A stretch of DNA of 54,652 bases from positions 1 to 54,652 of the forward strand of contig DAOULO010000050.1 of assembly GCA_034420195.1 (NCBI GenBank), in the 5' to 3' direction. The DNA comes from Dehalococcoidales bacterium. Lineage in GTDB: Bacteria > Chloroflexota > Dehalococcoidia > Dehalococcoidales > RBG-16-60-22. The notes below the pieces were generated by a model. The model had not been told where the DNA came from. It saw only the letters and a list, made by a program, of their open reading frames with translations, and searched no databases. Made by a program: the position numbers and the translations under genes. Within the stretch, counting starts at the first letter, position 1; every line of letters starts with the position of its first letter. Shown piece after piece: positions 1-54,652 of the stretch.

Positions 1-1
1 C

Positions 2-148
2 GCCTTCTTCAACAACCACTTGCAGGCCTACGCCCCCCGCAACGCCAACGACCTGAAAAGGGCCCTGCAGCTGCCGTTGCACGAGATACCGCGGCATTTG
101 AATATCGCCGAAGACGAGCATCTCCAAGCCGGCAAAGGAGCGGCCTGA
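2..148 (+). CDS. 3' end of an unidentified CDS (5' truncated by the window edge)
   Basis: The frame is open from the window edge to TGA at 146-148. Third-codon positions are strongly G/C, like neighbouring genes. I recognise no motif in the 48 aa (AFFNNHLQAYAPRNAND...). Confidence 0.3.
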   Translation, partial: AFFNNHLQAYAPRNANDLKRALQLPLHEIPRHLNIAEDEHLQAGKGAA

Positions 149-151
149 GAC

Positions 152-1903
152 GTGCTGGACGAACTGACCGTCAAGGACTTTGGCATCATCGCCGGGGTGA
201 GCTGGTGTCCCGCCGGCGGGCTCAACGTGATTACCGGCGAGACCGGCGCCGGCAAGTCGCTGGTGGTGGACGCCGTCGAGGCGCTGCTCACCGGCCAGAT
301 AACCGAGGAGGACATCCGCCACGGCGCCGACGAGGCCCGCGTGGAGGGCGTCTTCAGCATTGCGCCGGAGAAGGAAGGCGCCGCCCTTCACGCCAGGCTC
401 GCCGACAAAGGACTTGACACCGGCGAGGACAGTGTTATCGTCGCCTGCAGCTTTCGCCGCCAGGGGCGCGCTGCCCCCCGGCTCAACCACCAGGCCGTAT
501 CGCGGGCGGTACTTAGAGAAATCGGCGGGGTGCTGGTGGACATCCACGGCCAGAGCCAGCACCTCTCGCTGCTGCGCCGGGAGCAGCACCTGGAGTTTCT
601 GGACGCCTACGCCCGCACCCAGGCGGCACGCCGCCGCTTCGGCGCTATGGCCGCCGAGCTGCACCAGGTCGAGCGGCAACTCCAGGCGCTCTCCCGCGAC
701 GAGCGGGAGCTGGCCCGCCGCGAGGAGCTGCTCACCTTTCAAGTGGAGGAAATAAAGCGGGCTGAGCTGGGGGAGGGGGAGGAAGAAGCGCTACAGCAGG
801 AGATGACGCGGCTGGCCGGGGCGGAGAAGCTCAAGGCGGCCGCCTTTGAGGTCTACGGCATCATCTACGGCGACGACAGCGCCGGGGCAGCCGCCTCGGC
901 GGTGGATAGAATCAACCAGGCGCTGGCCGCGCTGGGGCCGGTGGCCGCCACCGACCCCTCGCTGCAGGCGCAGCTGACCAACCTGGAAGGAGCCCTGCAC
1001 GGCCTGGAGGAGCTGGCCCGCGAGGTGCGCGCCTACGGCGAAGACCTGAGCGACGACCCCCAGCGCCTGGAAGAAGTCCAGGGGCGGCTGGAGCTCATCC
1101 GCACCCTGAAAAGGAAATACGGCGGCAGTATCGCCGGGGTGCTGGAATACCTGGAGAAGGCCGAAGGCGAGCTATCCGGGTTGACCTCGTCCGAAGCGCG
1201 CCGCGCCGAGCTCGAAGAAAAGCGGGCGGCGCTGCGGGACGAGATGGGCAAACTCGCCGCGGAGCTATCGGCGCGCCGCACTGAGGCCGGGGAGAAACTG
1301 GCCGCCGCCGTGAAGCAGGAGTTGGCCGACCTGGCCATGGCGGGGGTGGCGTTCGCCGTGGCGGTGACGCAGCAGCCGGACCCGGCGGGGATACCCCTGC
1401 CCGATGGCGAAAACTATCATTACACCGCCAGCGGCAGCGACGAGGTGGTCTTTATGGCGGCCACCAATCCCGGCGAGCCCCCCAAGCCGCTGGACAAAAT
1501 CGCCTCCACCGGCGAGATATCGCGTTTCCTGCTGGCCATCAAGAGCGCCCTGGCCGGGGCCGACACCGTCCCCGTCCTCATCTTCGATGAAATCGATATC
1601 GGTGTCGGCGGGCGCAGCGGCGAAATCGTCGGCCGCAAGCTCTGGAACCTCTCGCGGCACCACCAGGTAATCTGCGTGACGCACCTGCCGCAGATTGCCG
1701 CCTTCGCCGATGCCCACTTCAACGTCAGCAAGGCGGCCGCCGGGGAGCGTACCGTGAGCACCATCGCCGCCGTCACCGGCGAGGCCCGCCTCCGGGAGCT
1801 GGCCACCATGCTCGGCGGCCCGGCCCATACCACCAGTACCGCGACCGCCGCCCGGGAGCTGCTGGAGAAGGCGGCGGCCTGGAAAGACGGACGGACGGAC
1901 TAA
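152..1903 (+). CDS. recN: DNA repair protein RecN
   Basis: 583 aa with a GTG start. It has an N-terminal Walker A (ITGETGAGKSLVVDA), a long coiled-coil middle and a C-terminal LIFDEIDIGVGG / VICVTHLPQIAA signature typical of RecN. Confidence 0.93.
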   Translation: MLDELTVKDFGIIAGVSWCPAGGLNVITGETGAGKSLVVDAVEALLTGQITEEDIRHGADEARVEGVFSIAPEKEGAALHARLADKGLDTGEDSVIVACSFRRQGRAAPRLNHQAVSRAVLREIGGVLVDIHGQSQHLSLLRREQHLEFLDAYARTQAARRRFGAMAAELHQVERQLQALSRDERELARREELLTFQVEEIKRAELGEGEEEALQQEMTRLAGAEKLKAAAFEVYGIIYGDDSAGAAASAVDRINQALAALGPVAATDPSLQAQLTNLEGALHGLEELAREVRAYGEDLSDDPQRLEEVQGRLELIRTLKRKYGGSIAGVLEYLEKAEGELSGLTSSEARRAELEEKRAALRDEMGKLAAELSARRTEAGEKLAAAVKQELADLAMAGVAFAVAVTQQPDPAGIPLPDGENYHYTASGSDEVVFMAATNPGEPPKPLDKIASTGEISRFLLAIKSALAGADTVPVLIFDEIDIGVGGRSGEIVGRKLWNLSRHHQVICVTHLPQIAAFADAHFNVSKAAAGERTVSTIAAVTGEARLRELATMLGGPAHTTSTATAARELLEKAAAWKDGRTD

Positions 1904-1917
1904 CGGGTCGCCGCGGC

Positions 1918-2460
1918 TCAGGCGAACCAGCCGGGTATCGTCTGCCAGCCCCAGGCGGTGGCCAGCGTGAGGCCGATATAGAGCAGGGCCTTGCCCAGGA
2001 AGCACATCACCAGGAACTTCCATACCGGGAAGCGTAAGGTGCCGGCGATAATACCGGCCACGTCGATGGGCAGAAACGGTACCAGGGCGAACACGAAGAT
2101 AGTCGCCGAGCCCCACCGCTTCATCCAGCGCTCCGCCCGCCGGTAGAATTTGTTGTCCTTGATGAAGCCTTGACCGCCGTAGCCCATTAGGTAGCCGCTC
2201 ATCTCCCCGATGGTGCCGCCGGCGGCCCCCGTCACCCCCACCAGAACGGGGTTAAGGCTGACGCCGAGGGCAAAGAGCAGGATGATGCCGGGCACGGGCA
2301 GGATGATGGTGGCATTGGTAATCAGCCCGATGAGGAAGGCCCCCAGGTAGCCCCAGCTCTCGAACCGGGCCACCACGTCCCGGTAGACAAAGAGGGCCAC
2401 GACCATCCCGATAACCGCCACCAGCATCAGCAGGGGGACAAACTTTTTTAATTTCGTCAT
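1918..2460 (-). CDS. YqaA/DedA-type (VTT domain) membrane protein
   Basis: 180 aa with several TM helices. The pattern ...GEMSGYLMGYGG...RWG..TIFVFALVPFLPIDVAGIIAG matches the SNARE-associated/VTT family. ATG start at 2460. Confidence 0.7.
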   Translation of the reverse strand: MTKLKKFVPLLMLVAVIGMVVALFVYRDVVARFESWGYLGAFLIGLITNATIILPVPGIILLFALGVSLNPVLVGVTGAAGGTIGEMSGYLMGYGGQGFIKDNKFYRRAERWMKRWGSATIFVFALVPFLPIDVAGIIAGTLRFPVWKFLVMCFLGKALLYIGLTLATAWGWQTIPGWFA

Positions 2461-2525
2461 TATTTTTATCCGCCCTGTCGGTCACCGGGCCGCTTCGGGA
2501 CAATCCTGAAGGTATCCGGGTGAAG

Positions 2526-3308
2526 CTAGCTCCGCTCCAGCTGCGAGCCGCCGGAGATATCGGAATCGCCCAGGGTGGGATTGCCGCTGTAATCGACCCG
2601 GGAGGCCCCGCTCAGGTTGACGTCCAGCCGCCCGCTGATGTCCAGGCTGGCGTGGCTGGCCCCGCTGAGGACGATATCGGCGTCCCCGACGGGGAAGTCC
2701 GCCAGTTTGGCGCGGCTGGCCCCAGAGCCTTCCAGCCGCAGGTCGCCGCCGGAGCCTTCCAGTTCAATCCGGCTGGCGCCGGAGAGGACGATATCGGTAG
2801 CCGTGGCCGCCAGGCTCCCGGTGAGCTGGCTGGCCCCGGATAGTTCCGCGCTGAATTCGCCGGTCTCCATATCCAGGTCAAGGCGGCTGGCCCCGGTGAG
2901 CTGGACATCTAAATCCTGGCCGGAGGCAAAACCGCTGGCGTCGGCCTGCGCCGCGCCGGAGAGCTCCAGCCCCCGTAGCTCGGGCATGGTTATCGTCGCC
3001 TGACCGGAATGGCTGAAGTTGAGGAAGAAACCTTGCAGGTCTATCTCGAGGGTGTCGCCGTGCTGCGCGACATTGATGTGGTCAAAGAGGCCCTCCCGGG
3101 CCGTGATGGCCACGCTGTACGTGTCCGCCCGGGTCACCGTCAGCTCGAAGGCGTCCCCGATTTCGATGCGGGTAAAATCGCTAAAGTCGTACGACCGGGT
3201 GGTAATCGGGCCCTCTACTTCCTCGATGAGCACCCTCTCGCAGCTAACCAGTGGTATCAATAAGGCCAGCGCCAGAACGATGGCCAAAATCGCGCCTTTT
3301 CTTTTCAT
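2526..3308 (-). CDS. Lipoprotein with DUF2807/GIN-type (putative adhesin head) repeats
   Basis: I trimmed the 292-aa ORF to an internal ATG at 3308, which follows AAGGAGGA. The protein starts MKRKGAILAIVLALALLIPLVSC, with a lipobox Cys. It has iterated SGAS[RQH]x repeats (SGASRLDL, SGASQLTG, SGASRIEL, SGASRAKL, SGASHASL, SGASRVDY). Confidence 0.7.
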   Translation of the reverse strand: MKRKGAILAIVLALALLIPLVSCERVLIEEVEGPITTRSYDFSDFTRIEIGDAFELTVTRADTYSVAITAREGLFDHINVAQHGDTLEIDLQGFFLNFSHSGQATITMPELRGLELSGAAQADASGFASGQDLDVQLTGASRLDLDMETGEFSAELSGASQLTGSLAATATDIVLSGASRIELEGSGGDLRLEGSGASRAKLADFPVGDADIVLSGASHASLDISGRLDVNLSGASRVDYSGNPTLGDSDISGGSQLERS

Positions 3309-3342
3309 GATTGTCCTCCTTCGGTATTTTACACTATCATAC

Positions 3343-4275
3343 CTATTCCCGCACCAGCATGGCTTTGGCCAGCCGGCCGTGGCCGCGGCCGGTGAGCTTG
3401 ACAAGGTGCATGGTGAGGGTCAGCAGCAGAATACCGCCGATGATGCTGAACGGCATAACCCAATCCGGCGTGTAATAATAGTAAGGGGAGACGGTGAACG
3501 CCGGCAGGCCGAGCGTTAGCTCGAAGATGGGCCGGCCGATGAGCCAGACCGATAGGGCCACTAGGCTGATGGTGACACTGAAGTAGAGGATGCCCAGCGG
3601 CAGTTGCAGTATCATGTAGATGATAGAGGTCCAGGTAAGGCGTGAGGCCAGCAGCCCCTTGATTTTCTGCCACCAGCCGATATCCCGGCGCGAGAAGAGG
3701 GGTCGGCGTGGCATCCGGATACCGAGCAGCGCCTCGACGATGCGCCCCTCCACCAGGGCAATCCCCCGGACCGAAAGCAGAAACAGTACGGCGATGGGGA
3801 TGCCGATGATAAGCACCAGCAGCCCCAGGGATAGCGATAGCCCCGTAACCGCCCAGGTATAGTAGATGATGCCGGTGCCCAGGGCGAACAACAGGTAGAG
3901 CAGCGCCCCCCAGGCCCGCGGGTCGGCGTAGACGCCGAAGAAACGCAGGTAAAGGGGGCGCGTCTCGGCCGCCGTGGCCGGTGCCGGGGCAGGCTCGGCG
4001 GGCTTTTCGGGTGGCTTGCGGGCTGGCCGGGTGAAGGCGGGGGGCGTCCGCGACTCGATTTCTTTGTAGGCGGCGGCCACCTCGGCGGGCGAGCCGTATT
4101 TCTCCACAACGGCCGCCAGGGAGTCGGCTTCGGGGACGGCGGGGTCGGCGCCGTCCAGGGCCGTCCGCAGGTATTCCTCGGCGTCGGACAGGGCGTCCTG
4201 GATAGTGGCGCGGTCGCTGCCGGAGAGTTCTTTCTTCAGCTGGGACAGGTAACGCTCAATACCGTTATTCATCAT
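3343..4275 (-). CDS. PadR-associated membrane sensor-like protein (DUF1700/HAAS-like N-terminus plus multi-TM C-terminus)
   Basis: The N-terminus IERYLSQLKKELSGSDRATIQDALSDAEEYL is typical of the helical domain encoded next to PadR genes. A Pro-rich linker and 4-5 TM helices follow. The start (ATG at 4275 or 4272) overlaps the padR stop. Confidence 0.6.
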   Translation of the reverse strand: MMNNGIERYLSQLKKELSGSDRATIQDALSDAEEYLRTALDGADPAVPEADSLAAVVEKYGSPAEVAAAYKEIESRTPPAFTRPARKPPEKPAEPAPAPATAAETRPLYLRFFGVYADPRAWGALLYLLFALGTGIIYYTWAVTGLSLSLGLLVLIIGIPIAVLFLLSVRGIALVEGRIVEALLGIRMPRRPLFSRRDIGWWQKIKGLLASRLTWTSIIYMILQLPLGILYFSVTISLVALSVWLIGRPIFELTLGLPAFTVSPYYYYTPDWVMPFSIIGGILLLTLTMHLVKLTGRGHGRLAKAMLVRE

Positions 4276-4633
4276 CCCCTCCTTTGAGCACGGCATCAAC
4301 AAAATCCCTCGTCTGATGCCAGATTTCTATCCATCGGGTAAGCGTGGCGCGGCCGTAGTCGGTAATCCGGTAGTAGCGCCGGGGCGGGCCGGCGACGGAT
4401 GGCTCCACCTCGCTCGAAAGCAGCCCGGTGGCCTCCAGCGACCGCAGCACCGGGTAGAGCGCGCCCTGTTTCATGATGTCCACCTCTGGCGTCTGCGCCT
4501 CGATGAGCTTGGCAATCTGGTAGCCGTACATGGGGCTTTCGGCCCTGTCCAAGACCCGCAGCAGCACCAGCGAGGCCGTGCCACCGTTAAGCTCCCTCTG
4601 GAATTTTTTAATGGCTTCGTTTATTTCGTCCAC
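4265..4633 (-). CDS. PadR family transcriptional regulator
   Basis: 122 aa with a GTG start. It has the winged-helix core ...LVLLRVLDRAESPMYGYQIAKLIE...GALYPVLRSLEATGLL..RRYYRIT. Confidence 0.88.
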   Translation of the reverse strand: MDEINEAIKKFQRELNGGTASLVLLRVLDRAESPMYGYQIAKLIEAQTPEVDIMKQGALYPVLRSLEATGLLSSEVEPSVAGPPRRYYRITDYGRATLTRWIEIWHQTRDFVDAVLKGGDDE

Positions 4634-4862
4634 GGTAGCGCACCCCCCACCGTTTATTGACCTGTCTATTATTAGGTTAATACTAGTAACAAATTAATAA
4701 TAATGGTAACCATGTAATAAGTCAAATCAAGCGAGGGAAGTTACGGGGTGTCAGAAGGCGTTTTTGGCCAGTCAGGAGCGTGAGCCAAGTGAATAAGCTA
4801 AATTAGCTCGGTAATACTGCTGAAAAAACGTATATTCAATATATATCGTCGGACGAACCCTG

Positions 4863-4973
4863 TTTTTCCACCCTGGCCCGCTTACGCTAACCTGCCCGCC
4901 GCTCCTTCTGAGCTATGGCAGGCGGGAGCTTCAGCGGGCAGGCCGCCCTCGCGGCAGCGCCGCTTACCCCTGC
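4863..4973 (+). repeat. Family-A REP/BIME-like unit (solo, with an internal insertion of about 37 nt)
   Basis: TTTTTCCACCCTGGCCCGCTTACGCT...GCTTCAGCGGGCAGGCCGCCCTCGCGGCAGCGCCGCTTACCCC aligns with the unit at 13078-13158. Its TTA provides the stop codon of the LOG gene. Confidence 0.7.
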
Positions 4974-5650
4974 AGGGCCTTCTTGCCGACGACCTTGTGC
5001 TCCTGGTACCACTGGTTGACGGCCTTGACCGCCTCGGTGGGGGAATCGAAGACGCGCAGCAGCTCAAAGTCCTCCTCGGAGATGGCGCCGCAGGCCAGCA
5101 CCGTGTCCCTCAGCCAGTCCAGGAAGCCGTCCCAGTAATCACTGGAAAAGAGGATGACGGGAAAGGGCTTAATCTTCTGCGTCTGTATCAACGTCAGCAC
5201 CTCGGTGAGCTCATCCATGGTGCCCAGACCCCCCGGCATGATGATGAAGGCGGAGGCATACTTGACCAGCATGACCTTGCGCACGAAGAAGTGGTGAAAG
5301 GTGATGGTGCGGGTGGCGTAGTCGTTGCAGACCTGCTCGTGCGGTAACTCGATATTGAGGCCGACCGATATCATCCCCGCCCGGCTGGCCCCCTTGTTGG
5401 CCGCCTCCATGACGCCGGGGCCGCCGCCGGTCATGATGTTAAAGCCATCTTTGCCCAGCCGATAGGCGATTTCCTCGGTCTGGAGGTACTTCTCATCTCC
5501 CGGCTTGATGCGGGCCGAGCCGTAGATGGTCACCGCCGGCTCAATATCGGCCAGGCTGTCGAAGCCCTCGACCAGCTCGCCGATGATGCGGAACATCCGC
5601 CACGATTCTTCCTTGGCCAGTTCGTTGATTTCGTATCCGTTTTTTGTCAT
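4964..5650 (-). CDS. LOG family protein (TIGR00730-type; cytokinin riboside 5'-monophosphate phosphoribohydrolase-like)
   Basis: Motifs GGGPGVMEAAN and PGGLGTMDELTE. I trimmed the 261-aa ORF to the ATG at 5650 (MTKNGYE...), which follows GGGAGG. Confidence 0.88.
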   Translation of the reverse strand: MTKNGYEINELAKEESWRMFRIIGELVEGFDSLADIEPAVTIYGSARIKPGDEKYLQTEEIAYRLGKDGFNIMTGGGPGVMEAANKGASRAGMISVGLNIELPHEQVCNDYATRTITFHHFFVRKVMLVKYASAFIIMPGGLGTMDELTEVLTLIQTQKIKPFPVILFSSDYWDGFLDWLRDTVLACGAISEEDFELLRVFDSPTEAVKAVNQWYQEHKVVGKKALQG

Positions 5651-5672
5651 ATTGCCTCCCCGGGGTGGCAGG

Positions 5673-7079
5673 TTATTCCAGGCGGGCTTTGGTGCCGTAC
5701 GACGGCACCGAGGCCTCGTAGCCGGTTGTCTCCTTAAGGTAGGCCGCAAAACGCTCGGCGGCGGTCTTCTCGCCGTGGGTGACGAAGATATGCCGCGGCG
5801 CGACGGCCAGCTTGGAGAGCCATCGGATGAGCCCGTTGCGGTCGGCGTGGGCCGAGAAGCCGTGTATCTGGACTATTTTGGCGCGTATCGGGTGGCGGAT
5901 GCCGTGGATGCGCACGCTTTTGGCGCCGTTGATGATATGCCGGCCCAGCGTGCCTTCGGCCTGATAGCCGACGAAGAGCACCGTGGTCTCCGGCCGCGAG
6001 ATGTACTGGGCGAGGTGGTGCTTGACGCGGCCGCCGGTGCACATCCCCGAGCCGGCGATAATCATGACGGTGCCCTTGATATCGTTGAGGGCCTTGGACT
6101 CGTCCACCGTCTCCACCATGGTCAGGCCGGGGAAATCAAAAGGGGAATGACGGGCGTGCAGCAGGGCCTGCATCTCGCGGTCAAAAAGCTCGGCGTGGCG
6201 CTTGAAGACCTCGGTAATCTTGATGGCCATGGGGCTGTCCAGGTAGACCTTCAGCGCCGGGATGCGGCCTTCGCGGAGGAGCATGCTGAGGTAGTAGAGT
6301 ATCTCCTGGGCGCGCTGCAGGGCGAAGGAGGGGACGATAATCTTGCCGCCCATCTTGAAGGCTTCGTTGACAATCTTCACCAGGTCCTCGCCGATTTCAT
6401 TGGTACCCTCGTGCTCGCGGTCGCCGTAGGTGGACTCAACGACGATGTAGTCCGGCTGGCGGAACTGCGAGGGGTCTTCCAGCATGGGGCGGTTCCAGCG
6501 GCCGATATCGCCGGAGAAGACGATGCTGCGCTTCTGGTCGCCCTGGGTGATGACGACCTTTATCATCGCCGAGCCCAGGACGTGGCCGGCGTCGTAATAG
6601 GTGGCCTCGATGCCCGGCCCGACGGGGACGGCCTCGTTGTAAGCCACCCTCTCGAAGAGGGGCAGGGTGGCCTCGGCGTCCTCAATGGTATAGAGGGGAA
6701 CCTCCGGGTAGGGGCCCTGGCGTCCCTCGCGCTGGTGGCGTTTTTTCTTGTAGGCGGCGTCCTCCTCCTGAATCTTGGCCGAGTCGAGCAGGATAATCTT
6801 GGTGATATCGGCGGTGGCCGGTGTGGAGATAATCCGCCCCTTGAACCCGTCGGCCACCAGCTTGGGGAGCAGCCCGCAGTGGTCCAGGTGGGCGTGGGTG
6901 AGCAGGACGGCGGTGAGCTCGCCGGGGGGCACGCGGAAGGGCTCCCAGTTACGGTGCTGGAACTTTCTCTCCTGGTAGAGGCCGCAGTCCACCAGCAGCT
7001 TGATGCCGTTGGCCTCGATGAGATAGCGCGAGCCGGTGACGCCCCGCGCCGCCCCCAGGAAAGAGAGGTTGATGTCCAA
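5673..7079 (-). CDS. MBL-fold beta-CASP family hydrolase (RNA-metabolising metallo-beta-lactamase)
   Basis: 468 aa. It has the HxHxDH motif (LLTHAHLDHCG) and a beta-CASP-like middle and C-terminus (FSGDIG.., ESTYG, GFSAHAD). TTG start follows AAGGAGG. Confidence 0.85.
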   Translation of the reverse strand: MDINLSFLGAARGVTGSRYLIEANGIKLLVDCGLYQERKFQHRNWEPFRVPPGELTAVLLTHAHLDHCGLLPKLVADGFKGRIISTPATADITKIILLDSAKIQEEDAAYKKKRHQREGRQGPYPEVPLYTIEDAEATLPLFERVAYNEAVPVGPGIEATYYDAGHVLGSAMIKVVITQGDQKRSIVFSGDIGRWNRPMLEDPSQFRQPDYIVVESTYGDREHEGTNEIGEDLVKIVNEAFKMGGKIIVPSFALQRAQEILYYLSMLLREGRIPALKVYLDSPMAIKITEVFKRHAELFDREMQALLHARHSPFDFPGLTMVETVDESKALNDIKGTVMIIAGSGMCTGGRVKHHLAQYISRPETTVLFVGYQAEGTLGRHIINGAKSVRIHGIRHPIRAKIVQIHGFSAHADRNGLIRWLSKLAVAPRHIFVTHGEKTAAERFAAYLKETTGYEASVPSYGTKARLE

Positions 7080-7149
7080 GACGTGCCTCCTTGTACTTAA
7101 TATGATAGCATTGGAGGCATCTGGATGCCAGTCTACTCTGTCTTGGGGG

Positions 7150-7187
7150 GAAATCCCTCTCTTATCTCCCTTTATTAAAGGGAGAAG
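7150..7187 (+). repeat. Family-E small hairpin repeat
   Basis: GAAATCCCTCTCTTATCTCCCTTTATTAAAGGGAGAAG is the reverse complement, with a few mismatches, of 37154-37193. It contains the hairpin TCTCCCTTT..AAAGGGAGA. Confidence 0.6.
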
Positions 7188-7269
7188 CTATTACATTCAT
7201 CTCTGTTTTAAGTTTCCCCCTTTGTAAAAGGGGGATTAAGGGGGATTTTCCCAGGGGGAGTAGCCTGCG

Positions 7270-7374
7270 AAGAGGGGCGAAGCCCCTCTTAATTAATAAA
7301 TCCCCCTCTCCAGACAAAATGACAGTGGGTAAGCTATTACTCCAGTTTGGAGAGGGGGACACAGGGGGTGAGGT
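7270..7374 (+). repeat. Family-D double-hairpin repeat (copy 1)
   Basis: Hairpin 1 is AAGAGGGGCGAAGCCCCTCTT. Hairpin 2 is TCCCCCTCTCC..N37..GGAGAGGGGGA. The tail is CACAGGGGGTGAGGT. The same order is seen at 29914-29998, and inverted at 17494-17576. Confidence 0.8.
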
Positions 7375-7405
7375 AAAAATAAACCACGGGCTAAGCCGGT
7401 GAAAA

Positions 7406-8644
7406 CTACCCCCCCAAAAACTGCAGCCCGCTGATGTAAATCCCGGTGATGATGGCGGTGGTAATCACGCCGGCCACGCACGGCCCCATGGCGAAGGGCA
7501 GTATCATCGCCCGCTTGTTCACCTGGAGGGCGCACTTCTGGGCGACCTTGGCGGTGGTGGGCACGCAGGATACAGCCGCCAGGCCCAGCAGGGGGTTAAA
7601 GGGTTTCTTGGTAATTTTGCCGAAGATTAAGCCGCCGGCGATGCCGCCCAGCCCGGAGAGCGTCAGGGCGATGACGCCCAGGGCCAGCAGCAGCAGCACC
7701 TTGGGGTTGAGGATGATGTCCACGCCGAGGAGGGCCCCCAGCGTGAAGCCCAGGAAGAGGGTCGAGCCGTAGAGGAGCGGCCCGGAGAGGAACTCCACGA
7801 AGCGGGTGATGCCCGCCTCCTTGACGGCCAGCCCCAGGAAGAAGGAGGCGAAGAGCGGCGTGGCCACCGGGAAGAGGAAGGCCAGCAGGGTAAAGGTGGC
7901 GATGCAGAAGGCGAACTTGGCCCCGGCGGGCACCTGGGGGATGGTGCGCCAGTCCATCTCCACCTTGCGCAGGCGCTTGGGGATGATGCGCGCCAGGAAG
8001 GGGAAACCGGCGTAGCAGATGCCCAGGTAGACGTAGGCCACCACCGTTATGGGCACGAAGAGGTCGGGGGCCATTCGCAGCGAGCCGTAGAGCACCATCG
8101 GCCCGTCGGCCCCGCCGACCAGGGCGATGGACGCCGCCTCGTTGGGGAGGAGGCCCATGCCCATGGCGATGGGCAGCGTGGCGATGGTGCCCAGCTCGGC
8201 GAAGACGGCCAGAAAGAGGCTCATGCCGGGGCGGGCCAGCAAAATATCAATATCCGTGATGGCGCCGATGCCCATAAAGACCAGGCAGGCGATGAGGCCG
8301 TTAGAGAACATGAAGGTGTAGACGGGCTGCAGGAAATCCACCTGGAGAAAGTACATCAGCTCGTTGAGGTTGCTGAGGGGGTTGGCGAAGAGGTTCCCGA
8401 TGGTGATGCCGGACGGGGTGGTTATGAGGCCGCTGACGTAGCTTGTCTCCAGAACCATCAGGCCGGCGTTGACGGCAATCATGCCGATGCCCAGCGGCAG
8501 CATGATGAGGGGCTCCAGGACTTTCTTATAAGAAAGATAGATAAAGAGAATCCCCAGGGCCACCAGCAACAGCCGCCCGATGACGATATCCGGCTCGGTG
8601 ATGGTGAAGGTATAGAGACCCTGGAAGAACTCTAAAAAGAACAT
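7406..8644 (-). CDS. Sodium ion-translocating decarboxylase, beta subunit (OadB/GcdB/MmdB family)
   Basis: 412 aa and polytopic. Family-typical blocks are YKKVLEPLIMLPLGIGMI, MGIGAITD, IALVGGADGP, and NPLLGLAAVSCVPTTAKVAQK...MGPCVAGVITTAI. Confidence 0.9.
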   Translation of the reverse strand: MFFLEFFQGLYTFTITEPDIVIGRLLLVALGILFIYLSYKKVLEPLIMLPLGIGMIAVNAGLMVLETSYVSGLITTPSGITIGNLFANPLSNLNELMYFLQVDFLQPVYTFMFSNGLIACLVFMGIGAITDIDILLARPGMSLFLAVFAELGTIATLPIAMGMGLLPNEAASIALVGGADGPMVLYGSLRMAPDLFVPITVVAYVYLGICYAGFPFLARIIPKRLRKVEMDWRTIPQVPAGAKFAFCIATFTLLAFLFPVATPLFASFFLGLAVKEAGITRFVEFLSGPLLYGSTLFLGFTLGALLGVDIILNPKVLLLLALGVIALTLSGLGGIAGGLIFGKITKKPFNPLLGLAAVSCVPTTAKVAQKCALQVNKRAMILPFAMGPCVAGVITTAIITGIYISGLQFLGG

Positions 8645-8657
8645 AGCTCAACCGCCT

Positions 8658-8807
8658 TCAGGTCTTGGGTGCGGCGCTATCCTCCGCGGGGGGCTTTTTC
8701 CGCTGGACGAGGCCGGCGATGACCTTGATGATGAGCGCTACCAGCACGGCGATGACGGCCGCCACGCCGTAGGCTATCAAGGCGAATACGATGGGATGAA
8801 ACTCCAT
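8658..8807 (-). CDS. Putative small membrane subunit of the decarboxylase (OadG/MmdD-like); not in the ORF track
   Basis: My own translation gives MEFHPIVFALIAYGVAAVIAVLVALIIKVIAGLVQRKKPPAEDSAAPKT (49 aa, one TM helix). It sits tightly between the biotin-carrier gene (21-nt gap) and the beta subunit (13-nt gap), as in known oad/mmd operons. It is short and has no diagnostic motif. Confidence 0.4.
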   Translation of the reverse strand: MEFHPIVFALIAYGVAAVIAVLVALIIKVIAGLVQRKKPPAEDSAAPKT

Positions 8808-8828
8808 AATCTGCCGCCAGTTATCCCC

Positions 8829-9050
8829 TTAATATTCGATAATGGCAATCACCTCGCCGGGCTTGACCACCTGGTCGACCTTGACGTTTATCTCGGTCAC
8901 GGTGCCGTCCACCGGGGCCAGCAGGGGGTTTTCCATCTTCATGGACTCCAGGATGCAGATGACATCGCCTTCCTTGACGGTGTCGCCCACCTTCACGTCG
9001 ATGCTGAGAACCTTTCCGGTGATGGGAACTTCAACCTTTTCCTGTGCCAA
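8829..9050 (-). CDS. Biotin carboxyl carrier (biotinyl/lipoyl attachment domain) subunit
   Basis: 73 aa. The biotinylation motif is in ...ICILESMKMENPLLAP (xMKM), and the fold pattern is V..G..V..GD.L..IE. Confidence 0.85.
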   Translation of the reverse strand: MAQEKVEVPITGKVLSIDVKVGDTVKEGDVICILESMKMENPLLAPVDGTVTEINVKVDQVVKPGEVIAIIEY

Positions 9051-9087
9051 ATTTTAAAGCTCCTTTCTGGTTACCGCCAAGTTCCTA

Positions 9088-9129
9088 ATTTAAAAGGGCG
9101 GTGGGCTCAACTCGCTGAACTCACCGCCC
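9088..9129 (-). terminator. Intrinsic terminator downstream of clpC
   Basis: On the minus strand, GGGCGGTG..loop..CACCGCCC (8-bp GC stem, 9096-9103 / 9122-9129) is followed by TTTTAAATT. Confidence 0.5.
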
Positions 9130-9165
9130 CATTATACCGGAGTCGGTTATATAAGTCACGCCGGA

Positions 9166-11634
9166 CTATTTCTTTTTGGCACCCACGGCGCCGACGGGCT
9201 CGGCGTGGATAACGACTTCCTCGCCCTTGAGGTCGACGACGATGGTATCGCCGGCCTGGAACTTGCTGCTCAGCAGGTCTTCGGAGAGGCGGTCTTCAAT
9301 CGTGTTCTGGATGACGCGCCTAAGCGGCCGGGCGCCGTATTCCTCGTTGTAACCCTTCTCGCCGAGGAAGTCCTTGGCGGCGTCGGTCACTTTGAGGGAG
9401 ATGCCCTTCTCGATGAGCTGCTTGGAGACGTTGGCCAGCATCAGGTCGACGATGGCGCGTATCTGCTCCTTGTCCAGCGAGCGGAAGACCACCTGGTCGT
9501 CAACGCGGTTGAGGAACTCCGGCTTGAAGCGCTTTTTCAGCTCGCCGAGGAGGTTTTCTTTCATCCGCTCGTAGCTCTGCTCCCGCGTCTTGGCCTCGTC
9601 GCTGCGCGAGGTGAAGCCAATGCTGGCGCCCTTGCGGATGAGCTCGGCGCCGATGTTGGAGGTCATGATAATCACGCTGTTGCGGAAGTCCACGCGGCGG
9701 CCCTTGGCGTCGGTGAGGTGGCCGTCGTCGAATATCTGCAAAAGTAAATTAAAGACGTCCTCGTGCGCCTTCTCGATTTCATCCAGCAGGATGCAGCAGT
9801 AGGGCTTGCGGCGCACCGCCTCGGTAAGCTGGCCGCCCTCGTCGTAGCCGACGTAGCCGGGCGGCGCCCCCACCAGGCGGGAGACGGCAAACTTCTCCAT
9901 GAACTCGGACATGTCGATGCGTATCAGGCTGTCCTCGCTGCCGAACATGAACTCGGCCAGGGTGCGGGCCAGCTCCGTCTTGCCGACGCCGGTGGGCCCC
10001 AGGAAGATGAAATTGCCGATGGGGTGGCGCGGGTCTTTGAGGCCGGCCCGGGCGCGGCGGATGGCCTTGGAGATGGTGGTAATGGCCTCGTCCTGCCCCA
10101 CGATGCGCTTGTGCAGCTCCTCTTCCATGTTGAGCAGGCGGCTCATCTCGTCGCCAGCCAGCTGCACCACGGGGACGCCAATCCACATGCTGACCACCTC
10201 GGCGATGTCCTCGGCGGTCACCTCCGGCTGGTCCTGCTCCTGCTCGTTCTTCCACTCCGCCTCAAGCTGCTTGATTTTCTCGTCTATCTGCGTTTCCCGC
10301 TCGCGCAGCTCCGAGGCATAGTCGTAGTCCTGGGTGTTCAGGGCCGCCTCTTTGTCCTTGCGGATGTTATCGCCCAGCTGCTTGGCCTCTTTGAGGGTAA
10401 TGGGCATGGTGCGGTGCTTGATGCGCACCCGCGACGACGCCTCGTCGACGAGGTCGATGGCCTTATCCGGCAGGAAGCGGTCGGGGATGTAGCGCGAGGC
10501 CAGATTGGCGGCGGCGTTGAGGGCCTCGTCGCTGATGGTTAAATGGTGGTGCTCCTCGTAGCGCTCGCGGATACCGCGCAGGATGTCCAGCGTGGCGTCC
10601 ACGGAAGGCTCTTCCACCAGCACCGGCTGGAAGCGCCGCTCCAGGGCGGCGTCGCGCTCCACGTACTTGCGGAAGTCGTCCAGGGTGGTGGCGCCGATGC
10701 ACTGTATCTCGCCCCGCCCCAGGGAAGGCTTTAAAATATTGGCGGCGTCCACGGCGCCCTCGGCGGCGCCGGCCCCCACCATGGTGTGAAACTCGTCGAT
10801 GAAGAGCACGCAGTTACCGGCCGTCTTAATTTCCTCGATGATTTTCTTGAGGCGCTCCTCGAACTCACCGCGGTACTTCGTCCCCGCCACCAGCGAGCCC
10901 ATGTCCAGGGCGATGAGGCGGCGGTCTTCCAGCGTCTCGGGGACGTCGCCGGCCACGATGCGGTGGGCCAGCCCCTCGACGATGGCCGTCTTGCCCACGC
11001 CCGGCTCGCCGATGAGGGCGGGGTTGTTCTTGGTGCGGCGCGATAAAATCTGTATCAGCCGCTCGATTTCCTTGTGCCGCCCGATGACCGGGTCGAGCTT
11101 GCCGGCGCGGGCGGCCGCGGTTAAATCAATACCCAGCTGGTCGAGGGCCGGGGTGCGTGAGGTGGAGCGGGTCAGCCTGGCCTTGGGCGTGCCCTGGGTG
11201 AGGATGTGGGCCGTCTCGGCGCGGGCGCGGTCCAGGGTGATGCCGAAGCTGTCCAGCACGCTGGAGGCCACGCCTTCGCCCTCGCGGAGGAGCCCCAGCA
11301 GCAGGTGCTCGGTGCCGATGTAGTTGTGGCCCATCTGGCGGGCCTCGTCGATGGCCAGCTCGATGACCTTCTTGGCGCGGGGGGTCAGGCCGGTCTCGCC
11401 GCTGCCGGGCTTCTCGCCCCGGCCGATGATGAACTCCACGGCGGAGCGCACCTTACCCAGACCGATGCCCAGGTTGGTGAGCACCTTGGCGGCCACGCCT
11501 TCCTCCTCGCGTACCAGCCCGAGCAGGATGTGCTCGGTGCCGATGTAGTTATGGTTGAGGTTGCGCGCCTCTTCCTGCGCGATGGTGAGGACGCGGCGGG
11601 CCCTTTCCGAGAATTTTTCAAATCTGCTGGCCAT
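9166..11634 (-). CDS. clpC: ATP-dependent Clp protease ATP-binding subunit ClpC
   Basis: 822 aa. It has two Clp_N repeats ([12 protein letters not shown] / [12 protein letters not shown]), two AAA modules ([16 protein letters not shown]) and a UVR-like linker between them. Confidence 0.95.
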
Positions 11635-11687
11635 GTCTTTGTCCTGGTGCGGCGTAAGCCGGGGGCAGTACCCCCTCTATTCCTAAT

Positions 11688-11715
11688 ATTATAATAAAGG
11701 ATTTTGTAAAAGCAA
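11688..11715 (-). promoter_or_regulatory. Candidate sigma-70-type promoter of clpC
   Basis: On the minus strand, TTGCTT (11715-11710), a 16-nt spacer and TATAAT (11693-11688), about 50 nt upstream of the clpC ATG. Confidence 0.4.
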
Positions 11716-11775
11716 GCATGAGGAGTCTAGTTGATATTGATTATTGGGGAGAAGCCGCCGGCTGAAATTGAAAAA

Positions 11776-11900
11776 GCCTCCTGGCAGTGGCATATTTTCC
11801 ACAAAGGGTTACCCCCTCAGTATCGTCTGCGCTGGGGCGTTTCACTTCCGTGTTCGGGATGGGAACGGGTGGGGCCACCCCGCTCTAACCACCAGGAGGC
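11776..11900 (-). rRNA. rrf: 5S ribosomal RNA (orphan; no 16S/23S nearby)
   Basis: The reverse complement reads GCCTCCTGGTGGTTAGAGCGGGGTGGCCCCACCCGTTCCCATCCCGAACACGGAAGTGAAACGCCCCAGCGCAGACGATACTGAGGGGGTAACCC...CCACTGCCAGGAGGC. This includes the universal CCGAACACGGAAGT loop and a closing helix I (CCTCCTGG / CCAGGAGG). A T5 run follows the 3' end. Confidence 0.85.
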
Positions 11901-12066
11901 TCTTCTCCGGGCTTAAGCTATGCAGTTGTTAAAGCTCTGTTTCCAAGTTATATTCTAGCATAATATCCGCCGCAAAGAAAGGGCTAAAACTTGTATTTTC
12001 TTCCGGGGGTTAGCCCGGTTTGCCCGCCCGATGGGTAAATGGAGCGGGGGCCAATACAAAACGCCC

Positions 12067-12095
12067 TTGACATCCCCCAAGACAAGTGCTAGTTT
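12067..12095 (+). promoter_or_regulatory. Candidate promoter of remA-gmk
   Basis: TTGACA (12067-12072), a 17-nt spacer and TAGTTT (12090-12095). GAGGTGA precedes the remA ATG. Confidence 0.35.
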
Positions 12096-12136
12096 AGGGG
12101 AGGACTTTTCCCAGAATCATACCGCGAGGTGATAAT

Positions 12137-12430
12137 ATGGCTATAGATCTGGTGCACATCGGGTTTGGTAACATTCTGGCGATGAACCGGGCTATCGCCA
12201 TCGCCTCGCCGAATTCGGCCCCCACCAAGCGCGTCATCCACGATGGTAAGAACAACGGCAAGGTTGTCGATATGACCAGCGGGCGGCGTACCAAGGCGGT
12301 CATCTTCACCGATAGCGGTCACATCATCTTGGCGGCCCTGGCCCCGGAGACTATCGCCAGCCGCCTGCATACCGGCCGCCCCGCGGCGATGCTCAAGTCG
12401 GACCTGAGCGAAGGCGCCGATGAGCCGTGA
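12137..12430 (+). CDS. remA: RemA/DUF370 family regulatory protein
   Basis: 97 aa. The sequence ...LVHIGFGNILAMNRAIAIASPNSAPTKRVI...GKVVDMTSGRRTKAVIFTDSGHIIL matches RemA (YlzA). It lies directly upstream of gmk and overlaps it, the conserved remA-gmk arrangement. Confidence 0.85.
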   Translation: MAIDLVHIGFGNILAMNRAIAIASPNSAPTKRVIHDGKNNGKVVDMTSGRRTKAVIFTDSGHIILAALAPETIASRLHTGRPAAMLKSDLSEGADEP

Positions 12431-13046
12431 GAAGCACCATCCCCTCCGCCCGCCCGCCCGGCCCCTGCTCTTCGTCCTCTCCGGCCTCTCCGGCGCCGGT
12501 AAGGACGTAATACTCAACGGGCTGCGGGAGTCCGGCTTTCCTATCGAATTCATCGTCACCAATACCACACGGGCGCGCCGCCCCGGCGAGAAGGACGGCG
12601 AGCACTATAACTTTGTCTCCCCCGAAGAGTTCCAGGCAATGCGCGAGTCCGACCGGCTGCTGGAGTGCGCCCAGGTCTACGGCCACTGGTATGGCGTGCC
12701 CCGCCAGGCGGTGCAGCAGGCCCTGGCCGGGGGGAAGGACGCCATCGTCAAGATTGACGTGCAGGGGGCGGCCACCATCAAGCGCAAGGTGCCGCTGGCG
12801 GTGCTCATTTTCCTGGCGCCGCCCTCGCTGGAAGACCTGGCCGAGCGGCTCAAGGCCCGCCGCACCGAGGCCCCGGCCGACCTGGAGCTGCGGCTGGCGA
12901 CGGCGAAGGGGGAGCTGGACAAGCTGCCCCTGTTTGATTACATGGTGATTAACCGCCGTGGCGAGGCCGAGCGCGCCGTGGCCGAGGTGAAGGCCATTAT
13001 CACCGCCGAAAAATGCCGCGTCAGCCCGCGGGAGATTACACTTTAG
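12420..13046 (+). CDS. gmk: Guanylate kinase
   Basis: 208 aa. It has the P-loop GLSGAGKDV, the motif TTRARRPGEKDGEHYNFVS and YGHWYGVP. Confidence 0.93.
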   Translation: MSREKHHPLRPPARPLLFVLSGLSGAGKDVILNGLRESGFPIEFIVTNTTRARRPGEKDGEHYNFVSPEEFQAMRESDRLLECAQVYGHWYGVPRQAVQQALAGGKDAIVKIDVQGAATIKRKVPLAVLIFLAPPSLEDLAERLKARRTEAPADLELRLATAKGELDKLPLFDYMVINRRGEAERAVAEVKAIITAEKCRVSPREITL

Positions 13047-13051
13047 AGATT

Positions 13052-13307
13052 GCCCCTCCCCACCGCCCCATTGGAGTTATCTATTCCCACCCTGGCCCGC
13101 TTACGCTAAAGCTTCAGCGGGCAGGCCGCCCTCGGCACGCCAACTGCTTAGCCCGTGGTTTTTCCTTCCCCTTTACCCCCTGGTGGTGTGGGGTAAAATC
13201 ATGGAGATAAGCCAGAAATGCCCCGGGGTGGCCCGCCTCCCGAAGCCTCGTGCGGAGGGCAGGGTTGGGTGGGAAAGTAAATCATCGGGTGGGGTGAGGT
13301 GGGAGGA
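13052..13307. repeat. Composite BIME/MITE-like element (family-A unit plus an inverted diverged unit)
   Basis: The left end is CCCCTCCCCACCGCCCCA..TTATCTATTCCCACCC. The right end is GGGTGGGAAAGTAA..GGGTGGGGTGAGGTGGGAGG, its inverted copy. The whole element is the reverse complement, apart from one indel, of the element at 34069-34291. Confidence 0.8.
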
Positions 13308-13330
13308 GTAGCCCCCTCTGCATCAGGCCT

Positions 13331-14350
13331 TTAGAGCACTGCGTGCAGCAGCCAGGAGAAGAAATACCCCAGCAGCCCGCAGATGGGGAAGGTAAGTATC
13401 CAGGCCGCCACGATGCTGCCGGCCACCCCCCAGCGCACCGCCGAAAAACGCTCGGTGGCCCCCACCCCCATGGTTGACGCGCTGATGAGGTGGGTGGTGC
13501 TCACCGGGATACCGAAATGGGAGGCCACTTCGATAACCGTGGCGGCGGCGGCCTGAGTGGCGAACCCCTGAGTTGGTCGGAGCCTGGTTACTCTCATACC
13601 CATCGTCTTGATAACCCGCCAGCCCCCCAGGGCGGTGCCGGTGCTGATGGCCAGCGCCGGTACGACGATTATCCACCACGTTTCCGGGGATAAGAATGAG
13701 AGCCGGTCCCACAGGCCGGGGTCGCTGTTAAAGACCACCATCGCCATGGTGATAACGCCTATCGGCATCTGGCCATCGTTCTTACCGTGACTGTAGGCCA
13801 TAAAGGCGGTGGTGAGGTATTGCCCCCGGCTGAAGTTCCGGCGCATCCTTTCCGGGGGAGTCCGCCGGAACACCCAGTACAGCAGAATCATGGCCGCAAA
13901 ACCACCGGCGAAGCCGAGTGCCGGCGCGATGATTACCGCCGCCAGAATCTGCCCCATAACACCCCAGACTACGGCCCCGCTCCCGGCCACCGCCATCCCG
14001 GCGGCGGCCAGCCCGGCGATGAAGCCGTGGTGCAGGCTTATGGGCAGGCCCATGTAAGTGGCCAGCGTTCCCCAGATGATAATGGCGATTAAGGCCGCGA
14101 TTACGGTAGGGAAAGATATGGCATCCGCCACCAGAATGCCCTTGCCGATGGTATGGGCTACCGCCGTGCCGGTGCAGGCCCCGGCCATATTGGCCACGGC
14201 GGCGATAATAATGGCGTCCCGGGGTGATATTGAGCGGGCGCCGATGGCCGGGGCGATGGCGTTAGCGGCATCGTTGAAGCCGTTGACGATGGCGAAGCCT
14301 ACGGATAAAAGAACAATCAGGATAAACAGCGGCAGTGAAGTATCAGGCAT
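13331..14350 (-). CDS. Inorganic phosphate transporter, PiT (PHO4) family
   Basis: 339 aa and polytopic, with the duplicated signature GFNDAANAIA ... HGKNDGQ. Confidence 0.92.
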   Translation of the reverse strand: MPDTSLPLFILIVLLSVGFAIVNGFNDAANAIAPAIGARSISPRDAIIIAAVANMAGACTGTAVAHTIGKGILVADAISFPTVIAALIAIIIWGTLATYMGLPISLHHGFIAGLAAAGMAVAGSGAVVWGVMGQILAAVIIAPALGFAGGFAAMILLYWVFRRTPPERMRRNFSRGQYLTTAFMAYSHGKNDGQMPIGVITMAMVVFNSDPGLWDRLSFLSPETWWIIVVPALAISTGTALGGWRVIKTMGMRVTRLRPTQGFATQAAAATVIEVASHFGIPVSTTHLISASTMGVGATERFSAVRWGVAGSIVAAWILTFPICGLLGYFFSWLLHAVL

Positions 14351-14972
14351 GCTTGAGGGCTACCCCTTCGAGGACGTTGGCCACGTCTTCGCAGCGGTCG
14401 GTGGCGCTTTCCATGTGCTCGTAAATCTCGCGCCACTTGATGAGCTTGGCGATGTCCTTGGTGTTGTCGAAGAGCTCGGCGATGGCGGCGCGGTAGACGC
14501 GGTCGGCCATGTTCTCCAGGCGGTTGATTTCCACGCATCTCTCCATAATCTGCTTCAGCTCCGACCGCCGCCGCAGGCCGGAGACGGCCATATGCACCTC
14601 GGCGACCCCCCGGATGATGATGTCGGCCAGTTCCTTGGCCCTTTCGGTGGGCTTTTCAACCTTGTAGATGAACATGGCGTCGGCGGAGGCGTGGATGAAG
14701 TCGATGATGTCGTCCAGGGTGTGGGCCAGCAGGGCGATGTCCTCCCGGTCGAAGGGGGTGACGAAGGTGCGATGCAGCATCGATATAATCTGGTGGGTGA
14801 TGGTGTCGCCGCGGTGCTCCAGCTCGGTGATTTCCGCCACGCGGCTGTCGAGGAACTGCCAGGAATCAATCATCTCCTTGAGCGCCTCGGCGGCCCGGAG
14901 CGAGTTGGCGGCGCTCTCCTCGAAGAGGTCAAAGAATTTTTGCTCCTTGGGGATAAAGGGCAACCTCACCAT
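14343..14972 (-). CDS. DUF47/TIGR00153 family protein (PhoU-like partner of PiT)
   Basis: 209 aa. The sequence ...IPKEQKFFDLFEESAAN...LEHRGD.ITHQII..L...F.TPFDREDI... is the family pattern. It overlaps the downstream PiT gene by 8 nt. Confidence 0.88.
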   Translation of the reverse strand: MVRLPFIPKEQKFFDLFEESAANSLRAAEALKEMIDSWQFLDSRVAEITELEHRGDTITHQIISMLHRTFVTPFDREDIALLAHTLDDIIDFIHASADAMFIYKVEKPTERAKELADIIIRGVAEVHMAVSGLRRRSELKQIMERCVEINRLENMADRVYRAAIAELFDNTKDIAKLIKWREIYEHMESATDRCEDVANVLEGVALKHA

Positions 14973-14984
14973 GGCTATCTCTCC

Positions 14985-16367
14985 TTAGCTTTCGGTATCG
15001 TCCGGCTTGTCCGCCTCGTCCGGCGCCTCTTTTATCTGCCGGCGGGCCTTCATCTGGTCGAGCACCTGCCGCTCGTAGCCCAGCTTGCCGGGCATGTAGA
15101 AGCGTTTGCCCTTGAGGGCGTCGGGCAGGTGCTGCTGCTCCACAAAATGGTCGGGGTAGTCGTGGGCGTATTTATAGCCTTCCCCGACGCCCATCTCCCG
15201 GTCCAGCTTGGTGACGGGGTTGCGCAGGTGGTTGGGCACCGTTTCGCTGGCGCCGCCCTTGATTTGCTCGCGCACGCGGTTATAGGCCACGTAGAGGGAG
15301 TTGCTCTTGGAGGCGGTGGCCAGGTAAACGGCCGCCTCGGCCAGGGCCAGGTTGCCCTCCGGCATGCCGATAAAGTGCACCGCCTGCTGGGCGGCCATGG
15401 CGATGACCAGCGCCTGGGGGTCGGCCATGCCCACGTCTTCTGAGGCGAAGCGCACCAGACGGCGGGCGATGTAGAGGGGGTCTTCGCCTGCCTCCAGCAT
15501 CATCGTCAGCCAGTAGATGGTGGCGTCCGGGTCGGAGTCGCGCATCGATTTGTGCAGCGCCGAGATGAGGCCGTAGTGCTGGTCGCCGGCCTTGTCGTAG
15601 GCAATCGCCCGTCGTTGCAGGACATCCTCGATGGTGGGCAGGGTGACCAGGCGCCGCCCCTCTTCGTCGGGGGTGGTGCTCAGGGCCGCCGTCTCCAGCG
15701 TGTTGAGGGCGACGCGGGCGTCCTGGTTGGCCCCGGCGATGAGGTGGTTCATAGCGTCCGGGGCCAGCTCGGCGTTGAGCGCGCCGATGCCCTGGAACTT
15801 GTCCTTGAGCGCCCGCAGGATGAGCGTCTGTATCTCCTCGCCGGTGAGAGGCTTGAGGGGGAGAACGCGGGTGCGCGAGAGCAGCGGCGAGGTGACCTCA
15901 AAGGAGGGGTTTTCCGTGGTGGCCCCGATGAGGGTGACGGTGCCGTCCTCGACGTAGGGCAGGACGGCGTCCTGCTGGGTCTTGTTGAAGCGGTGAATCT
16001 CGTCGATGAAGAGGATGGTCTTCTGGAGGCGTGCCTGGCGCCGCTCGGCCGCCTGCTGGACGATGCGGCGCAGGTCGCTGACGGAGGCGCTGACGGCGCT
16101 GACCGGGGCGAAGTGGGCGCCGGTGGTGTTGGCGATGATATAGGCCAGGGTGGTCTTGCCGCAGCCGGGCGGGCCCCAGAGAATCACCGAGGGGATGCGG
16201 TCGCTCTCAATGGCGCGGCGCAGCACGCGCCCCTTGCCGATGATGTGCTCCTGCCCCACGAAGGTATGCAGGCTGTTGGGGCGCATGCGGGTGGCCAAAG
16301 GGGCGTTGAGGGCCGATTCCTGGCCTTCCCCTTTACTTTCCGGCTGGGCGAACATGTCCATGCTCAT
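14985..16367 (-). CDS. rarA: Replication-associated recombination protein A (AAA ATPase RarA/MgsA)
   Basis: 460 aa. It has the Walker A motif LWGPPGCGKTT, Walker B LFIDEIHRFNK, and the MgsA C-terminal block DQHYGLISALHKSMRDSDPDA.IYWL. Confidence 0.93.
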   Translation of the reverse strand: MSMDMFAQPESKGEGQESALNAPLATRMRPNSLHTFVGQEHIIGKGRVLRRAIESDRIPSVILWGPPGCGKTTLAYIIANTTGAHFAPVSAVSASVSDLRRIVQQAAERRQARLQKTILFIDEIHRFNKTQQDAVLPYVEDGTVTLIGATTENPSFEVTSPLLSRTRVLPLKPLTGEEIQTLILRALKDKFQGIGALNAELAPDAMNHLIAGANQDARVALNTLETAALSTTPDEEGRRLVTLPTIEDVLQRRAIAYDKAGDQHYGLISALHKSMRDSDPDATIYWLTMMLEAGEDPLYIARRLVRFASEDVGMADPQALVIAMAAQQAVHFIGMPEGNLALAEAAVYLATASKSNSLYVAYNRVREQIKGGASETVPNHLRNPVTKLDREMGVGEGYKYAHDYPDHFVEQQHLPDALKGKRFYMPGKLGYERQVLDQMKARRQIKEAPDEADKPDDTES

Positions 16368-16447
16368 GGCTCTTACCTGCTCCGGGGTTTTTGGCCCCTT
16401 ATCAATTTACCCTATATCGGTATATTTATCCAGCTTTTTGTTAAGAA

Positions 16448-16522
16448 CCCCATCACCTCCCCCTCGGTGTTATCTATTCCCACCCGGCCGCCTTCTAGCG
16501 GCGGCGCCTTCGGGGCGGAGGG
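16448..16522 (+). repeat. Family-A REP/BIME-like unit (solo, 3' half diverged)
   Basis: CCCCATCACCTCCCCCTC..GTTATCTATTCCCACCCGGCCGCC... It contains the stop codon and the last roughly 10 codons of the 16495-17466 ORF. Confidence 0.65.
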
Positions 16523-17466
16523 GAATACCGTCTTTTTGATGGCAGCCTGCTGTCGCTGGCCCGCTTTTCGATATTGCCCATTTTCTCGTCCGTATCCTTT
16601 ATCTCTCCGGGGGCTTCTACCGCCCCGGCATCTTTCCCGATTTTCTCGATGGTCTTGATGGCTTCGGCGCCGGTCAGCCTTTTCTTTCTGGCCAGCCGCT
16701 TGGCTAGGGCGATACACTGCTGGCGGGTTGCTCCTTGGCGGAAAAGCCGGTCGCTCAAGCCATCCCGCTTCCCGTACAGCCAGGCGGCCACGGTTCTGGG
16801 CTCCAAACTCCGGGACGACAGGAGGTATCCGTCCCAGCCGGTCTGGCGGATAAACCGGTCTCGGAGTTCCGTGATGAACCCGGCGGTAAGCTGTTTCTCC
16901 TTAAATTGTTTTCGGCTCTCGCCGGCGAGATAGGATTGGAGCGGCTCCGGGTACTGGCTCACCGGGTCGGTCGGTTGCGGTATCAGTACGTCGATAAGGC
17001 AGGCCATTACCCCCTGGGTGTTTTTGCCAGATAACCCTATTATTTTGCAGATATCCCCTACGTCTTCACTCGCCCTGGCCACAAATGCCCCCAGGCCGGC
17101 GCGCCTCTCGTACTTTTCGGTCTTCAGGTATGGGGCCAGGGTTTCTTCGGCAACCCATCCGGCCAGTAAGACATCGGCAATCTTGCCGATTTCGATGGCG
17201 AGGTTCCGGGTCGCTTCGTCGGCGGAGTCCTTTATTTTCTCATCGAGGCTGAGGTCGGGGAAGGCCCGGTTGTTAATCAGGTCCAGATTGATGATGTCTG
17301 CCCTCGATTCCCGCAGGATGGCCCTGGCTCCGGCCGACAATTCCGGGAGGGCAATCTCGGTGCTGCCTTTTTCTTTCTCGATGTAGACCTCTTTGATTTC
17401 AAAGCCATGAGCCGCGGCCATGACGGCGTGACCGGCTTCGTGAACGGCGATGGTGTCCAGTTTCAT
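16495..17466 (-). CDS. Stand-alone FtsH/M41-like zinc metallopeptidase-domain protein with an uncharacterised C-terminal half
   Basis: 323 aa. The N-terminus MKLDTIAVHEAGHAVMAAAHG carries the HEAGH zinc site in the FtsH-type context. LLAGWVAEETL downstream resembles the FtsH LLGGRAAEE helix. There is no AAA module and no TM helix. The ATG follows GAGGAGAAAGGGAA. By eye, GC is lower than in the flanking genes. The C-terminal tail runs into a repeat unit. Confidence 0.55.
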   Translation of the reverse strand: MKLDTIAVHEAGHAVMAAAHGFEIKEVYIEKEKGSTEIALPELSAGARAILRESRADIINLDLINNRAFPDLSLDEKIKDSADEATRNLAIEIGKIADVLLAGWVAEETLAPYLKTEKYERRAGLGAFVARASEDVGDICKIIGLSGKNTQGVMACLIDVLIPQPTDPVSQYPEPLQSYLAGESRKQFKEKQLTAGFITELRDRFIRQTGWDGYLLSSRSLEPRTVAAWLYGKRDGLSDRLFRQGATRQQCIALAKRLARKKRLTGAEAIKTIEKIGKDAGAVEAPGEIKDTDEKMGNIEKRASDSRLPSKRRYSPPPRRRRR

Positions 17467-17493
17467 TTCCCTTTCTCCTCAGCCTCCTTTTTT

Positions 17494-17576
17494 ACCTCAC
17501 CCCCTGTGTCCCCCTCTCCTGGCGAGGCGTGCCGCAGGAGAGGGGGAGGTTTAGGGAGAGGGGCTGCGCCCCTCTT
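17494..17576 (-). repeat. Family-D double-hairpin repeat (copy 3, inverted)
   Basis: ACCTCACCCCCTGTG-TCCCCCTCTCC..GGAGAGGGGGA..GAGAGGGGCTGCGCCCCTCTT is the reverse complement of the arrangement at 7270-7374. It lies between the HEPN-like gene stop and the peptidase gene RBS. Confidence 0.8.
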
Positions 17577-17588
17577 AGATGTCCTGCT

Positions 17589-18353
17589 TTATTGAACCAC
17601 AAAGCTTCCAATATCTGACCAATATCCAGGAGCGATTGGCATTATAGGCCTTACTCGCCAAAAATAGGTCATGTTTTCACCAGTAGTTGCCTCGTATTTA
17701 AATGTTGTATTTCTAATACTGTTACTACCTGTTGCATTAACGACTGGAATTGGAAAGTCAGGACTCGTAGCAATTAGTAATTCATACGCTACAGCGTTAG
17801 GGACTTCTTGCCAAACTAATTCTATTTTCCCATCCGAAATTACTGCTCCATTAGGAGGAGATATTAGTACTGTTTGACGAATGTGCAGAGAAAACTTATA
17901 TACTAAATAAACGACTGATTCAATGTAATTGGCTACATCCTCAATTTTTGGTATGTCGATTTGTTCGTTATCAATTTTGAGTCCCTTTCTATCTATTTGC
18001 CTTTTAATTCTTTCAAGAGAATCTTGTGTTTTACCTTTATGCCAATAAGAATGTACGAATTGATTCCTCTTTTCGTTTACGTTTGTAACCTGCGAGAACA
18101 TTTCCTTAGCGTAATTTGGTAAGTCGTCATCTCGCCCGATGTTATATTTTTGCATATATAATGCTTTTAACATAGCTAATAAACGTGAAAATGCTAATCC
18201 TGCTGTAACAACGCTCGCGCCTTCTATTCCCATTAAAATATTGATGCAATCTATTATTAGTTCTTCAATCAATCCAAACTTAACAGTAATCTTGCCCATT
18301 GCCTTGATAAAGGCTTCATTATAAATTATCTTCTCTTGATACGGTTTCTTCAT
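17589..18353 (-). CDS. AT-rich foreign gene: HEPN-like N-terminal domain (RNQFVH) fused to an S-layer-stalk-type beta-sandwich domain
   Basis: 254 aa with no signal peptide or TM helix. The helical N-terminal half contains NEKRNQFVHSYW, which fits the HEPN Rx4H motif with Asn after Arg. About 90 C-terminal aa (ISPPNGAV...VWQEVPNAVAYELLIATSPDF...TYFWRVRP...YWSDIGSFVV) align with the stalk domains of both large surface proteins. Sampled 60-nt lines are 28-32% GC, against 68% just outside. Confidence 0.6.
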   Translation of the reverse strand: MKKPYQEKIIYNEAFIKAMGKITVKFGLIEELIIDCINILMGIEGASVVTAGLAFSRLLAMLKALYMQKYNIGRDDDLPNYAKEMFSQVTNVNEKRNQFVHSYWHKGKTQDSLERIKRQIDRKGLKIDNEQIDIPKIEDVANYIESVVYLVYKFSLHIRQTVLISPPNGAVISDGKIELVWQEVPNAVAYELLIATSPDFPIPVVNATGSNSIRNTTFKYEATTGENMTYFWRVRPIMPIAPGYWSDIGSFVVQ

Positions 18354-18377
18354 TAACTAAATTTTCTCTCCTCCCCC

Positions 18378-19691
18378 TCACTTATACCTCTTAACTTCAA
18401 ATCTATAAAGCTCCACCGGCTCGTCCGGGCCGATGCCGCCCTTCTGGCGGCAAATCTCAATCTGCTGCGCGGCGGTGTCCACGCCCTCCAGGTCGGGCAG
18501 GAGCAGGCCGCGCTGCCAGCCGGCGGCGACGATGACGCCGTACTTGCTGGGGTCGAGTGAGCTTTCGTCTTTTATCTTTTCGGGCGGGGTGAGCACGTCC
18601 ACGCTGTAGTCCAAATCGGCCAGCTCGTCGGGGGTGATAGCGTTGAAGCGGGGGTCGCGAGTGGCCGAGCTGACGGCGTTGGTGATAATTTCCTCGGCCA
18701 CGTTGGGCTGCTGCGGCTCGAAGGTGCCGATGCAGCCGCGCAGCGCCCCGCGCTTGTGGATGGAGACAAAGACCCCGGCCTGCGCCCGCATCTCTGGGGT
18801 GAGGGTCTGGGGGGGTGGGGGCGTACGACCCTCCCGGACGTAGCTTTCCACGGTCGCTTTAGCCAGCTCCACCAGGGGATGGCGCGCCGCCTTGAAGATG
18901 ACCCCGGCGTAGCCGACGACGGCGTCGTAGTCGCCGGTGGTGTCGCCGCTGGTCTGGTACTTCACCAGCTCGGCGCCGCTGGCCCCCAGCTCTCTGGCGG
19001 CGGTTATCAGCGCGACCACCGGCCCGTGGGCGCACATGGAGATGTTCAGTGCCTCGTAGCGGCGGGTAAGCTCGTCGGCGTCGAGGGCGAGCATGGCCTC
19101 AATGGCGGCCCGGTCCTTCTTCTCGGCGACGGCCTGCGGCTCGTAGTGGGTCATGTCGCCGCTGGCGATGATTACCGCCTCGCGTTTTAATTTCTGCATG
19201 GCCTTGGCGATGCCCTGGCCGACCTCCTGGTAGGCCTGAGCGGGGGCGTGGGCCAGGATGATGGGGACGATTCGGATATCCGGCTGGAAATACTGCAGGA
19301 AGGGCAGCTGCACCTCCACGGCGTGCTCCTGGCGATGGGCGGCCTCGTCGGCCTCGGCGTACTTGGAGGCGGCGATAATCCCCTGCGCCAGCTCGGTATC
19401 GGTCTTGACGTCGCCCAGGGGCGTGCGCCACGTTCCCTCGGCCATGACGCTGAAGGGCTTGCCCAGGCCACTGTGGCTGGGCCCCATGATGACGAAGGTC
19501 TCCTTGAACTTGAGGCGGGAGACGACCGCCCCGGCCACCGCCCCGGAATAGGGGTAGCCGGCGTGGGGCAGCAGCGCGCCGACGGCGTCCTCTTTAGGCG
19601 CCTGCTTATCAATAAACACCTCCAACATTTCGCGGATTTCGGTCGCCGAGCCGGGGTAGTACCGCCCGGCGGCGTAAGGATTTCTTATCAT
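18378..19691 (-). CDS. AmmeMemoRadiSam system protein B (Memo-like) fused to protein A (AMMECR1 domain)
   Basis: I trimmed the ORF to the ATG at 19691 ([14 protein letters not shown]...). The Memo block is [11 protein letters not shown]. The C-terminal AMMECR1 block is [21 protein letters not shown]. The start abuts the stop of the radical SAM gene. Confidence 0.88.
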
Positions 19692-19692
19692 C

Positions 19693-20718
19693 TCACCCCT
19701 CCCTGGGGCGGAAATTGAGCTCCGCCCCGCACGACCGGCATTTGGAGCCGTTAAGCCCCCCGGCATCCGTTTCGTAGCCGTACCTCTTCACGGCAGCCTT
19801 ACCGCAGGCCGGGCAGCGGGTGCTCTCGCTCTGGTGGCCGGGGACGTTGCCGGCGTAAACGAACTTGAGCCCCGCCTTTTCCCCGATGGTGACGGCCCGC
19901 TCGATGGTCTCCAGGGGGGTGGGCGGCAGGTGGGTGAGGTGGTGGTGGGGGTGGAAGCGGGTGACGTGCCAGGGAGTCAGCTCGCCCAGGTTATCGTGTA
20001 TCCACCCGGCGATGCCGCCAAGCTGCGTCTCGTCGTCGTTCATGGTGGGGATGATGTTGGTGACCACCTCCACGTGCATGTCCCACTTGTCCTTGGCCCG
20101 CCGGGTAACGTCCAGAATCTCGCGCCAGTGGGGAATGCCCGCCAGCTGTTTATAAAACTCGTCGGAGAAGCCCTTGATGTCCACCCGCCAGGCGTCCAGG
20201 TAGGGGCCGATGGTATCCAGCGCCTCCGGGGTGGCGTAGCCGTTGGTCACGTAGACAGTGTAGAGACCGGCCTCCTTGGCCAGTTTGGCCGATTCCAGCG
20301 TGTGCTCCAGCCAGATGACCGGCTCGTTGTAGGTCCAGGCCATGCCCCGGCAGCCGTATTTTTGGGCCAGCGCCACCGATTGCTCGGGGGAAAGCTCGCG
20401 GCAGCCGTGGCTGAGGGCGCTGCCGTCGGCGGTGGAGATTTCCCAGTTCTGGCAGTGCTTGCAGTGGAAGTTGCAGCCCAGCGTCCCCAGCGAGAAACAG
20501 AGCGTGCCGGGGTAAAAGTGGAAGAGGGGTTTCTTCTCGATAGGGTCGGCGGCCAGGGACGAGACCCGCCCGTAGTTGAGGTTATTGAGGGTGCCGTCCT
20601 GGTTCTGGTACATGCCGCAGACGCCGTATTTGCCCGGATTGATGCGGCAGCGCCACTGGCAGGTTGAGCACCTTACCCTGGAGTCCGGCAGTTTTTCGTA
20701 AAGCACGGCCTCGCGCAT
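19693..20718 (-). CDS. AmmeMemoRadiSam system radical SAM enzyme
   Basis: 341 aa. The radical SAM cluster motif is [11 protein letters not shown]. An N-terminal Cys-rich segment ([17 protein letters not shown]) and C-terminal CPACG...CRSCG are typical of this family. Confidence 0.9.
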
Positions 20719-20786
20719 GGCTGGCCCCCCGATGACCTAAAGTAATTATAACACCGGGCTAAAGTCAAGCAAAGTAGCGGCCCTTT

Positions 20787-20971
20787 GCCCCGCCCCTCCA
20801 CCAGATTTTCTTTCCCACCCGGCCCGCCCGGTGGCATCCTGCCACTACTCAGCGGGGTTTTCTCCCCACCCCACGCATTATCGGGTGGCGGGGTAAGAAC
20901 TTGGGGCTAAGCCGCGTATGTGCCGAGGGTGGCCTGGGTGGGAATAGATATCTCCGATGGGGTGGCGGGGG
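20787..20971. repeat. Composite BIME/MITE-like element (two inverted family-A-type units)
   Basis: The left end is GCCCCGCCCCTCCACC..TTTTCTTTCCCACCCGGCCCGCC. The right end is GGCCTGGGTGGGAATAGATATC..GATGGGGTGGCGGGGG. The left unit (…GTGGCATCCTGCCACTACTC…) is nearly identical to 37001-37068. Confidence 0.8.
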
Positions 20972-20986
20972 CAAAAGTCCCCGGTA

Positions 20987-22195
20987 TCAGCCGGTCAGCC
21001 CCACCCAGGCGGCGAAGTCCACCGGCACCAGCGGCGAGAGGATGATAAAAGAAAGCAGGTGCGCCGCCAGAAAGCCGATGACGATAACCAGCGCCGCCCA
21101 GCGGAGCTTGCCGGACGGCCGCTCCTTAAAGAACCGCAGCAGCCGCTCCAGTATCAGCCCCACCCCGATACAGACGGCCCCCACCGTCGGGTAGAAGTAG
21201 AAGATATAGCTCACCCGGTCGGTGACGAGGACGGCCAGCACCCAGAGCAGGTAGGTGCCGGTGAACCAGGCCACCCCGAACCGCGCCGCGTTGCTGCCCT
21301 TGACGGCCCGGTAGACCATGTAGCCGAAGGAGGGGACGATTAAGGCCCAGATGGTGAAGCTGATGGCGGCGGTGTAGTGGGGCATTATCCAGTAGGCCAT
21401 CGGCTTGTAGAGATAGAGCCACTCCCAGGGGTAGCTCTTGGAGGGGTGGTCGACGGCGGCGTAGGTCAGGGTGCCGCTCTGGGTGAGCATCGTCTTGATG
21501 CGCGTGATGGGGTCGACGAAGCCGTCGAAAGTGCGCACGATGGCCAGGTCGAAAATTATCATGAAATAGATAAAGACCACGATGGCGAAGAAGATAGTGA
21601 TGAGGAACCATTTGTTATCGCGCCACCCCCTGGTGAAGAGCCAGTGGATGCCCAACACCGGCCCGGCCAGGGCCCCGCTGAGCTTGGCCAGGGCGCTCAG
21701 GCCCACGGCGACACCGGTGGCGATGTAGCGCCGCTGCAGGTAGAGCAGGAAGGCCGCCAGCATGATGGTGACGTAAAAGACATCCAGCATGGCCACGCTG
21801 GCCTGCAGAAAGGTGAGGTTCTCCAGGCCGAGCAGAAAGGCAGCGATAGACGCCGCCCGCCGCGACATATCCAGCCGGCGGCAGATGAGGTAAAAGAGGA
21901 CGATGCCGGCGGTGCCGAAGAGGATGGGGAAAATCCGCCAGCCCCAGGGGTTATCGCCGAAGACGGTGATGCCGGTCACCACAAAGAGTTTGCCCAGCGG
22001 CGGGTGCTCGATGCGCTGGGTCTCGGCATCGCTGATGATAAGCCGGGCGTCCTTGACGTAGTGCTGCTCGTCCAGGATGAGGTCGGAGGGGTTGGTGATG
22101 ATGGCAAAATGCATCGCCAGCGTCGCCAGGACGATGATAAAGAGCCAGAAATACTCCCAGCGGTAAAAGCGGGTCAGCCGACTTTTTATCTCCAT
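20987..22195 (-). CDS. GT39/PMT_2-type (ArnT-like) polyprenol-phosphate-sugar-dependent glycosyltransferase
   Basis: 402 aa with about 10 TM helices. The N-terminal loop LILDEQHYVKDA...IEHPPLGK is the family's DE motif plus the HPPL block. Confidence 0.85.
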   Translation of the reverse strand: MEIKSRLTRFYRWEYFWLFIIVLATLAMHFAIITNPSDLILDEQHYVKDARLIISDAETQRIEHPPLGKLFVVTGITVFGDNPWGWRIFPILFGTAGIVLFYLICRRLDMSRRAASIAAFLLGLENLTFLQASVAMLDVFYVTIMLAAFLLYLQRRYIATGVAVGLSALAKLSGALAGPVLGIHWLFTRGWRDNKWFLITIFFAIVVFIYFMIIFDLAIVRTFDGFVDPITRIKTMLTQSGTLTYAAVDHPSKSYPWEWLYLYKPMAYWIMPHYTAAISFTIWALIVPSFGYMVYRAVKGSNAARFGVAWFTGTYLLWVLAVLVTDRVSYIFYFYPTVGAVCIGVGLILERLLRFFKERPSGKLRWAALVIVIGFLAAHLLSFIILSPLVPVDFAAWVGLTG

Positions 22196-23256
22196 GTCCA
22201 GTGCCGGTTAATGAAGTAATTCCAGATGAAGGCCACGACGATGCCGATGATGTTGGAGACCAGGTAGTATACCCCGGCGACATCGGTAAACAGCCGGAGC
22301 AGGGCGTACTGAATCCCGGCGCCGGTCAGGCAGATAAGATTGAACTTGAGGAGGCGCCCCAGAAAGGACTTGCCGGCGCGCTGCCGGGCGAAGGTGAAGA
22401 AATCGTTGAGGATAAAATTGGTGATGATGGACGCCTCAATGCCGACAATCGCCGACAGGTAGTATTTCAGGCCGCCGTATTCCGTCAGCAGCCAGAGGAA
22501 GCCCTGATTTACCGCGATGCCGCTGATACCCACGGCGGTAAACTTGATGACCATGGCCAGCTCGCCGGTGCGGGCCATCAGGCTGAAGATATGGCGCAGG
22601 TATTCCAGCTGGGTACTCGCCTTGAGCTTGGAGGCCCCGGCGCTGCGGTCTTCGAAGATAAAGGGCACCTCGCGGACGTCTTTAAAATCCCCGACGAGCA
22701 TAATCTCCAGGAGTATCTTGTAGCCGATGGGCTTAAACCGGGCGTCGCCCAGTCTATCCCGCCGGAACATGAAGAAGCCGCTCATGGGGTCTTTCACCCG
22801 CCGCGACAAAGGCAGCAACAGGTGGGAAATATTCAGGGCCACCTTGGAGATAATCCGCCGCACCAGCCCCCACTGCGGGCAGCCCCCGCCCGGGACGTAG
22901 CGGCTGGCCACCACCAGGTCGGCCCCGGCGTCGATGGCCCCGACCAGCTTGGGCAGGACCTCCGGCGGGTGCTGCAGGTCGGCGTCCATAACGCCGATAA
23001 CCTGCCCTTCGGCGTGGGCCAGCCCGTGGAGGACGGCCGTGGCCAGCCCCTTCTCATCGCGGCGGACGAGGACGCGCACCGGGTGCTCCGCCGCCAGCGC
23101 CTCGGCGGCGGCGATGGTGCCGTCGGTGCTGTTATCGTCCACCAGCAGTATCTCGTAGTCCTGGCCGGCCAGGGCCGCGGCGATTCTCTCGACGAGGGGG
23201 ACGACATTATCCCGCTCGTTATAGGTGGGTACGATGACGGAAAGCTTCTCTTGCAT
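22186..23256 (-). CDS. Polyprenol/dolichol-phosphate mannose synthase-like GT2 fused to a GtrA-like membrane domain
   Basis: 356 aa. Motifs are VIVPTYNERDN, LVDDNSTDGT and MDADLQHPP. Four C-terminal TM helices carry the GtrA pattern (...FTAVGISGIAVNQ...NFILNDFFTF...). It overlaps the GT39 gene by 10 nt. Confidence 0.88.
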   Translation of the reverse strand: MQEKLSVIVPTYNERDNVVPLVERIAAALAGQDYEILLVDDNSTDGTIAAAEALAAEHPVRVLVRRDEKGLATAVLHGLAHAEGQVIGVMDADLQHPPEVLPKLVGAIDAGADLVVASRYVPGGGCPQWGLVRRIISKVALNISHLLLPLSRRVKDPMSGFFMFRRDRLGDARFKPIGYKILLEIMLVGDFKDVREVPFIFEDRSAGASKLKASTQLEYLRHIFSLMARTGELAMVIKFTAVGISGIAVNQGFLWLLTEYGGLKYYLSAIVGIEASIITNFILNDFFTFARQRAGKSFLGRLLKFNLICLTGAGIQYALLRLFTDVAGVYYLVSNIIGIVVAFIWNYFINRHWTWR

Positions 23257-23387
23257 CGGGAATCTCCCTCTCGTCCTTAGTCGCCGGTGCGGCCGTGCTG
23301 CCCTATTATACCCCTTTACGAAACAGTCTTAAAGGATTATAATATATTGGTCTGTTTTAGTCCTAAAAATTCAGCCGGGGGTGAAGC

Positions 23388-24287
23388 TTGGGCGTTCTTT
23401 ATATTGTCTCGGTGGCGGCGGGCGCCGGCAAGACGGCCATCGGCGCCGGTCTGGCCCGGAACCTGACGAAAGAAGGCAAAAAGGTGGGCTATCTGACGTC
23501 CGGCGCTAGCGACGGCGATGCCGCCTTTATGCAGGAAGTCCTGGGGGCTACCGGGGGTAAAGAGGTCGTCCTGGCCGAAGGCCGCCTCGGGGCGAAGGTG
23601 GACGACCCCGTGACGCAGGACGCCTACGCCGCCGCCAAAGATAAGCAGGCCAAGGTCATCGCCATCGAGGTCTACTCCGGTCAAAAGAGCCAATATGCCG
23701 ATGTCTACCGGGGCTTCGGCAAGGCCCTGCTGGGCGTGGTTATCAACAAAGTCCCGGTAAGCCAGCTGGAGCGCGCCGCTGCCGATGCCGCCAGACAGTT
23801 CGGGGCGGCGGGTATCAAGGTGCTGGGGGTCATCCCCGAAGACCGCGCCCTGCTGGCCGTCTCCGTCGGCGAGCTGGCCGCCATCGTCGGGGGGAAGCTC
23901 CTCAACAACGCCGAGAAGGCGGACGAGCTCGTCGAGAACTACATGCTGGGGGCGATGGTGGTGGACTCTGGCCTAGACTATTTCGCCCGCAAGACCGCCA
24001 AGGCCGCCATCGTCCGGGCCGACCGCCCCGACATGCAGCTGGCCGCCCTGGAAACACCGACGCAGTGCCTCGTCCTCAGCGGCAGCGGCTCCGAGCCGCC
24101 TTTTTATAACGTCCTCCAGAAGGCCGAGGCCCGGGCCATACCCATCATCGCCACCGACCGCCCCGCCGCCGCCATCGTCGACGGCATCGAGGCGGCCCTG
24201 GAGAAAGTCCGCTGCCGCCAGGAGCCAAAGCTCAAGAAACTTACCGAGCTGGTCGAGAAGAACCTGAGTATACCGGCGCTGGCCTGA
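23388..24287 (+). CDS. Phosphotransacetylase-N-terminal-like protein (P-loop AAA_26-like plus DRTGG-type domain)
   Basis: 299 aa with a TTG start. The N-terminus is VAAGAGKTAIGAGLA. The C-terminal half (…CLVLSGSGSEPPFYNVLQKAEARAIPIIATDRPAA) resembles the DRTGG domain found N-terminal to Pta. Confidence 0.6.
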   Translation: MGVLYIVSVAAGAGKTAIGAGLARNLTKEGKKVGYLTSGASDGDAAFMQEVLGATGGKEVVLAEGRLGAKVDDPVTQDAYAAAKDKQAKVIAIEVYSGQKSQYADVYRGFGKALLGVVINKVPVSQLERAAADAARQFGAAGIKVLGVIPEDRALLAVSVGELAAIVGGKLLNNAEKADELVENYMLGAMVVDSGLDYFARKTAKAAIVRADRPDMQLAALETPTQCLVLSGSGSEPPFYNVLQKAEARAIPIIATDRPAAAIVDGIEAALEKVRCRQEPKLKKLTELVEKNLSIPALA

Positions 24288-24432
24288 GCGGCCGGACAGA
24301 AGGGGTGATTATCAACATAGCGGAATAAGCATCAGCCGCGGCTGGCCGTTTTTTCCCGCTCCCGGGCAACCGGGCAGTGGGGAGGTTCCTGGGGTGGCAA
24401 ACTGGCTCGGGGACTTTTTATTTGGGGCGCGG

Positions 24433-24461
24433 TTGCATCAAGCGTACGGATGGTATAAAAT
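24433..24461 (+). promoter_or_regulatory. Candidate promoter of speH-speE
   Basis: TTGCAT (24433-24438), a 17-nt spacer and TAAAAT (24456-24461). GGGGGGCAGGTGA precedes the start codon. Confidence 0.35.
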
Positions 24462-24502
24462 CTGGCTCGTTGCCTGGAAAATCTATAAAGGGGGGCAGGT
24501 GA

Positions 24503-24859
24503 TTGAATGCACTAGGTAGACATTTACTGGTAGAACTGTACGACTGCGACAAGGAGGCATTGAACGACCTGAGCTTGCTCCGGGGGGCCATGGTGAGCGC
24601 CGCCGTTGATTGCGGCGCCGTCGTCCTCGGCGAGTCCTTCCACCGCTTCAGCCCGCAGGGGGTCAGCGGCGTGGTGGTCATCGCCGAGTCCCATCTCTCC
24701 ATCCATACCTGGCCGGAGTACGGCTACGCCGCCGCCGACATCTTTACCTGCGGCACGGCCGTCCGCCCCGAGGTGGCCGCCCAGACCATCATCGACAAGC
24801 TCGGGTGCCGCAACCCATCCCTGACGGAGATACAGAGGGGGCTTCTGGTGACCGTGTAG
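24503..24859 (+). CDS. speH: S-adenosylmethionine decarboxylase proenzyme (small SpeH type)
   Basis: 118 aa. GRHLLVELYDC...VVVIAESHLSIHTWPEYGYAAADIFTCG contains the ES self-cleavage site. Confidence 0.9.
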   Translation: MNALGRHLLVELYDCDKEALNDLSLLRGAMVSAAVDCGAVVLGESFHRFSPQGVSGVVVIAESHLSIHTWPEYGYAAADIFTCGTAVRPEVAAQTIIDKLGCRNPSLTEIQRGLLVTV

Positions 24860-24875
24860 GCCACGGTTTTAAGTT

Positions 24876-25796
24876 ATGGACAGCGACCCTGATAAATGGC
24901 TCGAAGATAAGGTCAACGATGGCTTCGTGCAGCTGCACCGCCTCGACGAAGTGCTGGCGGCCGGGCGCACGCCGTTCCAGGCGTACCAGATTGCCCGCAG
25001 CCGCAACTTCGGCCGGTGCCTGGTGCTGGACGGCAAGATACAGTCCAGCGATGCCGACGAGTTCATCTACCACGAGGCCCTGGTGCAGCCGGCCTTGATT
25101 ACCCACCCCGCGCCGCGGCGCGTCTTTATCGCCGGCGGGGGCGAAGGCGCCACGCTCCGGGAAGTCCTGCGCCACAAGACGGTGGCAAGGGCCGTGATGG
25201 TGGATATCGACGCCGAGGTTATCGCCCTCTGCCGCCGCTACCTGCCCGAGCACAGCGCCGGCGCCTTCGAGGACAGCCGCACCGAGCTGCACCACGCCGA
25301 CGCGCGAAAGTTTCTGGCCGATTCGTCCGATACTTACGACGTCATTATTATCGATTTGCCCGACCCTATCGAAGAGGGGCCGGCCTATTTATTATATACG
25401 CAGGAATTTTACCAGCTGGTCGGCGGCCGGCTCACCGCCGACGGGCTCATCGCCGTGCAGGCGGGGTCCGCCGCGCTGACCGAGCTATTAAACCTGTCCG
25501 CCGTTTATCATACGCTTAAGAGCGTTTTCCCCAGCGTCGCCGCCTACGCCACGCATATGCCCTGTTTCGGCGGCCCCTGGGGTTTCTGCCTGGCCTCGCG
25601 CCGCCACGACCCGGCGGAATTCACCGCCGCTGAAGTGGATAAAAAAATCGCCGCCCGGGGGCTGACCGGCCTGCGCTGCTACGACGGCATCACCCACCGG
25701 GGGATGTTCGCCCTGCCCCGCTACGTGCGCGAGGCCCTGGCCCGCCAGACGCGCCTCATCACCGATGCCCGGCCCCTCTACCTTTACAGCGAGTAA
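24876..25796 (+). CDS. speE: Polyamine aminopropyltransferase (spermidine synthase)
   Basis: 306 aa. Motifs are LVLDGKIQSS..DEFIYHE, IAGGGEGATLREVL, VDIDAEVI and IIIDLPDP. Confidence 0.92.
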   Translation: MDSDPDKWLEDKVNDGFVQLHRLDEVLAAGRTPFQAYQIARSRNFGRCLVLDGKIQSSDADEFIYHEALVQPALITHPAPRRVFIAGGGEGATLREVLRHKTVARAVMVDIDAEVIALCRRYLPEHSAGAFEDSRTELHHADARKFLADSSDTYDVIIIDLPDPIEEGPAYLLYTQEFYQLVGGRLTADGLIAVQAGSAALTELLNLSAVYHTLKSVFPSVAAYATHMPCFGGPWGFCLASRRHDPAEFTAAEVDKKIAARGLTGLRCYDGITHRGMFALPRYVREALARQTRLITDARPLYLYSE

Positions 25797-25819
25797 AGCG
25801 GGGCATTTCCCAAAAGAAC

Positions 25820-25850
25820 AGGCCGGGGAATTGCTCCCCGGCCTATTTTC
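25820..25850. terminator. Bidirectional hairpin terminator between speE and the zinc-ribbon gene
   Basis: GGCCGGGG (25821-25828), a 7-nt loop and CCCCGGCC (25836-25843). It is flanked by CAAAAGAA upstream and TATTTTC downstream. Confidence 0.55.
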
Positions 25851-25870
25851 ATCATCCTTGCGTCGGATGA

Positions 25871-26173
25871 TTACCGGTTGGACCGGATTTTGGTGAAGCA
25901 CTCACTGCAGTAGACCGGACGGCCTTCGCGGGGCTCAAAGGGAACTTCGGTGTCCTTGCCGCATTCGGCGCAAACCGCGGGGAACATCTGGCGGGTGCGG
26001 TAGCCGCCGTCCATGGAGCCGTAGCGCTCGGCCTTTCTCGCCTGACGGCAGGCCGGGCACCGCTTGGGCTCGTTGGTGTAGCCCTTGGACTGGAAGAACT
26101 CCTGCTCCTCGGCACTGAAGGTAAAGGTCGCCCCGCAATCGGCACACTGGAGTGACTTGTCCTCAAAACTCAA
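25871..26173 (-). CDS. Zinc-ribbon protein with two CxxC...CxxC modules (zf-trcl-like)
   Basis: 100 aa with a TTG start 7 nt after GGAGGT. Cysteine pairs are CADCG...CPACR and CAECG...CSEC, with conserved F..SKGY.NEPKRC. Confidence 0.75.
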   Translation of the reverse strand: MSFEDKSLQCADCGATFTFSAEEQEFFQSKGYTNEPKRCPACRQARKAERYGSMDGGYRTRQMFPAVCAECGKDTEVPFEPREGRPVYCSECFTKIRSNR

Positions 26174-26424
26174 CGGATGACCTCCTTTCTCAAGTTAGTT
26201 GGTTAGAGCTAAGGTCATCCGTAACTGGGTCGGGATAAAGTACTTTAGTTGCCTGTGATAACCTAGACTGAAAACCACCAGAGCCTATTATATACTGAGT
26301 CTTGCCAAATAGCAATAGGTTGGGCGTAAAATTTTTACGTTTTATTGCCTTTTTGCGTAATCTACCTCCCTTTAAGCTCTCCAGAGGCACAATTATGGCC
26401 TCGCCGCCGGATAGGGGTAGTATA

Positions 26425-26453
26425 TTGACGGCGGGCACTTTTTGGCCTAGACT
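26425..26453 (+). promoter_or_regulatory. Candidate promoter of the heliorhodopsin gene
   Basis: TTGACG (26425-26430), a 17-nt spacer and TAGACT (26448-26453). AAAGGAGGG lies 5 nt before the ATG at 26500. Confidence 0.35.
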
Positions 26454-26499
26454 TATATAAAACTGAATACCAGATATCACCAGGTAAAGGAGGGCGACA

Positions 26500-27273
26500 A
26501 TGAGTTACGAGCCCCATTTCACCCGCCTACGTCTCTATAACGTCTTTATGGGTTGCCTGCACCTGGCCCAGGCCGTCATCATCATCCTGCTTTCCAATGA
26601 CTTCAGGCTGCCCATCACCACCTCTTTCCTCACCTACGACCAGACCCTGGGTAAGCTCTGGCCGGCCACGGAGACCCTGGTCAACCTCCCCTTCGGCATC
26701 ATGGTGGCCGTCTTCCTGCTCCTTTCGGCCGTGGCCCACTTCACCGTCGCCTCGCCGGGCGTCTTCGGCTGGTACGTGGGCAACCTCAAGAAGGGCATCA
26801 ACTACGCCCGCTGGTACGAGTACGCCCTGAGCGCCTCGCTGATGATTGTCCTCATCGGGATGCTCTGCGGCGTCTACGACCTGGCCGCCCTGATTATGGC
26901 CTTCGTGCTGACGGGGGTGATGAACCTCTGCGGCCTCATCATGGAGGTGCACAACCAGACGACCAAAAAGACCAACTGGACGGGCTACGTCGTCGGCTGC
27001 ATCGCCGGTATCGCCCCCTGGGTGGCCATCGCCATCTACTTCTTCGGCTCGCTGGCCCAGGCCGACGAGGGCGTGCCTGGCTTCGTCTACGTCATCCTGC
27101 CCACGCTCTTCGTCTTCTTCTTCTCTTTCGCCCTCAACATGGTGCTGCAGTACAAGAAAGTGGGCCCCTGGCGGGACTATCTCTTCGGGGAGAGGGTCTA
27201 CATCCTGCTCTCGCTCATCGCCAAGTCGGCGCTGGCCTGGCAGGTCTTCGCCGGGACGCTGCGGCCGGTCTAG
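26500..27273 (+). CDS. Heliorhodopsin
   Basis: 257 aa with 7 TM helices. From memory it aligns along its length with heliorhodopsin 48C12. Shared blocks are RWYEYALSASLMIVLI (counterion Glu107), GCIAGIAPWVAIAIY, and VPGFVYVI...FFFSFALNMVLQYKK..W.DYLFGERVYILLSLIAKSALAWQVFAGTLRP (Schiff-base Lys242, codon 27223-27225). Confidence 0.9.
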   Translation: MSYEPHFTRLRLYNVFMGCLHLAQAVIIILLSNDFRLPITTSFLTYDQTLGKLWPATETLVNLPFGIMVAVFLLLSAVAHFTVASPGVFGWYVGNLKKGINYARWYEYALSASLMIVLIGMLCGVYDLAALIMAFVLTGVMNLCGLIMEVHNQTTKKTNWTGYVVGCIAGIAPWVAIAIYFFGSLAQADEGVPGFVYVILPTLFVFFFSFALNMVLQYKKVGPWRDYLFGERVYILLSLIAKSALAWQVFAGTLRPV

Positions 27274-27284
27274 CGGGCGGGTTT

Positions 27285-27314
27285 TTGACAGGCGACCGGT
27301 AGCGTGCCTATACT
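27285..27314 (+). promoter_or_regulatory. Candidate promoter of the isochorismatase-family/YkgJ genes
   Basis: TTGACA (27285-27290), an 18-nt spacer and TATACT (27309-27314). Confidence 0.4.
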
Positions 27315-27354
27315 GTTTAGGCTGGCCGGGCCGGGCGGCCGGTCGGCTTAAATA

Positions 27355-27927
27355 GTGCGCTTTGAGGTGCCCGTGAACATCCCGCCGCGATTCGTCACCA
27401 AAAACACCGTCCTGCTGCTCATCGACTTTCAGGAAAAGCTCTTCCCCGCCATGCACGAAAAGGACAAGCTCCTCAAAAACGTCCTTAAGCTCATCCAGGG
27501 GGTCAAGGCGCTGGAAGTCCCCGTCCTCGTTACCGAGCAGTACCCCCAGGGGCTGGGCGCCACCCTGCCGGAGATAAAAAAGCTCCTGCCGGAGATGGAA
27601 CCGGTGGTAAAGACGAGCTTTTCCTGCTGCGACGAGGCGGCCTTCATCAAGACGCTGCGCTCGCTGAAGAGGACGCAGGTGCTTATCGCCGGCATCGAGG
27701 CGCACATCTGCGTCTACCAGACGGCCAGCGCCCTGGCCCACGCCGGCTACGGCGTGCAGGTCGTCACCGATTGCATCGCCTCCCGCGACCCCAAAAACCA
27801 GCTGGTCACCCTCTACCGCCTGGGCGAGACCGGCATCCTCCCGACGACGCTGGAGATGGCCCTCTTCGAGCTGCTCAAGGTGGCCGAGGGCGAGAAGTTC
27901 AAAAAAATCAGTGCTATCGTGAAATGA
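27355..27927 (+). CDS. Isochorismatase-family cysteine hydrolase
   Basis: 190 aa with a GTG start. The family pattern is VLLLIDFQEKLF...VLVTEQYP.GLG...KTSFSCC...VLIAGIEAHICVYQTA, with the catalytic Cys in the AHICV block. Confidence 0.85.
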   Translation: MRFEVPVNIPPRFVTKNTVLLLIDFQEKLFPAMHEKDKLLKNVLKLIQGVKALEVPVLVTEQYPQGLGATLPEIKKLLPEMEPVVKTSFSCCDEAAFIKTLRSLKRTQVLIAGIEAHICVYQTASALAHAGYGVQVVTDCIASRDPKNQLVTLYRLGETGILPTTLEMALFELLKVAEGEKFKKISAIVK

Positions 27928-27931
27928 CCCA

Positions 27932-28309
27932 ATGGACAATCTGGCCGCTCAACCGGCGAAAAAGGTAAAGTCCGCGCCGGCGCCGGGCGCGATAGCCTGC
28001 CGGCGCTGCGGGGTCTGCTGCACCCGCCACCAGGCCTTCGTGGGGCCGGCGGATATCGCCCGCATCACCGCTTACCTGGGCATCACCCCCGACGACTGGG
28101 ACCGCCTTTACGACGATCCCCGCTGGCAGTATACCGAGTACCGCCTGATAAGGCACGTCAATGGCGCCTGTGTTTTCTTGAAATACGAGGACGGCCTGGC
28201 CGCCTGCGCCATCCATCCCGTCAAGCCCGGCTGCTGCTCGGCCTGGCAACCCGGCCCGGAGCGAAAAGAATGCCGGGAGGGGCTGGCCCGAGCTGGCATC
28301 AAGTCTTAA
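27932..28309 (+). CDS. YkgJ-family cysteine-cluster protein (UPF0153, zinc/iron-chelating domain)
   Basis: 125 aa. Motifs are CRRCGVCC...GACVFL....CAIH..KP..C..W. Confidence 0.8.
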   Translation: MDNLAAQPAKKVKSAPAPGAIACRRCGVCCTRHQAFVGPADIARITAYLGITPDDWDRLYDDPRWQYTEYRLIRHVNGACVFLKYEDGLAACAIHPVKPGCCSAWQPGPERKECREGLARAGIKS

Positions 28310-28323
28310 GGAGGAGGCAGGAA

Positions 28324-28749
28324 ATGCGTAAAACAGTCATCTTTTTAGCCGGTGTCATCGGGATTATAGCGCTGCTGGCGGGCTGCGCCGGCGGCAACGT
28401 GGATACCATCCCGGCAGCCCTGAACGCCACCTTCACGCTGGCCGTCGGGCAAACGGGCGTCATCGCCGGCGAAGACCTGCAACTCCGTTTTGAGAATGTC
28501 ATCGAGGACAGCCGCTGCCCTCTCGATGTGCAGTGTGTCTGGGAGGGCCGCGCCAGCTACACGGTGCAGCTGACGTACCAGGGGGACAGCTATGACATGA
28601 TTCTCACCGAGGCGGGCCTGGGTGGTGTGGCCCACGATACCTTCCTCGATTACGCAATAACCGCCAGCCTCCTGCCCTACCCGGAGGGGCCCGGCGAGAT
28701 AGCCGGGGACAAATACCGGCTGCGGCTGACCGTCGTTAAAGATTGGTGA
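28324..28749 (+). CDS. Lipoprotein of unknown function
   Basis: I trimmed the ORF to the ATG at 28324, which follows AGGAGGAGG. The protein starts MRKTVIFLAGVIGIIALLAGC, with the lipobox LAGC. I recognise no domain. Confidence 0.6.
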   Translation: MRKTVIFLAGVIGIIALLAGCAGGNVDTIPAALNATFTLAVGQTGVIAGEDLQLRFENVIEDSRCPLDVQCVWEGRASYTVQLTYQGDSYDMILTEAGLGGVAHDTFLDYAITASLLPYPEGPGEIAGDKYRLRLTVVKDW

Positions 28750-29722
28750 GCACCTTAAGCGCCCTTAAGGTAACCCACTTATTGGGCTGTTTTTTGGGGC
28801 CAAAGTCCAGCCAGGTCTTGCCGGTGTAGTCGTACTCCAGCGGCCAGCGCCCCTGGCCGTCCTGCTTCTCGCGGATGAGCTTGATAGTGTTGGCCAGGCG
28901 CGGGTCGCGGCCGTAGCCCAGCGCTACCAGAGCCTCGGCAATCTGCAGGATATCGGTCACGTAAAAGACGGGGAAGCCGAATTTCCACCAGTTCCCGCTG
29001 GGCCTGGGGGCGTAGCCGCAGGGATAGTCCGCCGTGGCCGGGTCTTTACTGAAGAAGAAGACCACCCCGGCGGCGATGGCCCGCCCGATGAGCGGCGTCC
29101 GTTTGGCCGCCGGCAGCCTGCCCAAGGCCAGCATGACCTTGGTGGCCCCCCAGGCGCAGGGCAGCTTGTTGTTGGCGCCGCAGGCGAAATTGGGCCCGCA
29201 CTTGCCGGCGTAGTAGCGGCGCGGTGCTTTCTTATCCTGCATCGGGGCCACGCCCTCCCCGGTGACGCTGCGGGCCATCCACTCGAAGGCCGTATCCAGG
29301 CGCGGGTCGGCGCAGCCCAGGTCGAGCAGGGAGGCCAGCAGGTTGCCCTGCAGGCAGTCGGCCGTGCCCGAGGGGAGGCCGTTGACGGTGAATTGCCCGC
29401 CGGCGGTGAGGTTATGGTCGAGGATATAAGCCGCCGCCGTGGCCAGGCGCTTATCCAGCTCGATGGCGGCGCCGAGCTGGGCGAGCAGAATCAGCGACCA
29501 GACCGTGCCGGTGTACTTGGGGTAATAGCCGTGCCCCGGTTGTGCCCAGTAGCCCTCCGGCTGCATCTTGGCGAGCACGGCGGCGATGGGGCCCTGGCGG
29601 TGGGCCGCCAGCTTGAGTGCCGCCAGCTCCCCGGCGCCGGTTCCGGCCAGGTCGCGGCTGGCCAGGTATTTTACGCCGATGTCGGTGGGCTCCAGCAGCC
29701 AGTCCAGGGGATTTTGGGGCAC
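28736..29722 (-). CDS. Prenyltransferase/squalene-cyclase-repeat (alpha/alpha toroid) like protein
   Basis: I trimmed the ORF to the GTG at 29722, which follows GGAAGGAG; the longer ORF starts inside a repeat unit. Repeated ..GYW....G.....YT..W.L..L..LG segments (QPEGYWAQPGHGYYPKYTGTVWSLILLAQLG; DGQGRWPLEY) resemble terpene cyclase/prenyltransferase repeats. Confidence 0.5.
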   Translation of the reverse strand: MPQNPLDWLLEPTDIGVKYLASRDLAGTGAGELAALKLAAHRQGPIAAVLAKMQPEGYWAQPGHGYYPKYTGTVWSLILLAQLGAAIELDKRLATAAAYILDHNLTAGGQFTVNGLPSGTADCLQGNLLASLLDLGCADPRLDTAFEWMARSVTGEGVAPMQDKKAPRRYYAGKCGPNFACGANNKLPCAWGATKVMLALGRLPAAKRTPLIGRAIAAGVVFFFSKDPATADYPCGYAPRPSGNWWKFGFPVFYVTDILQIAEALVALGYGRDPRLANTIKLIREKQDGQGRWPLEYDYTGKTWLDFGPKKQPNKWVTLRALKVLTNL

Positions 29723-29786
29723 TTTGGACTCCTTCCGTGGTGGTGCTATATTATAGCATAAGGAGATAGTCCAAGACTTTACGGAG

Positions 29787-29862
29787 TAATCTATTCCCAC
29801 CCAAGCCGCCCTCGCGGCATCGGCGGCTTAGCCCGGAGATGTCGCCCCCTTTACCCCACCCC
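29787..29862 (+). repeat. Family-A REP/BIME-like unit (solo)
   Basis: TAATCTATTCCCACCCAAGCCGCCCTCGCGGCATCGGCGGCTTAGCCCGG followed by the CCCCCTTTACCCCACCCC module. Confidence 0.8.
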
Positions 29863-29913
29863 TTTGTGGCGAGAAACAAAGCGTACCACTATATCCTTCC
29901 CACCGGGGTGTTT

Positions 29914-29998
29914 AAGAGGGGTGAAGCCCCTCTTTTTTATAAATTCCCCCTCTCCTGCGGGACGCCTTGTCAGGAGAGGGGGATACAGGGGGTGAGGT
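29914..29998 (+). repeat. Family-D double-hairpin repeat (copy 2)
   Basis: AAGAGGGGTGAAGCCCCTCTT, then TCCCCCTCTCC..N17..GGAGAGGGGGA, then TACAGGGGGTGAGGT. Confidence 0.8.
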
Positions 29999-30030
29999 TC
30001 ATACCTTAACTCTTCAACGCTGTTTACTGC

Positions 30031-31449
30031 CTAGCCCAAGCGGACGGGCGGTGGGGCCAGGTTGAACTTCTCCGGCTCGTCGGTAGGGAGCTTGCTTTTG
30101 CGGTAAAAGTCCCGCAGCTGGGGCACCAGCAGGGCCACCACCAGCAGCAGCGTGAGGACGTCGGTGATGGGGAAGGCCCACCAGACGCCGTCGATGCCCC
30201 AGACGCGCGGCAGGATGAGTATCAACGGGAGGAGGAAGATGGCCGAGCGCGACAGCGAGGTGACGATGGCCTGCACCACCTTGCCGATGGCCTGGAAGAT
30301 GGTCATCCCGACCATCATAAAGCCGATGAGCGGCATGACCAGAAAGATGCGTCTGGCGCCATAAACGCTTACCGAGATTAGCCCGGGGTCGTTGGTAAAG
30401 ACACGGATAATGGGCTCCGGGAAGAAATAGAGCACGAAGAAGGCCAGCAGGCTCAGCGACGAAGCCACGGTAATCGTCAGGCGGATGCCCCGAAGCGCCC
30501 GGTCGTAGCGCCGGGCCCCGTAGTTGAAGCCCAGTATCGGCTGGAGACCCTGCCCCAGCACCATGCCCGGCATGAGGGCGAACAGCATGATGCGGTGCAG
30601 CACGCCGAAGGCGGCCAGGTTGATATCGCCGCCGTACTCGACGAGCAGGCGGTTGACGAAGATAGAGGCCACCGTGCCGGCCAGCACCATCGCCAGGGCC
30701 GAGACGCCGATGGCCAGGATATCTTTCATTATCTGCCAGCGGATTATCAGATTGCGTGAGTGGAGCTTGAGGAAGCTGCGGCCCCCCAGGTGATAGCGGA
30801 GGAAGTAGGCCGCGGCGATGACCTGCGCGATGACGGTGGCCCAGGCGGCCCCGGCGACGCCCATATTCAGGGGGATGATGAAGATGGCGTCGAGGACGAT
30901 ATTGGTACCGGCGCCAATCATCATGCCTATCATCGGCACGCGGGCGTTGCCCTCAGCGCGGATTAAGGTGTTCATGGACATGCCGAAGGTCTGGAAAAGC
31001 ATGCCGAAGAGGATGATGGTCATGTAGTCGTGGGCGTAGGGCAGCACGGCGTCGGAGGCGCCCATGATGCGCAGCCAGAAGTCCACCCGGGAAAGGCCGA
31101 TGACGGCTACCACCGCCGAGAGGAGCACCGTGCCGCTGAAGGCGTTGCCCAGGGCGTGCTCCGCCCGGGGGATGTTGTTGGCGCCGATGAGGCGGGAAAT
31201 GAGCGAGGCGCCGCCCATGCCCATCATCTGGCCGATGCCCATCGAGAGCATCTGTAAGGGAAACACCAGGGAGAGCCCGGCGATACCGAGCGGCCCCACG
31301 TAGTGGCCGATGAATATCGTATCCACCACGTTATAGAGCGTGATGACGAACATGCCCAGGAAGGCGGGCAGGGTGAGCTTGGCGAGCAGCCGGCCGATGT
31401 GGTCGTCGTCGAGCACGTTCTGGCTTCGGTTGGGCGTGGGGTTCTTCAT
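30031..31449 (-). CDS. MATE family efflux transporter
   Basis: I trimmed the ORF to the ATG at 31449 (MKNPTPN...). It has 12 TM helices and the MATE pattern (…LPAFLGMFV..LYNVVDTIFIGH.VG..G.AGLS...P...). Confidence 0.9.
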   Translation of the reverse strand: MKNPTPNRSQNVLDDDHIGRLLAKLTLPAFLGMFVITLYNVVDTIFIGHYVGPLGIAGLSLVFPLQMLSMGIGQMMGMGGASLISRLIGANNIPRAEHALGNAFSGTVLLSAVVAVIGLSRVDFWLRIMGASDAVLPYAHDYMTIILFGMLFQTFGMSMNTLIRAEGNARVPMIGMMIGAGTNIVLDAIFIIPLNMGVAGAAWATVIAQVIAAAYFLRYHLGGRSFLKLHSRNLIIRWQIMKDILAIGVSALAMVLAGTVASIFVNRLLVEYGGDINLAAFGVLHRIMLFALMPGMVLGQGLQPILGFNYGARRYDRALRGIRLTITVASSLSLLAFFVLYFFPEPIIRVFTNDPGLISVSVYGARRIFLVMPLIGFMMVGMTIFQAIGKVVQAIVTSLSRSAIFLLPLILILPRVWGIDGVWWAFPITDVLTLLLVVALLVPQLRDFYRKSKLPTDEPEKFNLAPPPVRLG

Positions 31450-31483
31450 GGTTCCTCGGTGTGTCGATGATTTGTCGTCTAGA

Positions 31484-31945
31484 TTACTGTAGCTTAAAAA
31501 GGGTATCACGCAGGGTCCTCAGGGCGTCCGACAGGGCCTCCAGCTCGCCCAGGGAGAGCGAGGACATGTTTTCCCGCACCGCGTTGACCAGGCAGGTATG
31601 GTGCTCTTCCAGTAGCGCCCGGCCCTTCTCGGTGAGGGCGATGTTGAGGGTGCGCCGGTCGGTCTCGTCCATTGCCCGCCGCACCAAATCCAGCGCCACC
31701 AGCTTATCGATGAGGTGGGTCATCTGCGCCTTGGCGATTTGCAGCCTCTCGCCGATTTTGGCCACGTGAAGCGTGCCTTCCTCGCTGAGCACCATCATAA
31801 TCTCAAAATGGGGCATCTTGATGTCGGCGTCCAGGTCGGCCAGCGTCGTCTTGATGAGCTTGCGCCTCAAGAAACGAAAAATGAGGGGTGGTACGGACAG
31901 CAAGTCCACGGCGACTCGGCCCAGAATGTCGTCCGGCATGGCCAT
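31484..31945 (-). CDS. MarR family transcriptional regulator
   Basis: The winged-HTH core is ...HFEIMMVLSEEGTLHVAKIGERLQIAKAQMTHLIDKLVALDLVRRAMDETDRRTLNIALTEKG. The ATG at 31945 or 31939 follows GGGAGGGAG. The gene lies directly upstream of the MATE gene. Confidence 0.85.
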   Translation of the reverse strand: MAMPDDILGRVAVDLLSVPPLIFRFLRRKLIKTTLADLDADIKMPHFEIMMVLSEEGTLHVAKIGERLQIAKAQMTHLIDKLVALDLVRRAMDETDRRTLNIALTEKGRALLEEHHTCLVNAVRENMSSLSLGELEALSDALRTLRDTLFKLQ

Positions 31946-31976
31946 CTCCCTCCCGCAGCGCGATATGGTAAACAAA

Positions 31977-32010
31977 CTATACAGTATACATAAATGACAG
32001 TATATATACT
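31977..32010. promoter_or_regulatory. Candidate MarR operator in the AT-rich marR upstream region
   Basis: There are two ACAGTATA boxes, at 31981-31988 and 31998-32005. The second sits in the perfect 12-bp palindrome AGTATATATACT (31999-32010); the first sits in TATACAGTATA. Confidence 0.35.
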
Positions 32011-32083
32011 ATATAGTTAATAATATAAACTATTATTGGGGAATAGTCAAGAGAGCTGGGGGGTAAAGGGGGAAAACTACGGG

Positions 32084-32725
32084 CTAAACCGCTCTCCTGC
32101 GCCACAGCCGCCACAGCCCCTGGATGAAGTTAAACCTGGGGACTTCCTCCGTGTAGCGCCGGTAGGTATCGCCCCATTTAGCGATGTTTTCCTTCTCCTC
32201 CCCGAGCGTCACGGCGTAATGGACGACCAGCCAGAGGATAATGGCCACAATCGTCAGCGGCGTGAAGGAACCCGCCCAGCCCATGAAAATGGCCAGGCAG
32301 GTTCCTCCGACGATGAAGCCGAGGGTGCCGGGGTGGCGGATAACGCGGAACGGGCCCTGGCGGTAGAAAGTGATGGTCTCGCCGGCCTCCTTGAGCCCGC
32401 CCCATTTCCGGTGGGTGCGGTTCATCCAGATGAGTAACGCCAGCGCCGCGGCGGCGGCGGCCGCCACGATATAGATCAAGACTAGCGGCACTTTGTATAC
32501 CGGCAGTTTCGCCAGGAAGGCGAGGGCGCTCACCTCGAACTCGGTGGCCAGGGCAGGCAGGATGCAGAGCGCGAAATATACGACCCAGACGGCGATATAG
32601 CCCACGGTGTAGAACCAGGTATTCTTCTCGCCGAGGCCGCGGGCATGCATCTGGCGCTTGGCCTCTTTGGGGGTGATTTCGCCGCGGCGTAGCTTTTCCT
32701 CGAGGTCACCTAATTTGTTTTCCAT
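32084..32725 (-). CDS. Isoprenylcysteine carboxyl methyltransferase (ICMT/PEMT)-family membrane methyltransferase
   Basis: I trimmed the ORF to the ATG at 32725, which follows GGGAGG. It has several TM helices and a C-terminal block ...FYRQGPFRVIRHPGTLGFIVGG...GEEKENIAKWGDTYRRY typical of the family. The stop codon lies in a family-A repeat fragment. Confidence 0.65.
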   Translation of the reverse strand: MENKLGDLEEKLRRGEITPKEAKRQMHARGLGEKNTWFYTVGYIAVWVVYFALCILPALATEFEVSALAFLAKLPVYKVPLVLIYIVAAAAAAALALLIWMNRTHRKWGGLKEAGETITFYRQGPFRVIRHPGTLGFIVGGTCLAIFMGWAGSFTPLTIVAIILWLVVHYAVTLGEEKENIAKWGDTYRRYTEEVPRFNFIQGLWRLWRRRAV

Positions 32726-32751
32726 GCCGCTGGCCTCCCGCTTACCGTCCT

Positions 32752-33156
32752 CTACCCCCCGTGGCGCCGGGCGTGCTCCTTGCGCATGCATCGGTTCATG
32801 ACCACCTTGAGCCCGGCCTGACGGGCCCGGGCCGCCGCCTCCTGGTTGACGACGCCCTCCTGCATCCAGACGGCCCCGGCGCCGGTTTTAATGGCCGCCT
32901 CCACGATGGGGGGCACGTCCACGGGCTTGCGGAAGATGTCCACCACATCCACCTTGGCGGGTATTGAAGCCAGGTCGGGGTAGCTGGTCTCGCCGAGGAT
33001 GGCCTTCTCGTTGGGGTTGACCGGTATGATTTTATAGCCGTTTTCCTTGAGGTAACTGGCCACGATATGACTGGGCCGGGCCGGGTCGGCGGAGAGGCCG
33101 ACCACGGCCACCGTTTTACTGTTATTGAGAATGTCGTCGATGTCGCTCATGGGCAT
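32752..33156 (-). CDS. CoA-binding domain protein (YccU-like)
   Basis: 134 aa. The pattern is ...KTVAVVGLSADPARPSH.V..YL...GY.IIPVNP.......YPDL..IP..VDVVDIFR.... Confidence 0.85.
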   Translation of the reverse strand: MPMSDIDDILNNSKTVAVVGLSADPARPSHIVASYLKENGYKIIPVNPNEKAILGETSYPDLASIPAKVDVVDIFRKPVDVPPIVEAAIKTGAGAVWMQEGVVNQEAAARARQAGLKVVMNRCMRKEHARRHGG

Positions 33157-33195
33157 TGCCTCCTGTGTTTATTTTAGCACAATGCCCGTTCCTTG

Positions 33196-33975
33196 CTACC
33201 GGCGGCGGCCCACCACGCGGATGAGGGCCAGGTACTTACCGCCATCGGCTTCGAGGAGGGGCACCTCGGAGGGGAAGATAAGCGTTCCCGCCTCGTCGCA
33301 GGCCTGCTCGTACTGAATCCAGAGCTTAACCCCGTCGGGCATGACGTCGGCCACCGTTACGTCGACCAGATCGGTGTGCGCCCAGTGGTTATGCCACCAG
33401 GCGGCGGTGTGGAAGCACCAGCACTCCGGCTGCCAGAAGGGCTTGCCGTCGGGGCGGTGGACGAGGTGCTCCGGCACTGCACCGTCAAAGTCGCGCGCCA
33501 GCCCGGCCACGACGACGCCGATTTGCCCGCCGGGGCGGACGAACTTGTGGAAGTAGTTGAGATAGATGTCGTCGGTGCCGTAGTACTGGTAGGAATCAAT
33601 GCTGACGATGGCGTCGAAGAACCCCTCGGCGTAGGGCAGGGCGTGGGCTTCGGCGTAGATAGGGTAGACCTGGTTTTCCAGGCCGGCCTCGCGAATACGC
33701 TGCCAGTTCTCGCTGGCGCTTATCCAGAGGTCGTTGGCCCAGACCTGTACGCCGAATTCCTGCGCCAGAAAGATAGAGCTCAGCGCCTTGCCGCAGCCCA
33801 TGTCCAGGACGCGCATACCGGGCTTGAGCTCCATTTCTTCGCCGAGCCACTCCGTCAGCCAGAGGGCGTTGGGGCCCATCCAGCCCTCGAGCACCCATTG
33901 GGGGTCGTATTTGGCGGAGCGGGGGAACCGGTCCGTCCTGAGTAGCTCCGCCATTCTCTCTTGTGGCATGTTCAT
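33196..33975 (-). CDS. Class I SAM-dependent methyltransferase
   Basis: 259 aa. Motif I is VLDMGCGKA. Post-I/II blocks are ...ANDLW... and FDAIVSIDSYQYYG. Confidence 0.8.
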   Translation of the reverse strand: MNMPQERMAELLRTDRFPRSAKYDPQWVLEGWMGPNALWLTEWLGEEMELKPGMRVLDMGCGKALSSIFLAQEFGVQVWANDLWISASENWQRIREAGLENQVYPIYAEAHALPYAEGFFDAIVSIDSYQYYGTDDIYLNYFHKFVRPGGQIGVVVAGLARDFDGAVPEHLVHRPDGKPFWQPECWCFHTAAWWHNHWAHTDLVDVTVADVMPDGVKLWIQYEQACDEAGTLIFPSEVPLLEADGGKYLALIRVVGRRR

Positions 33976-34068
33976 TTTATCCGTCCTTTCGTTCTTCGGG
34001 CCTTTTATTCTCCCTTTTCTGGCGACAATCCGTCAAGGGGAAGGGGTGGCGGGGTGGATTTGGCATAC

Positions 34069-34291
34069 CACCCCTCCCCCCGCCCCCCAGAGATGTTATT
34101 TCCCACCCAGCCTGCCCTCCGCACGAGGCTTCGGGAGGCGGGCCCGCCCCGGGCATTCACGGTTTATCTCCATGATTTTACCCCTCCCCTCGTTCGGGGG
34201 TAAAGGGGTGGGGCTATCTACGGGCTAAGCCGCGGATGTTGAGGGCGGTTTGGGTGGGAATAGATAGCTTAGACGGGGTGGGGTAGGAGGG
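34069..34291. repeat. Composite BIME/MITE-like element (inverse orientation of 13052-13307)
   Basis: The left end is CCACCCCTCCCCCCGCCCCCC..GTTATTTCCCACCC. The right end is GGGTGGGAATAGATA..GACGGGGTGGGGTAGGAGGG. The internal sequence CCGCACGAGGCTTCGGGAGGCGGGCC...TTATCTCCATGATTTTACCCC matches the reverse complement of 13190-13260. Confidence 0.8.
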
Positions 34292-34293
34292 TC

Positions 34294-35673
34294 TCACGCT
34301 ACCATGAGGGGAATAAGGCGGCGGACGCTGTCCAGCTCCTCCAGGTTTTCCAGCATCGCCAGCAGCTCCGAGGCCTTCTCGCGGCTGATTTTGCCGTTAA
34401 AATCCACGTTCATCCAGAACTTGGCGATGATGTCGTCCGGCGTCATCGGATTGACGCGCGGGTCGCCGCGGGCAATCTCGACGTACTCGGTAAGCTCGCG
34501 GCCGTCCTTGAGGACGATGGTCAGCCGGGCGGCTTCCAGGGGCACGTCCTCAGCGGCGAAGAGCTTGATTTTACTGATGAATTTATTGATGCGCCGGTCG
34601 CGGATGGCCGGCTCGGTGAAGTGCTCCGGTTTGACGCACCCGTAGAGGAGGGCCGTGCCGACGACGTACTGGTAGCTGAAGGCGGCGTTGCCGTGGGGGA
34701 AGGGCCCGATTTTGAAGGGGTGCCCGCAGATGTGGTCGATGCCGCCCGGGGCGACGTAGAGGTCGGCCCTCTTAATGTCGTCGGGTTTAATGGCGTGCTG
34801 TTTGACCAGTGCCAGGGCACAGTCGATGGCGGCGTGGGGGATGCGGCAGCAGGGGTAGGGCTTGATGGTGCCGTCGGCGTAGTAGGCCCGCCCCAGGCCG
34901 CGGGTGAGCGCCTCCGGCTTCTGAGCGCCCTCGGTGAACATCTTGTAGTAGCCGAACCGGCTGAAGAGGGGGTCGACCGGGCCCGTCCAGTCGGCCCTGG
35001 CGAGGCGTGCCGCGAGGATGCCCGCCCGCCCCGAAAGGCCCTGGGGGAGCTTGAAGGCGGTGGTGCCGTCCCAGATTATCTGGAAGGTAGAGCCAATCTG
35101 GTTGAGGACGATGCCGAAGGCGTTTCTCATCTGGGGCTTATCCAGCCCCGTGAGCCGCCCGGCGATGGCCGTCGCCCCGAAGGCGTTGACCGTGCCGGTG
35201 CCGTCCCAGCCCAGCGTGAAGCCGAACCCGGAAGCGGCCAGCAGGCGTGAGGCAATATCGTCGCCGATAAGGAGGGCCGTCATCATCTCCCGGCCGCTGG
35301 CGTTGACGGCCTCGGCCAGGCTCAGGGAGGTGGGCACGGTGGTGCCGCTGATGTGCCCCGGACAGCTGACCCCCTCCACCAGGGGGCTGACCGGCTCAAA
35401 GTCGAAGGAGCGGGCCATGGCGCAGTTGACCAAGGCGGCGCTGCCCGCCGGTACTCGCCCGCCGTGGACGAGGATGGTGGCCTCCTCTTTCCCGCCCTCG
35501 TCGGTGAGGAGAGCGGCCAGCTCGGGGTTGCCGGTATCATTGGCGCCGCCGATGAGGCAGCCCAGCGTATCAATAATGCGGTACTTGGTGGCCTCGCAGA
35601 GGTCTTCGCCGAAGTTCTCGTAGCGCGTGGCGACGACATTGGCGGCGAGCTTCTCGACGGCGGTTTCTTTCAT
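34294..35673 (-). CDS. MmgE/PrpD family protein (2-methylcitrate dehydratase-like)
   Basis: 459 aa. Overall PrpD-like pattern (…DTLGC.IGG......................GT...L.LAEA.N...G....). This is a family-level call only. Confidence 0.8.
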   Translation of the reverse strand: MKETAVEKLAANVVATRYENFGEDLCEATKYRIIDTLGCLIGGANDTGNPELAALLTDEGGKEEATILVHGGRVPAGSAALVNCAMARSFDFEPVSPLVEGVSCPGHISGTTVPTSLSLAEAVNASGREMMTALLIGDDIASRLLAASGFGFTLGWDGTGTVNAFGATAIAGRLTGLDKPQMRNAFGIVLNQIGSTFQIIWDGTTAFKLPQGLSGRAGILAARLARADWTGPVDPLFSRFGYYKMFTEGAQKPEALTRGLGRAYYADGTIKPYPCCRIPHAAIDCALALVKQHAIKPDDIKRADLYVAPGGIDHICGHPFKIGPFPHGNAAFSYQYVVGTALLYGCVKPEHFTEPAIRDRRINKFISKIKLFAAEDVPLEAARLTIVLKDGRELTEYVEIARGDPRVNPMTPDDIIAKFWMNVDFNGKISREKASELLAMLENLEELDSVRRLIPLMVA

Positions 35674-35683
35674 GGGTTTCTCT

Positions 35684-36856
35684 TTACTTCCCGATAACCG
35701 TGGGGCTCTTGCCGGGGGTGGCCAGCTTCTTCACCGCCGCCTCGTTGAGCTCCACGCCCAGTCCGGGGCCATCGGGCGGGTAGAGGTAGCCGCCCTCGTA
35801 GCGGAGGACGTTCACCGCCAGGTCGTCGGGGAGGGGCTGGCTCACCGTGTCGTGGATATTGTAGAGGTTGAGGGGCCCGATGGCCTCCTGCTCGATTTGG
35901 CCCAGCCACTCGGTAGCGGCCAGAAAATGGGCGTTGGCGGCGGCGCCCAGGCCGGAGTCAATCATGCAGCCGCACATGACGATGAGACCGGCCGCCCGGG
36001 CGATGGCCACCCATTTCTGCGACTTATGAATGCCGCCCGCCTTGGGTACCTTGAGGAAAAAGCCGTCCACGGCATCGCGCTGTAATAGCTTGAGCAGGTC
36101 GCTCGGCTCGGCGGCGGCCTCGTCGGCGAAGACGGGCACGTCCACCTTGCGGCGCAGCCTGGCCATCCCGTCGATGTCCCAGTAGGGCACCGGCTGCTCG
36201 GCCAGGAAAAGGTCGTATTTGCCGGCCTCCTTGAGGAACTGAAGCGCCTGTAAATAGTGCCAGCCGCCGTTGGTATCGGTCATGATTTTGATGTCCTTAC
36301 CCACCGCCTGCCTGAGCGCCCCCAGCATCTCCAGGTCTTCGCCGATGGACTTGGCGCCCACCTTGAGCTTCATGCCGCGGAAACCGGCCTTGACCAGGGT
36401 GCGCCCCTCGGCCATCACCTCGTCCGGCGTGCCCGAGGACATGACGAAGGCCAGCGGGATTCTGGGGTTGGAGAGGCCGCCGAGGAGCTGGTAGACCGGC
36501 ACGCCCAGGGCCTTGCCCATGATGTCGTGCAGGGCGTAATCAATGACCGCCTTGGACTGGTTGTTGAGCTTGGCGGCCTTATCCATCCCGGCCACGATTC
36601 GCTCGATGTTGAAGGGGTCTTCGCCGAGGAGAATCTGGAGGCCGTAGACCTTATTGATGTTGTGCATGATGGAGTCCTGGCTTTCACCCATGTACCAGGG
36701 CGAGGTGTCCCCCGTCTCGCAGATGCCGGTTATGCCCTCGTCGGTGTGGATCTTGACGACCACGGAATCGGCACAGTCGGCGGTGCCGCCCCCCATCTTC
36801 ATTGGCTTGGCGAAGGGCATCGAGACAGGGATACACTCGATTTTGGTGATTTTCAT
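35684..36856 (-). CDS. Enolase-superfamily enzyme (mandelate racemase/muconate lactonizing enzyme family)
   Basis: I trimmed the ORF to the ATG at 36856 (MKITKIECIPV...), which follows GGAGGA. It has the KLKVG block, the metal-ligand blocks MTDTNGGW / LAEQP / ADEAA, and a C-terminal ...MCGCMIDSGLG. Confidence 0.88.
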   Translation of the reverse strand: MKITKIECIPVSMPFAKPMKMGGGTADCADSVVVKIHTDEGITGICETGDTSPWYMGESQDSIMHNINKVYGLQILLGEDPFNIERIVAGMDKAAKLNNQSKAVIDYALHDIMGKALGVPVYQLLGGLSNPRIPLAFVMSSGTPDEVMAEGRTLVKAGFRGMKLKVGAKSIGEDLEMLGALRQAVGKDIKIMTDTNGGWHYLQALQFLKEAGKYDLFLAEQPVPYWDIDGMARLRRKVDVPVFADEAAAEPSDLLKLLQRDAVDGFFLKVPKAGGIHKSQKWVAIARAAGLIVMCGCMIDSGLGAAANAHFLAATEWLGQIEQEAIGPLNLYNIHDTVSQPLPDDLAVNVLRYEGGYLYPPDGPGLGVELNEAAVKKLATPGKSPTVIGK

Positions 36857-36950
36857 GGGCTTATCCTCCGGGTGATGTCTGGTGGCGGTCTTAATTGGCG
36901 CTATTTCTGTATAGCACGTCGGGCGCGGGGAAGTCAAACTTATTGATGTA

Positions 36951-37263
36951 CCTCACCCCTCTCCGCAGGCTACTCCCCTTCATCCCGCCCCACCCGTAGA
37001 TATTATTTCCCACCCGGCCCGCCCTGTGGCATCCTGCCACTACTCGCTGGGCTTTCCCCCACCCCCTGGGGAATAATTCTCCCTTATTCCCTCCTTAAGA
37101 AGGAGGGAAACAGATTTGGTCAAAACGCTTGATATCAGGTTTGGTAGAATCATCCTCTCCCTTTGGTAAAGGGAGAGTTAGAGAGGGATTTTTCAGGGCT
37201 AAGCCGCGGATGTGCCAGGGCGGCCTGGGTGGGAATAGATAACACCGTGGGGGTGGGGTGGGA
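36951..37263. repeat. Composite BIME/MITE-like element with inserted small hairpin modules
   Basis: The left end is ..CCCGCCCCACCC..TATTATTTCCCACCCGGCCCGCC. The right end is GGCGGCCTGGGTGGGAATAGATAAC..GGGGGTGGGGTGGG. The interior carries a 23-nt palindrome TTCCCTCCTTAAGAAGGAGGGAA (37087-37109) and a family-E copy (37154-37193). Confidence 0.8.
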
Positions 37264-37356
37264 TTTAGTAGCGTGTGACTAAAGTCATTGTAGCTATTGA
37301 GGGGAAGTGTCCTATAATAAATAGTCTGGGCTAAGTAGCGCGAGGAGGTGACTGGC

Positions 37357-37587
37357 ATGGAAAGCAAGTGCCCCGGTCAGGACATCCGTAACCTGCGGGC
37401 CGCCATATACAAGTGCCCCAACTGCGGCAACGAGGTGGAGATGTTCTCCGACGAGCTCAGGATAAAGTGCAAAAAGTGTGGCGAATATGTCTACAAAGAG
37501 CAGACGCCCTCCTGCATCGACTGGTGCCCCTCGGCACGGCAGTGCCTGGGGGAGGAGCGCTGGAAGGCAATCAAGGGCGAAGTCTAG
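37357..37587 (+). CDS. Small zinc-ribbon / Cys-rich protein
   Basis: The ATG at 37357 lies 7 nt after GGAGGTG. The cysteine pattern is ...CPG....YKCPNCGNEVEMF...IKCKKCGEYVY......C.DWCP...QC. Function unknown. Confidence 0.55.
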   Translation: MESKCPGQDIRNLRAAIYKCPNCGNEVEMFSDELRIKCKKCGEYVYKEQTPSCIDWCPSARQCLGEERWKAIKGEV

Positions 37588-37597
37588 GGAGGTAGCC

Positions 37598-38341
37598 ATG
37601 GTCACCAAGACAGCGAGAAAAATAGTCAAAATCGACGAGGAAAAATGCAACGGCTGCGGCGCCTGCATCATCGCCTGCGCCGAGGGTGCCCTCAAGATTA
37701 TCGACGGCAAGGCGCGCCTCGTCAGCGAGCGATACTGCGACGGCCTGGGTAACTGCCTGGACTGCCCCCAGGGGGCCATCAGCATCGAGGAGCGCCCCGC
37801 CGAGGCCTTCGACGAAGCGGCGGTGGAGGAGCATCTCAAGGTCGCTGAGGCCGAAGCCGAAGATAAGCTCCCCTGCGGCTGCCCTTCGGCGACGGTCACC
37901 CAGTTTGAGCGGCCGGCCGCTGCCCCCGCCCCGGCCCCGGCGACAGCGCCCGCCGAGAGGGTAGGCTCGCGGCTCTCCCACTGGCCGGTGCAGCTGACCC
38001 TCGTCCCGCCGACGGCGCCCTTCCTCAAGGGGGCCGACGTGGTGCTCGCCGCCGACTGCGTGCCCTTTGCCTACGGCGATTTTCACCGCGACTTTCTGGG
38101 GGATAACGCCGCCCTGCTGGTGGCCTGCCCCAAGCTGGATGATTTTGAAGCCCACCAGCAGAAGCTGAACGAGATACTCCAGCAGGCCGGCCTCCGCAGC
38201 CTCACCGTGCTGCGCATGGAGGTGCCCTGCTGCGCCGGGCTGGTGCACATGGCCAAGCAGGCCATGCTGGCCAGCGGCAACATCGTGCCTTTCAAAGAGG
38301 TGACTATCGGCGTCCGGGGCGATATCAAGGCGGCGGCCTAG
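37598..38341 (+). CDS. 4Fe-4S ferredoxin-domain protein with a Cys-containing C-terminal domain
   Basis: I trimmed the ORF to the ATG at 37598, which follows GGGAGG. The N-terminus has CNGCGACIIAC....C....C.DC. The C-terminal domain (...LAADCVPFAY..F......LLVACPKLDD......L.MEVPCCAGL) is uncharacterised. Confidence 0.7.
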   Translation: MVTKTARKIVKIDEEKCNGCGACIIACAEGALKIIDGKARLVSERYCDGLGNCLDCPQGAISIEERPAEAFDEAAVEEHLKVAEAEAEDKLPCGCPSATVTQFERPAAAPAPAPATAPAERVGSRLSHWPVQLTLVPPTAPFLKGADVVLAADCVPFAYGDFHRDFLGDNAALLVACPKLDDFEAHQQKLNEILQQAGLRSLTVLRMEVPCCAGLVHMAKQAMLASGNIVPFKEVTIGVRGDIKAAA

Positions 38342-38901
38342 GCGGCCGCCAGTCTTTTCCCCAGCGCGCGGGCCGCGGCCAGCTGCTCGGGGTGGTCTTT
38401 AATCTCCCCCCGCTTGTCCACGCCCCGGATGAGCAGCTCCTCGGTCATTTCAACATTGATGGCCTGGAAGAAGTAGCGCATCGTCAGCTTGGGCCCGTCG
38501 AAGAGCTTGGCGCCCTTGGTGGCACCGACGGCGATAAAGGCCCCTTTTCTCACCGGTGTATTCAGGTCTTGAAGCACGTATTTCCTGGCCCAAAGCGCCT
38601 GGCAGCGGCTGATGAGCGCCATGAGCTGGGCGCTGACGGTATAGAAGAAGATGGGCGAGACCACGATGACGGCGTCGGCCTGGAGTATCTTGTCGTAGAG
38701 GGGGTCCATGTCGTCGTGGATGGCGCACCGGCCGTCCTTGAGGCAGGTGTAATACTCCTTGCAGGGCCCGATTTTGAGCTTATCGACGATGATTTTCTCG
38801 GTCTCGGCCCCCGCCTCCTGTGCCCCCGCCAGCGCCTCGTCCAGCAGCAGGTCGGAGTTACCCTTGATGCGGGGGCTGCCCATGATGCCCAGGATGTGCA
38901 A
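38338..38901 (-). CDS. NADPH-dependent FMN reductase / iron-sulfur flavoprotein-like flavodoxin-family protein
   Basis: 187 aa. The sequence MHILGIMGSPRIKGNSDLLLDEAL...C..C..C......C...DDM....IL.ADAVIVVSPIFF is Isf-like. Confidence 0.8.
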   Translation of the reverse strand: MHILGIMGSPRIKGNSDLLLDEALAGAQEAGAETEKIIVDKLKIGPCKEYYTCLKDGRCAIHDDMDPLYDKILQADAVIVVSPIFFYTVSAQLMALISRCQALWARKYVLQDLNTPVRKGAFIAVGATKGAKLFDGPKLTMRYFFQAINVEMTEELLIRGVDKRGEIKDHPEQLAAARALGKRLAAA

Positions 38902-38914
38902 GATTGCCTCCCGG

Positions 38915-39103
38915 CTAGCGGCCGTCGCTGAAGAGCTTGCCGCCCAGGGCGACGTTGCCCTCTTTCATCTCGACGATGTCAATCGTGACCGCCTGGGGCG
39001 GGCAGCCGACGTTCTTGACGACGGCCTCGGTGATGTCCTTGGCCAGGCCGCGTTTCTGCTCGGCGGTGCGGCCTTCGATAATCTTGATGGTTACTAGTGG
39101 CAT
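38915..39103 (-). CDS. 4-oxalocrotonate tautomerase family protein
   Basis: 62 aa. It starts MPLVTIKIIEGRTAEQKRGLAKDITEAV, with the catalytic Pro1 after Met removal. Confidence 0.85.
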   Translation of the reverse strand: MPLVTIKIIEGRTAEQKRGLAKDITEAVVKNVGCPPQAVTIDIVEMKEGNVALGGKLFSDGR

Positions 39104-39191
39104 AGGTATCTCCTTCCCGACCGGTTATCTAAGCCAAGTTTAATGCTTCGGCGGGAGGTCAGTCAAATCCGGCGCGGCTTTGGTGGCGCCT

Positions 39192-39518
39192 TTACCCGGC
39201 CCACTTTTCGGCCAGATTGCCCACCCAGGGGACCTTGTACTTCCGGTCCTGCGCCGCCATGACGATGAGGACGACCCACATAATGAAACCGACCACCCCG
39301 CACAGCCAGCGGAGGACTACCCCCAGTACCGGCACCGGCAGGAAAACCAAGCCGACGACGGAAAGTATCCCGAAGACGAGTATCGACTGAAAAGCGTGGA
39401 AGCGGATGAGCCGGTTCTCCGGCTCGATGATGAGGAAAACGACGCCGCTGATCCAGCCCAGGACATAACACAGCAGCGCGGCGATGTTTTCCTGCAAGCC
39501 CGTGGATGTATTGGCCAT
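39192..39518 (-). CDS. DUF4870-type small membrane protein
   Basis: I trimmed the ORF to the ATG at 39518 (MANTSTGLQENIAALLCYVLGWISGVVFLIIE..N..IRFHAFQSI...). It has 3 TM helices. Confidence 0.7.
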   Translation of the reverse strand: MANTSTGLQENIAALLCYVLGWISGVVFLIIEPENRLIRFHAFQSILVFGILSVVGLVFLPVPVLGVVLRWLCGVVGFIMWVVLIVMAAQDRKYKVPWVGNLAEKWAG

Positions 39519-39591
39519 AGCGCTAACCTCCCGCACGATTGGTTTGGAATTAGAATATAACAGCCGGCGGGCGGTGTCAATGGGCGGCGGG

Positions 39592-42500
39592 CTAGATGCG
39601 CCGTATCTTGAGGGCCATGGCCAGGATGACGAGCAGCGCCAAGGTGATGATGAAGAGCAGCCCACCGACGAGGTAGATGGCCCAGCCGGAAATGATAAAG
39701 GAGTTGCCGGGGTCGGGCAAGGAGGTGTCGTCCTGGGCGGGCGGCGGCAGGGCCGACGGCGCTGGCGTTGACGCTGACGACGGCGTGGCGGTGAGGATAA
39801 GGCCGTCCACGGCGGGCGACCTCAGGCTCAGGGCATCGGCGGTTGGCGGAAACTCGGGCGCCGGCGTTTCCTCTGGGGGCGCGGTCGTTTCCGGCGGCGG
39901 TGCCGTGGTGAAGGCGCCCACGGCGCTCCAGATACTCAGCGAGTTATTATTGATGGCCCTGACCTTCCAGTAGTAGGTGGTGGCGTATTCCAGGCCGACG
40001 TCGCACTGCCAGGCATTGCTGGGGAGGGCGTATTCACCCGTCTTGACGATGGCCGGGTGGAGAAAGTCCATGGCCGCGGCCACCAGCAGCTCGTAGGCGG
40101 TGGCCCCGGCGATGGCCGTCCACTGAAAGACCGGTTTCACCGCCACCCCGCTGGCCCCGGCGGGCGGGCTTTCCGGCCGGAGGGCGATGGGCTCGGTATC
40201 CAGGGTGGTGATAAAGGTCTGCGTGGCCGACCAGGGGCTCAGCACCGGGCTGCTGGCTCGCACCCGCCAGCGGTAGGTGGTGTCCGGTTCCAGGGCCGGC
40301 AGGCGGGCGGAGCTGGCGGCGGTGGTCTCCTGAAGCCCGTCGGGGATAGAGGCGAAGCTGGTCCCGGCGGTGCACTGCCACTGGTAGGCGGTGGCCCCCG
40401 GCAGGGTCTCCCAGTCGAGGACGACGTTGCGGATAGTGTGGTCGGTCAGGGTGCCGCCGCCGGTGGTGCCGTCGCCGGGGGAAACGGCCACGACCGGGTC
40501 GGTCAGGGTATCGTTAAAGGTCATCAGCCTGAGGTTGGTAGTATCCACCGACCAGAGGCGGCGGCCCGCCTGCCACAGCCCGGTGAGGGTGGCGTTATCG
40601 GCCAGGCCGCGGGTCACCGTTTCGAAGGTCGGGCCGAGGGGGAAGCTCGGGTTGAGGCAGCGCTCCAGGCCCCCACCGCTGTCGCTGTTGGCGGCGTAGA
40701 GCGTGCCCGTCGGGGATACCTGCAGCCGGTTGAGTTCGGCCCCGGCGGGCAAAGTGCCGTCGATGGCCACCCAGTCGGTGCTGGCGCCGATGACGAAGCG
40801 GGCCACGCCCCCGTCGGCGCTGTCGCTGGCGGCGTAGACGGTGGCGTTTGCGGCGAAGCCGGTATCGAAAGCGACGCTGATGTGGTCGGTAAGCGGCGCG
40901 GCGGCGGCATCTCCCGGCAGGCATTGGAAGGACTCGCCGTTATCGGTAGAATAATAGACCCAGCCGTCGCTGTTGCCGGTAAGGATGGTGCCGTCCTGCG
41001 GGTAGCCGGGGGAGAGGGCGAGGGAGTTGAGGGGCTGGCCGCCGGCCTCGGTCGCGGTGTCGTAGAAGAAGCCGCCATTGTCCGTGCGGTAGACGGTCTG
41101 GTGGCTGGCGACGAAGAGGACGCTGTCGCTGGCGATGGCCCAGGTATCGATGCTGAAGGCGGTGCCGCTAACGGGGTCGTGGGTCAGGCGGCGGCGGAAG
41201 CACTGGCCATCATCCTCGGACTGCCAGAGGGTGGGGCTGCCGTCGCTTTCCCCCGCCGCGAAGACGGTGGCGACACCCGCGCCGTACTGCGGCGGCAGGC
41301 CGACCAAAGTCAGGGTGTCCACCTCACTGAGGTGGCTGGACAGGATGCGCTCCCAGGTGCTGCCGCCGTCCCGGCTGCGCCAGAGGCTGCTATTGCCCCC
41401 GCCGAAGGTAACCATGAAGAGGGTGGTGTCCTGTTCGTAAGCGGGCGAGGGCGCCAGGTCGACGATGGTGCTGATGGCGCCGTCAATCAGCCCCAGCTGG
41501 TTCCAGGTGCCGCCGCCGTCTCGGCTCACCGAAAGGGCGCTGCCGTCGCCGCTGGTGGCGGCGTATATCCGTCCGCTGACGGCGAAATCCGGCGGCATAA
41601 GTGCCACCGTGGCCGACCCGCCGGTCGGCTCTCTCTGGCTCATCGTCCAGGAGGTGCCGCCGTCGCTGCTGAGATAGACCTGGGCGCTCCCGGACGCCCC
41701 GGCCAGAACGGTAGCCGGGTTGCCCCCGCCGGCGGCCAGCCCCCGGATGTCCACATTGGCCTGACCGTAGAGCTGACCGATGTTGAGGTCGATGGCCAGC
41801 GAGGCGGCCGGGGCGTTATTGACGTAGATTTTATACACGTCGCCGGTGCCGGTGCCGGTAGTAATGCCCACGAAGAAATGCCGGATGCCGCCGGGGGTGA
41901 CGGGGTCGTAGCCGCCGGGGAAGGCGACCGCCGCCGGTGAGTCAGCCGCAACGGGAGTGGGCATCCCGGAGTTGTCCCGGTCCAGCCGGGCCGGGCCGAT
42001 GTGGTCGCCCCAGCCGGCATTACCGACTTTACTGGCGACGAAGGTATCGGTCTCGTCGGTGAGGACGGCGGTAAGCTGGCGGTCGTAGTTGTAGCCGGGC
42101 GAGAAGGCCACGGCGCCGACGTCATAATCCCCCACGCCGGTATCCGTCCAGAGCGAGTAGGCATTGGCGGCCTCCAGCGTGTAGACGCCGCCGTACTGGC
42201 CGGCGTCACCGTCGCGGGTGCCGACGGCGATGACATCGCTGCCACCCCAGGCCACCGCCAGCGAGGTGATGACAATATTGCCGCTGCCGGCCCCACCGGG
42301 ATTGGGCGGCAGCCAGGCGAAGGTCTTGCCGCCGTCGCTGGAGCGGTAAACGTCTGAGGCCGTGGCGTAATAGATATTACCGTTATCGCCGGGCGAGACG
42401 GCGATACCGGCGATGTCGTCCTGCACGCCCCCGATGTGCTGCCAGCTGGAGCCGTTATCCACGGAGCGGTAGAGGGTGTAGGTCAGCCCGGCGCAAGCGG

Positions 42501-42771
42501 CGTAAAGGGTGCCGTCGGGGGCGGTCGTCAGGTGGCGGATATCGGAGCCGTCGGCCAGGCCCCAGCCCCCGGCCTCGCCCTGGGTGGGAATGGCGACCCT
42601 TGTCCAGGTAACCGCGTCATCAGCGGCGGCGGGCAGGGCGGGGATAATGGCCCCGAGGCCAAGCAAAGTGATAATCCCGAAGCAAAGGACGTGCCGTCCC
42701 AGGGTGGCTTGGCGGGGGGGCCTGTTCTTTGACACATGGCGAATTCTACTGCTAAATGGTAGGGAAGTCAA
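39592..42771 (-). CDS. Large surface (S-layer-like) protein 1: signal peptide, BNR/Asp-box beta-propeller repeats, two stalk beta-sandwich domains, PT-rich linker, C-terminal TM anchor
   Basis: 1059 aa. The start is uncertain: TTG at 42771 or GTG at 42735, neither with a clear SD. The signal-like segment is LCFGIITLLGLGAIIPALPAAADD. Asp-box motifs are SVDNGSSW, SSDGGKTF, SSDGGTSW, SRDGGGTW, SRDGGSTW and STDNGESF. Two ...AYxW/AYELL...TYRWRVRA/TYYWKVRA...WS..F.T domains follow. The C-terminus is PT-rich, then FIISGWAIYLVGGLLFIITLALLVILAMALKIRRI. Confidence 0.75.
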   Translation of the reverse strand: MTSLPFSSRIRHVSKNRPPRQATLGRHVLCFGIITLLGLGAIIPALPAAADDAVTWTRVAIPTQGEAGGWGLADGSDIRHLTTAPDGTLYAACAGLTYTLYRSVDNGSSWQHIGGVQDDIAGIAVSPGDNGNIYYATASDVYRSSDGGKTFAWLPPNPGGAGSGNIVITSLAVAWGGSDVIAVGTRDGDAGQYGGVYTLEAANAYSLWTDTGVGDYDVGAVAFSPGYNYDRQLTAVLTDETDTFVASKVGNAGWGDHIGPARLDRDNSGMPTPVAADSPAAVAFPGGYDPVTPGGIRHFFVGITTGTGTGDVYKIYVNNAPAASLAIDLNIGQLYGQANVDIRGLAAGGGNPATVLAGASGSAQVYLSSDGGTSWTMSQREPTGGSATVALMPPDFAVSGRIYAATSGDGSALSVSRDGGGTWNQLGLIDGAISTIVDLAPSPAYEQDTTLFMVTFGGGNSSLWRSRDGGSTWERILSSHLSEVDTLTLVGLPPQYGAGVATVFAAGESDGSPTLWQSEDDGQCFRRRLTHDPVSGTAFSIDTWAIASDSVLFVASHQTVYRTDNGGFFYDTATEAGGQPLNSLALSPGYPQDGTILTGNSDGWVYYSTDNGESFQCLPGDAAAAPLTDHISVAFDTGFAANATVYAASDSADGGVARFVIGASTDWVAIDGTLPAGAELNRLQVSPTGTLYAANSDSGGGLERCLNPSFPLGPTFETVTRGLADNATLTGLWQAGRRLWSVDTTNLRLMTFNDTLTDPVVAVSPGDGTTGGGTLTDHTIRNVVLDWETLPGATAYQWQCTAGTSFASIPDGLQETTAASSARLPALEPDTTYRWRVRASSPVLSPWSATQTFITTLDTEPIALRPESPPAGASGVAVKPVFQWTAIAGATAYELLVAAAMDFLHPAIVKTGEYALPSNAWQCDVGLEYATTYYWKVRAINNNSLSIWSAVGAFTTAPPPETTAPPEETPAPEFPPTADALSLRSPAVDGLILTATPSSASTPAPSALPPPAQDDTSLPDPGNSFIISGWAIYLVGGLLFIITLALLVILAMALKIRRI

Positions 42772-42792
42772 TACCTTTGGCGGGGTCTTAAT

Positions 42793-42822
42793 TTGGACAA
42801 ACCGGGGCGGTGATTATATACT
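42793..42822 (+). promoter_or_regulatory. Candidate promoter of moeA
   Basis: TTGGAC (42793-42798), then TATATA/TATACT (42815-42822) after a 16-18 nt spacer. Confidence 0.3.
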
Positions 42823-42855
42823 GGTGTTGAGGAATTTCCCACCGGAGGAGCGACC

Positions 42856-44121
42856 GTGGCGACCGACTTTCAGGAGATTGACGAGGGCACCGGCTACGTG
42901 GGTTTCGCCGCGGCCTTTGACCTGGTCAGTGCCAACGTGGGCACCGTCGGGGTGGAGCCGCTGCCCCTGAGTTCCGCCGCCGGTCGCATCGCCGCCGAAG
43001 ACCTGGTAGCGCGGGTGAGCTATCCCTCCTCCGACGTCTCCCTCAAGGACGGTTTCGCCGTCCGCGCGGCGGACGTGGCCCGCGCCTCCGTCCGGCGGCC
43101 GGTAAGGCTCAAGGTCATCGGCTCGGTCTTCGCCGGTGCCGGGTTTGCCGGGGGGGTGGTGCCGGGCCGCGCCGTCAAGATATACTCCGGCGCGCCGATA
43201 CCGCAGGGGGCGGAGGCGGTGGTATCCGAAGAATTATGCCAGGAATTATCCCCTGACGAGGTGAGTATCCGGGCCGATGCCGGGGTGGGACGGAACGTCC
43301 TCCGCGCCGGGGACGAGGTCAAGGAGGGGGCGGTTATCGTCCGCCGGGGGGAACGGCTGCTCCCCGGTACCCTGGGGCTGGCGGCCGCGGCCGGTATCAG
43401 CCGGGCGAGCGTCTACCGGCGGCCCCGGGTGGCCGTTATCGGCGTCGGTGATGAGGTGGTCGCCCCCGGCCAGGAACTGAGCCCCGGCCAGCTTTACGCC
43501 AGCAACCTGGTCACCATGGCGGCCTGGCTGACTTCCTTCGGCATCTCCAGTACCACCTCCGTGGTCAACGATAACAGCGGCGATATCAAGCGGGAGCTAC
43601 GGAAGCACCGGCCCGCCGCAGATGTCATCCTCACCAGCGGCGGCGCCTGGGGCAGCGAGCGTGACCTCGTCGTCGGGGTGCTGGCCGAGCTCGGCTGGCA
43701 GGAGATATTCCATCACGTGCGCATGGGGCCGGGCAAGGGCATCGCCTTCGGCCTCTGGGAGAGCAAGCCGGTATTCTGTCTGCCGGGCGGGCCGGCCTCT
43801 AACGAGATGGCCTTCCTCCAGCTGGCGCTGCCCGGCGTGCTGCGCCTGGGTGGGGATACCCGTCACCCCCTCCAGACGGTCTCCGCCCGGCTCACCGAGG
43901 GCCTCAAGGGCCGTCACCCCGCCTGGACGGAGTTCAAGGACGCCGTGCTGGCACGGGACGAGGCGGGTAATTATACCGTGGGTCTCTACCGGGGCCGGAG
44001 CCGTCTCCAGGCCATCGCCAGCGCCAACGGCCTTATCTGCATCCCGGAGGGGGCGACGACGCTGCGGCGCGGCAGGATTGTCCCCGTGCAGATTCTGGCA
44101 CCCCGCCCGGACGATATCTAA
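42856..44121 (+). CDS. moeA: Molybdopterin molybdotransferase MoeA
   Basis: 421 aa with a GTG start. The MoeA pattern is ...VSLKDGFAVRAADV...G.AVKI.SGAP.P.GA.AVV..E..., with the MoCF-binding block VAVIGVGDEVV.PG......GQLYASN and ILTSGGAWGSERD. Confidence 0.9.
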   Translation: MATDFQEIDEGTGYVGFAAAFDLVSANVGTVGVEPLPLSSAAGRIAAEDLVARVSYPSSDVSLKDGFAVRAADVARASVRRPVRLKVIGSVFAGAGFAGGVVPGRAVKIYSGAPIPQGAEAVVSEELCQELSPDEVSIRADAGVGRNVLRAGDEVKEGAVIVRRGERLLPGTLGLAAAAGISRASVYRRPRVAVIGVGDEVVAPGQELSPGQLYASNLVTMAAWLTSFGISSTTSVVNDNSGDIKRELRKHRPAADVILTSGGAWGSERDLVVGVLAELGWQEIFHHVRMGPGKGIAFGLWESKPVFCLPGGPASNEMAFLQLALPGVLRLGGDTRHPLQTVSARLTEGLKGRHPAWTEFKDAVLARDEAGNYTVGLYRGRSRLQAIASANGLICIPEGATTLRRGRIVPVQILAPRPDDI

Positions 44122-44171
44122 ACGTAAGTTTACCCCTCCGGCCTTTCCCGGCTGAATTTTCAGGAGAAAGA

Positions 44172-44201
44172 GAGAGCCCCCCGAAATTTCGGGGGGCTCT
44201 C
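44172..44201. terminator. Perfect 30-nt palindrome between convergent moeA and the surface protein 2 gene
   Basis: GAGAGCCCCCCGAAATTTCGGGGGGCTCTC has an 11-13 bp GC-rich stem. No strong T-run follows on either strand. Confidence 0.55.
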
Positions 44202-44242
44202 GAACCTTCCTCAGAAGGCTACGGTATTATCCCTTGTCGTTA

Positions 44243-47200
44243 CTAGACAGAGCGCCTAGTGCGGACAATCAGGATAATGACCGCAATCACCAGTACGGCA
44301 CCGATGACGATTATCACCCAGATGTAGGCCGGGGAAATCTCCTCGGTTGCAGGCGGCTGGAAGGTTACCTGGGTTGCCTGCGGTGCGGGCGGGATGGTAA
44401 TCGTGGGTGCGGGTACCTGCGTGATTACTACCGGAGGTGCAGCGGTCGGAGGTGTTGCCGCGCCAGAACCCGCGACACCAACCGTGGTGAAGGCTACGGT
44501 GGGCGCCCAGGTGTTGTTGGTGCCAGCACCGATGGCCCTTACCGTCCAGTAGTAGGTGGTGTTGTAGTCCAGGGTGTAGACGGCTGCCGTCAGCTTGTAG
44601 GCGTTGACAACACCCAGGGCGTTGGCGCCGGTGAGGTCAACCAGCAGGTTGGTCAACGCGGCGTCGGTGCCCAGCTTGAACTCGTAGCCGGTGGCGCCAG
44701 CGATGCTACCCCACTGGAAGGCGGGGTTGACATCGGCGTCCCAGCCGCCGTAGTTCGTGCCGCCCTCGAACGGGCCGAGGATGACCGGCGAGTTGACAAC
44801 CGCCGCTACCAGCTCGGTGTTGAAGGTGTAGGTCGAGGACCACGGGCCGAACACTGGCCACCGTACTCGTACCTGCCAGTAGACGGTCTGACCGTTGACG
44901 GGCAAGCGGGGGACTGCCAGTGGAGGTAGAGGAGCGGCAGCGATCACGACGACGGTGGGATCGAAGAGGATCGCCGAGTTAACGGGAACAGCCGAGAGGA
45001 AGTCGGCGCGGGTGTCGTAGCGCATCGTGTAGTTCCAGGCACCGGGGACAGCACTGAAGGTGAAGGTGACGGAGGCCTGGGTGTTGTCCACCACGCTGCC
45101 GACCGCCGGGGTGATGCCCGTCGGGGTGGCGGTGCACAGGGTGTCGGTGAAGGTGCGCACCAGGGAAACGTTGCGGGCAACGGCCCAGATGACGTCGCCG
45201 CCCTTGGTCATGACGGTCAGGGTATCACCGACAACGAGCAGGTCACCCCCGGTAACGAGCTCGACCAAGGCCGGGACCGGGACCAGCGGGTCAAGGATGC
45301 GGAGCATACCGCCAGCTATGGGAGTCGAGGCCGTGATGTCGGTGGCGTAGAGTGCGCCGCACGGGTCGGAAAAGATGTCCTGCGGCAACAGGTTGATGCC
45401 ACCGTCAATGGCGAAAACACCCCAGTTGGTGCTGATGCCTATCGTGGCGCGCCAGACGCCGGCCGCACCGTTATCCGCGGCGTAGATGGTGCTGTTGGTG
45501 GCGTAGTTGGTATCGAATTCAACGATACCTGCACCAACGTTACCGCCGGCACCGATGGCCAAACCACCAGCGACCGGGACGTAGCTGATGTTGCCGTTGG
45601 TGGAGAGGTAGACAACGTTGGCGGCCGAGGCGACCAGCAGGTGGCCGGTAGCCGTGTCAACCTTGATTTGGTTGACGGCACCACCAGCCACGATGGGCGT
45701 GGCGGCTACCTGCCAGGTCCAGCCGCCGGTGGTGGTGGACTGAACGTTGGTTGCCGCTGCGCCGCCGACGTAGATGGTGTACTGGTCTCTAACGGCGACA
45801 TCTCCGGGGCCTATCGGGCAGGAGCGTCCGGCCCAGGTGGCGCCGCCGTCGACGGAGATTTGGATGTTACCGGCGACCACTGCGGCGTTGATGTCGGCCA
45901 GGTAGACGGTCATATCCGTCGCGTAGTTGGGGGAGGGTCGGACGATACCGGTATTGCCGGCGAGAACAGCCGAGTATACGCGGTACCAGACAGCGCCGCC
46001 GTCGGTGCTCTTCCAGAGGCTATCCGCGCCACCAGCGCCGTCGTTGGTCAGCATGAAGATTTCGGTGGCGCTGACGGCCTGGATGTCGTTGATGCCGGCG
46101 GGGGCAACGATGAAGGTATCAATGAGGCCGGACTGGTAGAAGTTGGCGCCATTGTTATCGGAGATGGAAACGCCGCTGTTGAGGCCGGTCGTGCCGGCGT
46201 AGATGCGGCTGCTGGTAGCGTAGTCGTTGGCCGGGTAGACGTAGGTGCACTCACCGCCGACAGTAGCGCCGGTGGGCGGAGCCCAGGCGGCCGTGAAGGC
46301 AATGAAGACCGACGCAGGATTGGTCGAAACGTAGACCTGGGTGTTCGCGGCCGCGCCGGCAATCAGGCTGCCGGTGGCGCCCATGCCGACGAAGGCCAGG
46401 CTGGAGAACGTAGCATCGGCCACCAGGGTGGAGGGCTGAATCAGGGTGGGGCCGACCGCCGAGCCGACGGCCAGGCGGTAAAGCCTGTCATCGGGCTGGC
46501 CACTGCGCGCGGCCACGTAGACGGTGCGCGCCAGCGGCTGGCTGCCGTTGAAGTCGGACGGGATGGCCAGCTCAGCAGTGACGATGCCGGTACCAACCCC
46601 GCCAACATCAAGGATGGCGCCGGTCGGCGTGGCAATGGCCACGGCCGCGCCGATGGTGGCATCCCAGGCGGCGCCGGTGACCAGGGTGTGCACCGCGGTG
46701 CGCGCCGCCGTGGAGGCGACGCAGATGAGGGTGGCGTCAATGGGGAAGTTGGGCGAGTACATCACATCGGTGACATCCTCAGTACCGGCGAAGACAGCAT
46801 CGTAGCTTGCCCAGTTCTGCACGCCGCCGCGGCCCCAGATGAGGACATCGGGAAGAGCCGCGACACCGGCGAGCGGGTCGGCCAGGCCAAGGGCTATCTC
46901 GCCGACGCCGGCGTTATAGTTGGGAGAAACGGCCACCGAGGTGGCCAAGAGGCCAGCACCCCCGGTCCCGCCGAGGACGGCGAAAGTCGCACCCCAGTTG
47001 GTGGAGATGTAGACCTGAGCTAAGGGGGCGACGGTATTGCCCGCCACGATAACGGTGCCGTCAGTCGCGTAGCTGGGCGAAATCTCCAGGTCCACGATGT
47101 TGGCGGGAATCGCCACCGAGGGTATCCAGGTGACACCGCCGTCAATCGAGCGGTAGACGACGTCGGCCGCGGCCGGGTTGGTGTCGACGGCTAAGATATC

Positions 47201-47401
47201 GCCGTTGGGCGCTACCTTCACGAATGAGGCGTCAACACCAAGTGTTGCTGCTGTGAAGATCTGGAAGGTCAGAGGACTGGGGATTGCCTGAGTCGACCAG
47301 GCCAGCGTGGCGGCCGAGGCCGGTAAGGCTATGACGAGAAGACTGGCCAGCAGTATCAGCGCCAGACCAACGCCACAAAGTTTAACTAGTCTTTTTTTCA
47401 T
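44243..47401 (-). CDS. Large surface (S-layer-like) protein 2, paralogous in architecture to 39592-42771
   Basis: 1052 aa. The ATG follows AGGAGGAAAT. The signal peptide is MKKRLVKLCGVGLALILLASLLVIALPASAA. Asp-box motifs are SIDGGVTW, STNWGATF, SDNNGANF, STDGGAVW and SVDGGATW. Two stalk domains follow (...GQTVYWQVRV..GPWS..YTF.T; ...FQWGSIAGATGYEFKL...TTYYWTVRA...W...VAFTT). Then come a PT-rich linker, a TM helix (AYIWVIIVIGAVLVIAVIILIV) and RTRRSV. Confidence 0.8.
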   Translation of the reverse strand: MKKRLVKLCGVGLALILLASLLVIALPASAATLAWSTQAIPSPLTFQIFTAATLGVDASFVKVAPNGDILAVDTNPAAADVVYRSIDGGVTWIPSVAIPANIVDLEISPSYATDGTVIVAGNTVAPLAQVYISTNWGATFAVLGGTGGAGLLATSVAVSPNYNAGVGEIALGLADPLAGVAALPDVLIWGRGGVQNWASYDAVFAGTEDVTDVMYSPNFPIDATLICVASTAARTAVHTLVTGAAWDATIGAAVAIATPTGAILDVGGVGTGIVTAELAIPSDFNGSQPLARTVYVAARSGQPDDRLYRLAVGSAVGPTLIQPSTLVADATFSSLAFVGMGATGSLIAGAAANTQVYVSTNPASVFIAFTAAWAPPTGATVGGECTYVYPANDYATSSRIYAGTTGLNSGVSISDNNGANFYQSGLIDTFIVAPAGINDIQAVSATEIFMLTNDGAGGADSLWKSTDGGAVWYRVYSAVLAGNTGIVRPSPNYATDMTVYLADINAAVVAGNIQISVDGGATWAGRSCPIGPGDVAVRDQYTIYVGGAAATNVQSTTTGGWTWQVAATPIVAGGAVNQIKVDTATGHLLVASAANVVYLSTNGNISYVPVAGGLAIGAGGNVGAGIVEFDTNYATNSTIYAADNGAAGVWRATIGISTNWGVFAIDGGINLLPQDIFSDPCGALYATDITASTPIAGGMLRILDPLVPVPALVELVTGGDLLVVGDTLTVMTKGGDVIWAVARNVSLVRTFTDTLCTATPTGITPAVGSVVDNTQASVTFTFSAVPGAWNYTMRYDTRADFLSAVPVNSAILFDPTVVVIAAAPLPPLAVPRLPVNGQTVYWQVRVRWPVFGPWSSTYTFNTELVAAVVNSPVILGPFEGGTNYGGWDADVNPAFQWGSIAGATGYEFKLGTDAALTNLLVDLTGANALGVVNAYKLTAAVYTLDYNTTYYWTVRAIGAGTNNTWAPTVAFTTVGVAGSGAATPPTAAPPVVITQVPAPTITIPPAPQATQVTFQPPATEEISPAYIWVIIVIGAVLVIAVIILIVRTRRSV

Positions 47402-47616
47402 CGACCTTTAATTTCCTCCTATGTAAGTTTAGGTCTTTTAGGTCTTATGCCATATCCCCCCAAACAGCTACAAGATTCCTAGCGCTGTTCGCGGAGATAT
47501 ATTACCTTGGGTTTTCTTGGCGGAGCCCCTGGCTCCGTTCGCCCCAGCGGGCTGCGGACATACCACCACCTCCTTTCGAGGCATACCTTAAACAAAGTAT
47601 ACCAAATATCATAATA

Positions 47617-47644
47617 ACTATAGCATAAACCAGCGGTTTGTCAA
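47617..47644 (-). promoter_or_regulatory. Candidate strong promoter of surface protein 2, implying a 5' leader of about 200 nt
   Basis: On the minus strand, TTGACA (47644-47639), a 16-nt spacer ending in TGC, and TATAGT (47622-47617). It sits in a 420-bp AT-rich intergenic region. Confidence 0.4.
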
Positions 47645-47820
47645 GGTCTCCGGTACGTGTAGTTTTACATAATTATATAAAATTTGTATAATTTTGTGTA
47701 TTTTAGTGAAGAAAACACCCTCTAGGATACAGTTTCTTATTATAGTATAACGTTCCAGGTGTTAAAAAGCTAGGAAAAACTGGTACTATCGTCACAATTT
47801 CGTCACCTAACGGGCGGGGG

Positions 47821-49086
47821 CTAGCCGGCCAGCCGCTCGGGCAGCTCGCCCAGGGGCAGGCTCTCCTGACTGGCGGCGGCCATGTCCCGCAGGGTGGCCG
47901 TACCCGTCCGCACCTCGTCCTCCCCGATAATCACGGCGAAGCGCGTCCCCAGCGAGTTGGCCTGGCGCAGCTGGGCCTTGAGGCTTTTATCGCCGGCGGC
48001 CGTAACCACGCTGATGCCTGCCTCCCGCAGGCGCGCCGCCAGTGCTAACCCCTCGTCGCGGGCGGCCTCGCCCAGGCAGGCGATGAAGACCCGGGGCGGG
48101 GGTGGGGCGGGCACGGCGACGCCGGCTTTCTTCAAGTTCAGGATTATCCGCTCGATGCCGGCGGCAAAACCAATGGCCGGGGTGGGCTTGCCCCCCAGCT
48201 CCTCGATGAGGTCGTCGTAGCGGCCGCCGCCCCCCAGCGTGCTCTGGCCGCCCTCTTCGCGCGGCTGCACCTCAAAGACGGTGCGGGTATAGTAATCCAG
48301 ACCGCGCACCAGCCGGTGGTTTACCTGGAAAGGAATATCCAGCCGCTTGAGGTATTTCTGCAGGCTGGCGAAGTGCGCGTCGCAGGCCGGGCAGAGGTGG
48401 TCGGCGTAGTGCGGGGCGTCCCCGGCCATCTCCTGGCAGGCCGCCTGCTTGCAGTCCAGCAGGCGCAGGGGGTTTTTCTCAAGCCGCGTCCGGCAGTCCG
48501 GGCAGAGCCGGGCGGTGTGGGCGGCGTAGTAGTCGGTCAGGGCGGCCAGATAACCCGGGCGGCAGGCCCGGCAGCCGATGCTGTTGATTTGCAGTGTGAT
48601 ATCCTTAAGCCCCAGGGTCTTATAGAAGCTCCAGGCCATGCCGATAATCTCGGCATCAAGAATGGGGTCTCCCTCCCCGATGGCCTCGGCGCCGAACTGG
48701 TAGTGCTGGCGGTAGCGGCCCGCCTGGGGGCGGTCGTAGCGGAAGATGGGCGAGATATAATAGAGCCGCACCGGCTGGGGGAGGTTGGCCATGCCGTGCT
48801 GGAGATAGGCCCGGCAGACCGCCGGCGTGCCTTCCGGCTTGAGGGTGAGGGAGTTGCCGCCCCGGTCGTCGAAGGTATACATCTCCTTCTGGACGAGGTC
48901 GGTGTACTCCCCGGCGCTGCGGCGGAAAAGCCCGGTATCCTCGAAGATGGGGGTATCGAGGCGCTGGTAGCCGTAGCGGCGGCTTACCTCGGCGGCCACC
49001 TGCTCCACGTAGCGCCAGTAGGGCTGCTCCTCCGGCAGGATATCGGCCGTCCCGCGCGCGGCCTGGTAAGGTTTTTCCTTGGTCAT
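47821..49086 (-). CDS. hisS: Histidine--tRNA ligase
   Basis: 421 aa. Class II motifs are ...YYISPIFRYDRPQAGRYRQHYQFGAE... and ...LGGGGRYDDLIE..GG...PA.GFA.G.ERI. An anticodon-binding C-terminal domain follows. Confidence 0.95.
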   Translation of the reverse strand: MTKEKPYQAARGTADILPEEQPYWRYVEQVAAEVSRRYGYQRLDTPIFEDTGLFRRSAGEYTDLVQKEMYTFDDRGGNSLTLKPEGTPAVCRAYLQHGMANLPQPVRLYYISPIFRYDRPQAGRYRQHYQFGAEAIGEGDPILDAEIIGMAWSFYKTLGLKDITLQINSIGCRACRPGYLAALTDYYAAHTARLCPDCRTRLEKNPLRLLDCKQAACQEMAGDAPHYADHLCPACDAHFASLQKYLKRLDIPFQVNHRLVRGLDYYTRTVFEVQPREEGGQSTLGGGGRYDDLIEELGGKPTPAIGFAAGIERIILNLKKAGVAVPAPPPPRVFIACLGEAARDEGLALAARLREAGISVVTAAGDKSLKAQLRQANSLGTRFAVIIGEDEVRTGTATLRDMAAASQESLPLGELPERLAG

Positions 49087-49132
49087 TCTTAAGGCTAGAA
49101 TACAGTATTTATTGCGGGTATGTAAAGAGAGA

Positions 49133-49270
49133 GGGGAAAATCCCCCTCCGCCCCGCCCCGTTCGGAGTAATCTATTCCCGCCCAGGCCCCGCCTGCGCTA
49201 AGGCTCTGGCGGGTAAACTGCCCTCGGCACATCCGCGGCTTAGCCCGTGGGTAGGGATAAAGGGGGTGAG
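49133..49270 (+). repeat. Family-A REP/BIME-like unit (solo, long variant)
   Basis: GGGGAAAATCCCCCTCCGCCCCGCCCC..TAATCTATTCCCGCCCAGGCCCCGCCTGCGCTAAGGCTCTGGCGGG..CCCTCGGCACATCCGCGGCTTAGCCCGTGGG..AAAGGGGGTGAGG. It aligns with 13078-13158. Confidence 0.8.
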
Positions 49271-49392
49271 GCAGCACCGAAATTTAGGCGGCGTTTTACA
49301 CCCCTGCCCTTTTGGGCTATACTAAAGACACATCCTACTTTATGAAAACAAAAGAAAGCAATATCTCTATTTCCGGCTTGGGGCGGGATGTC

Positions 49393-51612
49393 ATGGAACT
49401 GAGCAGGCTGCTGGAAAAGGCCGGGGAATATCTCCCCCCGGACAAGCTCCCCGTTATTGAGGAGGCGTATAATTTTGCCGCCGCCAAGCACGCCGGACAG
49501 ACGCGCCTCTCCGGCGAGCCTTACATCGAGCACCCCGTGCAGACGGCCTATATCCTGGCCGAGCTCCAGCTGGACGCCAGCTCTTTGGCCGCGGCGTTGC
49601 TGCACGACATCCCCGAGGATACCGGCCTGCCCCTGGCCGATATCGAGGCCAAGTTCGGGCCGGAGATAGCCAAGCTCGTCGACGGCGTCACCAAGCTGGG
49701 CAAGGTCTCGCTGGCCCCCTCCGGTACCGGCACCGCGCAGGCGGAGAACATCCGCAAGATGCTGGTATCCATGGCCGAAGACATCCGCGTCGTCTTCATC
49801 AAGCTGGCCGACCGGCTGCACAACATGCGCACCCTGGACGCCCTCCCCAAGGAGCGCCAGCGCGTCAATGCCCGCGAGACGCTGGAAATCTTCGCCCCGC
49901 TGGCCCACCGCCTGGGAATCTGGGAGCTCAAGTGGCAGCTGGAAGACCTCTCCTTCCACTACCTCCAGCCGCAGGAGTACCAGCGCATCGTGCGGCTGGT
50001 GGACACCCGGCGCAACCAGCGGGAGAAGTTCATCGCCCAGGCCATCGACATAATTAAAAAAGAGTTCGACAAGGTTGGCATCGTCGCCGATATCTCGGGG
50101 CGTCCCAAGCACATCTACAGCATCCATCAGAAGATGGAAAAGTACGCCGCGATAGGGCGGCACTTCGACGAGATATACGACCTCCTGGCGCTGCGGGTGC
50201 TGGTCGGTAACGTCCAGGACTGTTACAGCGCCATCGGCATCATCCACTCGCTCTGGCATCCCCTGCCCGATGCCTTCGACGACTACATCGCCAATTCCAA
50301 GGCCAACGGCTACCAGGCGCTGCACACGGCGGTGATGGCCTTCGGCAAGACGCCCCTGGAGATACAGATACGCACCCACGACATGCACCACGTCGCCGAG
50401 TACGGGGTGGCCGCCCACTGGCGCTATAAAGAGGGCGGCAAGCCGGACATGCAGTTCGAAGATAGAGTCGCCTGGCTGCGCCAGCTCATCGACTGGCACC
50501 GCGAGGTGGCCGGCGCCGAGGAGTTCCTGGAATCGGTCAAGACGGACATCTTCATCGACCAGGTCTTTGTCTACACCCCCGGCGGCGAAATCAAAGACCT
50601 GCCCCGCGGCGCCACGCCGCTGGACTTCGCCTACCGCGTCCATACCGACCTGGGCCACCGCTGCGTGGGGGCCAAGGTCAACGGCAAGCTGGTGCCCTTC
50701 AACTACGAGCTCAAGAACGGCGACATCGTCGAGGTTATCGCCGCCAAGGGCAACCGCGGCCCCTCGCTCGACTGGCTCAACCCCACTTTGGGCTACGTCC
50801 ATACCTCCCACGCCAAGACCAAGATACGGCAGTGGTTCAACAAGCAGGAGCGGACGGAGAACATCGAGCGCGGCCGCCAGATTATGGATAAGGAGCTCAA
50901 GCGCCTGGGCATCCAGACGGAGCGCCCCGCCCTGGCCGAGCTGTTTGGCTACAGCAACCTGGACGACTTCCTGGCGGCGGTCGGCAACGGCACCATCACC
51001 GCCCATCAAATCGTCATCAAGCTGGCCACGCAGGAAGACGAGGAAAAAGCGCAGGAGGAAGTGGCCACCGCCGCGCCCCGGGTCACCCCCACGACGGTGC
51101 GGGTGCTGGGGGTCGGCGACCTGGTCACCTCCATCGCCCGCTGCTGTCACCCCGTCCCCGGCGATAAAATCATCGGCTACATCACCCGCTCGCGCGGGGT
51201 GAGCATCCACCGTGCCGACTGCCCCAACGTGGCCAACGAGGACGAGAAAGAGCGGCTCATCCCGGTGGAGTGGGGCCAGGGCGACGACTACTACCCGGTC
51301 AACGTTCAGGTGGAGGCCTGGGACCGGGTGGGCCTGGTGCGCGACGTGAGCACCGCCGTCGCCGAGGAGGGGGTCAACATCACCTCGGTCAACCTGGCCC
51401 GCGGCGATGGCCAGGCCATTACCGTATTTCTCACCCTGGAAATCAAGGGCCTGGCCCAGCTGAGCCAGATTGTCAAAAGAATCGACGCCGTCAAGGGCGT
51501 CATCAGTGTGAGCCGCCTGGGCGACGAGGCTTCCAAACCGGGAGCTGCCCCGAAACCGCCCCGCAAAGGCGGCGGCGGCTCGACAGAAAAAATTAGTGGA
51601 GGTAAATCTTGA
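49393..51612 (+). CDS. rel: Bifunctional (p)ppGpp synthetase/hydrolase (RelA/SpoT homologue)
   Basis: I trimmed the ORF to the ATG at 49393 (MELSRLLEKA...). The HD domain is HPVQTA.ILAEL..D...L.AALLHDIPEDT. The synthetase blocks are GRPKHIYSIHQKM and YDLLALRV. TGS (VFVYTPGGEIKDLPRGATPLDFAY) and a C-terminal ACT-like domain follow. Confidence 0.93.
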   Translation: MELSRLLEKAGEYLPPDKLPVIEEAYNFAAAKHAGQTRLSGEPYIEHPVQTAYILAELQLDASSLAAALLHDIPEDTGLPLADIEAKFGPEIAKLVDGVTKLGKVSLAPSGTGTAQAENIRKMLVSMAEDIRVVFIKLADRLHNMRTLDALPKERQRVNARETLEIFAPLAHRLGIWELKWQLEDLSFHYLQPQEYQRIVRLVDTRRNQREKFIAQAIDIIKKEFDKVGIVADISGRPKHIYSIHQKMEKYAAIGRHFDEIYDLLALRVLVGNVQDCYSAIGIIHSLWHPLPDAFDDYIANSKANGYQALHTAVMAFGKTPLEIQIRTHDMHHVAEYGVAAHWRYKEGGKPDMQFEDRVAWLRQLIDWHREVAGAEEFLESVKTDIFIDQVFVYTPGGEIKDLPRGATPLDFAYRVHTDLGHRCVGAKVNGKLVPFNYELKNGDIVEVIAAKGNRGPSLDWLNPTLGYVHTSHAKTKIRQWFNKQERTENIERGRQIMDKELKRLGIQTERPALAELFGYSNLDDFLAAVGNGTITAHQIVIKLATQEDEEKAQEEVATAAPRVTPTTVRVLGVGDLVTSIARCCHPVPGDKIIGYITRSRGVSIHRADCPNVANEDEKERLIPVEWGQGDDYYPVNVQVEAWDRVGLVRDVSTAVAEEGVNITSVNLARGDGQAITVFLTLEIKGLAQLSQIVKRIDAVKGVISVSRLGDEASKPGAAPKPPRKGGGGSTEKISGGKS

Positions 51613-51902
51613 CGGGTAAATCAGCCGAAAAACAGACGCGGGTCGCCTCACGGCGGCAGCAGCGCAATAAGGCCGTCCGCAGCCAGGTGAAGACCAATAT
51701 CACCAAGGCGGAGAAGCTCATCTTTGACGGCGACCTCAAGGTGGCTCAGGCCGCCGTCACCGAGGCGGTCAGCTCCCTGGATAAAGCGGCGGAGAAGAAA
51801 ATACTCCACGCTAATAATGCCGCGCGGCGCAAGTCGCGGCTGCTGAAGAAGCTGAATGAGATAATCGCCGAGTCCAAGGCCCTGCCCGAGGCGGAAGAAT
51901 AG
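51609..51902 (+). CDS. rpsT: 30S ribosomal protein S20
   Basis: 97 aa with a TTG start that overlaps the rel stop by 4 nt. The sequence is ...KSAEKQTRVASRRQQRNKAVRSQVKTNITKAEKLI...A...V....SSLDKAAEKKILHANNAARRKSRL. Confidence 0.88.
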   Translation: MTGKSAEKQTRVASRRQQRNKAVRSQVKTNITKAEKLIFDGDLKVAQAAVTEAVSSLDKAAEKKILHANNAARRKSRLLKKLNEIIAESKALPEAEE

Positions 51903-51965
51903 CTAGACACAGCGGCCCCGTCATCCGAGGGGCCGCCCGGGCTGGCCTGACGGGTAAGGGCGGGG

Positions 51966-52109
51966 CTAGTCCGATGAGGGTATGGGGCGGGCTTCCTGGA
52001 CTTCCATGGGCTGGTCGCAGCAGGTAAGCTCGCCGGTACCGGCCTTGGTGCAGAGGGCTTCGGTATTACATTTTGAGCAGCGGTATCTTTTACCTAGTTG
52101 GCTGGCCAA
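51966..52109 (-). CDS. Desulforedoxin-like small protein 2 (not in the ORF track)
   Basis: My own translation from the TTG at 52109 (GGAGGA 6 nt upstream) gives MASQLGKRYRCSKCNTEALCTKAGTGELTCCDQPMEVQEARPIPSSD (47 aa). It has the same Cx2C-x15-CC spacing as its neighbour. Confidence 0.5.
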   Translation of the reverse strand: MASQLGKRYRCSKCNTEALCTKAGTGELTCCDQPMEVQEARPIPSSD

Positions 52110-52136
52110 TTGCTGTCCTCCTGCCTGATAGGCTGG

Positions 52137-52256
52137 TTACTTTTTCTGTTCCATGGGCTGCCCGCAGCAGGTGATGGTGCCGCTGCCTCCCTTGGTGATA
52201 ATCATTTCAGAGCCGCACTTGGTGCAGCGGTATCTCTTGCCGACCTGATTTGCCAT
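52137..52256 (-). CDS. Desulforedoxin-like small protein 1 (Dx-type FeS4 motif)
   Basis: I trimmed the 61-aa ORF to the ATG at 52256, which follows AGAGGTGA. The protein is MANQVGKRYRCTKCGSEMIITKGGSGTITCCGQPMEQKK (39 aa). The Cx2C-x15-CC..PM pattern matches desulforedoxin and the desulfoferrodoxin N-domain. Confidence 0.6.
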   Translation of the reverse strand: MANQVGKRYRCTKCGSEMIITKGGSGTITCCGQPMEQKK

Positions 52257-52332
52257 ACGACTCACCTCTTTGCGAGTGTTTAATCCTTCCTTATTATAAG
52301 CCCGCCGGCTAGGGGTTGTCAAAGCTGATTTC

Positions 52333-52413
52333 AGGGGGTTTCCCCCGCCTCCCCATCGGAATTATCTATTCCCACCCTAGCCGCCCTTGCGGCATCCTCG
52401 GCTTATCCCGTAG
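52333..52413 (+). repeat. Family-A REP/BIME-like unit (solo)
   Basis: GGGGGTTTCCCCCGCCTCCCCATC..ATTATCTATTCCCACCCTAGCCGCCCTTGCGGCATCCTCGGCTTATCCCGTAG. It ends 3 nt before the flavodoxin stop codon. Confidence 0.8.
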
Positions 52414-52415
52414 AT

Positions 52416-52850
52416 TTATCCCCCGGCGAGCTTTTTGCCCAACTCCTTACAGGCGGCCAGGTTCTCCTCGGTGGGCTGGCGCTGGATGCCCAGGCTGTCG
52501 GTAACGCGTTTCATCCGGAGGCCGTCGCAGATGTGCTCCACGCTCTCGATGGCGGCCAGGCCCCCGCCCCCGTAGCTGCCGAAGACGGCGTAGGGCTTAT
52601 CGGCCATTTTCTCGCGCACGTGAATCCAGACGCGGTCGAAGAAGTCCTTGACCATCCCGGCCATGTAGGCGAAGTAGTTGGGCGTGCCGATGGCGACGGC
52701 GTCGCAGCCGAGCAGGTCTTTCTCGTCGACGTCGGGGGCCTTTTTCAGGGTCACCTTGGCCCCGGCGGCCTCGGCCCCGGCGGCGACGGCCCGGGCCATG
52801 GTCTCGGTATTGCCGCTCTGGGAGTGGTAGACGATGAGCAGGTTTTTCAT
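52416..52850 (-). CDS. Flavodoxin-family protein
   Basis: 144 aa. The FMN-binding start is MKNLLIVYHSQSGNTETMA. Further blocks are ...DAVAIGTPNYF and SYGGGG. The ATG follows AAGGAGGAA. Confidence 0.85.
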   Translation of the reverse strand: MKNLLIVYHSQSGNTETMARAVAAGAEAAGAKVTLKKAPDVDEKDLLGCDAVAIGTPNYFAYMAGMVKDFFDRVWIHVREKMADKPYAVFGSYGGGGLAAIESVEHICDGLRMKRVTDSLGIQRQPTEENLAACKELGKKLAGG

Positions 52851-52932
52851 AGACGGGCGTTCCTCCTTGCGGGTATTTTGAAGCTATGTTCCGGCCATGA
52901 AGTATAACCGTGGAGCCGCTAGGGTGTCAAAC

Positions 52933-53011
52933 GGGGTGGTTCCCCTCCACCCCTCAGTGTTATCTATTCCCACCCTAGCCACCCAGTGTCATCCGCGGCT
53001 TAGCCCGTAGG
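52933..53011 (+). repeat. Family-A REP/BIME-like unit (solo)
   Basis: GGGGTGGTTCCCCTCCACCCC..GTTATCTATTCCCACCCTAGCCACCCAGTGTCATCCGCGGCTTAGCCCGTAGG. Its TTA (53000-53002) is the pyrK stop codon. Confidence 0.8.
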
Positions 53012-53815
53012 TTTGCCCCGCCCCAGCGTATCCCAGTCCAGCCCCGCAAGTTCCCCCAGCTCAAACACCGGCCCGTCTTTACAGACCTGTTTCGGGCCGT
53101 TTTTCGTCTTAATGGTGCAGCCGTAGCAGACGCCCGTCCCGCAGCCCATGACAATCTCCAGCGAGACCTGGACGGATTTATTTTTTAGCTCCGGCATTTG
53201 CGCCATCGTCCGGTACATGGCCACCGGCCCGCAGGCGAAGACCTGGTCGATGCCGTCGAGATAAGCGGGAATGAGCTGGGTAGCCAGCCCCTTAAAGCCC
53301 TCGGAGCCGTCCTCGGTGGCGGTGAGGCAGTGGAGGCTGGCGGGCAGCGTACCGCTATCGTAGAGGCGCTGCGGGGAGGCCACCGGCAGGAGGCAGTCGG
53401 CGTCGCGGGCGCCGGAAATCAGCGTCACCTTCTGGCCGGAGGCGGCGGCGGTGTCGGCCAGAAAGACCAGCGGCGCCAGGCCGATGCCCCCGGCCACCAG
53501 CAGGAGGTTTTTAGCGTCTGGGGCGATGGTGAAGCCGTTGCCCAGCGGCCCGAAGACATCGAGCGCCTCGCCCTTTTTACGGGCGGCCAGCCAGCCGGTG
53601 CCCCCGCCGACGACGCTGAAGAGCAGCGCCAGCCTTTCCCCGTCGGTGCGGTGGACGCTGAAGGGGCGGGGGAGGAAAGTATCGCCGCCGCAGCGCACCA
53701 TGACGAACTGCCCCGGCCGGGCGGCGCGGGCAATCTCCGGGGCCTCCAGCCAGAGGAGGCGGGCATCGCGCGTTACCTCCTGGGCGGAAATGATGGCGGC
53801 CTTGAGCTGCTTCAT
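53000..53815 (-). CDS. pyrK: Dihydroorotate dehydrogenase electron-transfer subunit
   Basis: 271 aa. It has an FNR-like fold (GQFVMVRC...RPFSV) and an NAD block (LLVAGGIGLAPL). The C-terminal 2Fe-2S motif is CG.GVCYGC. The start overlaps the carB stop (ATGA). Confidence 0.88.
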   Translation of the reverse strand: MKQLKAAIISAQEVTRDARLLWLEAPEIARAARPGQFVMVRCGGDTFLPRPFSVHRTDGERLALLFSVVGGGTGWLAARKKGEALDVFGPLGNGFTIAPDAKNLLLVAGGIGLAPLVFLADTAAASGQKVTLISGARDADCLLPVASPQRLYDSGTLPASLHCLTATEDGSEGFKGLATQLIPAYLDGIDQVFACGPVAMYRTMAQMPELKNKSVQVSLEIVMGCGTGVCYGCTIKTKNGPKQVCKDGPVFELGELAGLDWDTLGRGKPTG

Positions 53816-54652
53816 GGCGCCCTCCGGTCGCGGTAATCGGGGAGGGGCTGGGTGGTGTAGCTCTGGCCGCCGCGGACGAAGGCCTCCGTGGCGGCGCGTA
53901 TCGTGTCCAGCGAGGTGAAGCAGGGGATGCGCTTCTCGGCGGCGGCGCGGCGGATGTAGAAGCCGTCGCGGAAGGGGACGTTGCCCCCGGTCAGGGTGCT
54001 CACCACGCCGGAGATGGTGCCGTCGTTGATGAGGTCGATGATGTTGGGGTGCCCCTCGTCGAGCTTCTTAGAGGTCATCTTGACGGGCAGCCCGGCGGTC
54101 TCAATCAGGTTGGCGGTGCCCTCGGTGGCGTAGAGCTTGTGGCTGGCGGCCAGGCGGCGGATGATGGGCAGGGCCTCGGCCTTGTCACGGTCGGCGATGG
54201 TAAAGAGAATGCCGCTGTCGGGGGTCAGCGCCAGACCGGACGCCAGGATGGCCTTGGCCAGGGCGGCCTCCAGGGTGTAATCGATGCCCATGACCTCGCC
54301 GGTGGACTTCATCTCCGGCCCCAGGTGGGTATCCACGCCGGTGAGCTTGGACATGGAGAAGACCGGCGCCTTGACGGCGATGAGCTGGCCCACCGGCCAG
54401 AGCCCGCCGGCATATCCCTGCTCCTTGAGGGACTTGCCCAGCATGACGCCGGTGGCGACTTTAATCATGGGGACGCCGGTGACCTTGGAGATGAAGGGGA
54501 CGGTGCGGCTGGCGCGCGGGTTGACCTCCAGCACGTAGATGGACGAGGCCTGGCCCTCGGCGCCGGGCATGATGACGAACTGGATGTTCATCAGCCCCTG
54601 GATTTTCAGCCCCAGCCCGATGCGCACGGTGTAATCCACCAGGGTATCCACC
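53812..54652 (-). CDS. carB: Carbamoyl-phosphate synthase large subunit, C-terminal part (5' end beyond the window)
   Basis: The frame is open to the window edge. Blocks are ...YVLEVNPRASRTVPFISKVTGVPM.KVAT.VMLG. An MGS-like allosteric domain follows (GILFTIADRDKAEALPIIRRLA..HKLYATEGTA). Confidence 0.92.
   Translation of the reverse strand, partial: VDTLVDYTVRIGLGLKIQGLMNIQFVIMPGAEGQASSIYVLEVNPRASRTVPFISKVTGVPMIKVATGVMLGKSLKEQGYAGGLWPVGQLIAVKAPVFSMSKLTGVDTHLGPEMKSTGEVMGIDYTLEAALAKAILASGLALTPDSGILFTIADRDKAEALPIIRRLAASHKLYATEGTANLIETAGLPVKMTSKKLDEGHPNIIDLINDGTISGVVSTLTGGNVPFRDGFYIRRAAAEKRIPCFTSLDTIRAATEAFVRGGQSYTTQPLPDYRDRRAP

Follow-up and report, generated by a model that had tools for sequence, protein, structure and literature searches.

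The elements reported here are of an ordinary kind, comparable to REP/BIME, BOX or MITE repeats of other bacteria. Among the Chloroflexi, GTAG repeats have been reported in Thermomicrobium roseum (PMC3733652), and parts of the literature on REPIN-RAYT systems report long vertical persistence. A preliminary description of a 54,652-nt stretch of a Dehalococcoidales genome (contig DAOULO010000050.1; hereafter the window) had proposed a dense family of palindromic, REP/BIME- or MITE-like intergenic elements. These elements constitute a real and apparently undescribed repeat family of Dehalococcoidia intergenic regions, and the family is a new BOX/BIME/MITE-like mosaic. Our preferred reading, held at a probability of about 0.55, is that the repeated units are the conserved end module of non-autonomous, modular, lineage-specific interspersed DNA repeats, with spread and selection as proposed below.

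The window contains ten A-type units, four B-type units and two tail fragments. The motif TCTATTCCCACCC (≤2 mismatches) matched 11 times, nine of these being real units, against 1.4 expected, and GCGGCTTAGCCCGT matched 10 times against 0.9 expected; none of 100 shuffled sequences equaled either observed count, in line with the dense family of small interspersed repeats originally proposed. A-type cores start at 13082+, 16475+, 20946-, 29792+, 34262-, 37237-, 49173+, 52367+ and 52965+. The tenth A-type unit (4863+), a degenerate long variant, lies under the nhmmer threshold, so it was missed by nhmmer and recognized by sequence inspection; it is visibly homologous to 13082, with CCACCCTGGCCCGCTTACGCTAA...AGCTTCAGCGGGCAGGCCGCCCTCG common to both. 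B-type cores (TTTCCCACCC, without the tail motif) start at 13277-, 20810+, 34098+ and 37005+. Every copy in the window is intergenic or overlaps the last codons of a gene, as had been claimed. Individual elements are as follows.

4863-4973, plus strand: degenerate long-variant A unit; core TTTTTCCACCC, tail decayed to GCCGCTTACCCC, nested 36-nt hairpin insertion in the body
7137-7399, plus strand: companion-module mosaic of 260 bp without an A core; in order, M2 hairpin (7166-7184), M6 CCCCCTTTGTAAAAGGGGG, terminator-like M3 hairpin, M7 hairpin with right end GGAGAGGGGGACACAGGGGGTGAGGT (7349-7375), inverted tail fragment (7386-7399)
13052-13159, plus strand: long-variant A unit with an extra hairpin CCCGCT..AGCGGG, directly 3' of the gmk stop codon (13046)
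13185-13307, minus strand: B2-type unit forming an inverted pair with the A unit at 13052, with an M1 hairpin CCCCTTTACCCC..GGGGTAAAA between the two; directly follows the stop (13331) of a PHO4-family gene
16448-16522, plus strand: truncated A unit, flank and core intact, GC-rich sequence instead of the tail (nhmmer E = 1e-7)
17489-17547, plus strand: M7 module (TTTTTACCTCACCCCCTGTGTCCCCCTCTCC, loop, GGAGAGGGGGA)
20787-20871, plus strand: B1-type unit, body GTGGCATCCTGCCACTA
20896-20976, minus strand: canonical A unit (nhmmer E = 1e-16) immediately following the stop (20987) of a PMT-family gene; forms an inverted pair with the B1 unit at 20787
29776-29998, plus strand: full composite of A unit (29787-29842), M1 CCCCCTTTACCCCACCCC, M3 GGGGTGTTTAAGAGGGGTGAAGCCCCTCTTTTTT with a terminator-like hairpin (~29905-29938), and M7 hairpin with right end (29945-29998)
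32058-32092, minus strand: fragment of tail GCGGTTTAGCCCGTAG (32079-32092) and M1 CCCCCTTTACCCCCC; the TAG stop codon of ORF 32084-32791 lies within the tail
34069-34189, plus strand: B2-type unit
34214-34291, minus strand: canonical A unit (nhmmer E = 3e-15) immediately following the stop (34294) of a PrpD-family gene; forms an inverted pair with the B2 unit at 34069
36951-37066, plus strand: B1-type unit with an extra M7-like outer flank CCTCACCCCTCTCC
37076-37187, no strand assigned: internal hairpin modules of the 36951-37264 composite, CCCTCCTTAAGAAGGAGGG and M2 CTCTCCCTTTGGTAAAGGGAGAG (37157-37175)
37188-37264, minus strand: canonical A unit (nhmmer E = 4e-16), right end of the 36951-37264 composite
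49133-49270, plus strand: long-variant A unit with M7-like right end GGGATAAAGGGGGTGAGG, filling the space between the divergent hisS and relA promoters (49126 to 49097, minus; 49295 to 49323, plus)
52333-52414, plus strand: canonical A unit, bordered on one side by the flavodoxin stop (52416) and on the other by a sigma-70-like promoter (52322 to 52293, minus strand, 12/12) that drives a small gene (MANQVGKRYRC...)
52933-53011, plus strand: canonical A unit; the upstream gene uses the TAA within GGGCTAAGCC (53000-53002) as its stop codon, and a promoter (52930 to 52901, minus strand, 11/12) begins 2 nt past the flank

On sequence inspection, each interval of the preliminary description contains what had been described; the boundaries do enclose units, but were cut short, the units being parts of larger mosaics (29776-29998, 7137-7399). 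The pairs at 13052-13307 and 34069-34291 are inverted relative to each other as stated (91 nt at 85% and 35 nt at 80%) and differ in their bodies, one long and one short. The left arms of 20787 and 36951, called near-identical, share only 80% identity over 91 nt.

The ~75-base C-rich unit is the conserved, polar left-end module of composites of ~230-330 bp. A full element comprises, in order, a C-tract flank (best preserved as ACCTCACCCCCTGTGTCCCCCTC), the core TTATCTATTCCCACCC, a short variable body, the tail GGCTTAGCCCGTAG, a C-tract linker CCCCTTTACCCC, one or several hairpin modules, of which one is terminator-like, and an inverted right end. This right end is either the inverse of the left flank (...GAGGGGGAYACAGGGGGTGAGGT, G-tract) or an inverted B-type unit. 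Polarity is evident from the companion modules: M1, M2, M3, M6 and M7 lie on the tail side in 22, 14, 20, 11 and 10 of 108 units; their counts on the opposite, flank side are 0-3. The recurrent order A-tail-M1-(M2-M6)-M3-M7, which is the architecture of the 29776-29998 composite, was found in 38 non-redundant copies elsewhere. The M7 sequence at 17489-17547 also serves as left flank or right end of composites, the flank of some copies matches the M7 right end exactly in inverse orientation, and the M7 arm of 7137-7399 is 100% complementary over 31 nt to 17489-17519. Some bodies carry nested hairpin insertions. Outer flanks share a loosely conserved pattern of C tracts and lack a sharp terminus, which is unusual for transposase-recognized ends. 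Units occur solo, as head-to-tail tandems or as inverted pairs, in either orientation, and the BIME-like mosaic organization suggested earlier is a fair likeness.

The preliminary description would have been undermined by confinement of the motif to this region. The A-unit pattern occurs in at least 86 genome stretches, all of those listed being Dehalococcoidia metagenome-assembled genomes (MAGs), with loci from 18 assemblies, and in at least 120 stretches of sediment metagenomes; viral contigs scanned with the same pattern gave none. The family thus extends beyond the window and, in our reading, is confined to a single lineage of uncultivated Dehalococcoidia (Chloroflexota). An nhmmer profile returned 343 matches in 1.32 Mb of related loci, and 91 of the 119 HMM matches outside the search-pattern selection (76%) had ≤1 mismatch in the 13-nt core. 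C and G tracts are generally abundant in the intergenic DNA of this genome, and the similarity might in principle be a chance or low-complexity artefact of that composition. This reading is practically untenable: it is refuted by the shuffles, by the >200 stretches found with a 22-base gapped pattern (among the matches listed, all named sources are Dehalococcoidia MAGs), and by 75-100% conservation of columns outside the search pattern.

The description of the unit as a palindromic REP did not hold. No consensus secondary structure was found for the ~75-nt unit on either strand (RNAalifold; mean MFE z-scores of -0.6 and -0.7), and mutual information detected no long-range covariation. Conservation is highest in TTATCTATTCCCACCC and GGCTTAGCCCGTAG, both asymmetric; the 16 most conserved nucleotides lie outside any palindrome, and only the composites have inverted ends. 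These data bear directly on the possibility that the units are REP sequences, single or as inverted REPIN doublets, copied by a RAYT encoded elsewhere in the genome; such an IS200/IS605-type Y1 enzyme would act on single-stranded DNA, recognizing a hairpin together with a GTAG-type tetranucleotide. Dense intergenic placement with enrichment at gene 3' ends, the BIME-like mosaics of solo, tandem and inverted units, and long vertical persistence all fit this view, as do the GTAG repeats known from Chloroflexi. Most tails end in G-T/G-A-G (GTAG, GGAG, GTGG), and by eye one can draw a weak stem of 5-7 bp, GCCGC(C)...(G)GCGGC, in which some of the pairs are G-T and compensatory changes appear occasionally. 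However, the tetranucleotide is only 57-76% conserved per position and lies 7 nt away, 3' of this only weak stem, unlike in GTAG REPs (PMC3733652); nor is there a dominant master sequence or a set of identical copies. We consider this reading unlikely.

The reported absence of a transposase from the window was upheld by Pfam searches of its 49 ORFs. Neither a Y1/HUH (RAYT) nor any other transposase was found in the 1.32 Mb around the 343 copies, although the phmmer query for Y1/HUH was an approximate IS200 TnpA sequence and makes this a weak test of absence. ORFs between inverted units are ordinary genes, and RAYT mobilization as suggested previously gains no support. Classical MITE behavior is likewise disfavored, with no target-site duplications at the copies and no near-identical copies within a genome; no empty sites were seen in the compared syntenic loci. 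The searches brought up neither a transposase nor any other candidate for a trans-acting protein, so we infer mobility from architecture only.

At variable columns, copies from one MAG are 65% identical and copies from different MAGs 58%; the highest value is 87.5%. In syntenic loci at ~90% (L065, L043) and ~75% (L029, L052) nucleotide identity, units occupy the same intergenic positions; the 52333 unit has its L043 ortholog in the same place, the long 13052 unit corresponds to a short variant in L065, and the truncated 16448 unit to a complete one in L052. One orthologous pair is 72% identical at variable columns (rank 22nd of 119), with an identical pattern-defined core and a single-base difference in the tail. 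The elements are old, given this retention and the lack of near-identical copies. The core looks selected, since units stay in place across related genomes even as their variable positions drift; from a few syntenic comparisons we infer that purifying selection still acts on it at individual sites. Similar conservation could arise from biased gene conversion or from repeated insertion into the same hot spots.

The element is strand-neutral with respect to genes and GC skew. The gene on the 5' side of the unit is co-oriented in 57 cases and opposed in 50, in a larger set of units without a terminator module in 99 and 86, and for composites carrying that module in 25 and 24, statistics that include noise because gene calls were made by a crude ORF plus GC3 heuristic; unit orientation shows no bias relative to local GC skew (94 vs 80, p = 0.32). 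This neutrality, terminator-module composites included, speaks against a structured or sequence-specific RNA element acting on transcripts, for instance by stabilizing 3'-UTRs, by marking a site of processing, as a small RNA that terminates at M3 or as a C-rich, rut-like site for Rho loading. Such a role is quite improbable, even though the C strand is rut-like (42% C, 18% G, largely unstructured) and M3 hairpins with T-runs downstream of the unit are oriented for the C direction only (9 vs 0). Inserted hairpins that vary body length show compensatory changes (CCCGCT/AGCGGG vs CCCGCC/GGCGGG), and some units without a C flank lie just after a -10-like box or stop codon. Yet promoters entering the unit are rare (8/120), neither covariation nor a consensus fold exists, an Rfam search was negative both at the gathering threshold and at E ≤ 10, and the frame of a micro-ORF on the G strand is not kept.

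Sigma-70-like promoters pointing away from the unit lie just past the G-tract flank in 36 of 120 units, compared with 8, 10 and 3 for the other side and orientation combinations. The -35 box mostly starts 26-47 nt from the core, and promoters at three window sites were confirmed by an independent scanner. Stop codons fall within or adjoin the tail, units are often found in the interval from a stop codon to the following -35 box, and tRNA genes occur immediately upstream or downstream of units. The closeness of promoter and flank could simply reflect the short spacers of compact genomes.

Flanks abutting -35 boxes in ~30% of units would also suit a G-quadruplex/i-motif boundary element just upstream of promoters, in which only the flank tract pattern is selected and which modulates promoter activity or blocks read-through. 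Here GGGTGGG on the G-rich strand, followed after ~16 nt by GGGGNGGGG, would form a long-loop quadruplex (candidate sequence GGGTGGGAATAGATAACACCGACGGGGCGGGG). Four G3+ tracts with loops of ≤7, ≤22 and ≤7 nt are present in 225 of 312 units, and 252 of 312 have at least two G3+ tracts in the flank despite its variable sequence. The model nevertheless requires a non-canonical long central loop, a canonical motif occurring in only 3 of 312 flanks alone; C/G tracts are common to all companion modules in these genomes, and the exact conservation of AATAGATAA and of the tail is left unexplained. We regard it as very doubtful.

We return to the reading of the units as end modules of interspersed DNA repeats, which form mosaics bounded by terminal inverted repeats (TIRs) strictly between genes. 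The family probably spread long ago, and the unit is probably recognized as DNA by a putative protein. Past spread would have proceeded as DNA through a putative trans-acting enzyme recognizing the end module, with later shuffling via recombination between C/G tracts and nested insertion. Selection on the core would be explained most simply by a putative sequence-specific protein that continues to bind it, in double-stranded or transiently single-stranded form; a domesticated transposase and a nucleoid-associated protein are candidates. Given the placement of units, with a stop codon on one side and a -35 box on the other, their effect in the cell would most likely lie at transcription-unit boundaries, as insulation, topology or read-through control, a predicted role that parallels proposals for REP/BIME and for BOX/SPRITE.

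The core motif TCTATTCCCACCC (at most two mismatches) matches the window 11 times against 1.4 expected, and the tail motif GCGGCTTAGCCCGT 10 times against 0.9, counts that no shuffle attained. Together with a reading of the individual intervals, these counts bear out the dense repeat family of the preliminary description. The copies comprise ten A-type unit cores, four B-type units and two tail-only fragments. The A unit is a ~75-nt C-rich module consisting of a C-tract flank, core, variable body and tail; B units share the flank and the TTTCCCACCC core with A, differ in body and have no tail.

4863, plus strand: A-type core, degenerate
7386-7399: tail-only fragment
13082, plus strand: A-type core
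13277, minus strand: B-type unit
16475, plus strand: A-type core, tail lost
20810, plus strand: B-type unit
20946, minus strand: A-type core
29792, plus strand: A-type core
32079-32092: tail-only fragment
34098, plus strand: B-type unit
34262, minus strand: A-type core
37005, plus strand: B-type unit
37237, minus strand: A-type core
49173, plus strand: A-type core
52367, plus strand: A-type core
52965, plus strand: A-type core

The inverted and direct pairings proposed earlier are upheld, but the left arms at 20787 and 36951, once called near-identical, are 80% identical. The elements are restricted to intergenic DNA, and the 49 ORFs of the window (Pfam) make up an ordinary chromosomal segment, with a RecN/SMC-like protein, beta-CASP RNase, OAD-beta, ClpC, RemA, Gmk, PHO4, MgsA, HisS, RelA, S20 and flavodoxin among the products. 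As stated in the preliminary description, no transposase is encoded among these ORFs; Pfam detected no integrase and no RAYT/Y1 gene either.

Several other features of the window were recorded. A solitary 5S rRNA gene (11779-11896, minus strand, 91 bits) lies between clpC and remA/gmk; the window has no match to 23S rRNA, and this arrangement is kept in the syntenic MAG contig L065. A heliorhodopsin gene (26500-27273, plus strand; Pfam PF18761, E = 4e-101), in a presumably anaerobic sediment host, adjoins the gene for a treble-clef zinc-finger protein (25871-26173, minus strand). Two minus-strand ORFs of ~1050 aa each (39592-42771 and 44243-47401) have internal repeated segments in common; the former carries BNR/sortilin-type repeats and the latter has no Pfam match. 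ORFs of 235-354 aa without a Pfam match lie by the repeat mosaics (16495-17466, 17589-18353, 28736-29800 and 32084-32791, all minus strand), the first with a GC3 of 0.72, below that of its neighbours.

Beyond the window, the motif proved to be lineage-wide. The pattern TCTATTCCCACCC-N18-48-GCTTAGCCC, scanned over one genome per GTDB species with ~2 chance matches expected, was found in at least 86 genome stretches, and the loci analyzed come from 18 assemblies. Among the matches listed, all lie in MAGs labeled Dehalococcoidia, Dehalococcoidales, Dehalococcoidaceae or Chloroflexota. At least 120 stretches of sediment metagenomes match the same A-unit pattern, and 2.9 million viral contigs gave 0 matches. 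Within 1.32 Mb of element-bearing loci (designated L), an A-unit profile (nhmmer) recovered 343 copies. On the C-rich strand the unit has the consensus CCCCnCCnCCCC-(T)TCGGnG-TTATCTATTCCCACCC-nnGCC(G/A)CCCTCG-nnn-CATC-nGC-GGCTTAGCCCGTAG. Conservation is 75-100% also where the search pattern imposed no base, namely at the TA ahead of the core, CC(G/A)CCC, CATC and the G preceding GCTTAG, and 76% of the 119 profile matches not selected by the pattern carry at most one mismatch in the 13-nt core. Many matches fall within ~100 nt of a contig end (L022, L053, L079, L138 and other loci); short-read assembly of these MAGs probably fails at the repeats.

The palindromic character first ascribed to the unit was not borne out. 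RNAalifold returned no consensus secondary structure on either strand for 120 copies, mean MFE z-scores were -0.6 and -0.7 for the two strands, and mutual information with APC correction gave adjacent-column signals only. A weak stem, GCCGC(C)/(G)GCGGC, is discernible in many A copies; 23 of 93 copies have an A that mispairs with C on the C strand, and the outer stem pairs allow G-T only on that strand, so that neither strand is consistently paired. Compensatory change is confined to optional hairpins inserted in long variants (CCCGCT/AGCGGG versus CCCGCC/GGCGGG).

These observations bear directly on the REP/RAYT system that had been proposed as the source of the repeats. Several features are shared with REP/BIME and REPIN-RAYT systems (PMC3733652; PMC3116915): the Dehalococcoidia elements are short and intergenic with an expected hundreds of copies per genome, combine with other motifs into mosaics, are found singly, as dimers and in clusters, often lie close to gene 3' ends or in the spacers of convergent and tandem genes, persist vertically over long periods and carry a GTAG-like tetranucleotide at one end. 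A REP, however, spans 20-40 bp and folds into a stem-loop whose stem of 5-13 bp is kept across copies through compensatory changes, with GTAG/CGTC directly at the stem foot, and head-to-tail dimers are rare (PMC3733652). Set against this definition, the proposed class fails two defining tests: the A unit is asymmetric, ~75 bp long and has neither a conserved stem nor a consensus fold, and its GTAG-like motif is detached, lying 7 nt away from the only weak stem, on its 3' side. The G, T, A and G are present in 76, 57, 73 and 76% of copies (71, 53, 68 and 71 of 93), as opposed to >90% for the class, and head-to-tail dimers are common. No RAYT/Y1 gene, in REPIN-RAYT systems typically present once and with the repeats on its two sides, was detected in the 1.32 Mb of loci by HUH/Y regular expressions and phmmer with an approximate IS200 TnpA query.

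Other candidate identities were set aside. A structured ncRNA family of Rfam type was rejected given the lack of structure and covariation, the random orientation and the absence of an Rfam match: at the gathering threshold the whole window yielded the 5S rRNA only, and permissive mode, run over 52250-53100, gave nothing above chance-level matches. A tRNA-like origin was rejected, as ARAGORN finds no tRNA in the window. The A unit does not qualify as an intrinsic terminator, lacking a GC-rich hairpin with a direct T-run; the companion module M3 alone qualifies (for example 29911-29938, AAGAGGGGTGAAGCCCCTCTTTTTT, a GC-rich hairpin followed by a T-run). A G-strand micro-ORF (MPRGRPGWE*), hinted at by a conserved GATG, a variable triplet and TAG/TAA stops, was rejected because all three frames occur and ATG is absent in 26 of 120 copies. 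Comparison by eye with sigma-54, ECF and IHF consensus sequences gave no fit.

The architecture of the family is instead polar and modular. Within 150 nt of 108 A units, the companion modules M1 (CCCCTTTACCCC; 22 cases), M2 (hairpin CTCCCTTT..AAAGGGAG; 14), M3 (hairpin GAGGGG..CCCCTC; 20), M6 (11) and M7 (hairpin TTCCCCCTCTCC-loop-GGAGAGGGGGAYACAGGGGGTGAGGT; 10) lie on the tail side, compared with 0-3 occurrences on the flank side. A T-run follows the M3 hairpin in 9 of 20 cases, and the opposite polarity was found in 0. Across 1.32 Mb, M7 totals 81, M3 67 and M2 ~41. The recurrent order, present in 38 non-redundant copies, is flank, A core, body, tail, M1, (M2-M6), M3 and the M7 hairpin, followed by A/T-rich DNA. 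As in BIME and BOX elements, A, B1, B2, M1, M2, M3, M6 and M7 recur in a preferred order with polarity. The left flank ACCTCACCCCCTGTGTCCCCCTC, literal in some copies, is the inverse of the right end GAGGGGGACACAGGGGGTGAGGT of full composites, so that full elements are bounded by terminal inverted repeats (TIRs) and span 230-330 bp; TIRs around a non-coding element of ~100-400 bp are also the hallmark of MITEs. The window contains the following composites:

7137-7399: M2-M6-M3-M7 mosaic without an A core
13052-13307: composite with an inverted B unit as right end
20787-20976: composite with an inverted B unit as right end
29776-29998: full composite
34069-34291: composite with an inverted B unit as right end
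36951-37264: composite with an inverted B unit as right end

At L007, L016, L025, L035 and L069, two or three A units follow one another in head-to-tail tandems. A 31-nt M7 end (TTTTTACCTCACCCCCTGTGTCCCCCTCTCC) is present at 7349-7379 and 17489-17519, 10 kb apart and 100% complementary, a pair conserved far better than the variable positions of any A-unit pair. Two further short repeat families, GTCATTGCGAGGAGCnnnGCGACGnnGCAATC and TCCCGCGAAAGCGGGAATCCAG (or CCGGAATGAC), occupy the same spacers (L043, L009, L059, L066, L124 and others) and, unlike M1-M7, flank A units on either side.

Searches for a mobilizing system were negative in the loci covered. ORFs between inverted units encode no RAYT or other transposase, and six-frame ORF clustering disclosed no recurrent transposase-like family among loci. 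No target-site duplication was evident by inspection at the window composites, and no direct repeat recurs outside 26 M7-type end pairs, a weak test given the fuzzy ends. At variable columns, copies of one MAG are on average 65% identical and copies from different MAGs 58%, with the best pair (87.5%) within a MAG; identical or near-identical master sequences dominating as in a REPIN-type population were not seen. There has been no recent burst of copying, and the family is old. At L123 (673-821, minus strand), an A unit begins 14 nt past a tRNA-Ser gene whose 3' acceptor strand (TCCCACCCCCTCCGCCA) replaces the usual C-tract flank, a hint that the element itself may lack the flank, which would then be target or neighbor sequence.

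Orientation is neutral with respect to genes and local GC skew. The 5'-side gene is co-oriented with the unit in 57 cases and opposed in 50 (genome loci plus window); in a larger data set the corresponding numbers are 99 and 86 for units without a terminator module, and 25 and 24 for composites with a terminator-like module. Orientation relative to local GC skew is likewise random (94 versus 80). A strand-specific RNA function is hard to square with this random orientation relative to flanking genes.

Syntenic MAG contigs allowed copies to be compared site by site. L065 is ~90% identical to window 9034-16106 and L043 ~89% identical to 48193-54652, while L029 and L052 are ~75% identical over the same window regions. 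All four window sites compared with L065/L043 (the gmk 3' end, the hisS-relA spacer and the 3' and 5' sides of the flavodoxin gene) are occupied in the relative too, by a unit or by its decayed remnant. By hit coordinates, L052 has units at the counterparts of window 16475 and 20787-20976, and L029 has units on either side of its own flavodoxin gene. Syntenic copies also differ: the gmk body is long in one and short in the other, and L043 has added modules. The orthologous units 3' of the flavodoxin gene share an identical core and a tail with one base different, with 72% identity at variable columns, ranking 22 of 119 comparisons. A 16-nt and a 14-nt block are near-invariant per site, whereas the rest of the unit and spacer drift (coding DNA is ~75-90% identical). 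The core therefore behaves as if selected at each site while the remainder drifts and the mosaic turns over. Such invariant blocks amid drift, unlike dead transposon remnants, suggest that a trans-acting factor is still reading the sites.

The units lie at transcription-unit boundaries. A sigma-70-like promoter sits just past the G-tract flank and points away in 36 of 120 units, compared with 8, 10 and 3 for the other three combinations of side and orientation, and its -35 box mostly starts 26-47 nt away from the core, or 0-20 nt beyond the end of the flank. An independent promoter scanner agreed in the window, placing a 12/12 promoter (52322->52293) 10 nt from the unit at 52333 and an 11/12 promoter (52930->52901) 2 nt from the unit at 52933, with divergent hisS and relA promoters bracketing unit 49133-49270. 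A small unannotated gene (MANQVGKRYRC..., preceded by GAGGTGA; ~52150-52260, minus strand), conserved in L043, has as its promoter a perfect TTGACA-N18-TATAAT adjoining the unit at 52333. The gene ends near the tail are mostly 3' ends (53 versus 25), and stop codons at times lie inside the tail (TAA 53000-53002, TAG 32084-32086). tRNA genes occur directly upstream of units, as at L123, and directly downstream of flank-adjacent promoters (L069, L067). Promoter-unit spacing is unphased, which makes juxtaposition more likely than an activator site, and the closeness of promoters may in part be a trivial result of short spacers in compact genomes.

The tract pattern would suit a G-quadruplex: in 225 of 312 units, GGGTGGG is followed by at most 22 nt, a G3+ tract, at most 7 nt and a further G3+ tract. 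The exact conservation of AATAGATAA and of the tail is nevertheless left unexplained by quadruplex formation. We consider it unlikely that core and tail constitute a host-maintained punctuation mark, namely a putative, possibly G-quadruplex-capable site for a lineage-specific DNA-binding protein between a stop codon and the next -35 box; such an insulator-like mark, derived from an extinct mobile element, would separate transcription units and be selected at hundreds of sites per genome lineage-wide.

On balance, the evidence is best read as a modular DNA repeat family, non-autonomous and of the BOX/BIME/MITE kind, that spread long ago and was then retained. Its members would have been mobilized in trans in the past, the core may still be recognized by a putative protein, and the elements could act at gene boundaries. 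Among known systems, the pneumococcal BOX element (boxA-boxBn-boxC) comes closest, with its SPRITE companion, a separate terminator-like repeat comparable to M3 (PMC3049150). Like BOX of Streptococcus pneumoniae, the Dehalococcoidia elements are intergenic, are expected to exceed 100 copies per genome and have conserved, mutually complementary ends enclosing internal modules variable in number and kind; BOX, too, has no dedicated transposase, and effects on neighboring gene expression have been proposed (PMC3049150). The two are unrelated in sequence, however, and their hosts belong to different phyla. BOX, RUP and SPRITE are biased towards the coding strand and lie preferentially downstream of genes (PMC3049150); the Dehalococcoidia units have no strand preference. 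A tight RNA fold is predicted for BOX, whereas the A unit lacks a consensus fold, and BOX is confined to pneumococcus and close relatives (PMC3049150), whereas many species-level MAGs, at 75-90% nucleotide identity, carry the present family.

Bacterial MITEs (for example Correia/NEMIS of Neisseria, Nezha of cyanobacteria and ERIC/RU-1 of enterobacteria) offer a second parallel, as the composites measure 200-330 bp with TIRs of ~23-31 bp, are non-coding and high in copy number, adjoin A/T-rich DNA just outside their ends and may supply terminators or adjoin promoters. In contrast to MITEs, no target-site duplication, cognate IS or near-identical young copies were found here in the loci covered, copies are often "half" elements or form head-to-tail arrays, the outer ends follow a fuzzy C-tract pattern, and the core is kept across species while the remainder drifts. 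Searches of Rfam and the literature by taxon and literal motifs retrieved neither the consensus nor any Dehalococcoidia repeat family. The kind of element is familiar; what is unusual is the asymmetric, non-palindromic unit, the strict mosaic polarity, the frequent head-to-tail arrays, and a core conserved over species- to genus-level divergence without sign of ongoing copying.

If this classification is right, these repeats are a well-defined, lineage-diagnostic system for a phylum-level group known almost only from MAGs. They would fragment assemblies and so affect MAG quality, would be usable as taxonomic or typing markers, and would supply ready-made terminators and reshape promoter-upstream regions. 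Finding such a trans-acting factor would provide a handle on chromosome and transcription-unit organization in unculturable organisms.

Follow-up and report, generated by a model that had tools for sequence, protein, structure and literature searches.

A predicted stand-alone FtsH-type (M41) zinc peptidase without ATPase module or membrane anchor, encoded on a Dehalococcoidales contig

We analysed a 54,652-nucleotide stretch of a Dehalococcoidales contig (DAOULO010000050.1), here called the window, and found in it the gene for a predicted zinc peptidase of the M41 (FtsH) type that stands alone; its features and surroundings are collected in Table 1. The reading frame, whose product begins with MKLDTIAVHEAGHAVMAAAHG, is real, intact over all 323 codons and preceded by a good ribosome-binding site. 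Downstream lies rarA, encoding a complete MgsA-type protein (Pfam MgsA_C, 7e-67); upstream lie an AT-rich orphan gene and then a radical-SAM / Memo-AMMECR1 operon. The initial annotation had the peptidase gene co-directional with the AT-rich gene and lower in GC than the genes flanking it, and both points hold: its GC is 0.587 (GC3 0.72), that of the flanking genes 0.64-0.67 (GC3 0.85-0.90).

Table 1. Features of the peptidase locus, in window coordinates
Feature	Position	Strand	Basis or content
rarA (RarA/MgsA, AAA+)	14985-16367		127 nt downstream of the peptidase gene
26-nt imperfect direct repeat with core GAGGGGGAGG (family D1)	16453-16478 (right-hand copy) and 18367-18392 (partner)		
Stand-alone M41 (FtsH-type) zinc peptidase gene	16495-17466	minus	323-aa ORF; hhalign, PDB profile search, Foldseek
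Arg/Lys-rich tail specific to the window protein, ending PPPRRRRR (residues 282-323)	16498-16623	minus	pLDDT, alignment
C-terminal M41 helices (ALAKRLARKKRLTGAEAIKTIEK), codons of residues ~245-281	16624-16732	minus	pLDDT, alignment
R131-A-S-E-D135-V-G-D-I139 codons, with predicted third zinc ligand D135	17050-17076	minus	conservation, MAFFT
A102-G-W-V-A-E107-E108 codons, counterpart of the FtsH GGRxAEE helix	17143-17163	minus	conservation, MAFFT
H9-E10-A-G-H13 codons, predicted zinc-binding HEXXH with catalytic Glu	17428-17442	minus	conservation, MAFFT columns
Spacer, 122 nt	17467-17588		REP-like double hairpin (~17500-17575), then the peptidase ribosome-binding site
AT-rich orphan neighbour gene (annotated as "HEPN-like")	17589-18353	minus	helical N-terminal part with RNQFVH; C-terminal FN3-like module
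Radical-SAM / Memo-AMMECR1 operon	19693-20718 and 18378-19766		same strand as the peptidase gene, upstream

The spacer between the two low-GC genes does fold into two hairpins, as had been proposed. This element is dispersed and occurs three times or more in the window (again at 29916-29982 and 7272-7313), and an independent assembly (L002) breaks inside it; being a dispersed genomic repeat, the spacer is not an element specific to a module of these genes. A scan of 14-21 kb with Rfam gave no match. The two-gene low-GC unit is bracketed by the GAGGGGGAGG-core direct repeat, which might be an insertion scar and whose copies are 73% identical. The 10-mer itself has four occurrences across the window (0.4 expected), three of them within the locus of the peptidase and its neighbour.

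Scans of the peptidase against Pfam, NCBIfam, PADLOC and PHROGs returned no significant family, and Pfam PF01434 (Peptidase_M41) did not match it at E <= 1; its relatives, described below, and a viral protein from contig L003 reach that model only at 13-17 bits, below the cut-off of 29.9. The M41 assignment comes from profile and structure comparisons. A profile of the family, aligned locally by hhalign with 13 authentic M41 domains, gave a probability of 96.9% and an E-value of 1.4e-10 over residues 4-275 of the peptidase and positions 17-203 of 206 in M41 (reversed and shuffled controls, P >= 0.055). When the same profile was searched against the PDB, all seven matches were to FtsH, YME1 or FTSH12, with 2DI4 the best, while the single peptidase sequence found nothing there. 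Foldseek against the PDB placed FtsH-family structures in all of its best 28 matches (probability 0.94-1.0), at E-values that are modest (5e-3) and TM-scores that are low (~0.3), since pLDDT stays below 50 at 123 modelled residues; mean pLDDT is 63, with long low-confidence inserts. In a fold search of a viral library the high-probability matches were to FtsH-family proteins only. Two other zincin families were considered: the Pfam M50 and M50B models score 15.9-17.9 bits (cut-offs 26-27) over residues 3-79, where they cover the HEXXH helix only, and PF06114 (M78, ImmA/IrrE) does not match. With M50 sub-threshold, M78 missing, no transmembrane segment, and both profile and fold pointing to M41, membership of M50 or M78 was ruled out. 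Judged by these alignments, the peptidase is homologous to FtsH-type M41 across the whole domain, C-terminal helices included, and as modelled it has the M41 three-dimensional fold.

The protein starts only eight residues ahead of its HEXXH motif, with no Pfam AAA match. A full FtsH query run by tblastn over the flanking DNA of every family member detected no AAA remnants; its sole match was to the Walker A of the intact rarA. Nor did Kyte-Doolittle hydropathy indicate a transmembrane segment, the peak 19-residue value being 1.28 for the peptidase and 1.08-1.63 for its relatives, where E. coli FtsH reaches 2.32. The initial reading of an FtsH/M41-like protein lacking both AAA+ module and membrane segment is thus upheld by profile-profile, sequence-to-PDB and fold evidence together with Pfam, tblastn and hydropathy.

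The motifs expected of an M41 active site can be placed along the domain. H9, E10 and H13 share alignment columns with H417, E418 and H421 of E. coli FtsH (literature numbering) in three MAFFT modes, and HEAGH is invariant in five of the six family members, the exception being P0009, in which H9 is replaced by Arg (REAGH). Likewise LLAGWVAEE, whose likeness to an FtsH helix had been noticed at the outset, aligns with the GGRxAEE helix: A102, G103, A106, E107 and E108 are invariant across the family, and E107 occupies the column of FtsH E479 in the three modes. A third motif, of the form A-x-x-D-[IVL], surrounds D135, with R131, A132, D135 and I139 invariant. All three MAFFT modes pair D135 with the Asp that M41 domains share invariably (FtsH D495), whereas the hhalign register there is shifted by seven residues, so that we infer D135 as the third zinc ligand in a register-dependent way. 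In the predicted site zinc would then be bound by H9, H13 and D135, E10 would act as general base, and E107 would correspond to FtsH E479.

Two lineage-specific insertions, at residues ~40-95 and ~145-225, interrupt the M41 domain. The hhalign match over residues 4-275 changes the view of what follows the motifs: the stretch of about 170 residues to which no function had been assigned is the rest of the M41 domain with its two insertions. The supposed basic, helical C-terminus (ALAKRLARKKRLTGAEAIKTIEK) is in turn matched by profile alignments to the C-terminal helix of FtsH (L..LLEKETL.G.E) and FTSH12; pLDDT is 92-95 at residues 250-270, and no family member varies at K261, L264, G266 or E268. 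A C-terminal nucleic-acid-binding domain of the HeH/SAP type was dropped as a candidate, since the segment aligns to the FtsH helix. Only residues 281-323 are extra beyond the M41 domain and its insertions; this basic tail (13 K+R, 7 D+E) is missing from the relatives and is predicted to be disordered (pLDDT ~30).

The family is very rare. An exhaustive search of 1.84 billion cluster representatives yielded five true relatives, all distant (27-30% identity, 227-318 aa) and of the same architecture as the window peptidase. Their starts lie a few residues before HEAGH except in P0006, which as called has a 44-residue N-terminal extension that may reflect a mis-called start. Apart from the window protein itself, P0006 was the sole match in word-indexed homologue searches, whether the query was one sequence or a profile; phmmer matches of the peptidase included no FtsH, and tblastn against phage and plasmid collections gave no match. 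Scanning genomes and metagenomes for loci with the family profile returned mostly ordinary FtsH HEAGH matches and confirmed no member, and the DNA pattern for D-V-x-L-A-G-W-x-A-E-E matched 12 genomic and metagenomic loci and no viral contig; on an HMM check, 0/12 proved to be true members. We have six family contexts, window included, of which three span 2.3 kb or less. The gene is lower in GC than its flanks in L005, L007 and the window, and in L005 a serine recombinase and an IS fragment adjoin the peptidase relative. No neighbour recurs across the five other contexts, nor does any neighbour resemble another. Members are solitary genes, often GC-poorer than their flanks. Nothing in the literature that we searched describes a bacterial M41 family that naturally lacks the ATPase.

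A further ATPase-less M41-like protein, of 239 aa, is encoded by an unrelated viral contig, IMGVR_UViG_3300047313_000057 (L003, 7758-8477). Against M41 it scores 89.6% by hhalign (E 1.9e-6), and a search for its relatives recovered L003 alone. This separate viral lineage suggests that the theme of an M41 domain without ATPase arose more than once.

The initial annotation paired the peptidase with the product of the AT-rich gene, taken as a HEPN RNase effector that the peptidase would gate or neutralise in a toxin or abortive-infection system. The genes are indeed adjacent and co-directional, both are poorer in GC than the genome, and the GAGGGGGAGG-centred repeat encloses the two; the neighbour also has RNQFVH (Rx4H) at residue 96 within a predicted helix. 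This one motif, however, carries the HEPN label, and an Rx4-6H motif turns up in 29% of shuffles. The neighbour protein matched no family in Pfam, PADLOC, NCBIfam or PHROGs, HEPN models of the first three included, and PADLOC did not match the peptidase either. Its AF2 model, made from the single sequence, is too poor to use (pLDDT 43), and its sole relative is an FN3-like repeat in P0003, matched by residues 161-254, a module of the kind found in a protein with secretion-tail Pfam matches, which speaks against an RNase toxin pair. The neighbourhood comparison, a refuting condition named in the initial annotation, goes against the pairing: none of the five other family contexts has a homologue of the neighbour, or any recurring gene in its place. 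The neighbour gene has a GC of 0.35 and a GC3 of 0.29, against the GC3 of 0.72 in the peptidase gene, which suggests separate acquisitions, and what lies between them is the dispersed REP-like double hairpin. That the peptidase and the AT-rich gene make up a two-gene module is not supported, and we regard a protease-gated toxin as very improbable.

Three further explanations were weighed. A peptide-processing role for the radical-SAM / Memo-AMMECR1 operon would suit the position of the peptidase gene, downstream of the operon and on its strand, and has a precedent in peptide-processing modules that couple zincin metallopeptidases to Memo-AMMECR1-related radical-SAM enzymes (PMC7159879). Yet radical-SAM, Memo and AMMECR1 genes are found in no other family context, the operon has a GC3 of 0.85-0.88 against that of the peptidase, the AT-rich gene and the REP-like element intervene, and no small precursor-peptide gene is evident; we think this explanation very unlikely. 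M41 domains normally come after an AAA+ module, and with an AAA+ gene (rarA) as next gene downstream, the peptidase could be a degraded ftsH fragment, or part of a split FtsH acting in trans with the rarA product. Both versions are scarcely credible. The pseudogene was ruled out by the intact frame with its good ribosome-binding site, by five relatives that share the architecture and, save P0006, the start, and by the lack of AAA remnants at any member; the partnership in trans was dropped because RarA is complete and the other family contexts are without rarA. The remaining explanation is that of a mimic: the free M41 domain would dock on or join the protease disk of host FtsH, and would poison FtsH or borrow its AAA+ motor to the benefit of a mobile element. 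Phage lambda cIII, for one, interferes with FtsH. No other part of the protein is as well conserved, or modelled with as much confidence, as the oligomerisation helices at the M41 C-terminus, several family members sit in mobile or atypical-GC contexts, and P0009, wanting one zinc ligand and otherwise conserved, fits a non-catalytic role; choice of protomer partner in FtsH complexes is also aided by the protease domain (PMC9020784). Against this, the sequence is so far diverged that an interface compatible with FtsH is doubtful, and five of the six members keep catalytic residues that a pure decoy would not need. We consider the mimic distinctly unlikely.

Our preferred explanation, which we consider probable, is a soluble, solitary, ATPase-less M41 peptidase that was horizontally acquired, acts independently of ATP and forms no module with its neighbour. 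Because family members occur singly, on mobile DNA or DNA of atypical composition, we take the peptidase gene to be, most plausibly, an accessory gene gained by horizontal transfer. FtsH protease domains in isolation are able to assemble into hexamers, and in the FtsH complex the protease domains make a rigid disk (PMC9020784); soluble catalytic domains of YME1L show low intrinsic oligomerisation (bioRxiv 10.1101/2025.01.30.635686). By analogy with the isolated FtsH domains, the peptidase is probably oligomeric, and would self-assemble through the conserved M41 C-terminal helices into an ATP-independent metallo-endopeptidase for substrates that do not have to be unfolded first, for example peptides, disordered segments or a single specific protein. 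Canonical M41 peptidases, the textbook case of a compartmentalised, ATP-fed protease, receive substrate from an AAA+ ring, and their catalytic disk is believed to rely on the fused motor for this. For this reason, and because YME1L domains oligomerise poorly, neither self-assembly nor activity without ATP is proven. The analysis establishes homology, domain limits, conserved catalytic residues and the lack of an ATPase, a membrane segment and a constant neighbour; that the protein binds zinc, oligomerises and is active, and what class of substrate it takes, is what we infer. The REAGH of P0009 may mean that catalysis is not essential in every member.

A bolder version, which we think unlikely, is that the family founds a natural class of ATPase-less M41 proteins on mobile DNA, the first ATP-independent FtsH-type proteases or else mimics of the FtsH disk that would hijack or poison the essential FtsH machine of the host; in the former case substrate access would perhaps be supplied by the two insertions. 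A family that has every catalytic residue and neither motor nor anchor raises the questions of how its substrates are obtained and why mobile DNA carries an M41 domain without a motor. Should the peptidase be active alone, it would broaden the mechanistic range of the M41 fold; should it engage host FtsH, mobile elements would have a new route for tampering with an essential protease.

Among known systems, the zincins ImmA/IrrE (M78) and site-2 protease (M50) have a short HEXXH-bearing helix as the peptidase does. The peptidase gives no M78 match, however. Enzymes of M50 are polytopic membrane proteins; the peptidase has no transmembrane segment, and its likeness to M50 in Pfam is confined to the HEXXH helix. 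The viral L003 protein is closer in kind, being stand-alone and on mobile DNA, with H-E-x-x-H, the AE helix and the Asp; yet it forms a separate lineage, alignable to the window family over no more than the first 35 residues around HEAGH, with an N-terminal extension of ~75 aa and without the insertions. To FtsH, Yme1 and AFG3L2 (MEROPS M41, PF01434) the homology extends over the whole domain, through the HEXXH helix and following beta-hairpin, the G-x-x-A-E-E helix, the A-x-x-D third-ligand motif and the C-terminal 'L..ETL.G.E' helix. The peptidase differs from these in having no AAA+ module, transmembrane helices or periplasmic domain, in its two insertions and disordered basic tail, and in a divergence that puts it below the Pfam M41 threshold; it is also a solitary accessory gene of atypical composition, where FtsH is an essential housekeeping protease. 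In domain content this natural protein equals the Aquifex aeolicus FtsH protease-domain construct (2DI4), although such isolated constructs are laboratory truncations without its insertions and tail. M41 domains have been reused outside the canonical arrangement in plants, in the FtsHi pseudo-proteases and the extra M41 domains of FtsH7/9 (PMC9020784, PMC8197885). The REAGH of P0009 parallels the zinc-site loss in FtsHi. In the FtsHi proteins the AAA+ module and membrane anchor are retained and HEXXH is gone from most of them, while the window peptidase is the opposite case, with the ATPase lost and the site kept.

The peptidase gene reads as the initial annotation described it, opening with MKLDTIAVHEAGHAVMAAAHG and containing LLAGWVAEETL further on; its ribosome-binding site (GAGGAG) ends 9 nt ahead of the ATG. 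As judged from sequence comparison, its product is a stand-alone M41 peptidase of a very rare family, catalytically intact-looking, and a real feature. With the window protein as query, Pfam gave no M41 match, returning only M50/M50B below threshold on the HEXXH helix; PADLOC, NCBIfam, PHROGs and a single-sequence PDB search gave no match, and a word-indexed protein search found only its own entry. In an exhaustive phmmer search across 1.84 billion cluster representatives, the true relatives numbered five, all of them distant (P0004, P0005, P0006, P0008 and P0009; 227-318 aa, 27-30% identity to the window protein); a sixth match was a spurious repeat protein. Because the query was one sequence and not a profile, the family may exceed six clusters. 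Locus scans for further members yielded only canonical FtsH in bulk or false positives. The alignment of the six sequences has four conserved blocks: A-I-H-E-A-G-H, D-V-x-L-A-G-W-x-A-E-E, R-A-x-x-D-I-x-x-I-C, and the C-terminal L-A-K-x-L-x-K-K-K-R-L-S-G-x-E.

A family profile from this alignment was searched against PDB, and all seven matches (E <= 10) were FtsH, YME1 or FTSH12 chains (best E 0.017), the aligned pieces taking in the C-terminal block. Comparison by hhalign with 13 M41 domains (E. coli FtsH and 12 diverse FtsH copies from plasmids and phages) gave a probability of 96.9% and E = 1.4e-10 in local mode, covering residues 4-275 against M41 positions 17-203 of 206, and 98.1% and E = 5e-13 in global mode; the reversed and five column-shuffled controls gave P >= 0.055. 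The AlphaFold2 model built on the six-sequence alignment (mean pLDDT 63, pTM 0.65) is confident at residues 1-60, 84-110, 125-160 and 223-278. Its top 28 Foldseek matches in PDB are all FtsH-family proteases (probability 0.94-1.0), with E-values (5e-3) and TM-scores (about 0.3) that are modest because 123 residues of the model are poorly predicted; a viral structure library gave the same outcome. In all three MAFFT modes, window residues H9/E10/H13, E107 and D135 occupy invariant M41 columns, those of E. coli FtsH H417/E418/H421, E479 and D495 (numbered as in the literature, 4 lower than in the annotation). Around D135 the hhalign register differs by 7 residues; we favor the MAFFT register, and with it the putative alignment to D495, because the A-x-x-D-[IL] motif and family-invariant positions then coincide with M41 invariants. 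At the sequence level these comparisons establish M41 homology, domain limits and a conserved catalytic set for the family.

The domain limits alter the proposed layout. The approximately 170 further residues first read as being of unknown function are the rest of the M41 domain plus two lineage-specific insertions, at roughly residues 40-95 and 145-225; P0006 alone shares part of the latter insertion. Likewise the basic helical C-terminus is no feature of its own, since it aligns to FtsH as the M41 C-terminal helix; the same alignments explain this segment better than a HeH/SAP-like nucleic-acid-binding motif. Only residues 281-323 are additional to the domain: this tail is predicted to be disordered, is not found in the relatives, and has 13 K+R and 7 D+E, ending in PPPRRRRR.

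The lack of an AAA+ module and of a membrane anchor was borne out. The window protein has 8 residues ahead of HEXXH, and four of the five relatives likewise start a few residues ahead of it, the exception being P0006, whose called sequence carries an N-terminal extension of 44 residues, perhaps from a mis-called start. Full-length E. coli FtsH found no AAA+ remnant by tblastn in the flanks of any family member, its sole match being the Walker A segment of rarA, an intact gene downstream of the peptidase that encodes a complete MgsA-type protein. A degraded ftsH pseudogene is thus rejected. No 19-residue segment has TM-like hydropathy (maximum 1.28 vs 2.32 in FtsH).

Coordinates and contexts of the features discussed
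Feature	Sequence	Position	Strand	Remarks
Peptidase ORF	window	16495-17466	-	323 codons
AT-rich neighbor gene	window	17589-18353	-	GC 0.35, GC3 0.29 in 63% GC genome
Radical-SAM gene overlapping Memo-AMMECR1 fusion gene	window	18378-20718	-	directly upstream of island
REP-like element, ~85 nt, double hairpin	window	7272-7313, 17500-17575, 29916-29982		dispersed; three or more intergenic copies within 54.6 kb
Imperfect direct repeat, 26 nt, 73%	window	16453-16478 and 18367-18392		core GAGGGGGAGG; brackets low-GC two-gene unit
5S rRNA gene	window	11779-11896	-	Rfam 91 bits; alone, without adjacent 23S rRNA
P0004	L004			upstream: unrelated partial 226-aa protein and 65-aa ORF
P0005	L005, GCA_040961635.1 JBFOMZ010003454.1 191-9503	2473-3288
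P0006	16-kb contig			unannotated genes
P0008	L006			sole gene on short contig
P0009	L007	1031-1714		flanked by ComEC-like and zinc-ribbon genes
ATPase-less M41-like protein, 239 aa	L003, 118-kb viral contig IMGVR_UViG_3300047313_000057	7758-8477	+

The initial annotation likened the pairing of the peptidase with its co-directional AT-rich upstream neighbor, read as HEPN-like and as an RNase-type effector, to protease-gated toxin or abortive-infection modules. The gene arrangement was confirmed; the pairing was not conserved and the interpretation is not supported. In the five other family contexts, three of which are short, no neighbor resembles the HEPN-like protein and no two neighbors are alike: the family has no conserved partner gene. 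In searches of Pfam, PADLOC and NCBIfam the neighbor, an orphan and a putative HEPN protein, matched none of the HEPN models. The sole argument for HEPN is its RNQFVH motif, yet shuffling this protein produces Rx4-6H in 29% of cases, and 10 of the 17 neighborhood and family proteins inspected contain it. Only residues 161-254 have a relative; they form one FN3-like module, of a type repeated three times in the metagenomic protein P0003, among whose precomputed Pfam matches are fn3 and a Por secretion tail. For the helical N-terminal part no relative could be detected, and a single-sequence structure model was unusable (pLDDT 43). Codon composition differs greatly between the two genes, which suggests separate histories.

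As first noted by eye, the peptidase gene (GC 0.587, GC3 0.72) is lower in GC than the flanking housekeeping genes (0.64-0.67, GC3 0.85-0.90). Family genes are also low against their flanks in L005 (0.40 vs 0.49) and L007 (0.55 vs 0.71). P0005 has an IS1/HTH fragment upstream and a convergent 499-aa serine recombinase downstream, followed by a run of small unannotated ORFs; at a distance of about 5 kb there is a 380-aa protein, TIR-like by its PADLOC match (PDLC00733, 2e-13). The region has the look of an integrated mobile element that carries defense-type cargo. The low GC at these three loci and the recombinase/IS context of P0005 fit a horizontally moving accessory gene.

The low-GC unit (about 16368 to 18370) lies between the rarA start and the Memo/AMMECR1 stop codon, 24 nt after which the neighbor gene starts. 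The direct repeat bracketing it may be an insertion scar; its core 10-mer has 4 window copies vs 0.4 expected, three of the four, among them the one at 17540-17549, within the 2-kb locus. The 122 nt that separate the two genes do fold into two hairpins (arms CCCCCTCTCCTG / CAGGAGAGGGGG enclosing a 13-nt loop, plus GAGGGGCTNCNCCCCTC), as first described, but these belong to a dispersed REP-like element; an independent Logan assembly breaks within this copy, at 17517. The whole 54.6-kb window has no tRNA gene.

The window protein would bind zinc, work as a metallo-endopeptidase and oligomerise through its conserved C-terminal helices. When isolated, the protease domains of bacterial FtsH are able to assemble as hexamers, and within the complex it is the protease disk that is rigid (PMC9020784); the soluble catalytic domains of YME1L oligomerise poorly (bioRxiv 10.1101/2025.01.30.635686). 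Because the window protein has no unfoldase, its substrates would be peptides, disordered segments or one specific target. The leading alternative to such a peptidase is a mimic that engages the host FtsH disk. In P0009, which retains every other conserved block, HEAGH has become REAGH and lacks its first zinc ligand; this may mark a pseudo-protease, or else a sequencing or assembly error, and it hints, in keeping with the mimic, that at least one family member can do without catalysis.

We also asked whether the peptidase might be linked to the radical-SAM/Memo/AMMECR1 operon upstream, since peptide-processing modules combine zincin peptidases with radical-SAM enzymes of a related type (PMC7159879), but no other family context supports such a link. 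The operon itself is an AmmeMemoRadiSam-type system, with Memo and AMMECR1 fused in this genome into one protein of 462 aa (or 437 aa).

We found no account of a naturally occurring bacterial M41 family without ATPase in the literature searched, which is not proof of absence. A scan of IMG/VR for relatives of the M41-like protein on viral contig L003 found none. That protein has HEAGH, the AE helix and the Asp, with the catalytic columns present (hhalign against M41 89.6%, E 1.9e-6). It is ATPase-less like the window family, but of a separate lineage, and the theme is therefore not unique to the window family.

Follow-up and report, generated by a model that had tools for sequence, protein, structure and literature searches.

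ORF254, a solitary fusion of a HEPN-like domain and an envelope-type FN3-like domain in a Dehalococcoidales contig, is a candidate RNase toxin or defence effector

The closest described counterparts of the protein reported here are in the HEPN superfamily, nearest to the Cthe_2314-like group (PF18730), most members of which are stand-alone, sporadically distributed bacterial proteins. Published HEPN domains carry an Rx4-6H motif at the end of helix 3, with a polar residue (N, D or H) after the arginine (PMC3710099), and for Cthe_2314 the 2013 survey recorded 'Rx4-6H conserved; no architectures detected' (Anantharaman et al. 2013, PMC3710099). Solitary HEPN effectors of abortive infection and defence are typically kept inactive until infection (PMC3710099); AbiV, AbiD/F, AbiU2 and ApeA are single genes with a HEPN RNase domain, located in variable neighbourhoods rich in defence or toxin-antitoxin (TA) genes. 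CapRel (PMC9712102) provides an analogy only; its toxic N-terminal enzyme is followed, within one chain, by a C-terminal domain that may serve as a restraint on the enzyme and as the binding site of a trigger protein. A second kind of relative is found outside the cell, among the FN3-like domains represented by Ig_Rha78A_N (PF25788), Pur_ac_phosph_N (PF16656) and fn3 (PF00041), and by BNR/sortilin surface proteins of the type named SP1 below.

ORF254, encoded in the 54,652-nt stretch of Dehalococcoidales DNA that was analysed as a whole (the window), resembles both. With the Cthe_2314-like proteins it shares an all-helical core of ~160 aa and a strict Rx4H motif, with Asn after Arg, at the end of helix 3, but it differs from them in a 30-residue basic beta-hairpin after the motif, in PF18730 matches that stay below threshold within its family and in the C-terminal FN3-like domain that one clade adds. 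The combination of HEPN and FN3 is absent from the architectures of the 2013 survey, which has 0 mentions of fibronectin (PMC3710099), and was not found in the literature searched. Compared with the Abi proteins and ApeA, ORF254 lacks a match to any PADLOC model of these systems and its appended domain is an extracellular-type FN3. The enzyme of CapRel is a RelA/SpoT-like pyrophosphokinase, unrelated to HEPN, and its sensor fold is also unrelated; auto-inhibition or trigger binding by ORF254 would be by analogy. The extracellular domains have the same fold as the ORF254 C-terminus and share with it the signature SP..GA...P.F.W..V.GA..YEL.[IV]A....F ... TY[YF]W[RK]VR[PA] ... WS....F.; every other carrier that was examined has a signal peptide, a T9SS tail or a C-terminal anchor and counts as secreted or anchored, whereas in the fusion clade the domain comes without a signal and is linked to a nuclease-type domain. 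ORF254 is plausibly a member of a well-known class and not a new kind of system. The features of the gene are as follows:

17589..18353, minus strand: HEPN-like/FN3-like fusion gene ORF254, solitary, 254 aa plus stop (ORF list)
17868..18353, minus strand: HEPN-like N domain, residues 1-162 (AF2 model from a 106-sequence alignment, pLDDT 92)
18051..18068, minus strand: putative catalytic Rx4H motif, R96-N97-Q-F-V-H101, with S102 and W104 next (conservation in 106 sequences)
17955..18047, minus strand: basic beta-hairpin insert, residues 103-133, right after the Rx4H motif and including conserved R115 and K117 (model and conservation)
17592..17867, minus strand: FN3-like beta-sandwich, residues 163-254 (BLASTP to SP1; Foldseek to FN3 domains)

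The start was placed at M1 (18353), since homologues align with conservation from residue ~4; a 236-aa gene-caller version starting at M19 was rejected as too short. The gene has a GC content of 0.35 and a GC3 of 0.29, as compared with GC3 values of 0.85-0.90 in the flanking genes, and both halves are AT-rich (GC 0.33 in the N half and 0.39 in the C half), forming a tract of ~0.8 kb with a single gene within. By hydropathy, ORF254 has neither a signal peptide nor a membrane anchor, while the two large surface proteins of the window, SP1 (39592..42771, minus strand) and SP2 (44243..47401, minus strand), have both. The segment singled out in the first-pass annotation (17592-17870) corresponds to C-terminal residues ~162-254.

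The N-terminal half had previously been described as HEPN-like, and our analysis agrees. Prediction by AF2 from ORF254 alone was unusable (pLDDT 43), and the model built from the 106-sequence alignment was used instead. It places helices at residues 13-41, 55-69 and 80-100, followed by the beta-hairpin at 103-133 and a last helix at 134-162; R96-H101 lies where helix 80-100 ends on its C-terminal side. Across the 106 sequences R96 and H101 were invariant and N97, S102, W104, R115 and K117 were at least 90% conserved; a 50-sequence alignment of the N-domain likewise gave invariant R96 and H101 and at least 90% conservation of N97. The family thus shows the Rx4-6H motif with a polar residue after Arg that is published for HEPN domains (PMC3710099), and the HEPN topology is matched by the predicted order of secondary-structure elements, as distinct from a superposition with a solved HEPN domain. 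The basic beta-hairpin may contact RNA.

When ORF254 itself was scanned with Pfam, NCBIfam, PADLOC and PHROGs, nothing significant was returned, and no curated HEPN, Abi, TA or defence model reached its threshold for ORF254 or its relatives. PF18730 (HEPN_Cthe2314) matched 13 of the 106 members below its gathering threshold of 27.1 bits (best E = 1.7e-4; 16.2 bits for P0004 and 12.7 bits for P0013) and did not match ORF254; PF18736 matched two of the 106 weakly. Weak matches within the N-domain family were also obtained to the PADLOC models Csx1 and CARF_HEPN and, in three members, to NCBIfam Csm6, so that weak matches from four independent libraries converge on HEPN-bearing families. PDB sequence searches with the protein and two profiles gave nothing relevant, and no relative has a solved structure. 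Because the Foldseek lists obtained with the full ORF254 model against PDB and BFVD were filled by FN3 matches, the assignment rests on the motif, the predicted topology and the weak matches, which suggest that the N-domain is HEPN-like and forms a previously unannotated clade of the superfamily. Among the BFVD entries, a 159-aa viral protein that carries no name (A0A4Y5TZQ9, TMt 0.68) is probably a match to the N-domain.

Exhaustive phmmer searches gave 376 relatives of the N-domain at E<=1e-3, counted as clusters at 50% identity, most of them stand-alone proteins of 150-190 aa; word-indexed protein searches yielded very few matches. The stand-alone genes occur singly, often with more AT than the DNA around them, and adjoin IS transposase or type III restriction-modification genes.

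For the C-terminal domain, the copies in the window are as follows:

39895..40200, minus strand: SP1 domain B, membrane-proximal and FN3-like, residues ~858-959, the closest relative of the ORF254 C-domain within the window
40198..40506, minus strand: SP1 domain A, residues ~756-858, a more distant copy (BLASTP, HMM)
44474..44797, minus strand: SP2 domain B, residues ~869-976 (BLASTP, HMM)
44807..45133, minus strand: SP2 domain A, residues ~757-865, the most distant copy (BLASTP, HMM)

BLASTP aligned ORF254 residues 165-250 with SP1 residues 868-953 at 33% identity over 86 aa (50% positives, no gaps, E = 2e-12), bearing out both the alignment with the second SP1 stalk domain and the identity of roughly 30% that the first-pass annotation had estimated by eye. 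The second match was the first domain of SP1 (E = 7e-5), and the two SP2 domains were matched with E = 3e-5 and 0.011. In Smith-Waterman comparisons SP1 domain B reached z = 19.3, a score attained by 0 of 1000 shuffles, so that the similarity is significant; z was lower, at 9.3 and 9.4, with SP1 domain A and SP2 domain B, and lowest, at 3.5, with SP2 domain A. An HMM search of the six-frame translation found exactly five copies in the window (two in SP1, two in SP2 and one in ORF254), in agreement with the earlier statement that each surface protein carries two.

The SP1 and SP2 domains match the extracellular FN3-like Pfam models mentioned above; whole SP1 scored above the cut-offs of Pur_ac_phosph_N (38.8 bits) and Ig_Rha78A_N (37.1 bits), the best stretch for the latter being residues 879-957, within domain B. 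The ORF254 C-domain itself reaches no Pfam threshold (P0003 and P0008 scored 18.9 and 20.9 bits, respectively, against a threshold of 27.4 bits), and its membership is therefore assigned by transitive homology through SP1. In the model, the C-domain is predicted to be a seven-strand beta-sandwich of FN3 topology, and Foldseek gave a probability of 1.0 to FN3 domains, including 3mpc_A (TMt 0.66, rmsd 3.2) and titin Fn3-85 (TMt 0.70).

More than 100 proteins carrying this domain were found in a metagenome scan. When a profile was built from the C-domains of the other fusions, leaving ORF254 out, the SP1-type B domains scored 74-81 bits (L047_B 81, L050_B 81, SP1_B of the window 79 and L037_B 74), while the other FN3-like domains of the sample, which consisted of metagenome matches picked with ORF254 as the query, scored at most 65 bits, i.e. 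9-16 bits lower. Group-mean Smith-Waterman scores followed the same order, with 119-162 for B-type domains, 81-102 for other sampled domains and 47-85 for A-type domains. By these sequence comparisons the fusion C-domains are specifically related, at the family level, to SP1-type membrane-proximal domains, beyond what a generic FN3 domain would give. This relation does not extend to the individual host: the ORF254 C-domain scored 130 with domain B of its own SP1, whereas fusions from other genomes scored 113-165 with that same domain B (six of eight at 150-165), so that ORF254 was no closer to this SP1 than the foreign fusions were, and several unrelated secreted proteins scored higher with ORF254 than its own SP1 domain B did (up to 149). 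A recent duplication of the host's SP1 domain was rejected on the identity of only 33%, the difference in GC3 (0.23 in the C-domain and 0.87 in SP1) and the age of the fusion clade.

The fusion architecture recurs in nine signal-less metagenomic relatives. It was found in P0003 to P0008, L013 and L014, all of which lack a signal peptide, and no fusion relative has a membrane anchor, in line with the signal-less state noted at the outset for ORF254. Mean identity among members was 41% for the N halves and 42% for the C halves; with the C-domain no more variable than the N-domain, a hypervariable sensor domain was rejected. Every member retains R96, N97, H101, S102 and W104. Of the ten known copies, two are decayed, by an in-frame stop in L013 and by a 5' truncation in L095. 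In a scan based on a four-sequence alignment, the fusion was absent from 185,579 GTDB species-representative genomes, where only stand-alone N-domains and FN3 proteins were present, and the search of viral and plasmid records that had been proposed gave no fusion relative in IMG/VR, PLSDB or INPHARED. Between loci the fusion gene is 35-60% identical, as compared with 60-77% for its flanks, indicating faster evolution, and its GC content is always 35-40% in hosts of 48 to 63% GC.

In six related contigs the fusion gene lies beside a Memo-AMMECR1 gene and/or RarA. The borders of this slot in the window are as follows:

14985..16367, minus strand: RarA/MgsA gene, conserved downstream border, 70% identical to the RarA adjoining the fusion in L001, L013 and L095
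18378..19766, minus strand: Memo-AMMECR1 fusion gene, conserved upstream border, after the radical-SAM gene (19693..20718)
18381..18410, minus strand: last 10 codons of Memo-AMMECR1, AT-ending and present as a sole copy in the window

The Memo-AMMECR1 protein of the window is 62-69% identical to that encoded upstream of the fusion in L002 and L013. Since its last 10 codons are AT-ending, the AT-rich tract begins inside this gene; they also stand ahead of the fusion in L001, which is rearranged, L002 and L014. The fusion gene starts, on the same strand, 24 nt after the Memo-AMMECR1 stop in the window, 11 nt after it in L002 and ~17 nt after it in L014, and because of this short, co-oriented spacing (11-24 nt) it could be co-transcribed with the housekeeping operon. 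Other cargo shares this small, variable slot with the fusion, namely RHH-ParE pairs (L001, L013 and L014) and a DUF5677 protein (L014); in L013 a TA pair lies between Memo-AMMECR1 and the fusion gene, and in L095 a fusion remnant was kept while the operon side was lost. The adjoining gene varies from locus to locus (a 323-aa HEAGH protein in the window, a 94-aa ORF in L001, RarA directly in L013 and L095, and DUF5677 in L014), and PADLOC gave no match for ORF254, the L014 fusion, P0008, P0009 or P0010. No conserved antitoxin or partner gene was found across the compared loci, which, like the possible co-transcription, counts against a toxin or defence role.

The first-pass annotation had considered the gene to be borne by a mobile element, a view that did not survive. 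No integrase, transposase or att duplication was found at the AT-rich tract, and the AMMECR1 3' end, of which an att remnant would be a duplicate, occurs only once in the window; core genes flank the fusion gene in syntenic order, and the viral and plasmid records hold no relative. An integrated mobile element was rejected on these grounds. Direct and inverted repeats at the flanks come down to one G-rich word of 10 nt, which may serve in ribosome binding.

We favour, at about even confidence, the reading that ORF254 is a putative RNase toxin or defence effector, solitary and of HEPN type, that captured an envelope-type FN3 domain as a built-in regulatory module. A stand-alone HEPN gene of ~160 aa would have captured one envelope FN3 domain once, or at most twice, after which both halves would have diverged together. 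Like other HEPN proteins, ORF254 would be a metal-independent RNase, harmful when active, in which a dimer probably brings two Rx4H motifs together. By analogy with CapRel, the FN3-like domain may hold the enzyme inactive and/or bind a trigger or partner protein, and activation would lead to cleavage of cellular RNA and growth arrest, as a toxin or as an effector of abortive infection.

The first-pass annotation had speculated instead that the domain acts as a receptor-mimic decoy, in which the FN3 module imitates the surface stalk, binds new viral receptor-binding proteins and switches on the HEPN RNase in abortive infection. The nearest non-fusion relatives of the fusion C-domains are indeed SP1-type membrane-proximal domains, the host of the window encodes two such surface proteins, ORF254 is devoid of export signals, and phage tail and tip proteins often contain FN3-like folds, making contacts between domains conceivable. 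Mimicry of this host's stalk is nevertheless not supported, given the absence of host-specific matching and a C-domain without the extra variability expected of a sensor surface in an arms race, and the copied domain adjoins the membrane, where the stalk is probably least exposed; we consider the decoy unlikely. The more general proposal that the lineage made a cytoplasmic copy of the membrane-proximal FN3-like domain of its own surface protein, joined to a HEPN RNase, as bait for viral proteins or for stalk precursors, seems similarly improbable. Same-family beta-sandwich domains can pair with each other, and this established ability, together with the specific affinity to SP1-type domain B and the cytoplasmic location, would suit a guard or partner of envelope biogenesis, whose FN3 domain binds SP1/SP2 precursors or domain B in the cytoplasm and whose RNase is tied to export block or overload. 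This model, which is pure inference, is quite unlikely given that similarity within the same genome is not in excess and that the SP1 and SP2 genes are unlinked, more than 21 kb from ORF254 in the window.

The position of the gene could point to an accessory subunit of the AmmeMemoRadiSam system, co-transcribed with the radical-SAM and Memo-AMMECR1 genes and acting on that system's substrate, for instance in RNA processing. The short same-strand spacing described above favours it, as does the persistence of the last 10 AMMECR1 codons with the fusion even in the rearranged L001. The fusion has, however, a GC3 of 0.29 against 0.85 in the operon genes, a TA pair separates the two genes in L013, the remnant in L095 has outlasted the operon side, and AMMECR1 never adjoins the stand-alone N-domain relatives. 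Moreover, the AmmeMemoRadiSam triad is widespread in bacteria and archaea, in contrast to a fusion that is absent from the GTDB species representatives, and we regard this role as very unlikely. A non-catalytic or decaying remnant, with RNA cleavage lost and the gene neutral or slowly eroding, would account for the two broken copies (L013 and L095) and for the missing partner gene, but it is an unlikely explanation in view of an intact copy in the window, of the five residues retained in every member, of a co-evolution signal sufficient for a model of pLDDT 92 and of a fusion that has persisted in lineages with RarA identities of only ~70%.

With a solitary HEPN-type effector as the preferred reading, several consequences follow. 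If the N-domain is an active HEPN RNase, a sizeable clade (376 clusters) lies outside the models of Pfam, NCBIfam, PADLOC and PHROGs. The recruitment of an extracellular-type FN3 domain into a cytoplasmic toxin-like protein is an unusual architecture, and its kinship to a membrane-proximal module of the envelope offers a concrete hypothesis on the regulation or triggering of a solitary HEPN effector. The persistence of a low GC content in a fast-evolving gene beside conserved neighbours also bears on how conflict genes escape amelioration. If the bait proposal were true, prokaryotes would have a decoy-type innate immune sensor, of a kind that has yet to be described in them.

One further feature lies just 3' of the ORF254 stop:

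17509..17575, minus strand: two GC-rich stem-loops, at 17557-17575 and 17509-17547 (13-bp stem), seen as inverted repeat I6 and in the RNA fold centroid

The region as a whole folds no better than shuffles (z = -1.4), and the two stem-loops may be terminators or REP-like elements.

We compared the FN3-like C-terminal domain of ORF254, whose N-terminal domain is HEPN-like, with those of the two large surface proteins of the window, SP1 and SP2, each carrying a domain A followed by the membrane-proximal domain B. The genes are:

17589..18353, minus strand, ORF254, 254 aa (17592-17870 is its C-terminal third)
39592..42771, minus strand, SP1, 1059 aa
44243..47401, minus strand, SP2, 1052 aa

BLASTP aligned residues 165-250 of ORF254 with SP1 868-953 without gaps (33% identity, 50% positives, E = 2e-12), with a weaker second match in domain A of SP1 and two weaker matches in SP2. 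Against 1000 shuffles, Smith-Waterman alignment of the C-domain gave z = 19.3 for SP1 domain B, 9.3 for SP1 domain A, 9.4 for SP2 domain B and 3.5 for SP2 domain A, and an HMM of the copies found exactly five of them in the six-frame translation of the window. The first-pass annotation had aligned the C-domain with SP1, estimated about 30% identity and counted two domains in each surface protein; these analyses therefore confirm its alignment, identity and count, with a similarity that is statistically significant.

Both surface proteins begin with a signal-like hydrophobic segment and contain BNR/sortilin-type repeats, FN3-like domains matching Pur_ac_phosph_N, Ig_Rha78A_N and fn3, a Pro/Thr-rich linker and a C-terminal membrane anchor, with domain B adjoining the linker and anchor. 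Metagenome contigs L037, L047, L050 and L073 encode proteins related to SP1 over its full length (~30% identity over ~960 aa). SP1 and SP2 are paralogues of ~1050 aa, encoded on one strand 1.5 kb apart (39592-47401) with a MoeA-like gene between them (42856-44121, plus strand), and their B domains resemble each other much more closely (Smith-Waterman score 141) than A resembles B inside either protein.

The domain type is widespread: in a metagenome scan, more than 100 proteins showed 29-39% identity to the ORF254 C-domain. Ten were classed by reading their full sequences: in L016 and L017 (~685 aa) the domain follows a signal-like segment close to the N-terminus; L033, L086 and L065 share the HExxH motif of zinc proteases; L053 has multiple repeats; and L021, L037, L047 and L052 are SP1-like, over the full length for L037 and L047 (~29-30% over ~960 aa). 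About a dozen more matches had the length and domain position of L016 and L017, a type that we read as type IX-secreted from its C-terminal tail motif. For ORF254 alone, several scan proteins equalled or outscored domain B of its own SP1, at up to 149 against 130. When the fusions were taken together, mean Smith-Waterman scores of their C-domains were 163-270 against one another, 119-162 against SP-type B domains, 81-102 against other sampled FN3-like domains and 47-85 against SP-type A domains, a clear preference of the whole clade for B domains. A profile of fusion C-domains from which ORF254 was excluded gave 92 bits for ORF254, 81 for both L047_B and L050_B, 79 for SP1_B of the window, 74 for L037_B and at most 65 for every other sampled domain. 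Fusion C-domains and B domains also share the sub-signature TG..a[LI]....[WY].C[DE]..L[DE]Y.T.Y[YF]W[KR]VR[PA], and the C-domain of the relative P0008 is equally near to B domains and to other fusions. Because the preference for B domains holds in scores, profile bits and sub-signature, the C-domain is not a generic FN3 domain lacking a specific relation to the stalks. It is FN3-like and of envelope ancestry, with the fold of extracellular Ig_Rha78A_N/Pur_ac_phosph_N-type domains, membership of which follows by transitive homology, and this specific ancestry is one of the two main points of interest of the fusion. The most economical history would be capture of the membrane-proximal stalk domain by a stand-alone HEPN gene.

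The two-domain architecture (257-275 aa) recurred in the relatives P0003, P0004, P0005, P0006 and P0008; P0007 is a truncated copy, and metagenome contigs L013 and L014 hold further ones. Signal peptides and membrane segments are absent from all members. Since the halves are equally diverged (mean pairwise identity 41% for N-halves and 42% for C-halves), the fusion is old and its halves evolve as one unit. It was not found among GTDB genomes, one per species. The fusion genes, their settings and the junctions with the AMMECR1 3' end are:

Window, fusion 17589-18353, with the Memo-AMMECR1 fusion gene upstream and RarA downstream; junction 18381-18410, minus strand
L001 (P0004), fusion 278-1054, upstream of RarA; junction 235-277
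L002 (P0003), fusion 8001-8783, immediately behind radical-SAM and Memo-AMMECR1 genes as in the window; junction 7957-7989
L013, fusion 7998-8771, flanked by Memo-AMMECR1 and RarA
L014, fusion 143-919, directly after the AMMECR1 3' end; junction ~100-125
L095 (P0007; GenBank MAG GCA_042583405.1), fusion 2037-2612, upstream of RarA, with PhoU, PitA and ClpC genes following as they do in the window

Upstream of Memo-AMMECR1 in the window are its radical-SAM partner and a PMT-family glycosyltransferase. Flanking orthologues are 60-77% identical and the fusion proteins 35-60%. With conserved neighbours in related contigs and no fusion in IMG/VR, PLSDB or INPHARED, the earlier description of the gene as mobile-element-borne was not supported. 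No recognisable mobile element carries it.

The ORF254 gene has a GC of 0.35 and a GC3 of 0.29, alike in both halves, beside neighbours with GC3 of 0.85-0.90. Across the six contigs, fusion genes kept a GC of 0.35-0.40 and a GC3 of 0.27-0.36 in hosts of about 48 to 63% GC, while the neighbours were conserved and flanking proteins ~70% identical. This host-independent AT-richness beside constant neighbours, the second point of interest, may reflect selection for a low GC content or repeated allelic replacement. The AT-rich tract starts inside Memo-AMMECR1, whose last 10 codons are AT-ending (3/10 GC-ending, versus a GC3 of 0.85 for the gene). In L001 the same 10 codons plus a stop lie 16 nt ahead of the fusion gene, and the 245 nt before them contain in-frame stops and lack any AMMECR1 coding sequence, so the junction seems to travel with the fusion.

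The slot holds other cargo. A closely related RHH-ParE pair lies downstream of the fusion in L001 (1599-2097) and L014 (2093-2585) and upstream in L013 (~7480-7990), and in L014 an AT-rich stretch between fusion and pair encodes a 274-aa protein (1135-1959) matching DUF5677 (27.9 bits; cut-off 27.1). A 323-aa ORF (16495-17466, minus strand; GC3 0.72, below its neighbours) has an N-terminal HEAGHAV motif, an FtsH/M50-like zinc-protease signature, with no significant family or PDB match; since among the compared loci it lies between fusion and RarA only in the window, it is probably further cargo. Two copies have decayed: in L013 an in-frame stop (~8706-8708) replaces the Arg of the conserved YYWRVRP, and the L095 copy has lost its first ~60 codons, abutting an AdoMet decarboxylase gene at 2037. 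Stand-alone relatives of the N-domain, as seen in isolate genomes and MAGs, are encoded by solitary genes that are often richer in AT than the DNA around them and adjoin an IS transposase or type III restriction-modification genes. Slot, cargo, decay, AT-richness, divergence and the neighbours of stand-alone relatives together are the signature of a conflict gene that is dispensable, evolves fast and occupies a small hot spot of the chromosome, and not that of plasmid or prophage cargo. The fusion's neighbourhood is of TA and defence type.

No curated library searched recognised ORF254. An exhaustive phmmer search with residues 1-163 gave 376 cluster representatives at E<=1e-3, mostly 150-190 aa long and without a further domain. 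Across an alignment of 106 sequences, R96 and H101 were invariant and N97, S102, W104, R115, K117, G20, F26, L29, E30 and F55 at least 90% conserved, which makes R-N-x-x-x-H-S-x-W the core motif. The AlphaFold2 model from this alignment (pLDDT 92, pTM 0.79) has helices at 13-41, 55-69, 80-100 and 134-162; R96-H101 lies at the end of the third, and a basic, conserved beta-hairpin (103-133) separates the last two. HEPN domains are described as having an Rx4-6H motif with a polar residue (N, D or H) behind the Arg, placed like this one where the third helix ends, and Csx1 likewise has a beta-hairpin directly after its motif (PMC3710099). Matches below curated thresholds to PF18730 HEPN_Cthe2314 (13/106 members, best E = 1.7e-4), PF18736 (2/106), PADLOC Csx1 and CARF_HEPN, and NCBIfam Csm6 (three members) converge weakly on HEPN-bearing families. 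PDB searches found no solved structure related by sequence, and FN3 matches took up the Foldseek lists obtained with the whole model, which left the N-domain fold without an independent match. The domain very probably belongs to the HEPN superfamily, whose motif and topology it has, and is best treated as an unannotated clade close to the Cthe_2314-like group, whose curated threshold it misses. The viral BFVD protein A0A4Y5TZQ9 (159 aa; 156 model columns, TMt 0.68) probably matches this domain, and nine family members weakly matched the unannotated phage family phrog_26374, so the family may have phage-encoded relatives.

We give about even credence to ORF254 being a HEPN-type RNase, harmful when active, with an FN3-like regulatory module. 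By analogy with other HEPN enzymes, the N-domain would be a metal-independent RNase that probably needs dimerisation; the FN3-like domain would be a built-in module that inhibits the enzyme in cis and/or binds a trigger or partner, as modelled on the fused toxin-antitoxin sensor CapRel (PMC9712102). No conserved partner gene was present in the loci compared. The likeness to solitary HEPN Abi and defence effectors is one of functional analogy, PADLOC giving no such match for ORF254, and the HEPN-FN3 architecture is absent from a 2013 HEPN survey (PMC3710099) and from the literature searched.

The receptor-mimic decoy of the first-pass annotation would be of high interest if true, and we consider it unlikely. 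No matching of ORF254 to this particular host was seen when eight fusions from other genomes were scored against SP1_B of the window (113-165; six at 150-165, above the 130 of ORF254). Just as unlikely is a non-catalytic or decaying remnant; the catalytic-type residues of the ORF254 HEPN-like domain are intact. A protein guarding the surface-protein precursors of its own host seems slightly less likely, and least probable is an accessory of the AmmeMemoRadiSam operon: the fusion starts 11-24 nt past the Memo-AMMECR1 stop, but its composition, its narrow distribution and the TA insertion in L013 contradict this role.

Several further features were observed. The Memo-AMMECR1 ORF is listed as 462 aa (18378-19766, minus strand), overlapping the radical-SAM gene end by 74 nt; since its orthologues (435-438 aa) start at MIRNP, translation probably begins at Met 26 inside the listed ORF. 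The 5S rRNA gene at 11779-11896 (minus strand; 91 bits) is complete and unlinked, the 54.6-kb window having no 23S, 16S or tRNA gene. Two GC-rich stem-loops without U-tract, one with a perfect 13-bp stem, directly follow the fusion stop (17509-17575, minus strand), and GC-rich palindromes of other sequence (GGATTCCCGC...GCGGGAATG) lie upstream of the fusion in L001 and downstream, at the contig end, in L002. Four copies of the 10-mer GAGGGGGAGG are present in the window (0.4 expected), three of them bracketing the fusion and 323-aa genes; the word may be Shine-Dalgarno-like or belong to a REP-like repeat:

773-782, plus strand, GAGGGGGAGG
16456-16465, minus strand, GAGGGGGAGG
17540-17549, plus strand, GAGGGGGAGG
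18370-18379, minus strand, GAGGGGGAGG

Follow-up and report, generated by a model that had tools for sequence, protein, structure and literature searches.

Two large paralogous genes on the minus strand, here P1 and P2, and a moeA-family gene on the opposite strand make up the locus, which lies in a window (the whole stretch of DNA analysed) of 54,652 nucleotides from a Dehalococcoidales genome. With a GC content of about 62%, the host of the window is GC-rich; within the order it falls into a family other than that of Dehalococcoides. The features are:

47402..47644, minus strand: P2 promoter, 5'UTR of about 210 nt and SD, seen as conserved blocks in relatives.
44243..47401, minus strand: P2, a DET1407-type (canonical-anchor) S-layer-family protein of 1052 aa, assigned from sequence, domains, model, anchor and tree; aa 1-30 form the signal peptide, about aa 31-755 the tandem propellers, about aa 756-975 the two FN3-like domains, about aa 976-1020 the Pro/Thr linker and aa 1021-1052 the TM helix with its RTRR tail.
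44172..44201, minus strand: intrinsic terminator of P2, GAGAGCCCCCCGAAATTTCGGGGGGCTCTC then a T-rich tail, conserved in relatives.
42856..44121, plus strand: moeA-family molybdopterin molybdotransferase gene, between the P2 terminator and the P1 promoter.
42743..42771, minus strand: P1 promoter, TTGACT-17-TAGAAT, kept in L025, L028 and four other families of the order.
39592..42735, minus strand: P1, the conserved paralogue, 1047 aa from GTG 42735, assigned from sequence, domains, model and tree; aa 1-38 form the signal peptide, about aa 39-745 the tandem propellers, about aa 746-945 the two FN3-like domains, about aa 946-1012 the Pro/Thr linker and aa 1013-1047 the TM helix with its KIRRI tail.

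The open reading frames extend over 39592-42771 (P1, 1059 codons from TTG) and 44243-47401 (P2, 1052 codons from ATG). Both are real genes, with a GC3 of 0.87 for P1 and 0.79 for P2 and with database homologues, of which there are more than 600 for P1 and 78 for P2. They are the only two paralogues in their own genome and align colinearly over the full length at 28% identity (E 9e-54); the alignment proposed in the initial annotation thereby upholds the paralogy and common layout claimed there. The moeA gene described as flanked by the pair is indeed present, with MoeA_N, MoCF_biosynth and MoeA_C domains. TTG 42771 was rejected as the start of P1, being the -35 box of the conserved promoter; the true start is GTG 42735, also called in database record P0082.

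Both proteins consist of a signal peptide, tandem Asp-box propellers, two FN3-like domains, a Pro/Thr linker, one C-terminal TM helix and a basic tail, a layout that had been read from the translations and is borne out by motifs, Pfam and models. The hydrophobic N-terminal signal sequences end AAA/DD in P1 and ASA/AT in P2, and Asp-box matches number eight in P1 and five, degenerate ones, in P2. AF2 models (pLDDT 82 for P1 and 80 for P2) contain about 720 residues of beta-propeller, and their best PDB matches (GH74, HTCS sensors, Aip1 and PorZ) are all tandem 7-bladed propellers; structure prediction had been suggested at the outset as a check. The two FN3-like domains are matched by Pfam as FN3/Ig-like (Pur_ac_phosph_N, Ig_Rha78A_N, fn3) and are followed by the disordered linker, the single helix and RTRR or KIRR.

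The putative S-layer protein of Dehalococcoides that had been named as a precedent is real. D. mccartyi 195 DET1407 was found as an ORF in genome G133 (contig of 1,469,720 bp), where it holds the three published peptides YFGNQWNQTALCK, AGIIPAPTTASDAYK and VAYGTTTGTETTATTLK, and it is a full-length member of the P1/P2 family: a family profile built on P2, P1 and relatives matches it over positions 2-992 (E 1.2e-148), and P1 matches it over the full length by BLASTP (E 7e-44, about 26% identity). P2 matches DET1407 at 37% identity in the last 166 residues only, a stretch that takes in the final FN3 domain and the anchor, which hardly differs between the two. DET1407 has the same end-to-end architecture and likewise a host without peptidoglycan; neither Pfam nor NCBIfam has a model dedicated to its family. 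The S-layer role of DET1407 is putative and derives from its abundance and annotation. The protein ranks 6th in the strain 195 proteome; its transcript follows growth and RDase genes (PMC5102406).

The canonical anchor, [ST]P.[YW][IV]W.I..IGA.L.I.VIVLIVRTRR, occurs in P2 as SPAYIWVIIVIGAVLVIAVIILIVRTRRSV. This anchor type (PAYIW...IVRTRR) is common to DET1407 and Dehalogenimonas proteins, that of DET1407 agreeing with P2 almost letter for letter (PAYIW.I..IGAVL.IAVI.LIVRTRR). P1 lacks the canonical anchor and carries the clade-B anchor SGWAIYLVGGLLFIITLALLVILAMALKIRRI, with the pattern (P/S)GW.IYL.GGLL...KIRR. In the tree P2 falls in clade C and P1 in clade B; as the DET1407-type, P1-type and P2-type clades form a trifurcation there, P2 was grouped with DET1407 because the two agree in anchor, start-region motif and gene position.

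The signals around both genes are conserved. The P2 promoter is TTGACA-16-TGcTATAGT (47644-47617), and the consensus ribosome-binding site noted earlier is present and conserved in relatives as AGGAGG at 47420-47415, 13 nt before the ATG. The leader once put at about 420 bp measures about 210 nt and is likewise conserved. It contains a conserved internal SD and ATG and a hairpin, GGAGCC..GCTCC, and gave no Rfam match. The upstream blocks are kept in L025 despite only 43% protein identity, and in other families the promoter spacing is again 208 nt and the start context again AAAGGTCGATG. Near-identical terminator hairpins stand behind the P2-type gene in G198, G227 and G014, and in G241 this position is taken by a strong hairpin whose sequence differs. 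P1, described initially as having no obvious promoter, has the strongly conserved one listed above. Its mRNA is probably leaderless, since the start codon lies 5-7 nt past the -10 of that promoter, as it does in eight of nine cases. The GC3 and codon usage of P2 had been read as a mark of very high expression. This argument fails, as the ribosomal-protein genes and tuf have a GC3 (0.81-0.89) equal to that of the genome and P2 ranks only 949 of 1164 in its resemblance to their codon usage, which gives no sign of very high P2 expression.

Gene order suggests how the locus was assembled. The moeA gene also lies between the paralogues in L025, L026 and L028 and is missing from every one of 22 loci in more distant relatives; there the paralogues follow each other directly in tandem, and moeA is a lineage-specific insertion into the pair. 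The order P2-type gene, terminator, promoter, P1-type gene in G198, G227, G241 and G014 is the ancestral layout. In most genomes of the order each type is present once, and Dehalogenimonas carries both. The pair is old, both types having coexisted since before the order's families split. DET1407 differs from P2 in lacking a P1-type partner: the three Dehalococcoides-like genomes sampled have one copy apiece, so P1 is not needed for a wall in them. Compared with L025, identity is 77% for MoeA, 76% for HisS, 61% for P1 and 43% for P2; P1 is the slower-evolving paralogue and P2 the one with fast-evolving ectodomains. Conservation within the P2 clade is highest in the TM anchor (74% versus 36-48% for the ectodomains). 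The idea of a variant S-layer arising by recent duplication to evade phage does not suit a pair that is old, occurs in most genomes of the order and differs in rates and anchors.

Many Dehalococcoidia are without peptidoglycan, and all that has so far been known of their wall material is "a putative S-layer protein" from a single genus. The lack of peptidoglycan stated for Dehalococcoidia agrees with the host's own genome (96% complete), in which models for FtsW/RodA, PBP transpeptidase and MurG, searched alongside positive controls, found no match. Class-wide, the distribution of the family tracks the loss of peptidoglycan genes: FtsW/RodA is absent from 49 of the 51 Dehalococcoidia genomes with the full-length family, compared with 125 of the 250 without it (Fisher p = 4e-11, phylogeny not corrected for). 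As the latter 125 show that FtsW-less Dehalococcoidia without the full-length family exist, it is not the sole wall solution. The putative S-layer protein is now placed in a class-wide family that tracks peptidoglycan-gene loss.

Given the above, we think it fairly probable that P1 and P2 are TM-anchored propeller-head subunits of a protein wall that replaces peptidoglycan, P2 being the DET1407-type subunit and P1 a second envelope component. Each protein would be exported by Sec and lose its N-terminal signal peptide, while the C-terminal helix would remain in the membrane, held by the positive-inside tail (RTRR or KIRR). A stalk made up of the Pro/Thr linker and both FN3-like domains would carry the two-propeller head above the membrane, and the heads would tile sideways into a wall in place of peptidoglycan. 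P2 is probably the major, exposed subunit, and presumably an abundant one. It evolves fast, and its expression signals comprise a promoter that is strong and conserved, a long leader, an SD and a terminator. P1 is a putative second envelope component, transcribed alone from its conserved promoter. More tentatively, and with less than even likelihood in our view, the pair may be a conserved two-gene module of peptidoglycan-less Dehalococcoidales in which a fast-evolving, leader-driven P2 and a slow-evolving P1, translated from a leaderless mRNA, co-assemble into a two-component, TM-anchored S-layer of archaeal style, the nearly invariant P2 TM helix serving as a conserved intramembrane contact with itself or a membrane partner and Dehalococcoides having been secondarily simplified to one subunit.

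Sequence profiles and fold comparison (Foldseek) both place GH74 xyloglucanases (5FKT, 2CN2, 5JWZ) closest among the solved structures. These likewise have tandem 7-bladed Asp-box propellers; together with weak NCBIfam matches to "F510_1955 family glycosylhydrolase" and the JGI naming of relatives as Ycf48-like, they could point to membrane-tethered surface enzymes or glycan-binding receptors for polymer capture (GH74-like xyloglucanase or sialidase-like BNR) instead of wall subunits. This is improbable. The family is kept in the obligate organohalide respirer Dehalococcoides, among its most abundant proteins, and its distribution follows the loss of peptidoglycan genes. All enzyme-family scores fall below curated cut-offs (84.6 and 22.6 versus 175 for F510_1955, 26.6 versus 31.4 for BNR_2), and a different orientation of the propellers keeps the TM-score to GH74 at only about 0.3; unlike GH74, P1 and P2 also have an FN3 stalk, a linker and a TM anchor. 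A GH74 glycoside hydrolase, which would have a conserved pair of catalytic Asp residues in the cleft between its propellers, was rejected by column conservation, used in place of residue-by-residue mapping of catalytic positions: in 65 family members the conserved columns are all structural (Asp-box S/G/W, SP motifs, FN3 core) and the propellers have no conserved acidic pair, the sole invariant acidic residue lying at the junction of the second propeller and the first FN3 domain. A sialidase or BNR neuraminidase, which has a single 6-bladed propeller, was rejected as the models fit tandem propellers best, and the sialidase Arg triad and Tyr/Glu nucleophile are not among the family-wide conserved columns. 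Profile searches for sortilin/VPS10 (10-bladed plus 10CC), an identity suggested for checking, gave PF15902 matches that reflect Asp-box similarity: P1 scores 66 bits against a cut-off of 33 on short stretches only, for example aa 99-152 on model positions 2-58 of 446, P2 scores 12.9 bits, and neither has a Cys-rich module. An SLH-anchored bacterial S-layer type, whose SLH domains bind a pyruvylated cell-wall polymer, was rejected as well, there being no Pfam SLH match in P1 or P2 and the anchor being a TM helix.

Each tail has three parts, a Pro-containing motif, a TM helix and a basic cluster, and those of the P2/DET1407 type show unusually strong conservation. An exosortase H is encoded in the genome (TIGR04177, 94.4 bits, above the cut-off of 86), so the tails might be sorting signals cut by an exosortase/archaeosortase-type enzyme, leaving the protein lipid-anchored or released as with the Haloferax PGF-CTERM S-layer glycoprotein. 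We regard this as very improbable, and exosortase sorting of P1 and P2 is not supported. XrtH adjoins a 1097-aa beta-helix protein that is its likely substrate and ends in IPGLTSWG-TM-RRRR; no other protein of the genome has the motif, the XrtH signal being presumably IPTLxxWG, after its NCBIfam naming. P1 and P2 lack this motif and match no CTERM model, no exosortase/archaeosortase family gene was found in 13 relatives whose genomes are complete or nearly so and whose anchors are the same (including Dehalococcoides- and Dehalogenimonas-like ones), and the host's own genome gave no sortase. Conditional, alternating expression of P1 and P2 is possible, as each is transcribed as a unit of its own, a strong terminator separates them and their signals are very different (a long SD-bearing leader and a probably leaderless start), and with the same architecture either could in principle occupy the same place. 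That they are alternative S-layers, made one at a time according to growth phase, oxygen or phage pressure like sap/eag of Bacillus anthracis or SbsA/SbsB of Geobacillus, nevertheless seems unlikely: distinct roles fit types that have coexisted since before the families split, with very different rates and anchors, better than interchangeable ones do.

As membrane-anchored wall subunits, P1 and P2 would matter beyond this locus. Dehalococcoidia abound in aquifers, sediments and oceans, and the key organohalide-respiring bioremediation bacteria are among them. The pair's expression signals are very well conserved, including the probable leaderless start, and most relatives have the conserved partner, which could not have come to light in work on Dehalococcoides, as a single copy was found there. 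The pair offers targets for cryo-ET and subunit assignment, strain-resolving proteomic biomarkers and a way into how a bacterium replaces murein with protein.

Two-protein S-layers from adjacent genes are known in Tannerella forsythia (TfsA/TfsB) and Sulfolobales (SlaA/SlaB). Like these, P1 and P2 are large surface proteins of what would be one envelope layer, encoded by adjacent genes; unlike them, they are paralogues of identical architecture, each with its own anchor and in a separate transcription unit, and would co-assemble only under the more tentative reading. Their build of double propeller, FN3 stalk and TM anchor is more archaeal than bacterial in style, archaeal S-layers being anchored by a C-terminal TM helix on a stalk and not by SLH domains binding a cell-wall polymer. 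The Methanosarcina mazei surface-layer protein (PDB 1L0Q, Jing et al. 2002) reportedly combines a YVTN beta-propeller with a PKD domain; by this description it likewise has a 7-bladed propeller head followed by Ig-like domains, differing from P1 and P2 in being archaeal and in having YVTN instead of Asp-box repeats.

Two long open reading frames (ORFs) on the minus strand, whose products are here called P1 and P2, flank a moeA-family gene:

39592-42771, minus strand, long ORF of P1 (mechanical call)
42856-44121, plus strand, moeA-family gene between both long ORFs
44243-47401, minus strand, long ORF of P2

P1 and P2 are colinear paralogues with 28% identity across about 1050 residues (E 9e-54), and their genes are the only two of this kind in the genome (1.71 Mb, 96% complete). 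Each protein has an N-terminal hydrophobic signal sequence with an AxA site, Asp-box motifs (eight in P1, five degenerate ones in P2), two FN3/Ig-like domains (Pfam Pur_ac_phosph_N, Ig_Rha78A_N and fn3), a Pro/Thr-rich linker modeled with low confidence, and a single C-terminal helix followed by RTRR or KIRR. The best PDB matches of the AlphaFold2 models (pLDDT 82 and pTM 0.76 for P2, 80 and 0.71 for P1) are tandem seven-bladed propellers, namely GH74 enzymes, Bacteroides HTCS sensor domains, Aip1 and PorZ. Given these matches and about 50 strands in 720 residues, rather than a direct blade count, the models point to heads of two seven-bladed propellers. The ORFs, full-length alignment, domains and models all bear out the initial annotation of two paralogous Asp-box proteins on either side of moeA. 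Both proteins are acidic (pI ~4.3), low in Lys, Cys and Met and high in Ala, Thr, Gly and Val; N-glycosylation sequons are not enriched in either protein (6 and 7 observed, 5.7 and 7.4 expected).

The initially cited Dehalococcoides S-layer precedent is indeed in the literature. The putative S-layer protein DET1407 of Dehalococcoides mccartyi 195 ranks sixth in the proteome of that strain (PMC6646388, supplementary table S1), and its transcript is tightly linked with those of the main reductive dehalogenase and ftsZ (PMC5102406). Neither P2, P1 nor a Dehalogenimonas homologue led to any D. mccartyi protein when used as query in word-based searches, and the only route to DET1407 was a family profile searched in 301 Dehalococcoidia genomes. 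The profile found one full-length match apiece in three single-contig genomes of 1.4-1.5 Mb from one genus. In one of them (G133, contig of 1,469,720 bp) the match is a 1001-aa protein with the three published DET1407 peptides YFGNQWNQTALCK, AGIIPAPTTASDAYK and VAYGTTTGTETTATTLK. Therefore, DET1407, matched by the profile over its full length with an E-value of 1.2e-148, is a full-length member of the family. P1 aligns with DET1407 end to end (26% identity, E 7e-44), while the BLASTP alignment of P2 is limited to the last FN3 domain plus the anchor, the latter being almost identical.

A tree of 68 members (quick LG+G4 on a fast alignment), whose deep branching should not be over-read, has three well-supported clades that meet at an unresolved node. 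Clade A holds DET1407, one Dehalogenimonas copy and one copy from each of three sampled genomes (G227, G241 and G014). Clade B holds P1 with more than 600 well-conserved homologues (50-76% identity) and the second copies of Dehalogenimonas, G267, G198, G227, G241 and G014. Clade C holds P2 with few, divergent homologues (at most 46% identity) and the other copy of G267 and G198. In Dehalogenimonas, copy 1 is exemplified by Dehly_1448, and copy 2 is the homologue of L022:3211-6093. Most genomes of the order encode one B copy and, in addition, one copy of either A or C; those of the Dehalococcoides-like genus encode A alone. In other orders of the class, most family-bearing genomes likewise encode two members, which differ in their anchor, canonical in one and divergent in the other. 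Clades A and C have in common the anchor [ST]P.[YW][IV]W.I..IGA.L.I.VIVLIVRTRR, the start region AGGAG(G)..AAAGGTCGATG and, in two families, a TTGACA...TATAGT promoter about 210 nt upstream; the clade B anchor is (P/S)GW.IYL.GGLL...KIRR. Given these common features, P2 is assigned to the DET1407 type, and P1 is read as an additional paralogue of old origin.

The two copies appear to have changed at different rates, as judged against the corresponding locus of a relative (L025).

Protein identity between the genome studied here and L025
MoeA: 77%
HisS: 76%
FMN reductase: 74%
P1: 61%
P2: 43%, with the N-terminal ~200 residues not alignable

In the P2 clade conservation peaks in the transmembrane (TM) anchor (74%, versus 36-48% for the ectodomains), whereas ectodomain identity in the P1 clade is 53-63%. 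Rapid divergence of an exposed head while its anchor stays fixed is consistent with an outermost surface protein under diversifying pressure. Taken alone, fast change of the P2 head is no proof of phage evasion.

The genome had no match to models of FtsW/RodA, PBP transpeptidase or MurG, all of which matched control genomes. Across the class sample, 49 of the 51 genomes with the full-length family lack FtsW/RodA, compared with 125 of the 250 without the family (Fisher p = 4e-11, which is not an independent-sample probability as the genomes are related). In the two exceptions the family matches stop before the last FN3 domain and anchor. This pattern agrees with the published account that peptidoglycan genes were lost once, in the ancestor of Dehalococcoidales and the marine radiation (PMC10284905).

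As GH74 enzymes are the nearest solved relatives, P1 and P2 could be thought of as enzymes. However, every enzyme-family score fell below its cut-off, TM-scores to GH74 enzymes were only ~0.3, and the conserved columns across 65 members are all structural. Family-wide conservation was used here in place of residue-by-residue mapping onto GH74, the local alignments containing no catalytic positions; the only invariant acidic residue lies in TF.DTL at the junction of the second propeller and first FN3 domain. The tails might likewise be taken for sorting signals, as the genome encodes an exosortase H (TIGR04177, 94 bits, cut-off 86) accompanied by a weak XrtH-associated membrane protein. Directly upstream of it is a gene for a 1097-aa secreted beta-helix protein that ends IPGLTSWG-TM-RRRR, and no other protein of the genome has a motif of this type. 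The locus (contig C117:17996-21913, locus L029:3468-7908) looks like a one-substrate XrtH sorting system. None of 13 relatives in which anchors of the P1 and P2 types are kept has an exosortase family gene, and sortase is absent. With a separate exosortase substrate, relatives without the enzyme and no sortase, exosortase processing was rejected, and the P1 and P2 tails are best read as retained TM anchors.

The TTG at 42771 that opens the mechanical call of P1 is not its start codon but forms the -35 box of a site resembling a promoter, TTGACT-17-TAGAAT, which is identical letter for letter in two relatives (L025 and L028) while the surrounding intergenic DNA drifts. This contradicts the initial statement that P1 has no obvious promoter. 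Relatives and the database gene call (P0082, 1047 aa) place the start at GTG 42735. The same promoter lies upstream of nine genes of type B, drawn from several families within the order, and in eight of them the ATG or GTG start codon is 5-7 nt past the -10 hexamer with no Shine-Dalgarno sequence. As the start codon thus sits where transcription should begin, translation of P1-type genes most likely proceeds from mRNAs that lack a leader. Just past the P1 start, in the signal-peptide region, is a run of seven C (GGCCCCCCCGCC, window 42700-42712, minus strand), at which slippage could act as an off-switch for the gene. In L025 the frame is shifted from the conserved CCATGTG start region, with the ATG used and not the GTG 2 nt downstream, so the N-terminal frame of the P1-type gene is not fixed among relatives.

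Upstream of P2, the promoter, parts of the leader and the Shine-Dalgarno sequence are conserved with L025 despite the 43% protein identity. The leader (window 47402-47610, minus strand) contains a conserved internal Shine-Dalgarno and ATG (AAGGAGGTG.TG..ATG), then a conserved hairpin, GGAGCCAGG..GCTCC. The short ORF that this ATG opens varies in length (19 versus 25 codons) and peptide among relatives; conservation of nucleotides rather than peptide suggests an RNA element or regulatory uORF. Riboswitches upstream of the Dehalococcoides S-layer gene are mentioned in one paper; the P2 leader had no Rfam match, known riboswitches included. Codon usage (GC3) had also been taken as a sign of high P2 expression. 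This was rejected, as P2 is unlike the highly expressed set: ribosomal-protein genes, tuf, fusA and atpD do not differ from the genome in their range of GC3, and codon selection is very weak.

In four more distant genomes (G198, G227, G241 and G014) both genes are in tandem on one strand, the A or C type first, with a short spacer that holds a strong terminator hairpin and directly then the B-gene promoter TTGACT-17/18-TA(G/A)AAT. The hairpins of G198, G227 and G014 are nearly identical to that at window 44201-44172; G241 has a strong one of different sequence in the same place. The pair therefore forms two transcription units in fixed order and no operon. In the lineage studied here moeA lies on the opposite strand exactly between the P2 terminator and P1 promoter. 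Three close relatives (L025, L026 and L028) keep the order hisS, P2-type, moeA, P1-type, tautomerase, FMN reductase, which might suggest a conserved functional partner, but moeA separates the paralogues at none of 22 loci of more distant relatives. By gene order, then, moeA is a lineage-specific insertion, a passenger rather than a partner in function. Its product scored best with the NCBIfam model "molybdotransferase-like divisome protein Glp" (267 bits), true MoeA models being marginally lower (259 bits) and all below cut-offs; these scores do not separate Moco synthesis from a gephyrin-like role. A heliorhodopsin gene occurs in the window and also, ~9 kb from the P1-type gene, in one relative (L027:13125-13898), so that stretch of the neighborhood shows synteny across the family.

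An S-layer role is the best supported reading of P1 and P2. Judging from architecture, both would be exported by Sec with cleavage of the signal peptide, the C-terminal helix would remain membrane-embedded and its basic tail cytoplasmic, and a stalk would be formed by the linker (about 45-65 residues) together with the two FN3-like domains; by precedent, the double-propeller heads would pack sideways into a wall. Its major subunit is probably P2. P1, expressed from a separate and probably leaderless transcript, would be a second component and may co-assemble with P2, decorate the layer or replace P2 under some conditions. The family itself has been described before as a putative S-layer protein. 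The present analysis adds the demonstrated DET1407-family membership, the class-wide tie to lost peptidoglycan genes and the sequence signatures of the anchors. It further adds that one fast and one conserved copy form an old pair around a fixed junction of terminator and promoter, that P1 probably has a leaderless start and that moeA is a lineage-specific insertion.

The strain 195 proteome (PMC6646388, S1) contains two uncharacterized proteins that match DET1407 in abundance, DET0040 at rank 5 and DET0754 at rank 8, the latter very large to judge from its 125 distinct peptides; both could be further envelope components. In the genome studied here, the stalk-and-anchor build seems common to other envelope proteins. 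Examples are two large secreted proteins of 821 aa (C73:6988-9453, plus strand) and 624 aa (C65:162-2036, minus strand). Toward its C-terminus each has either a Pro/Thr linker or an end that resembles FN3, followed by a W-rich motif and then a TM helix with a basic tail (…ASWWWIVIGAG…STRRQS and …PTWATILLIVIGVIVV…RVGRR).
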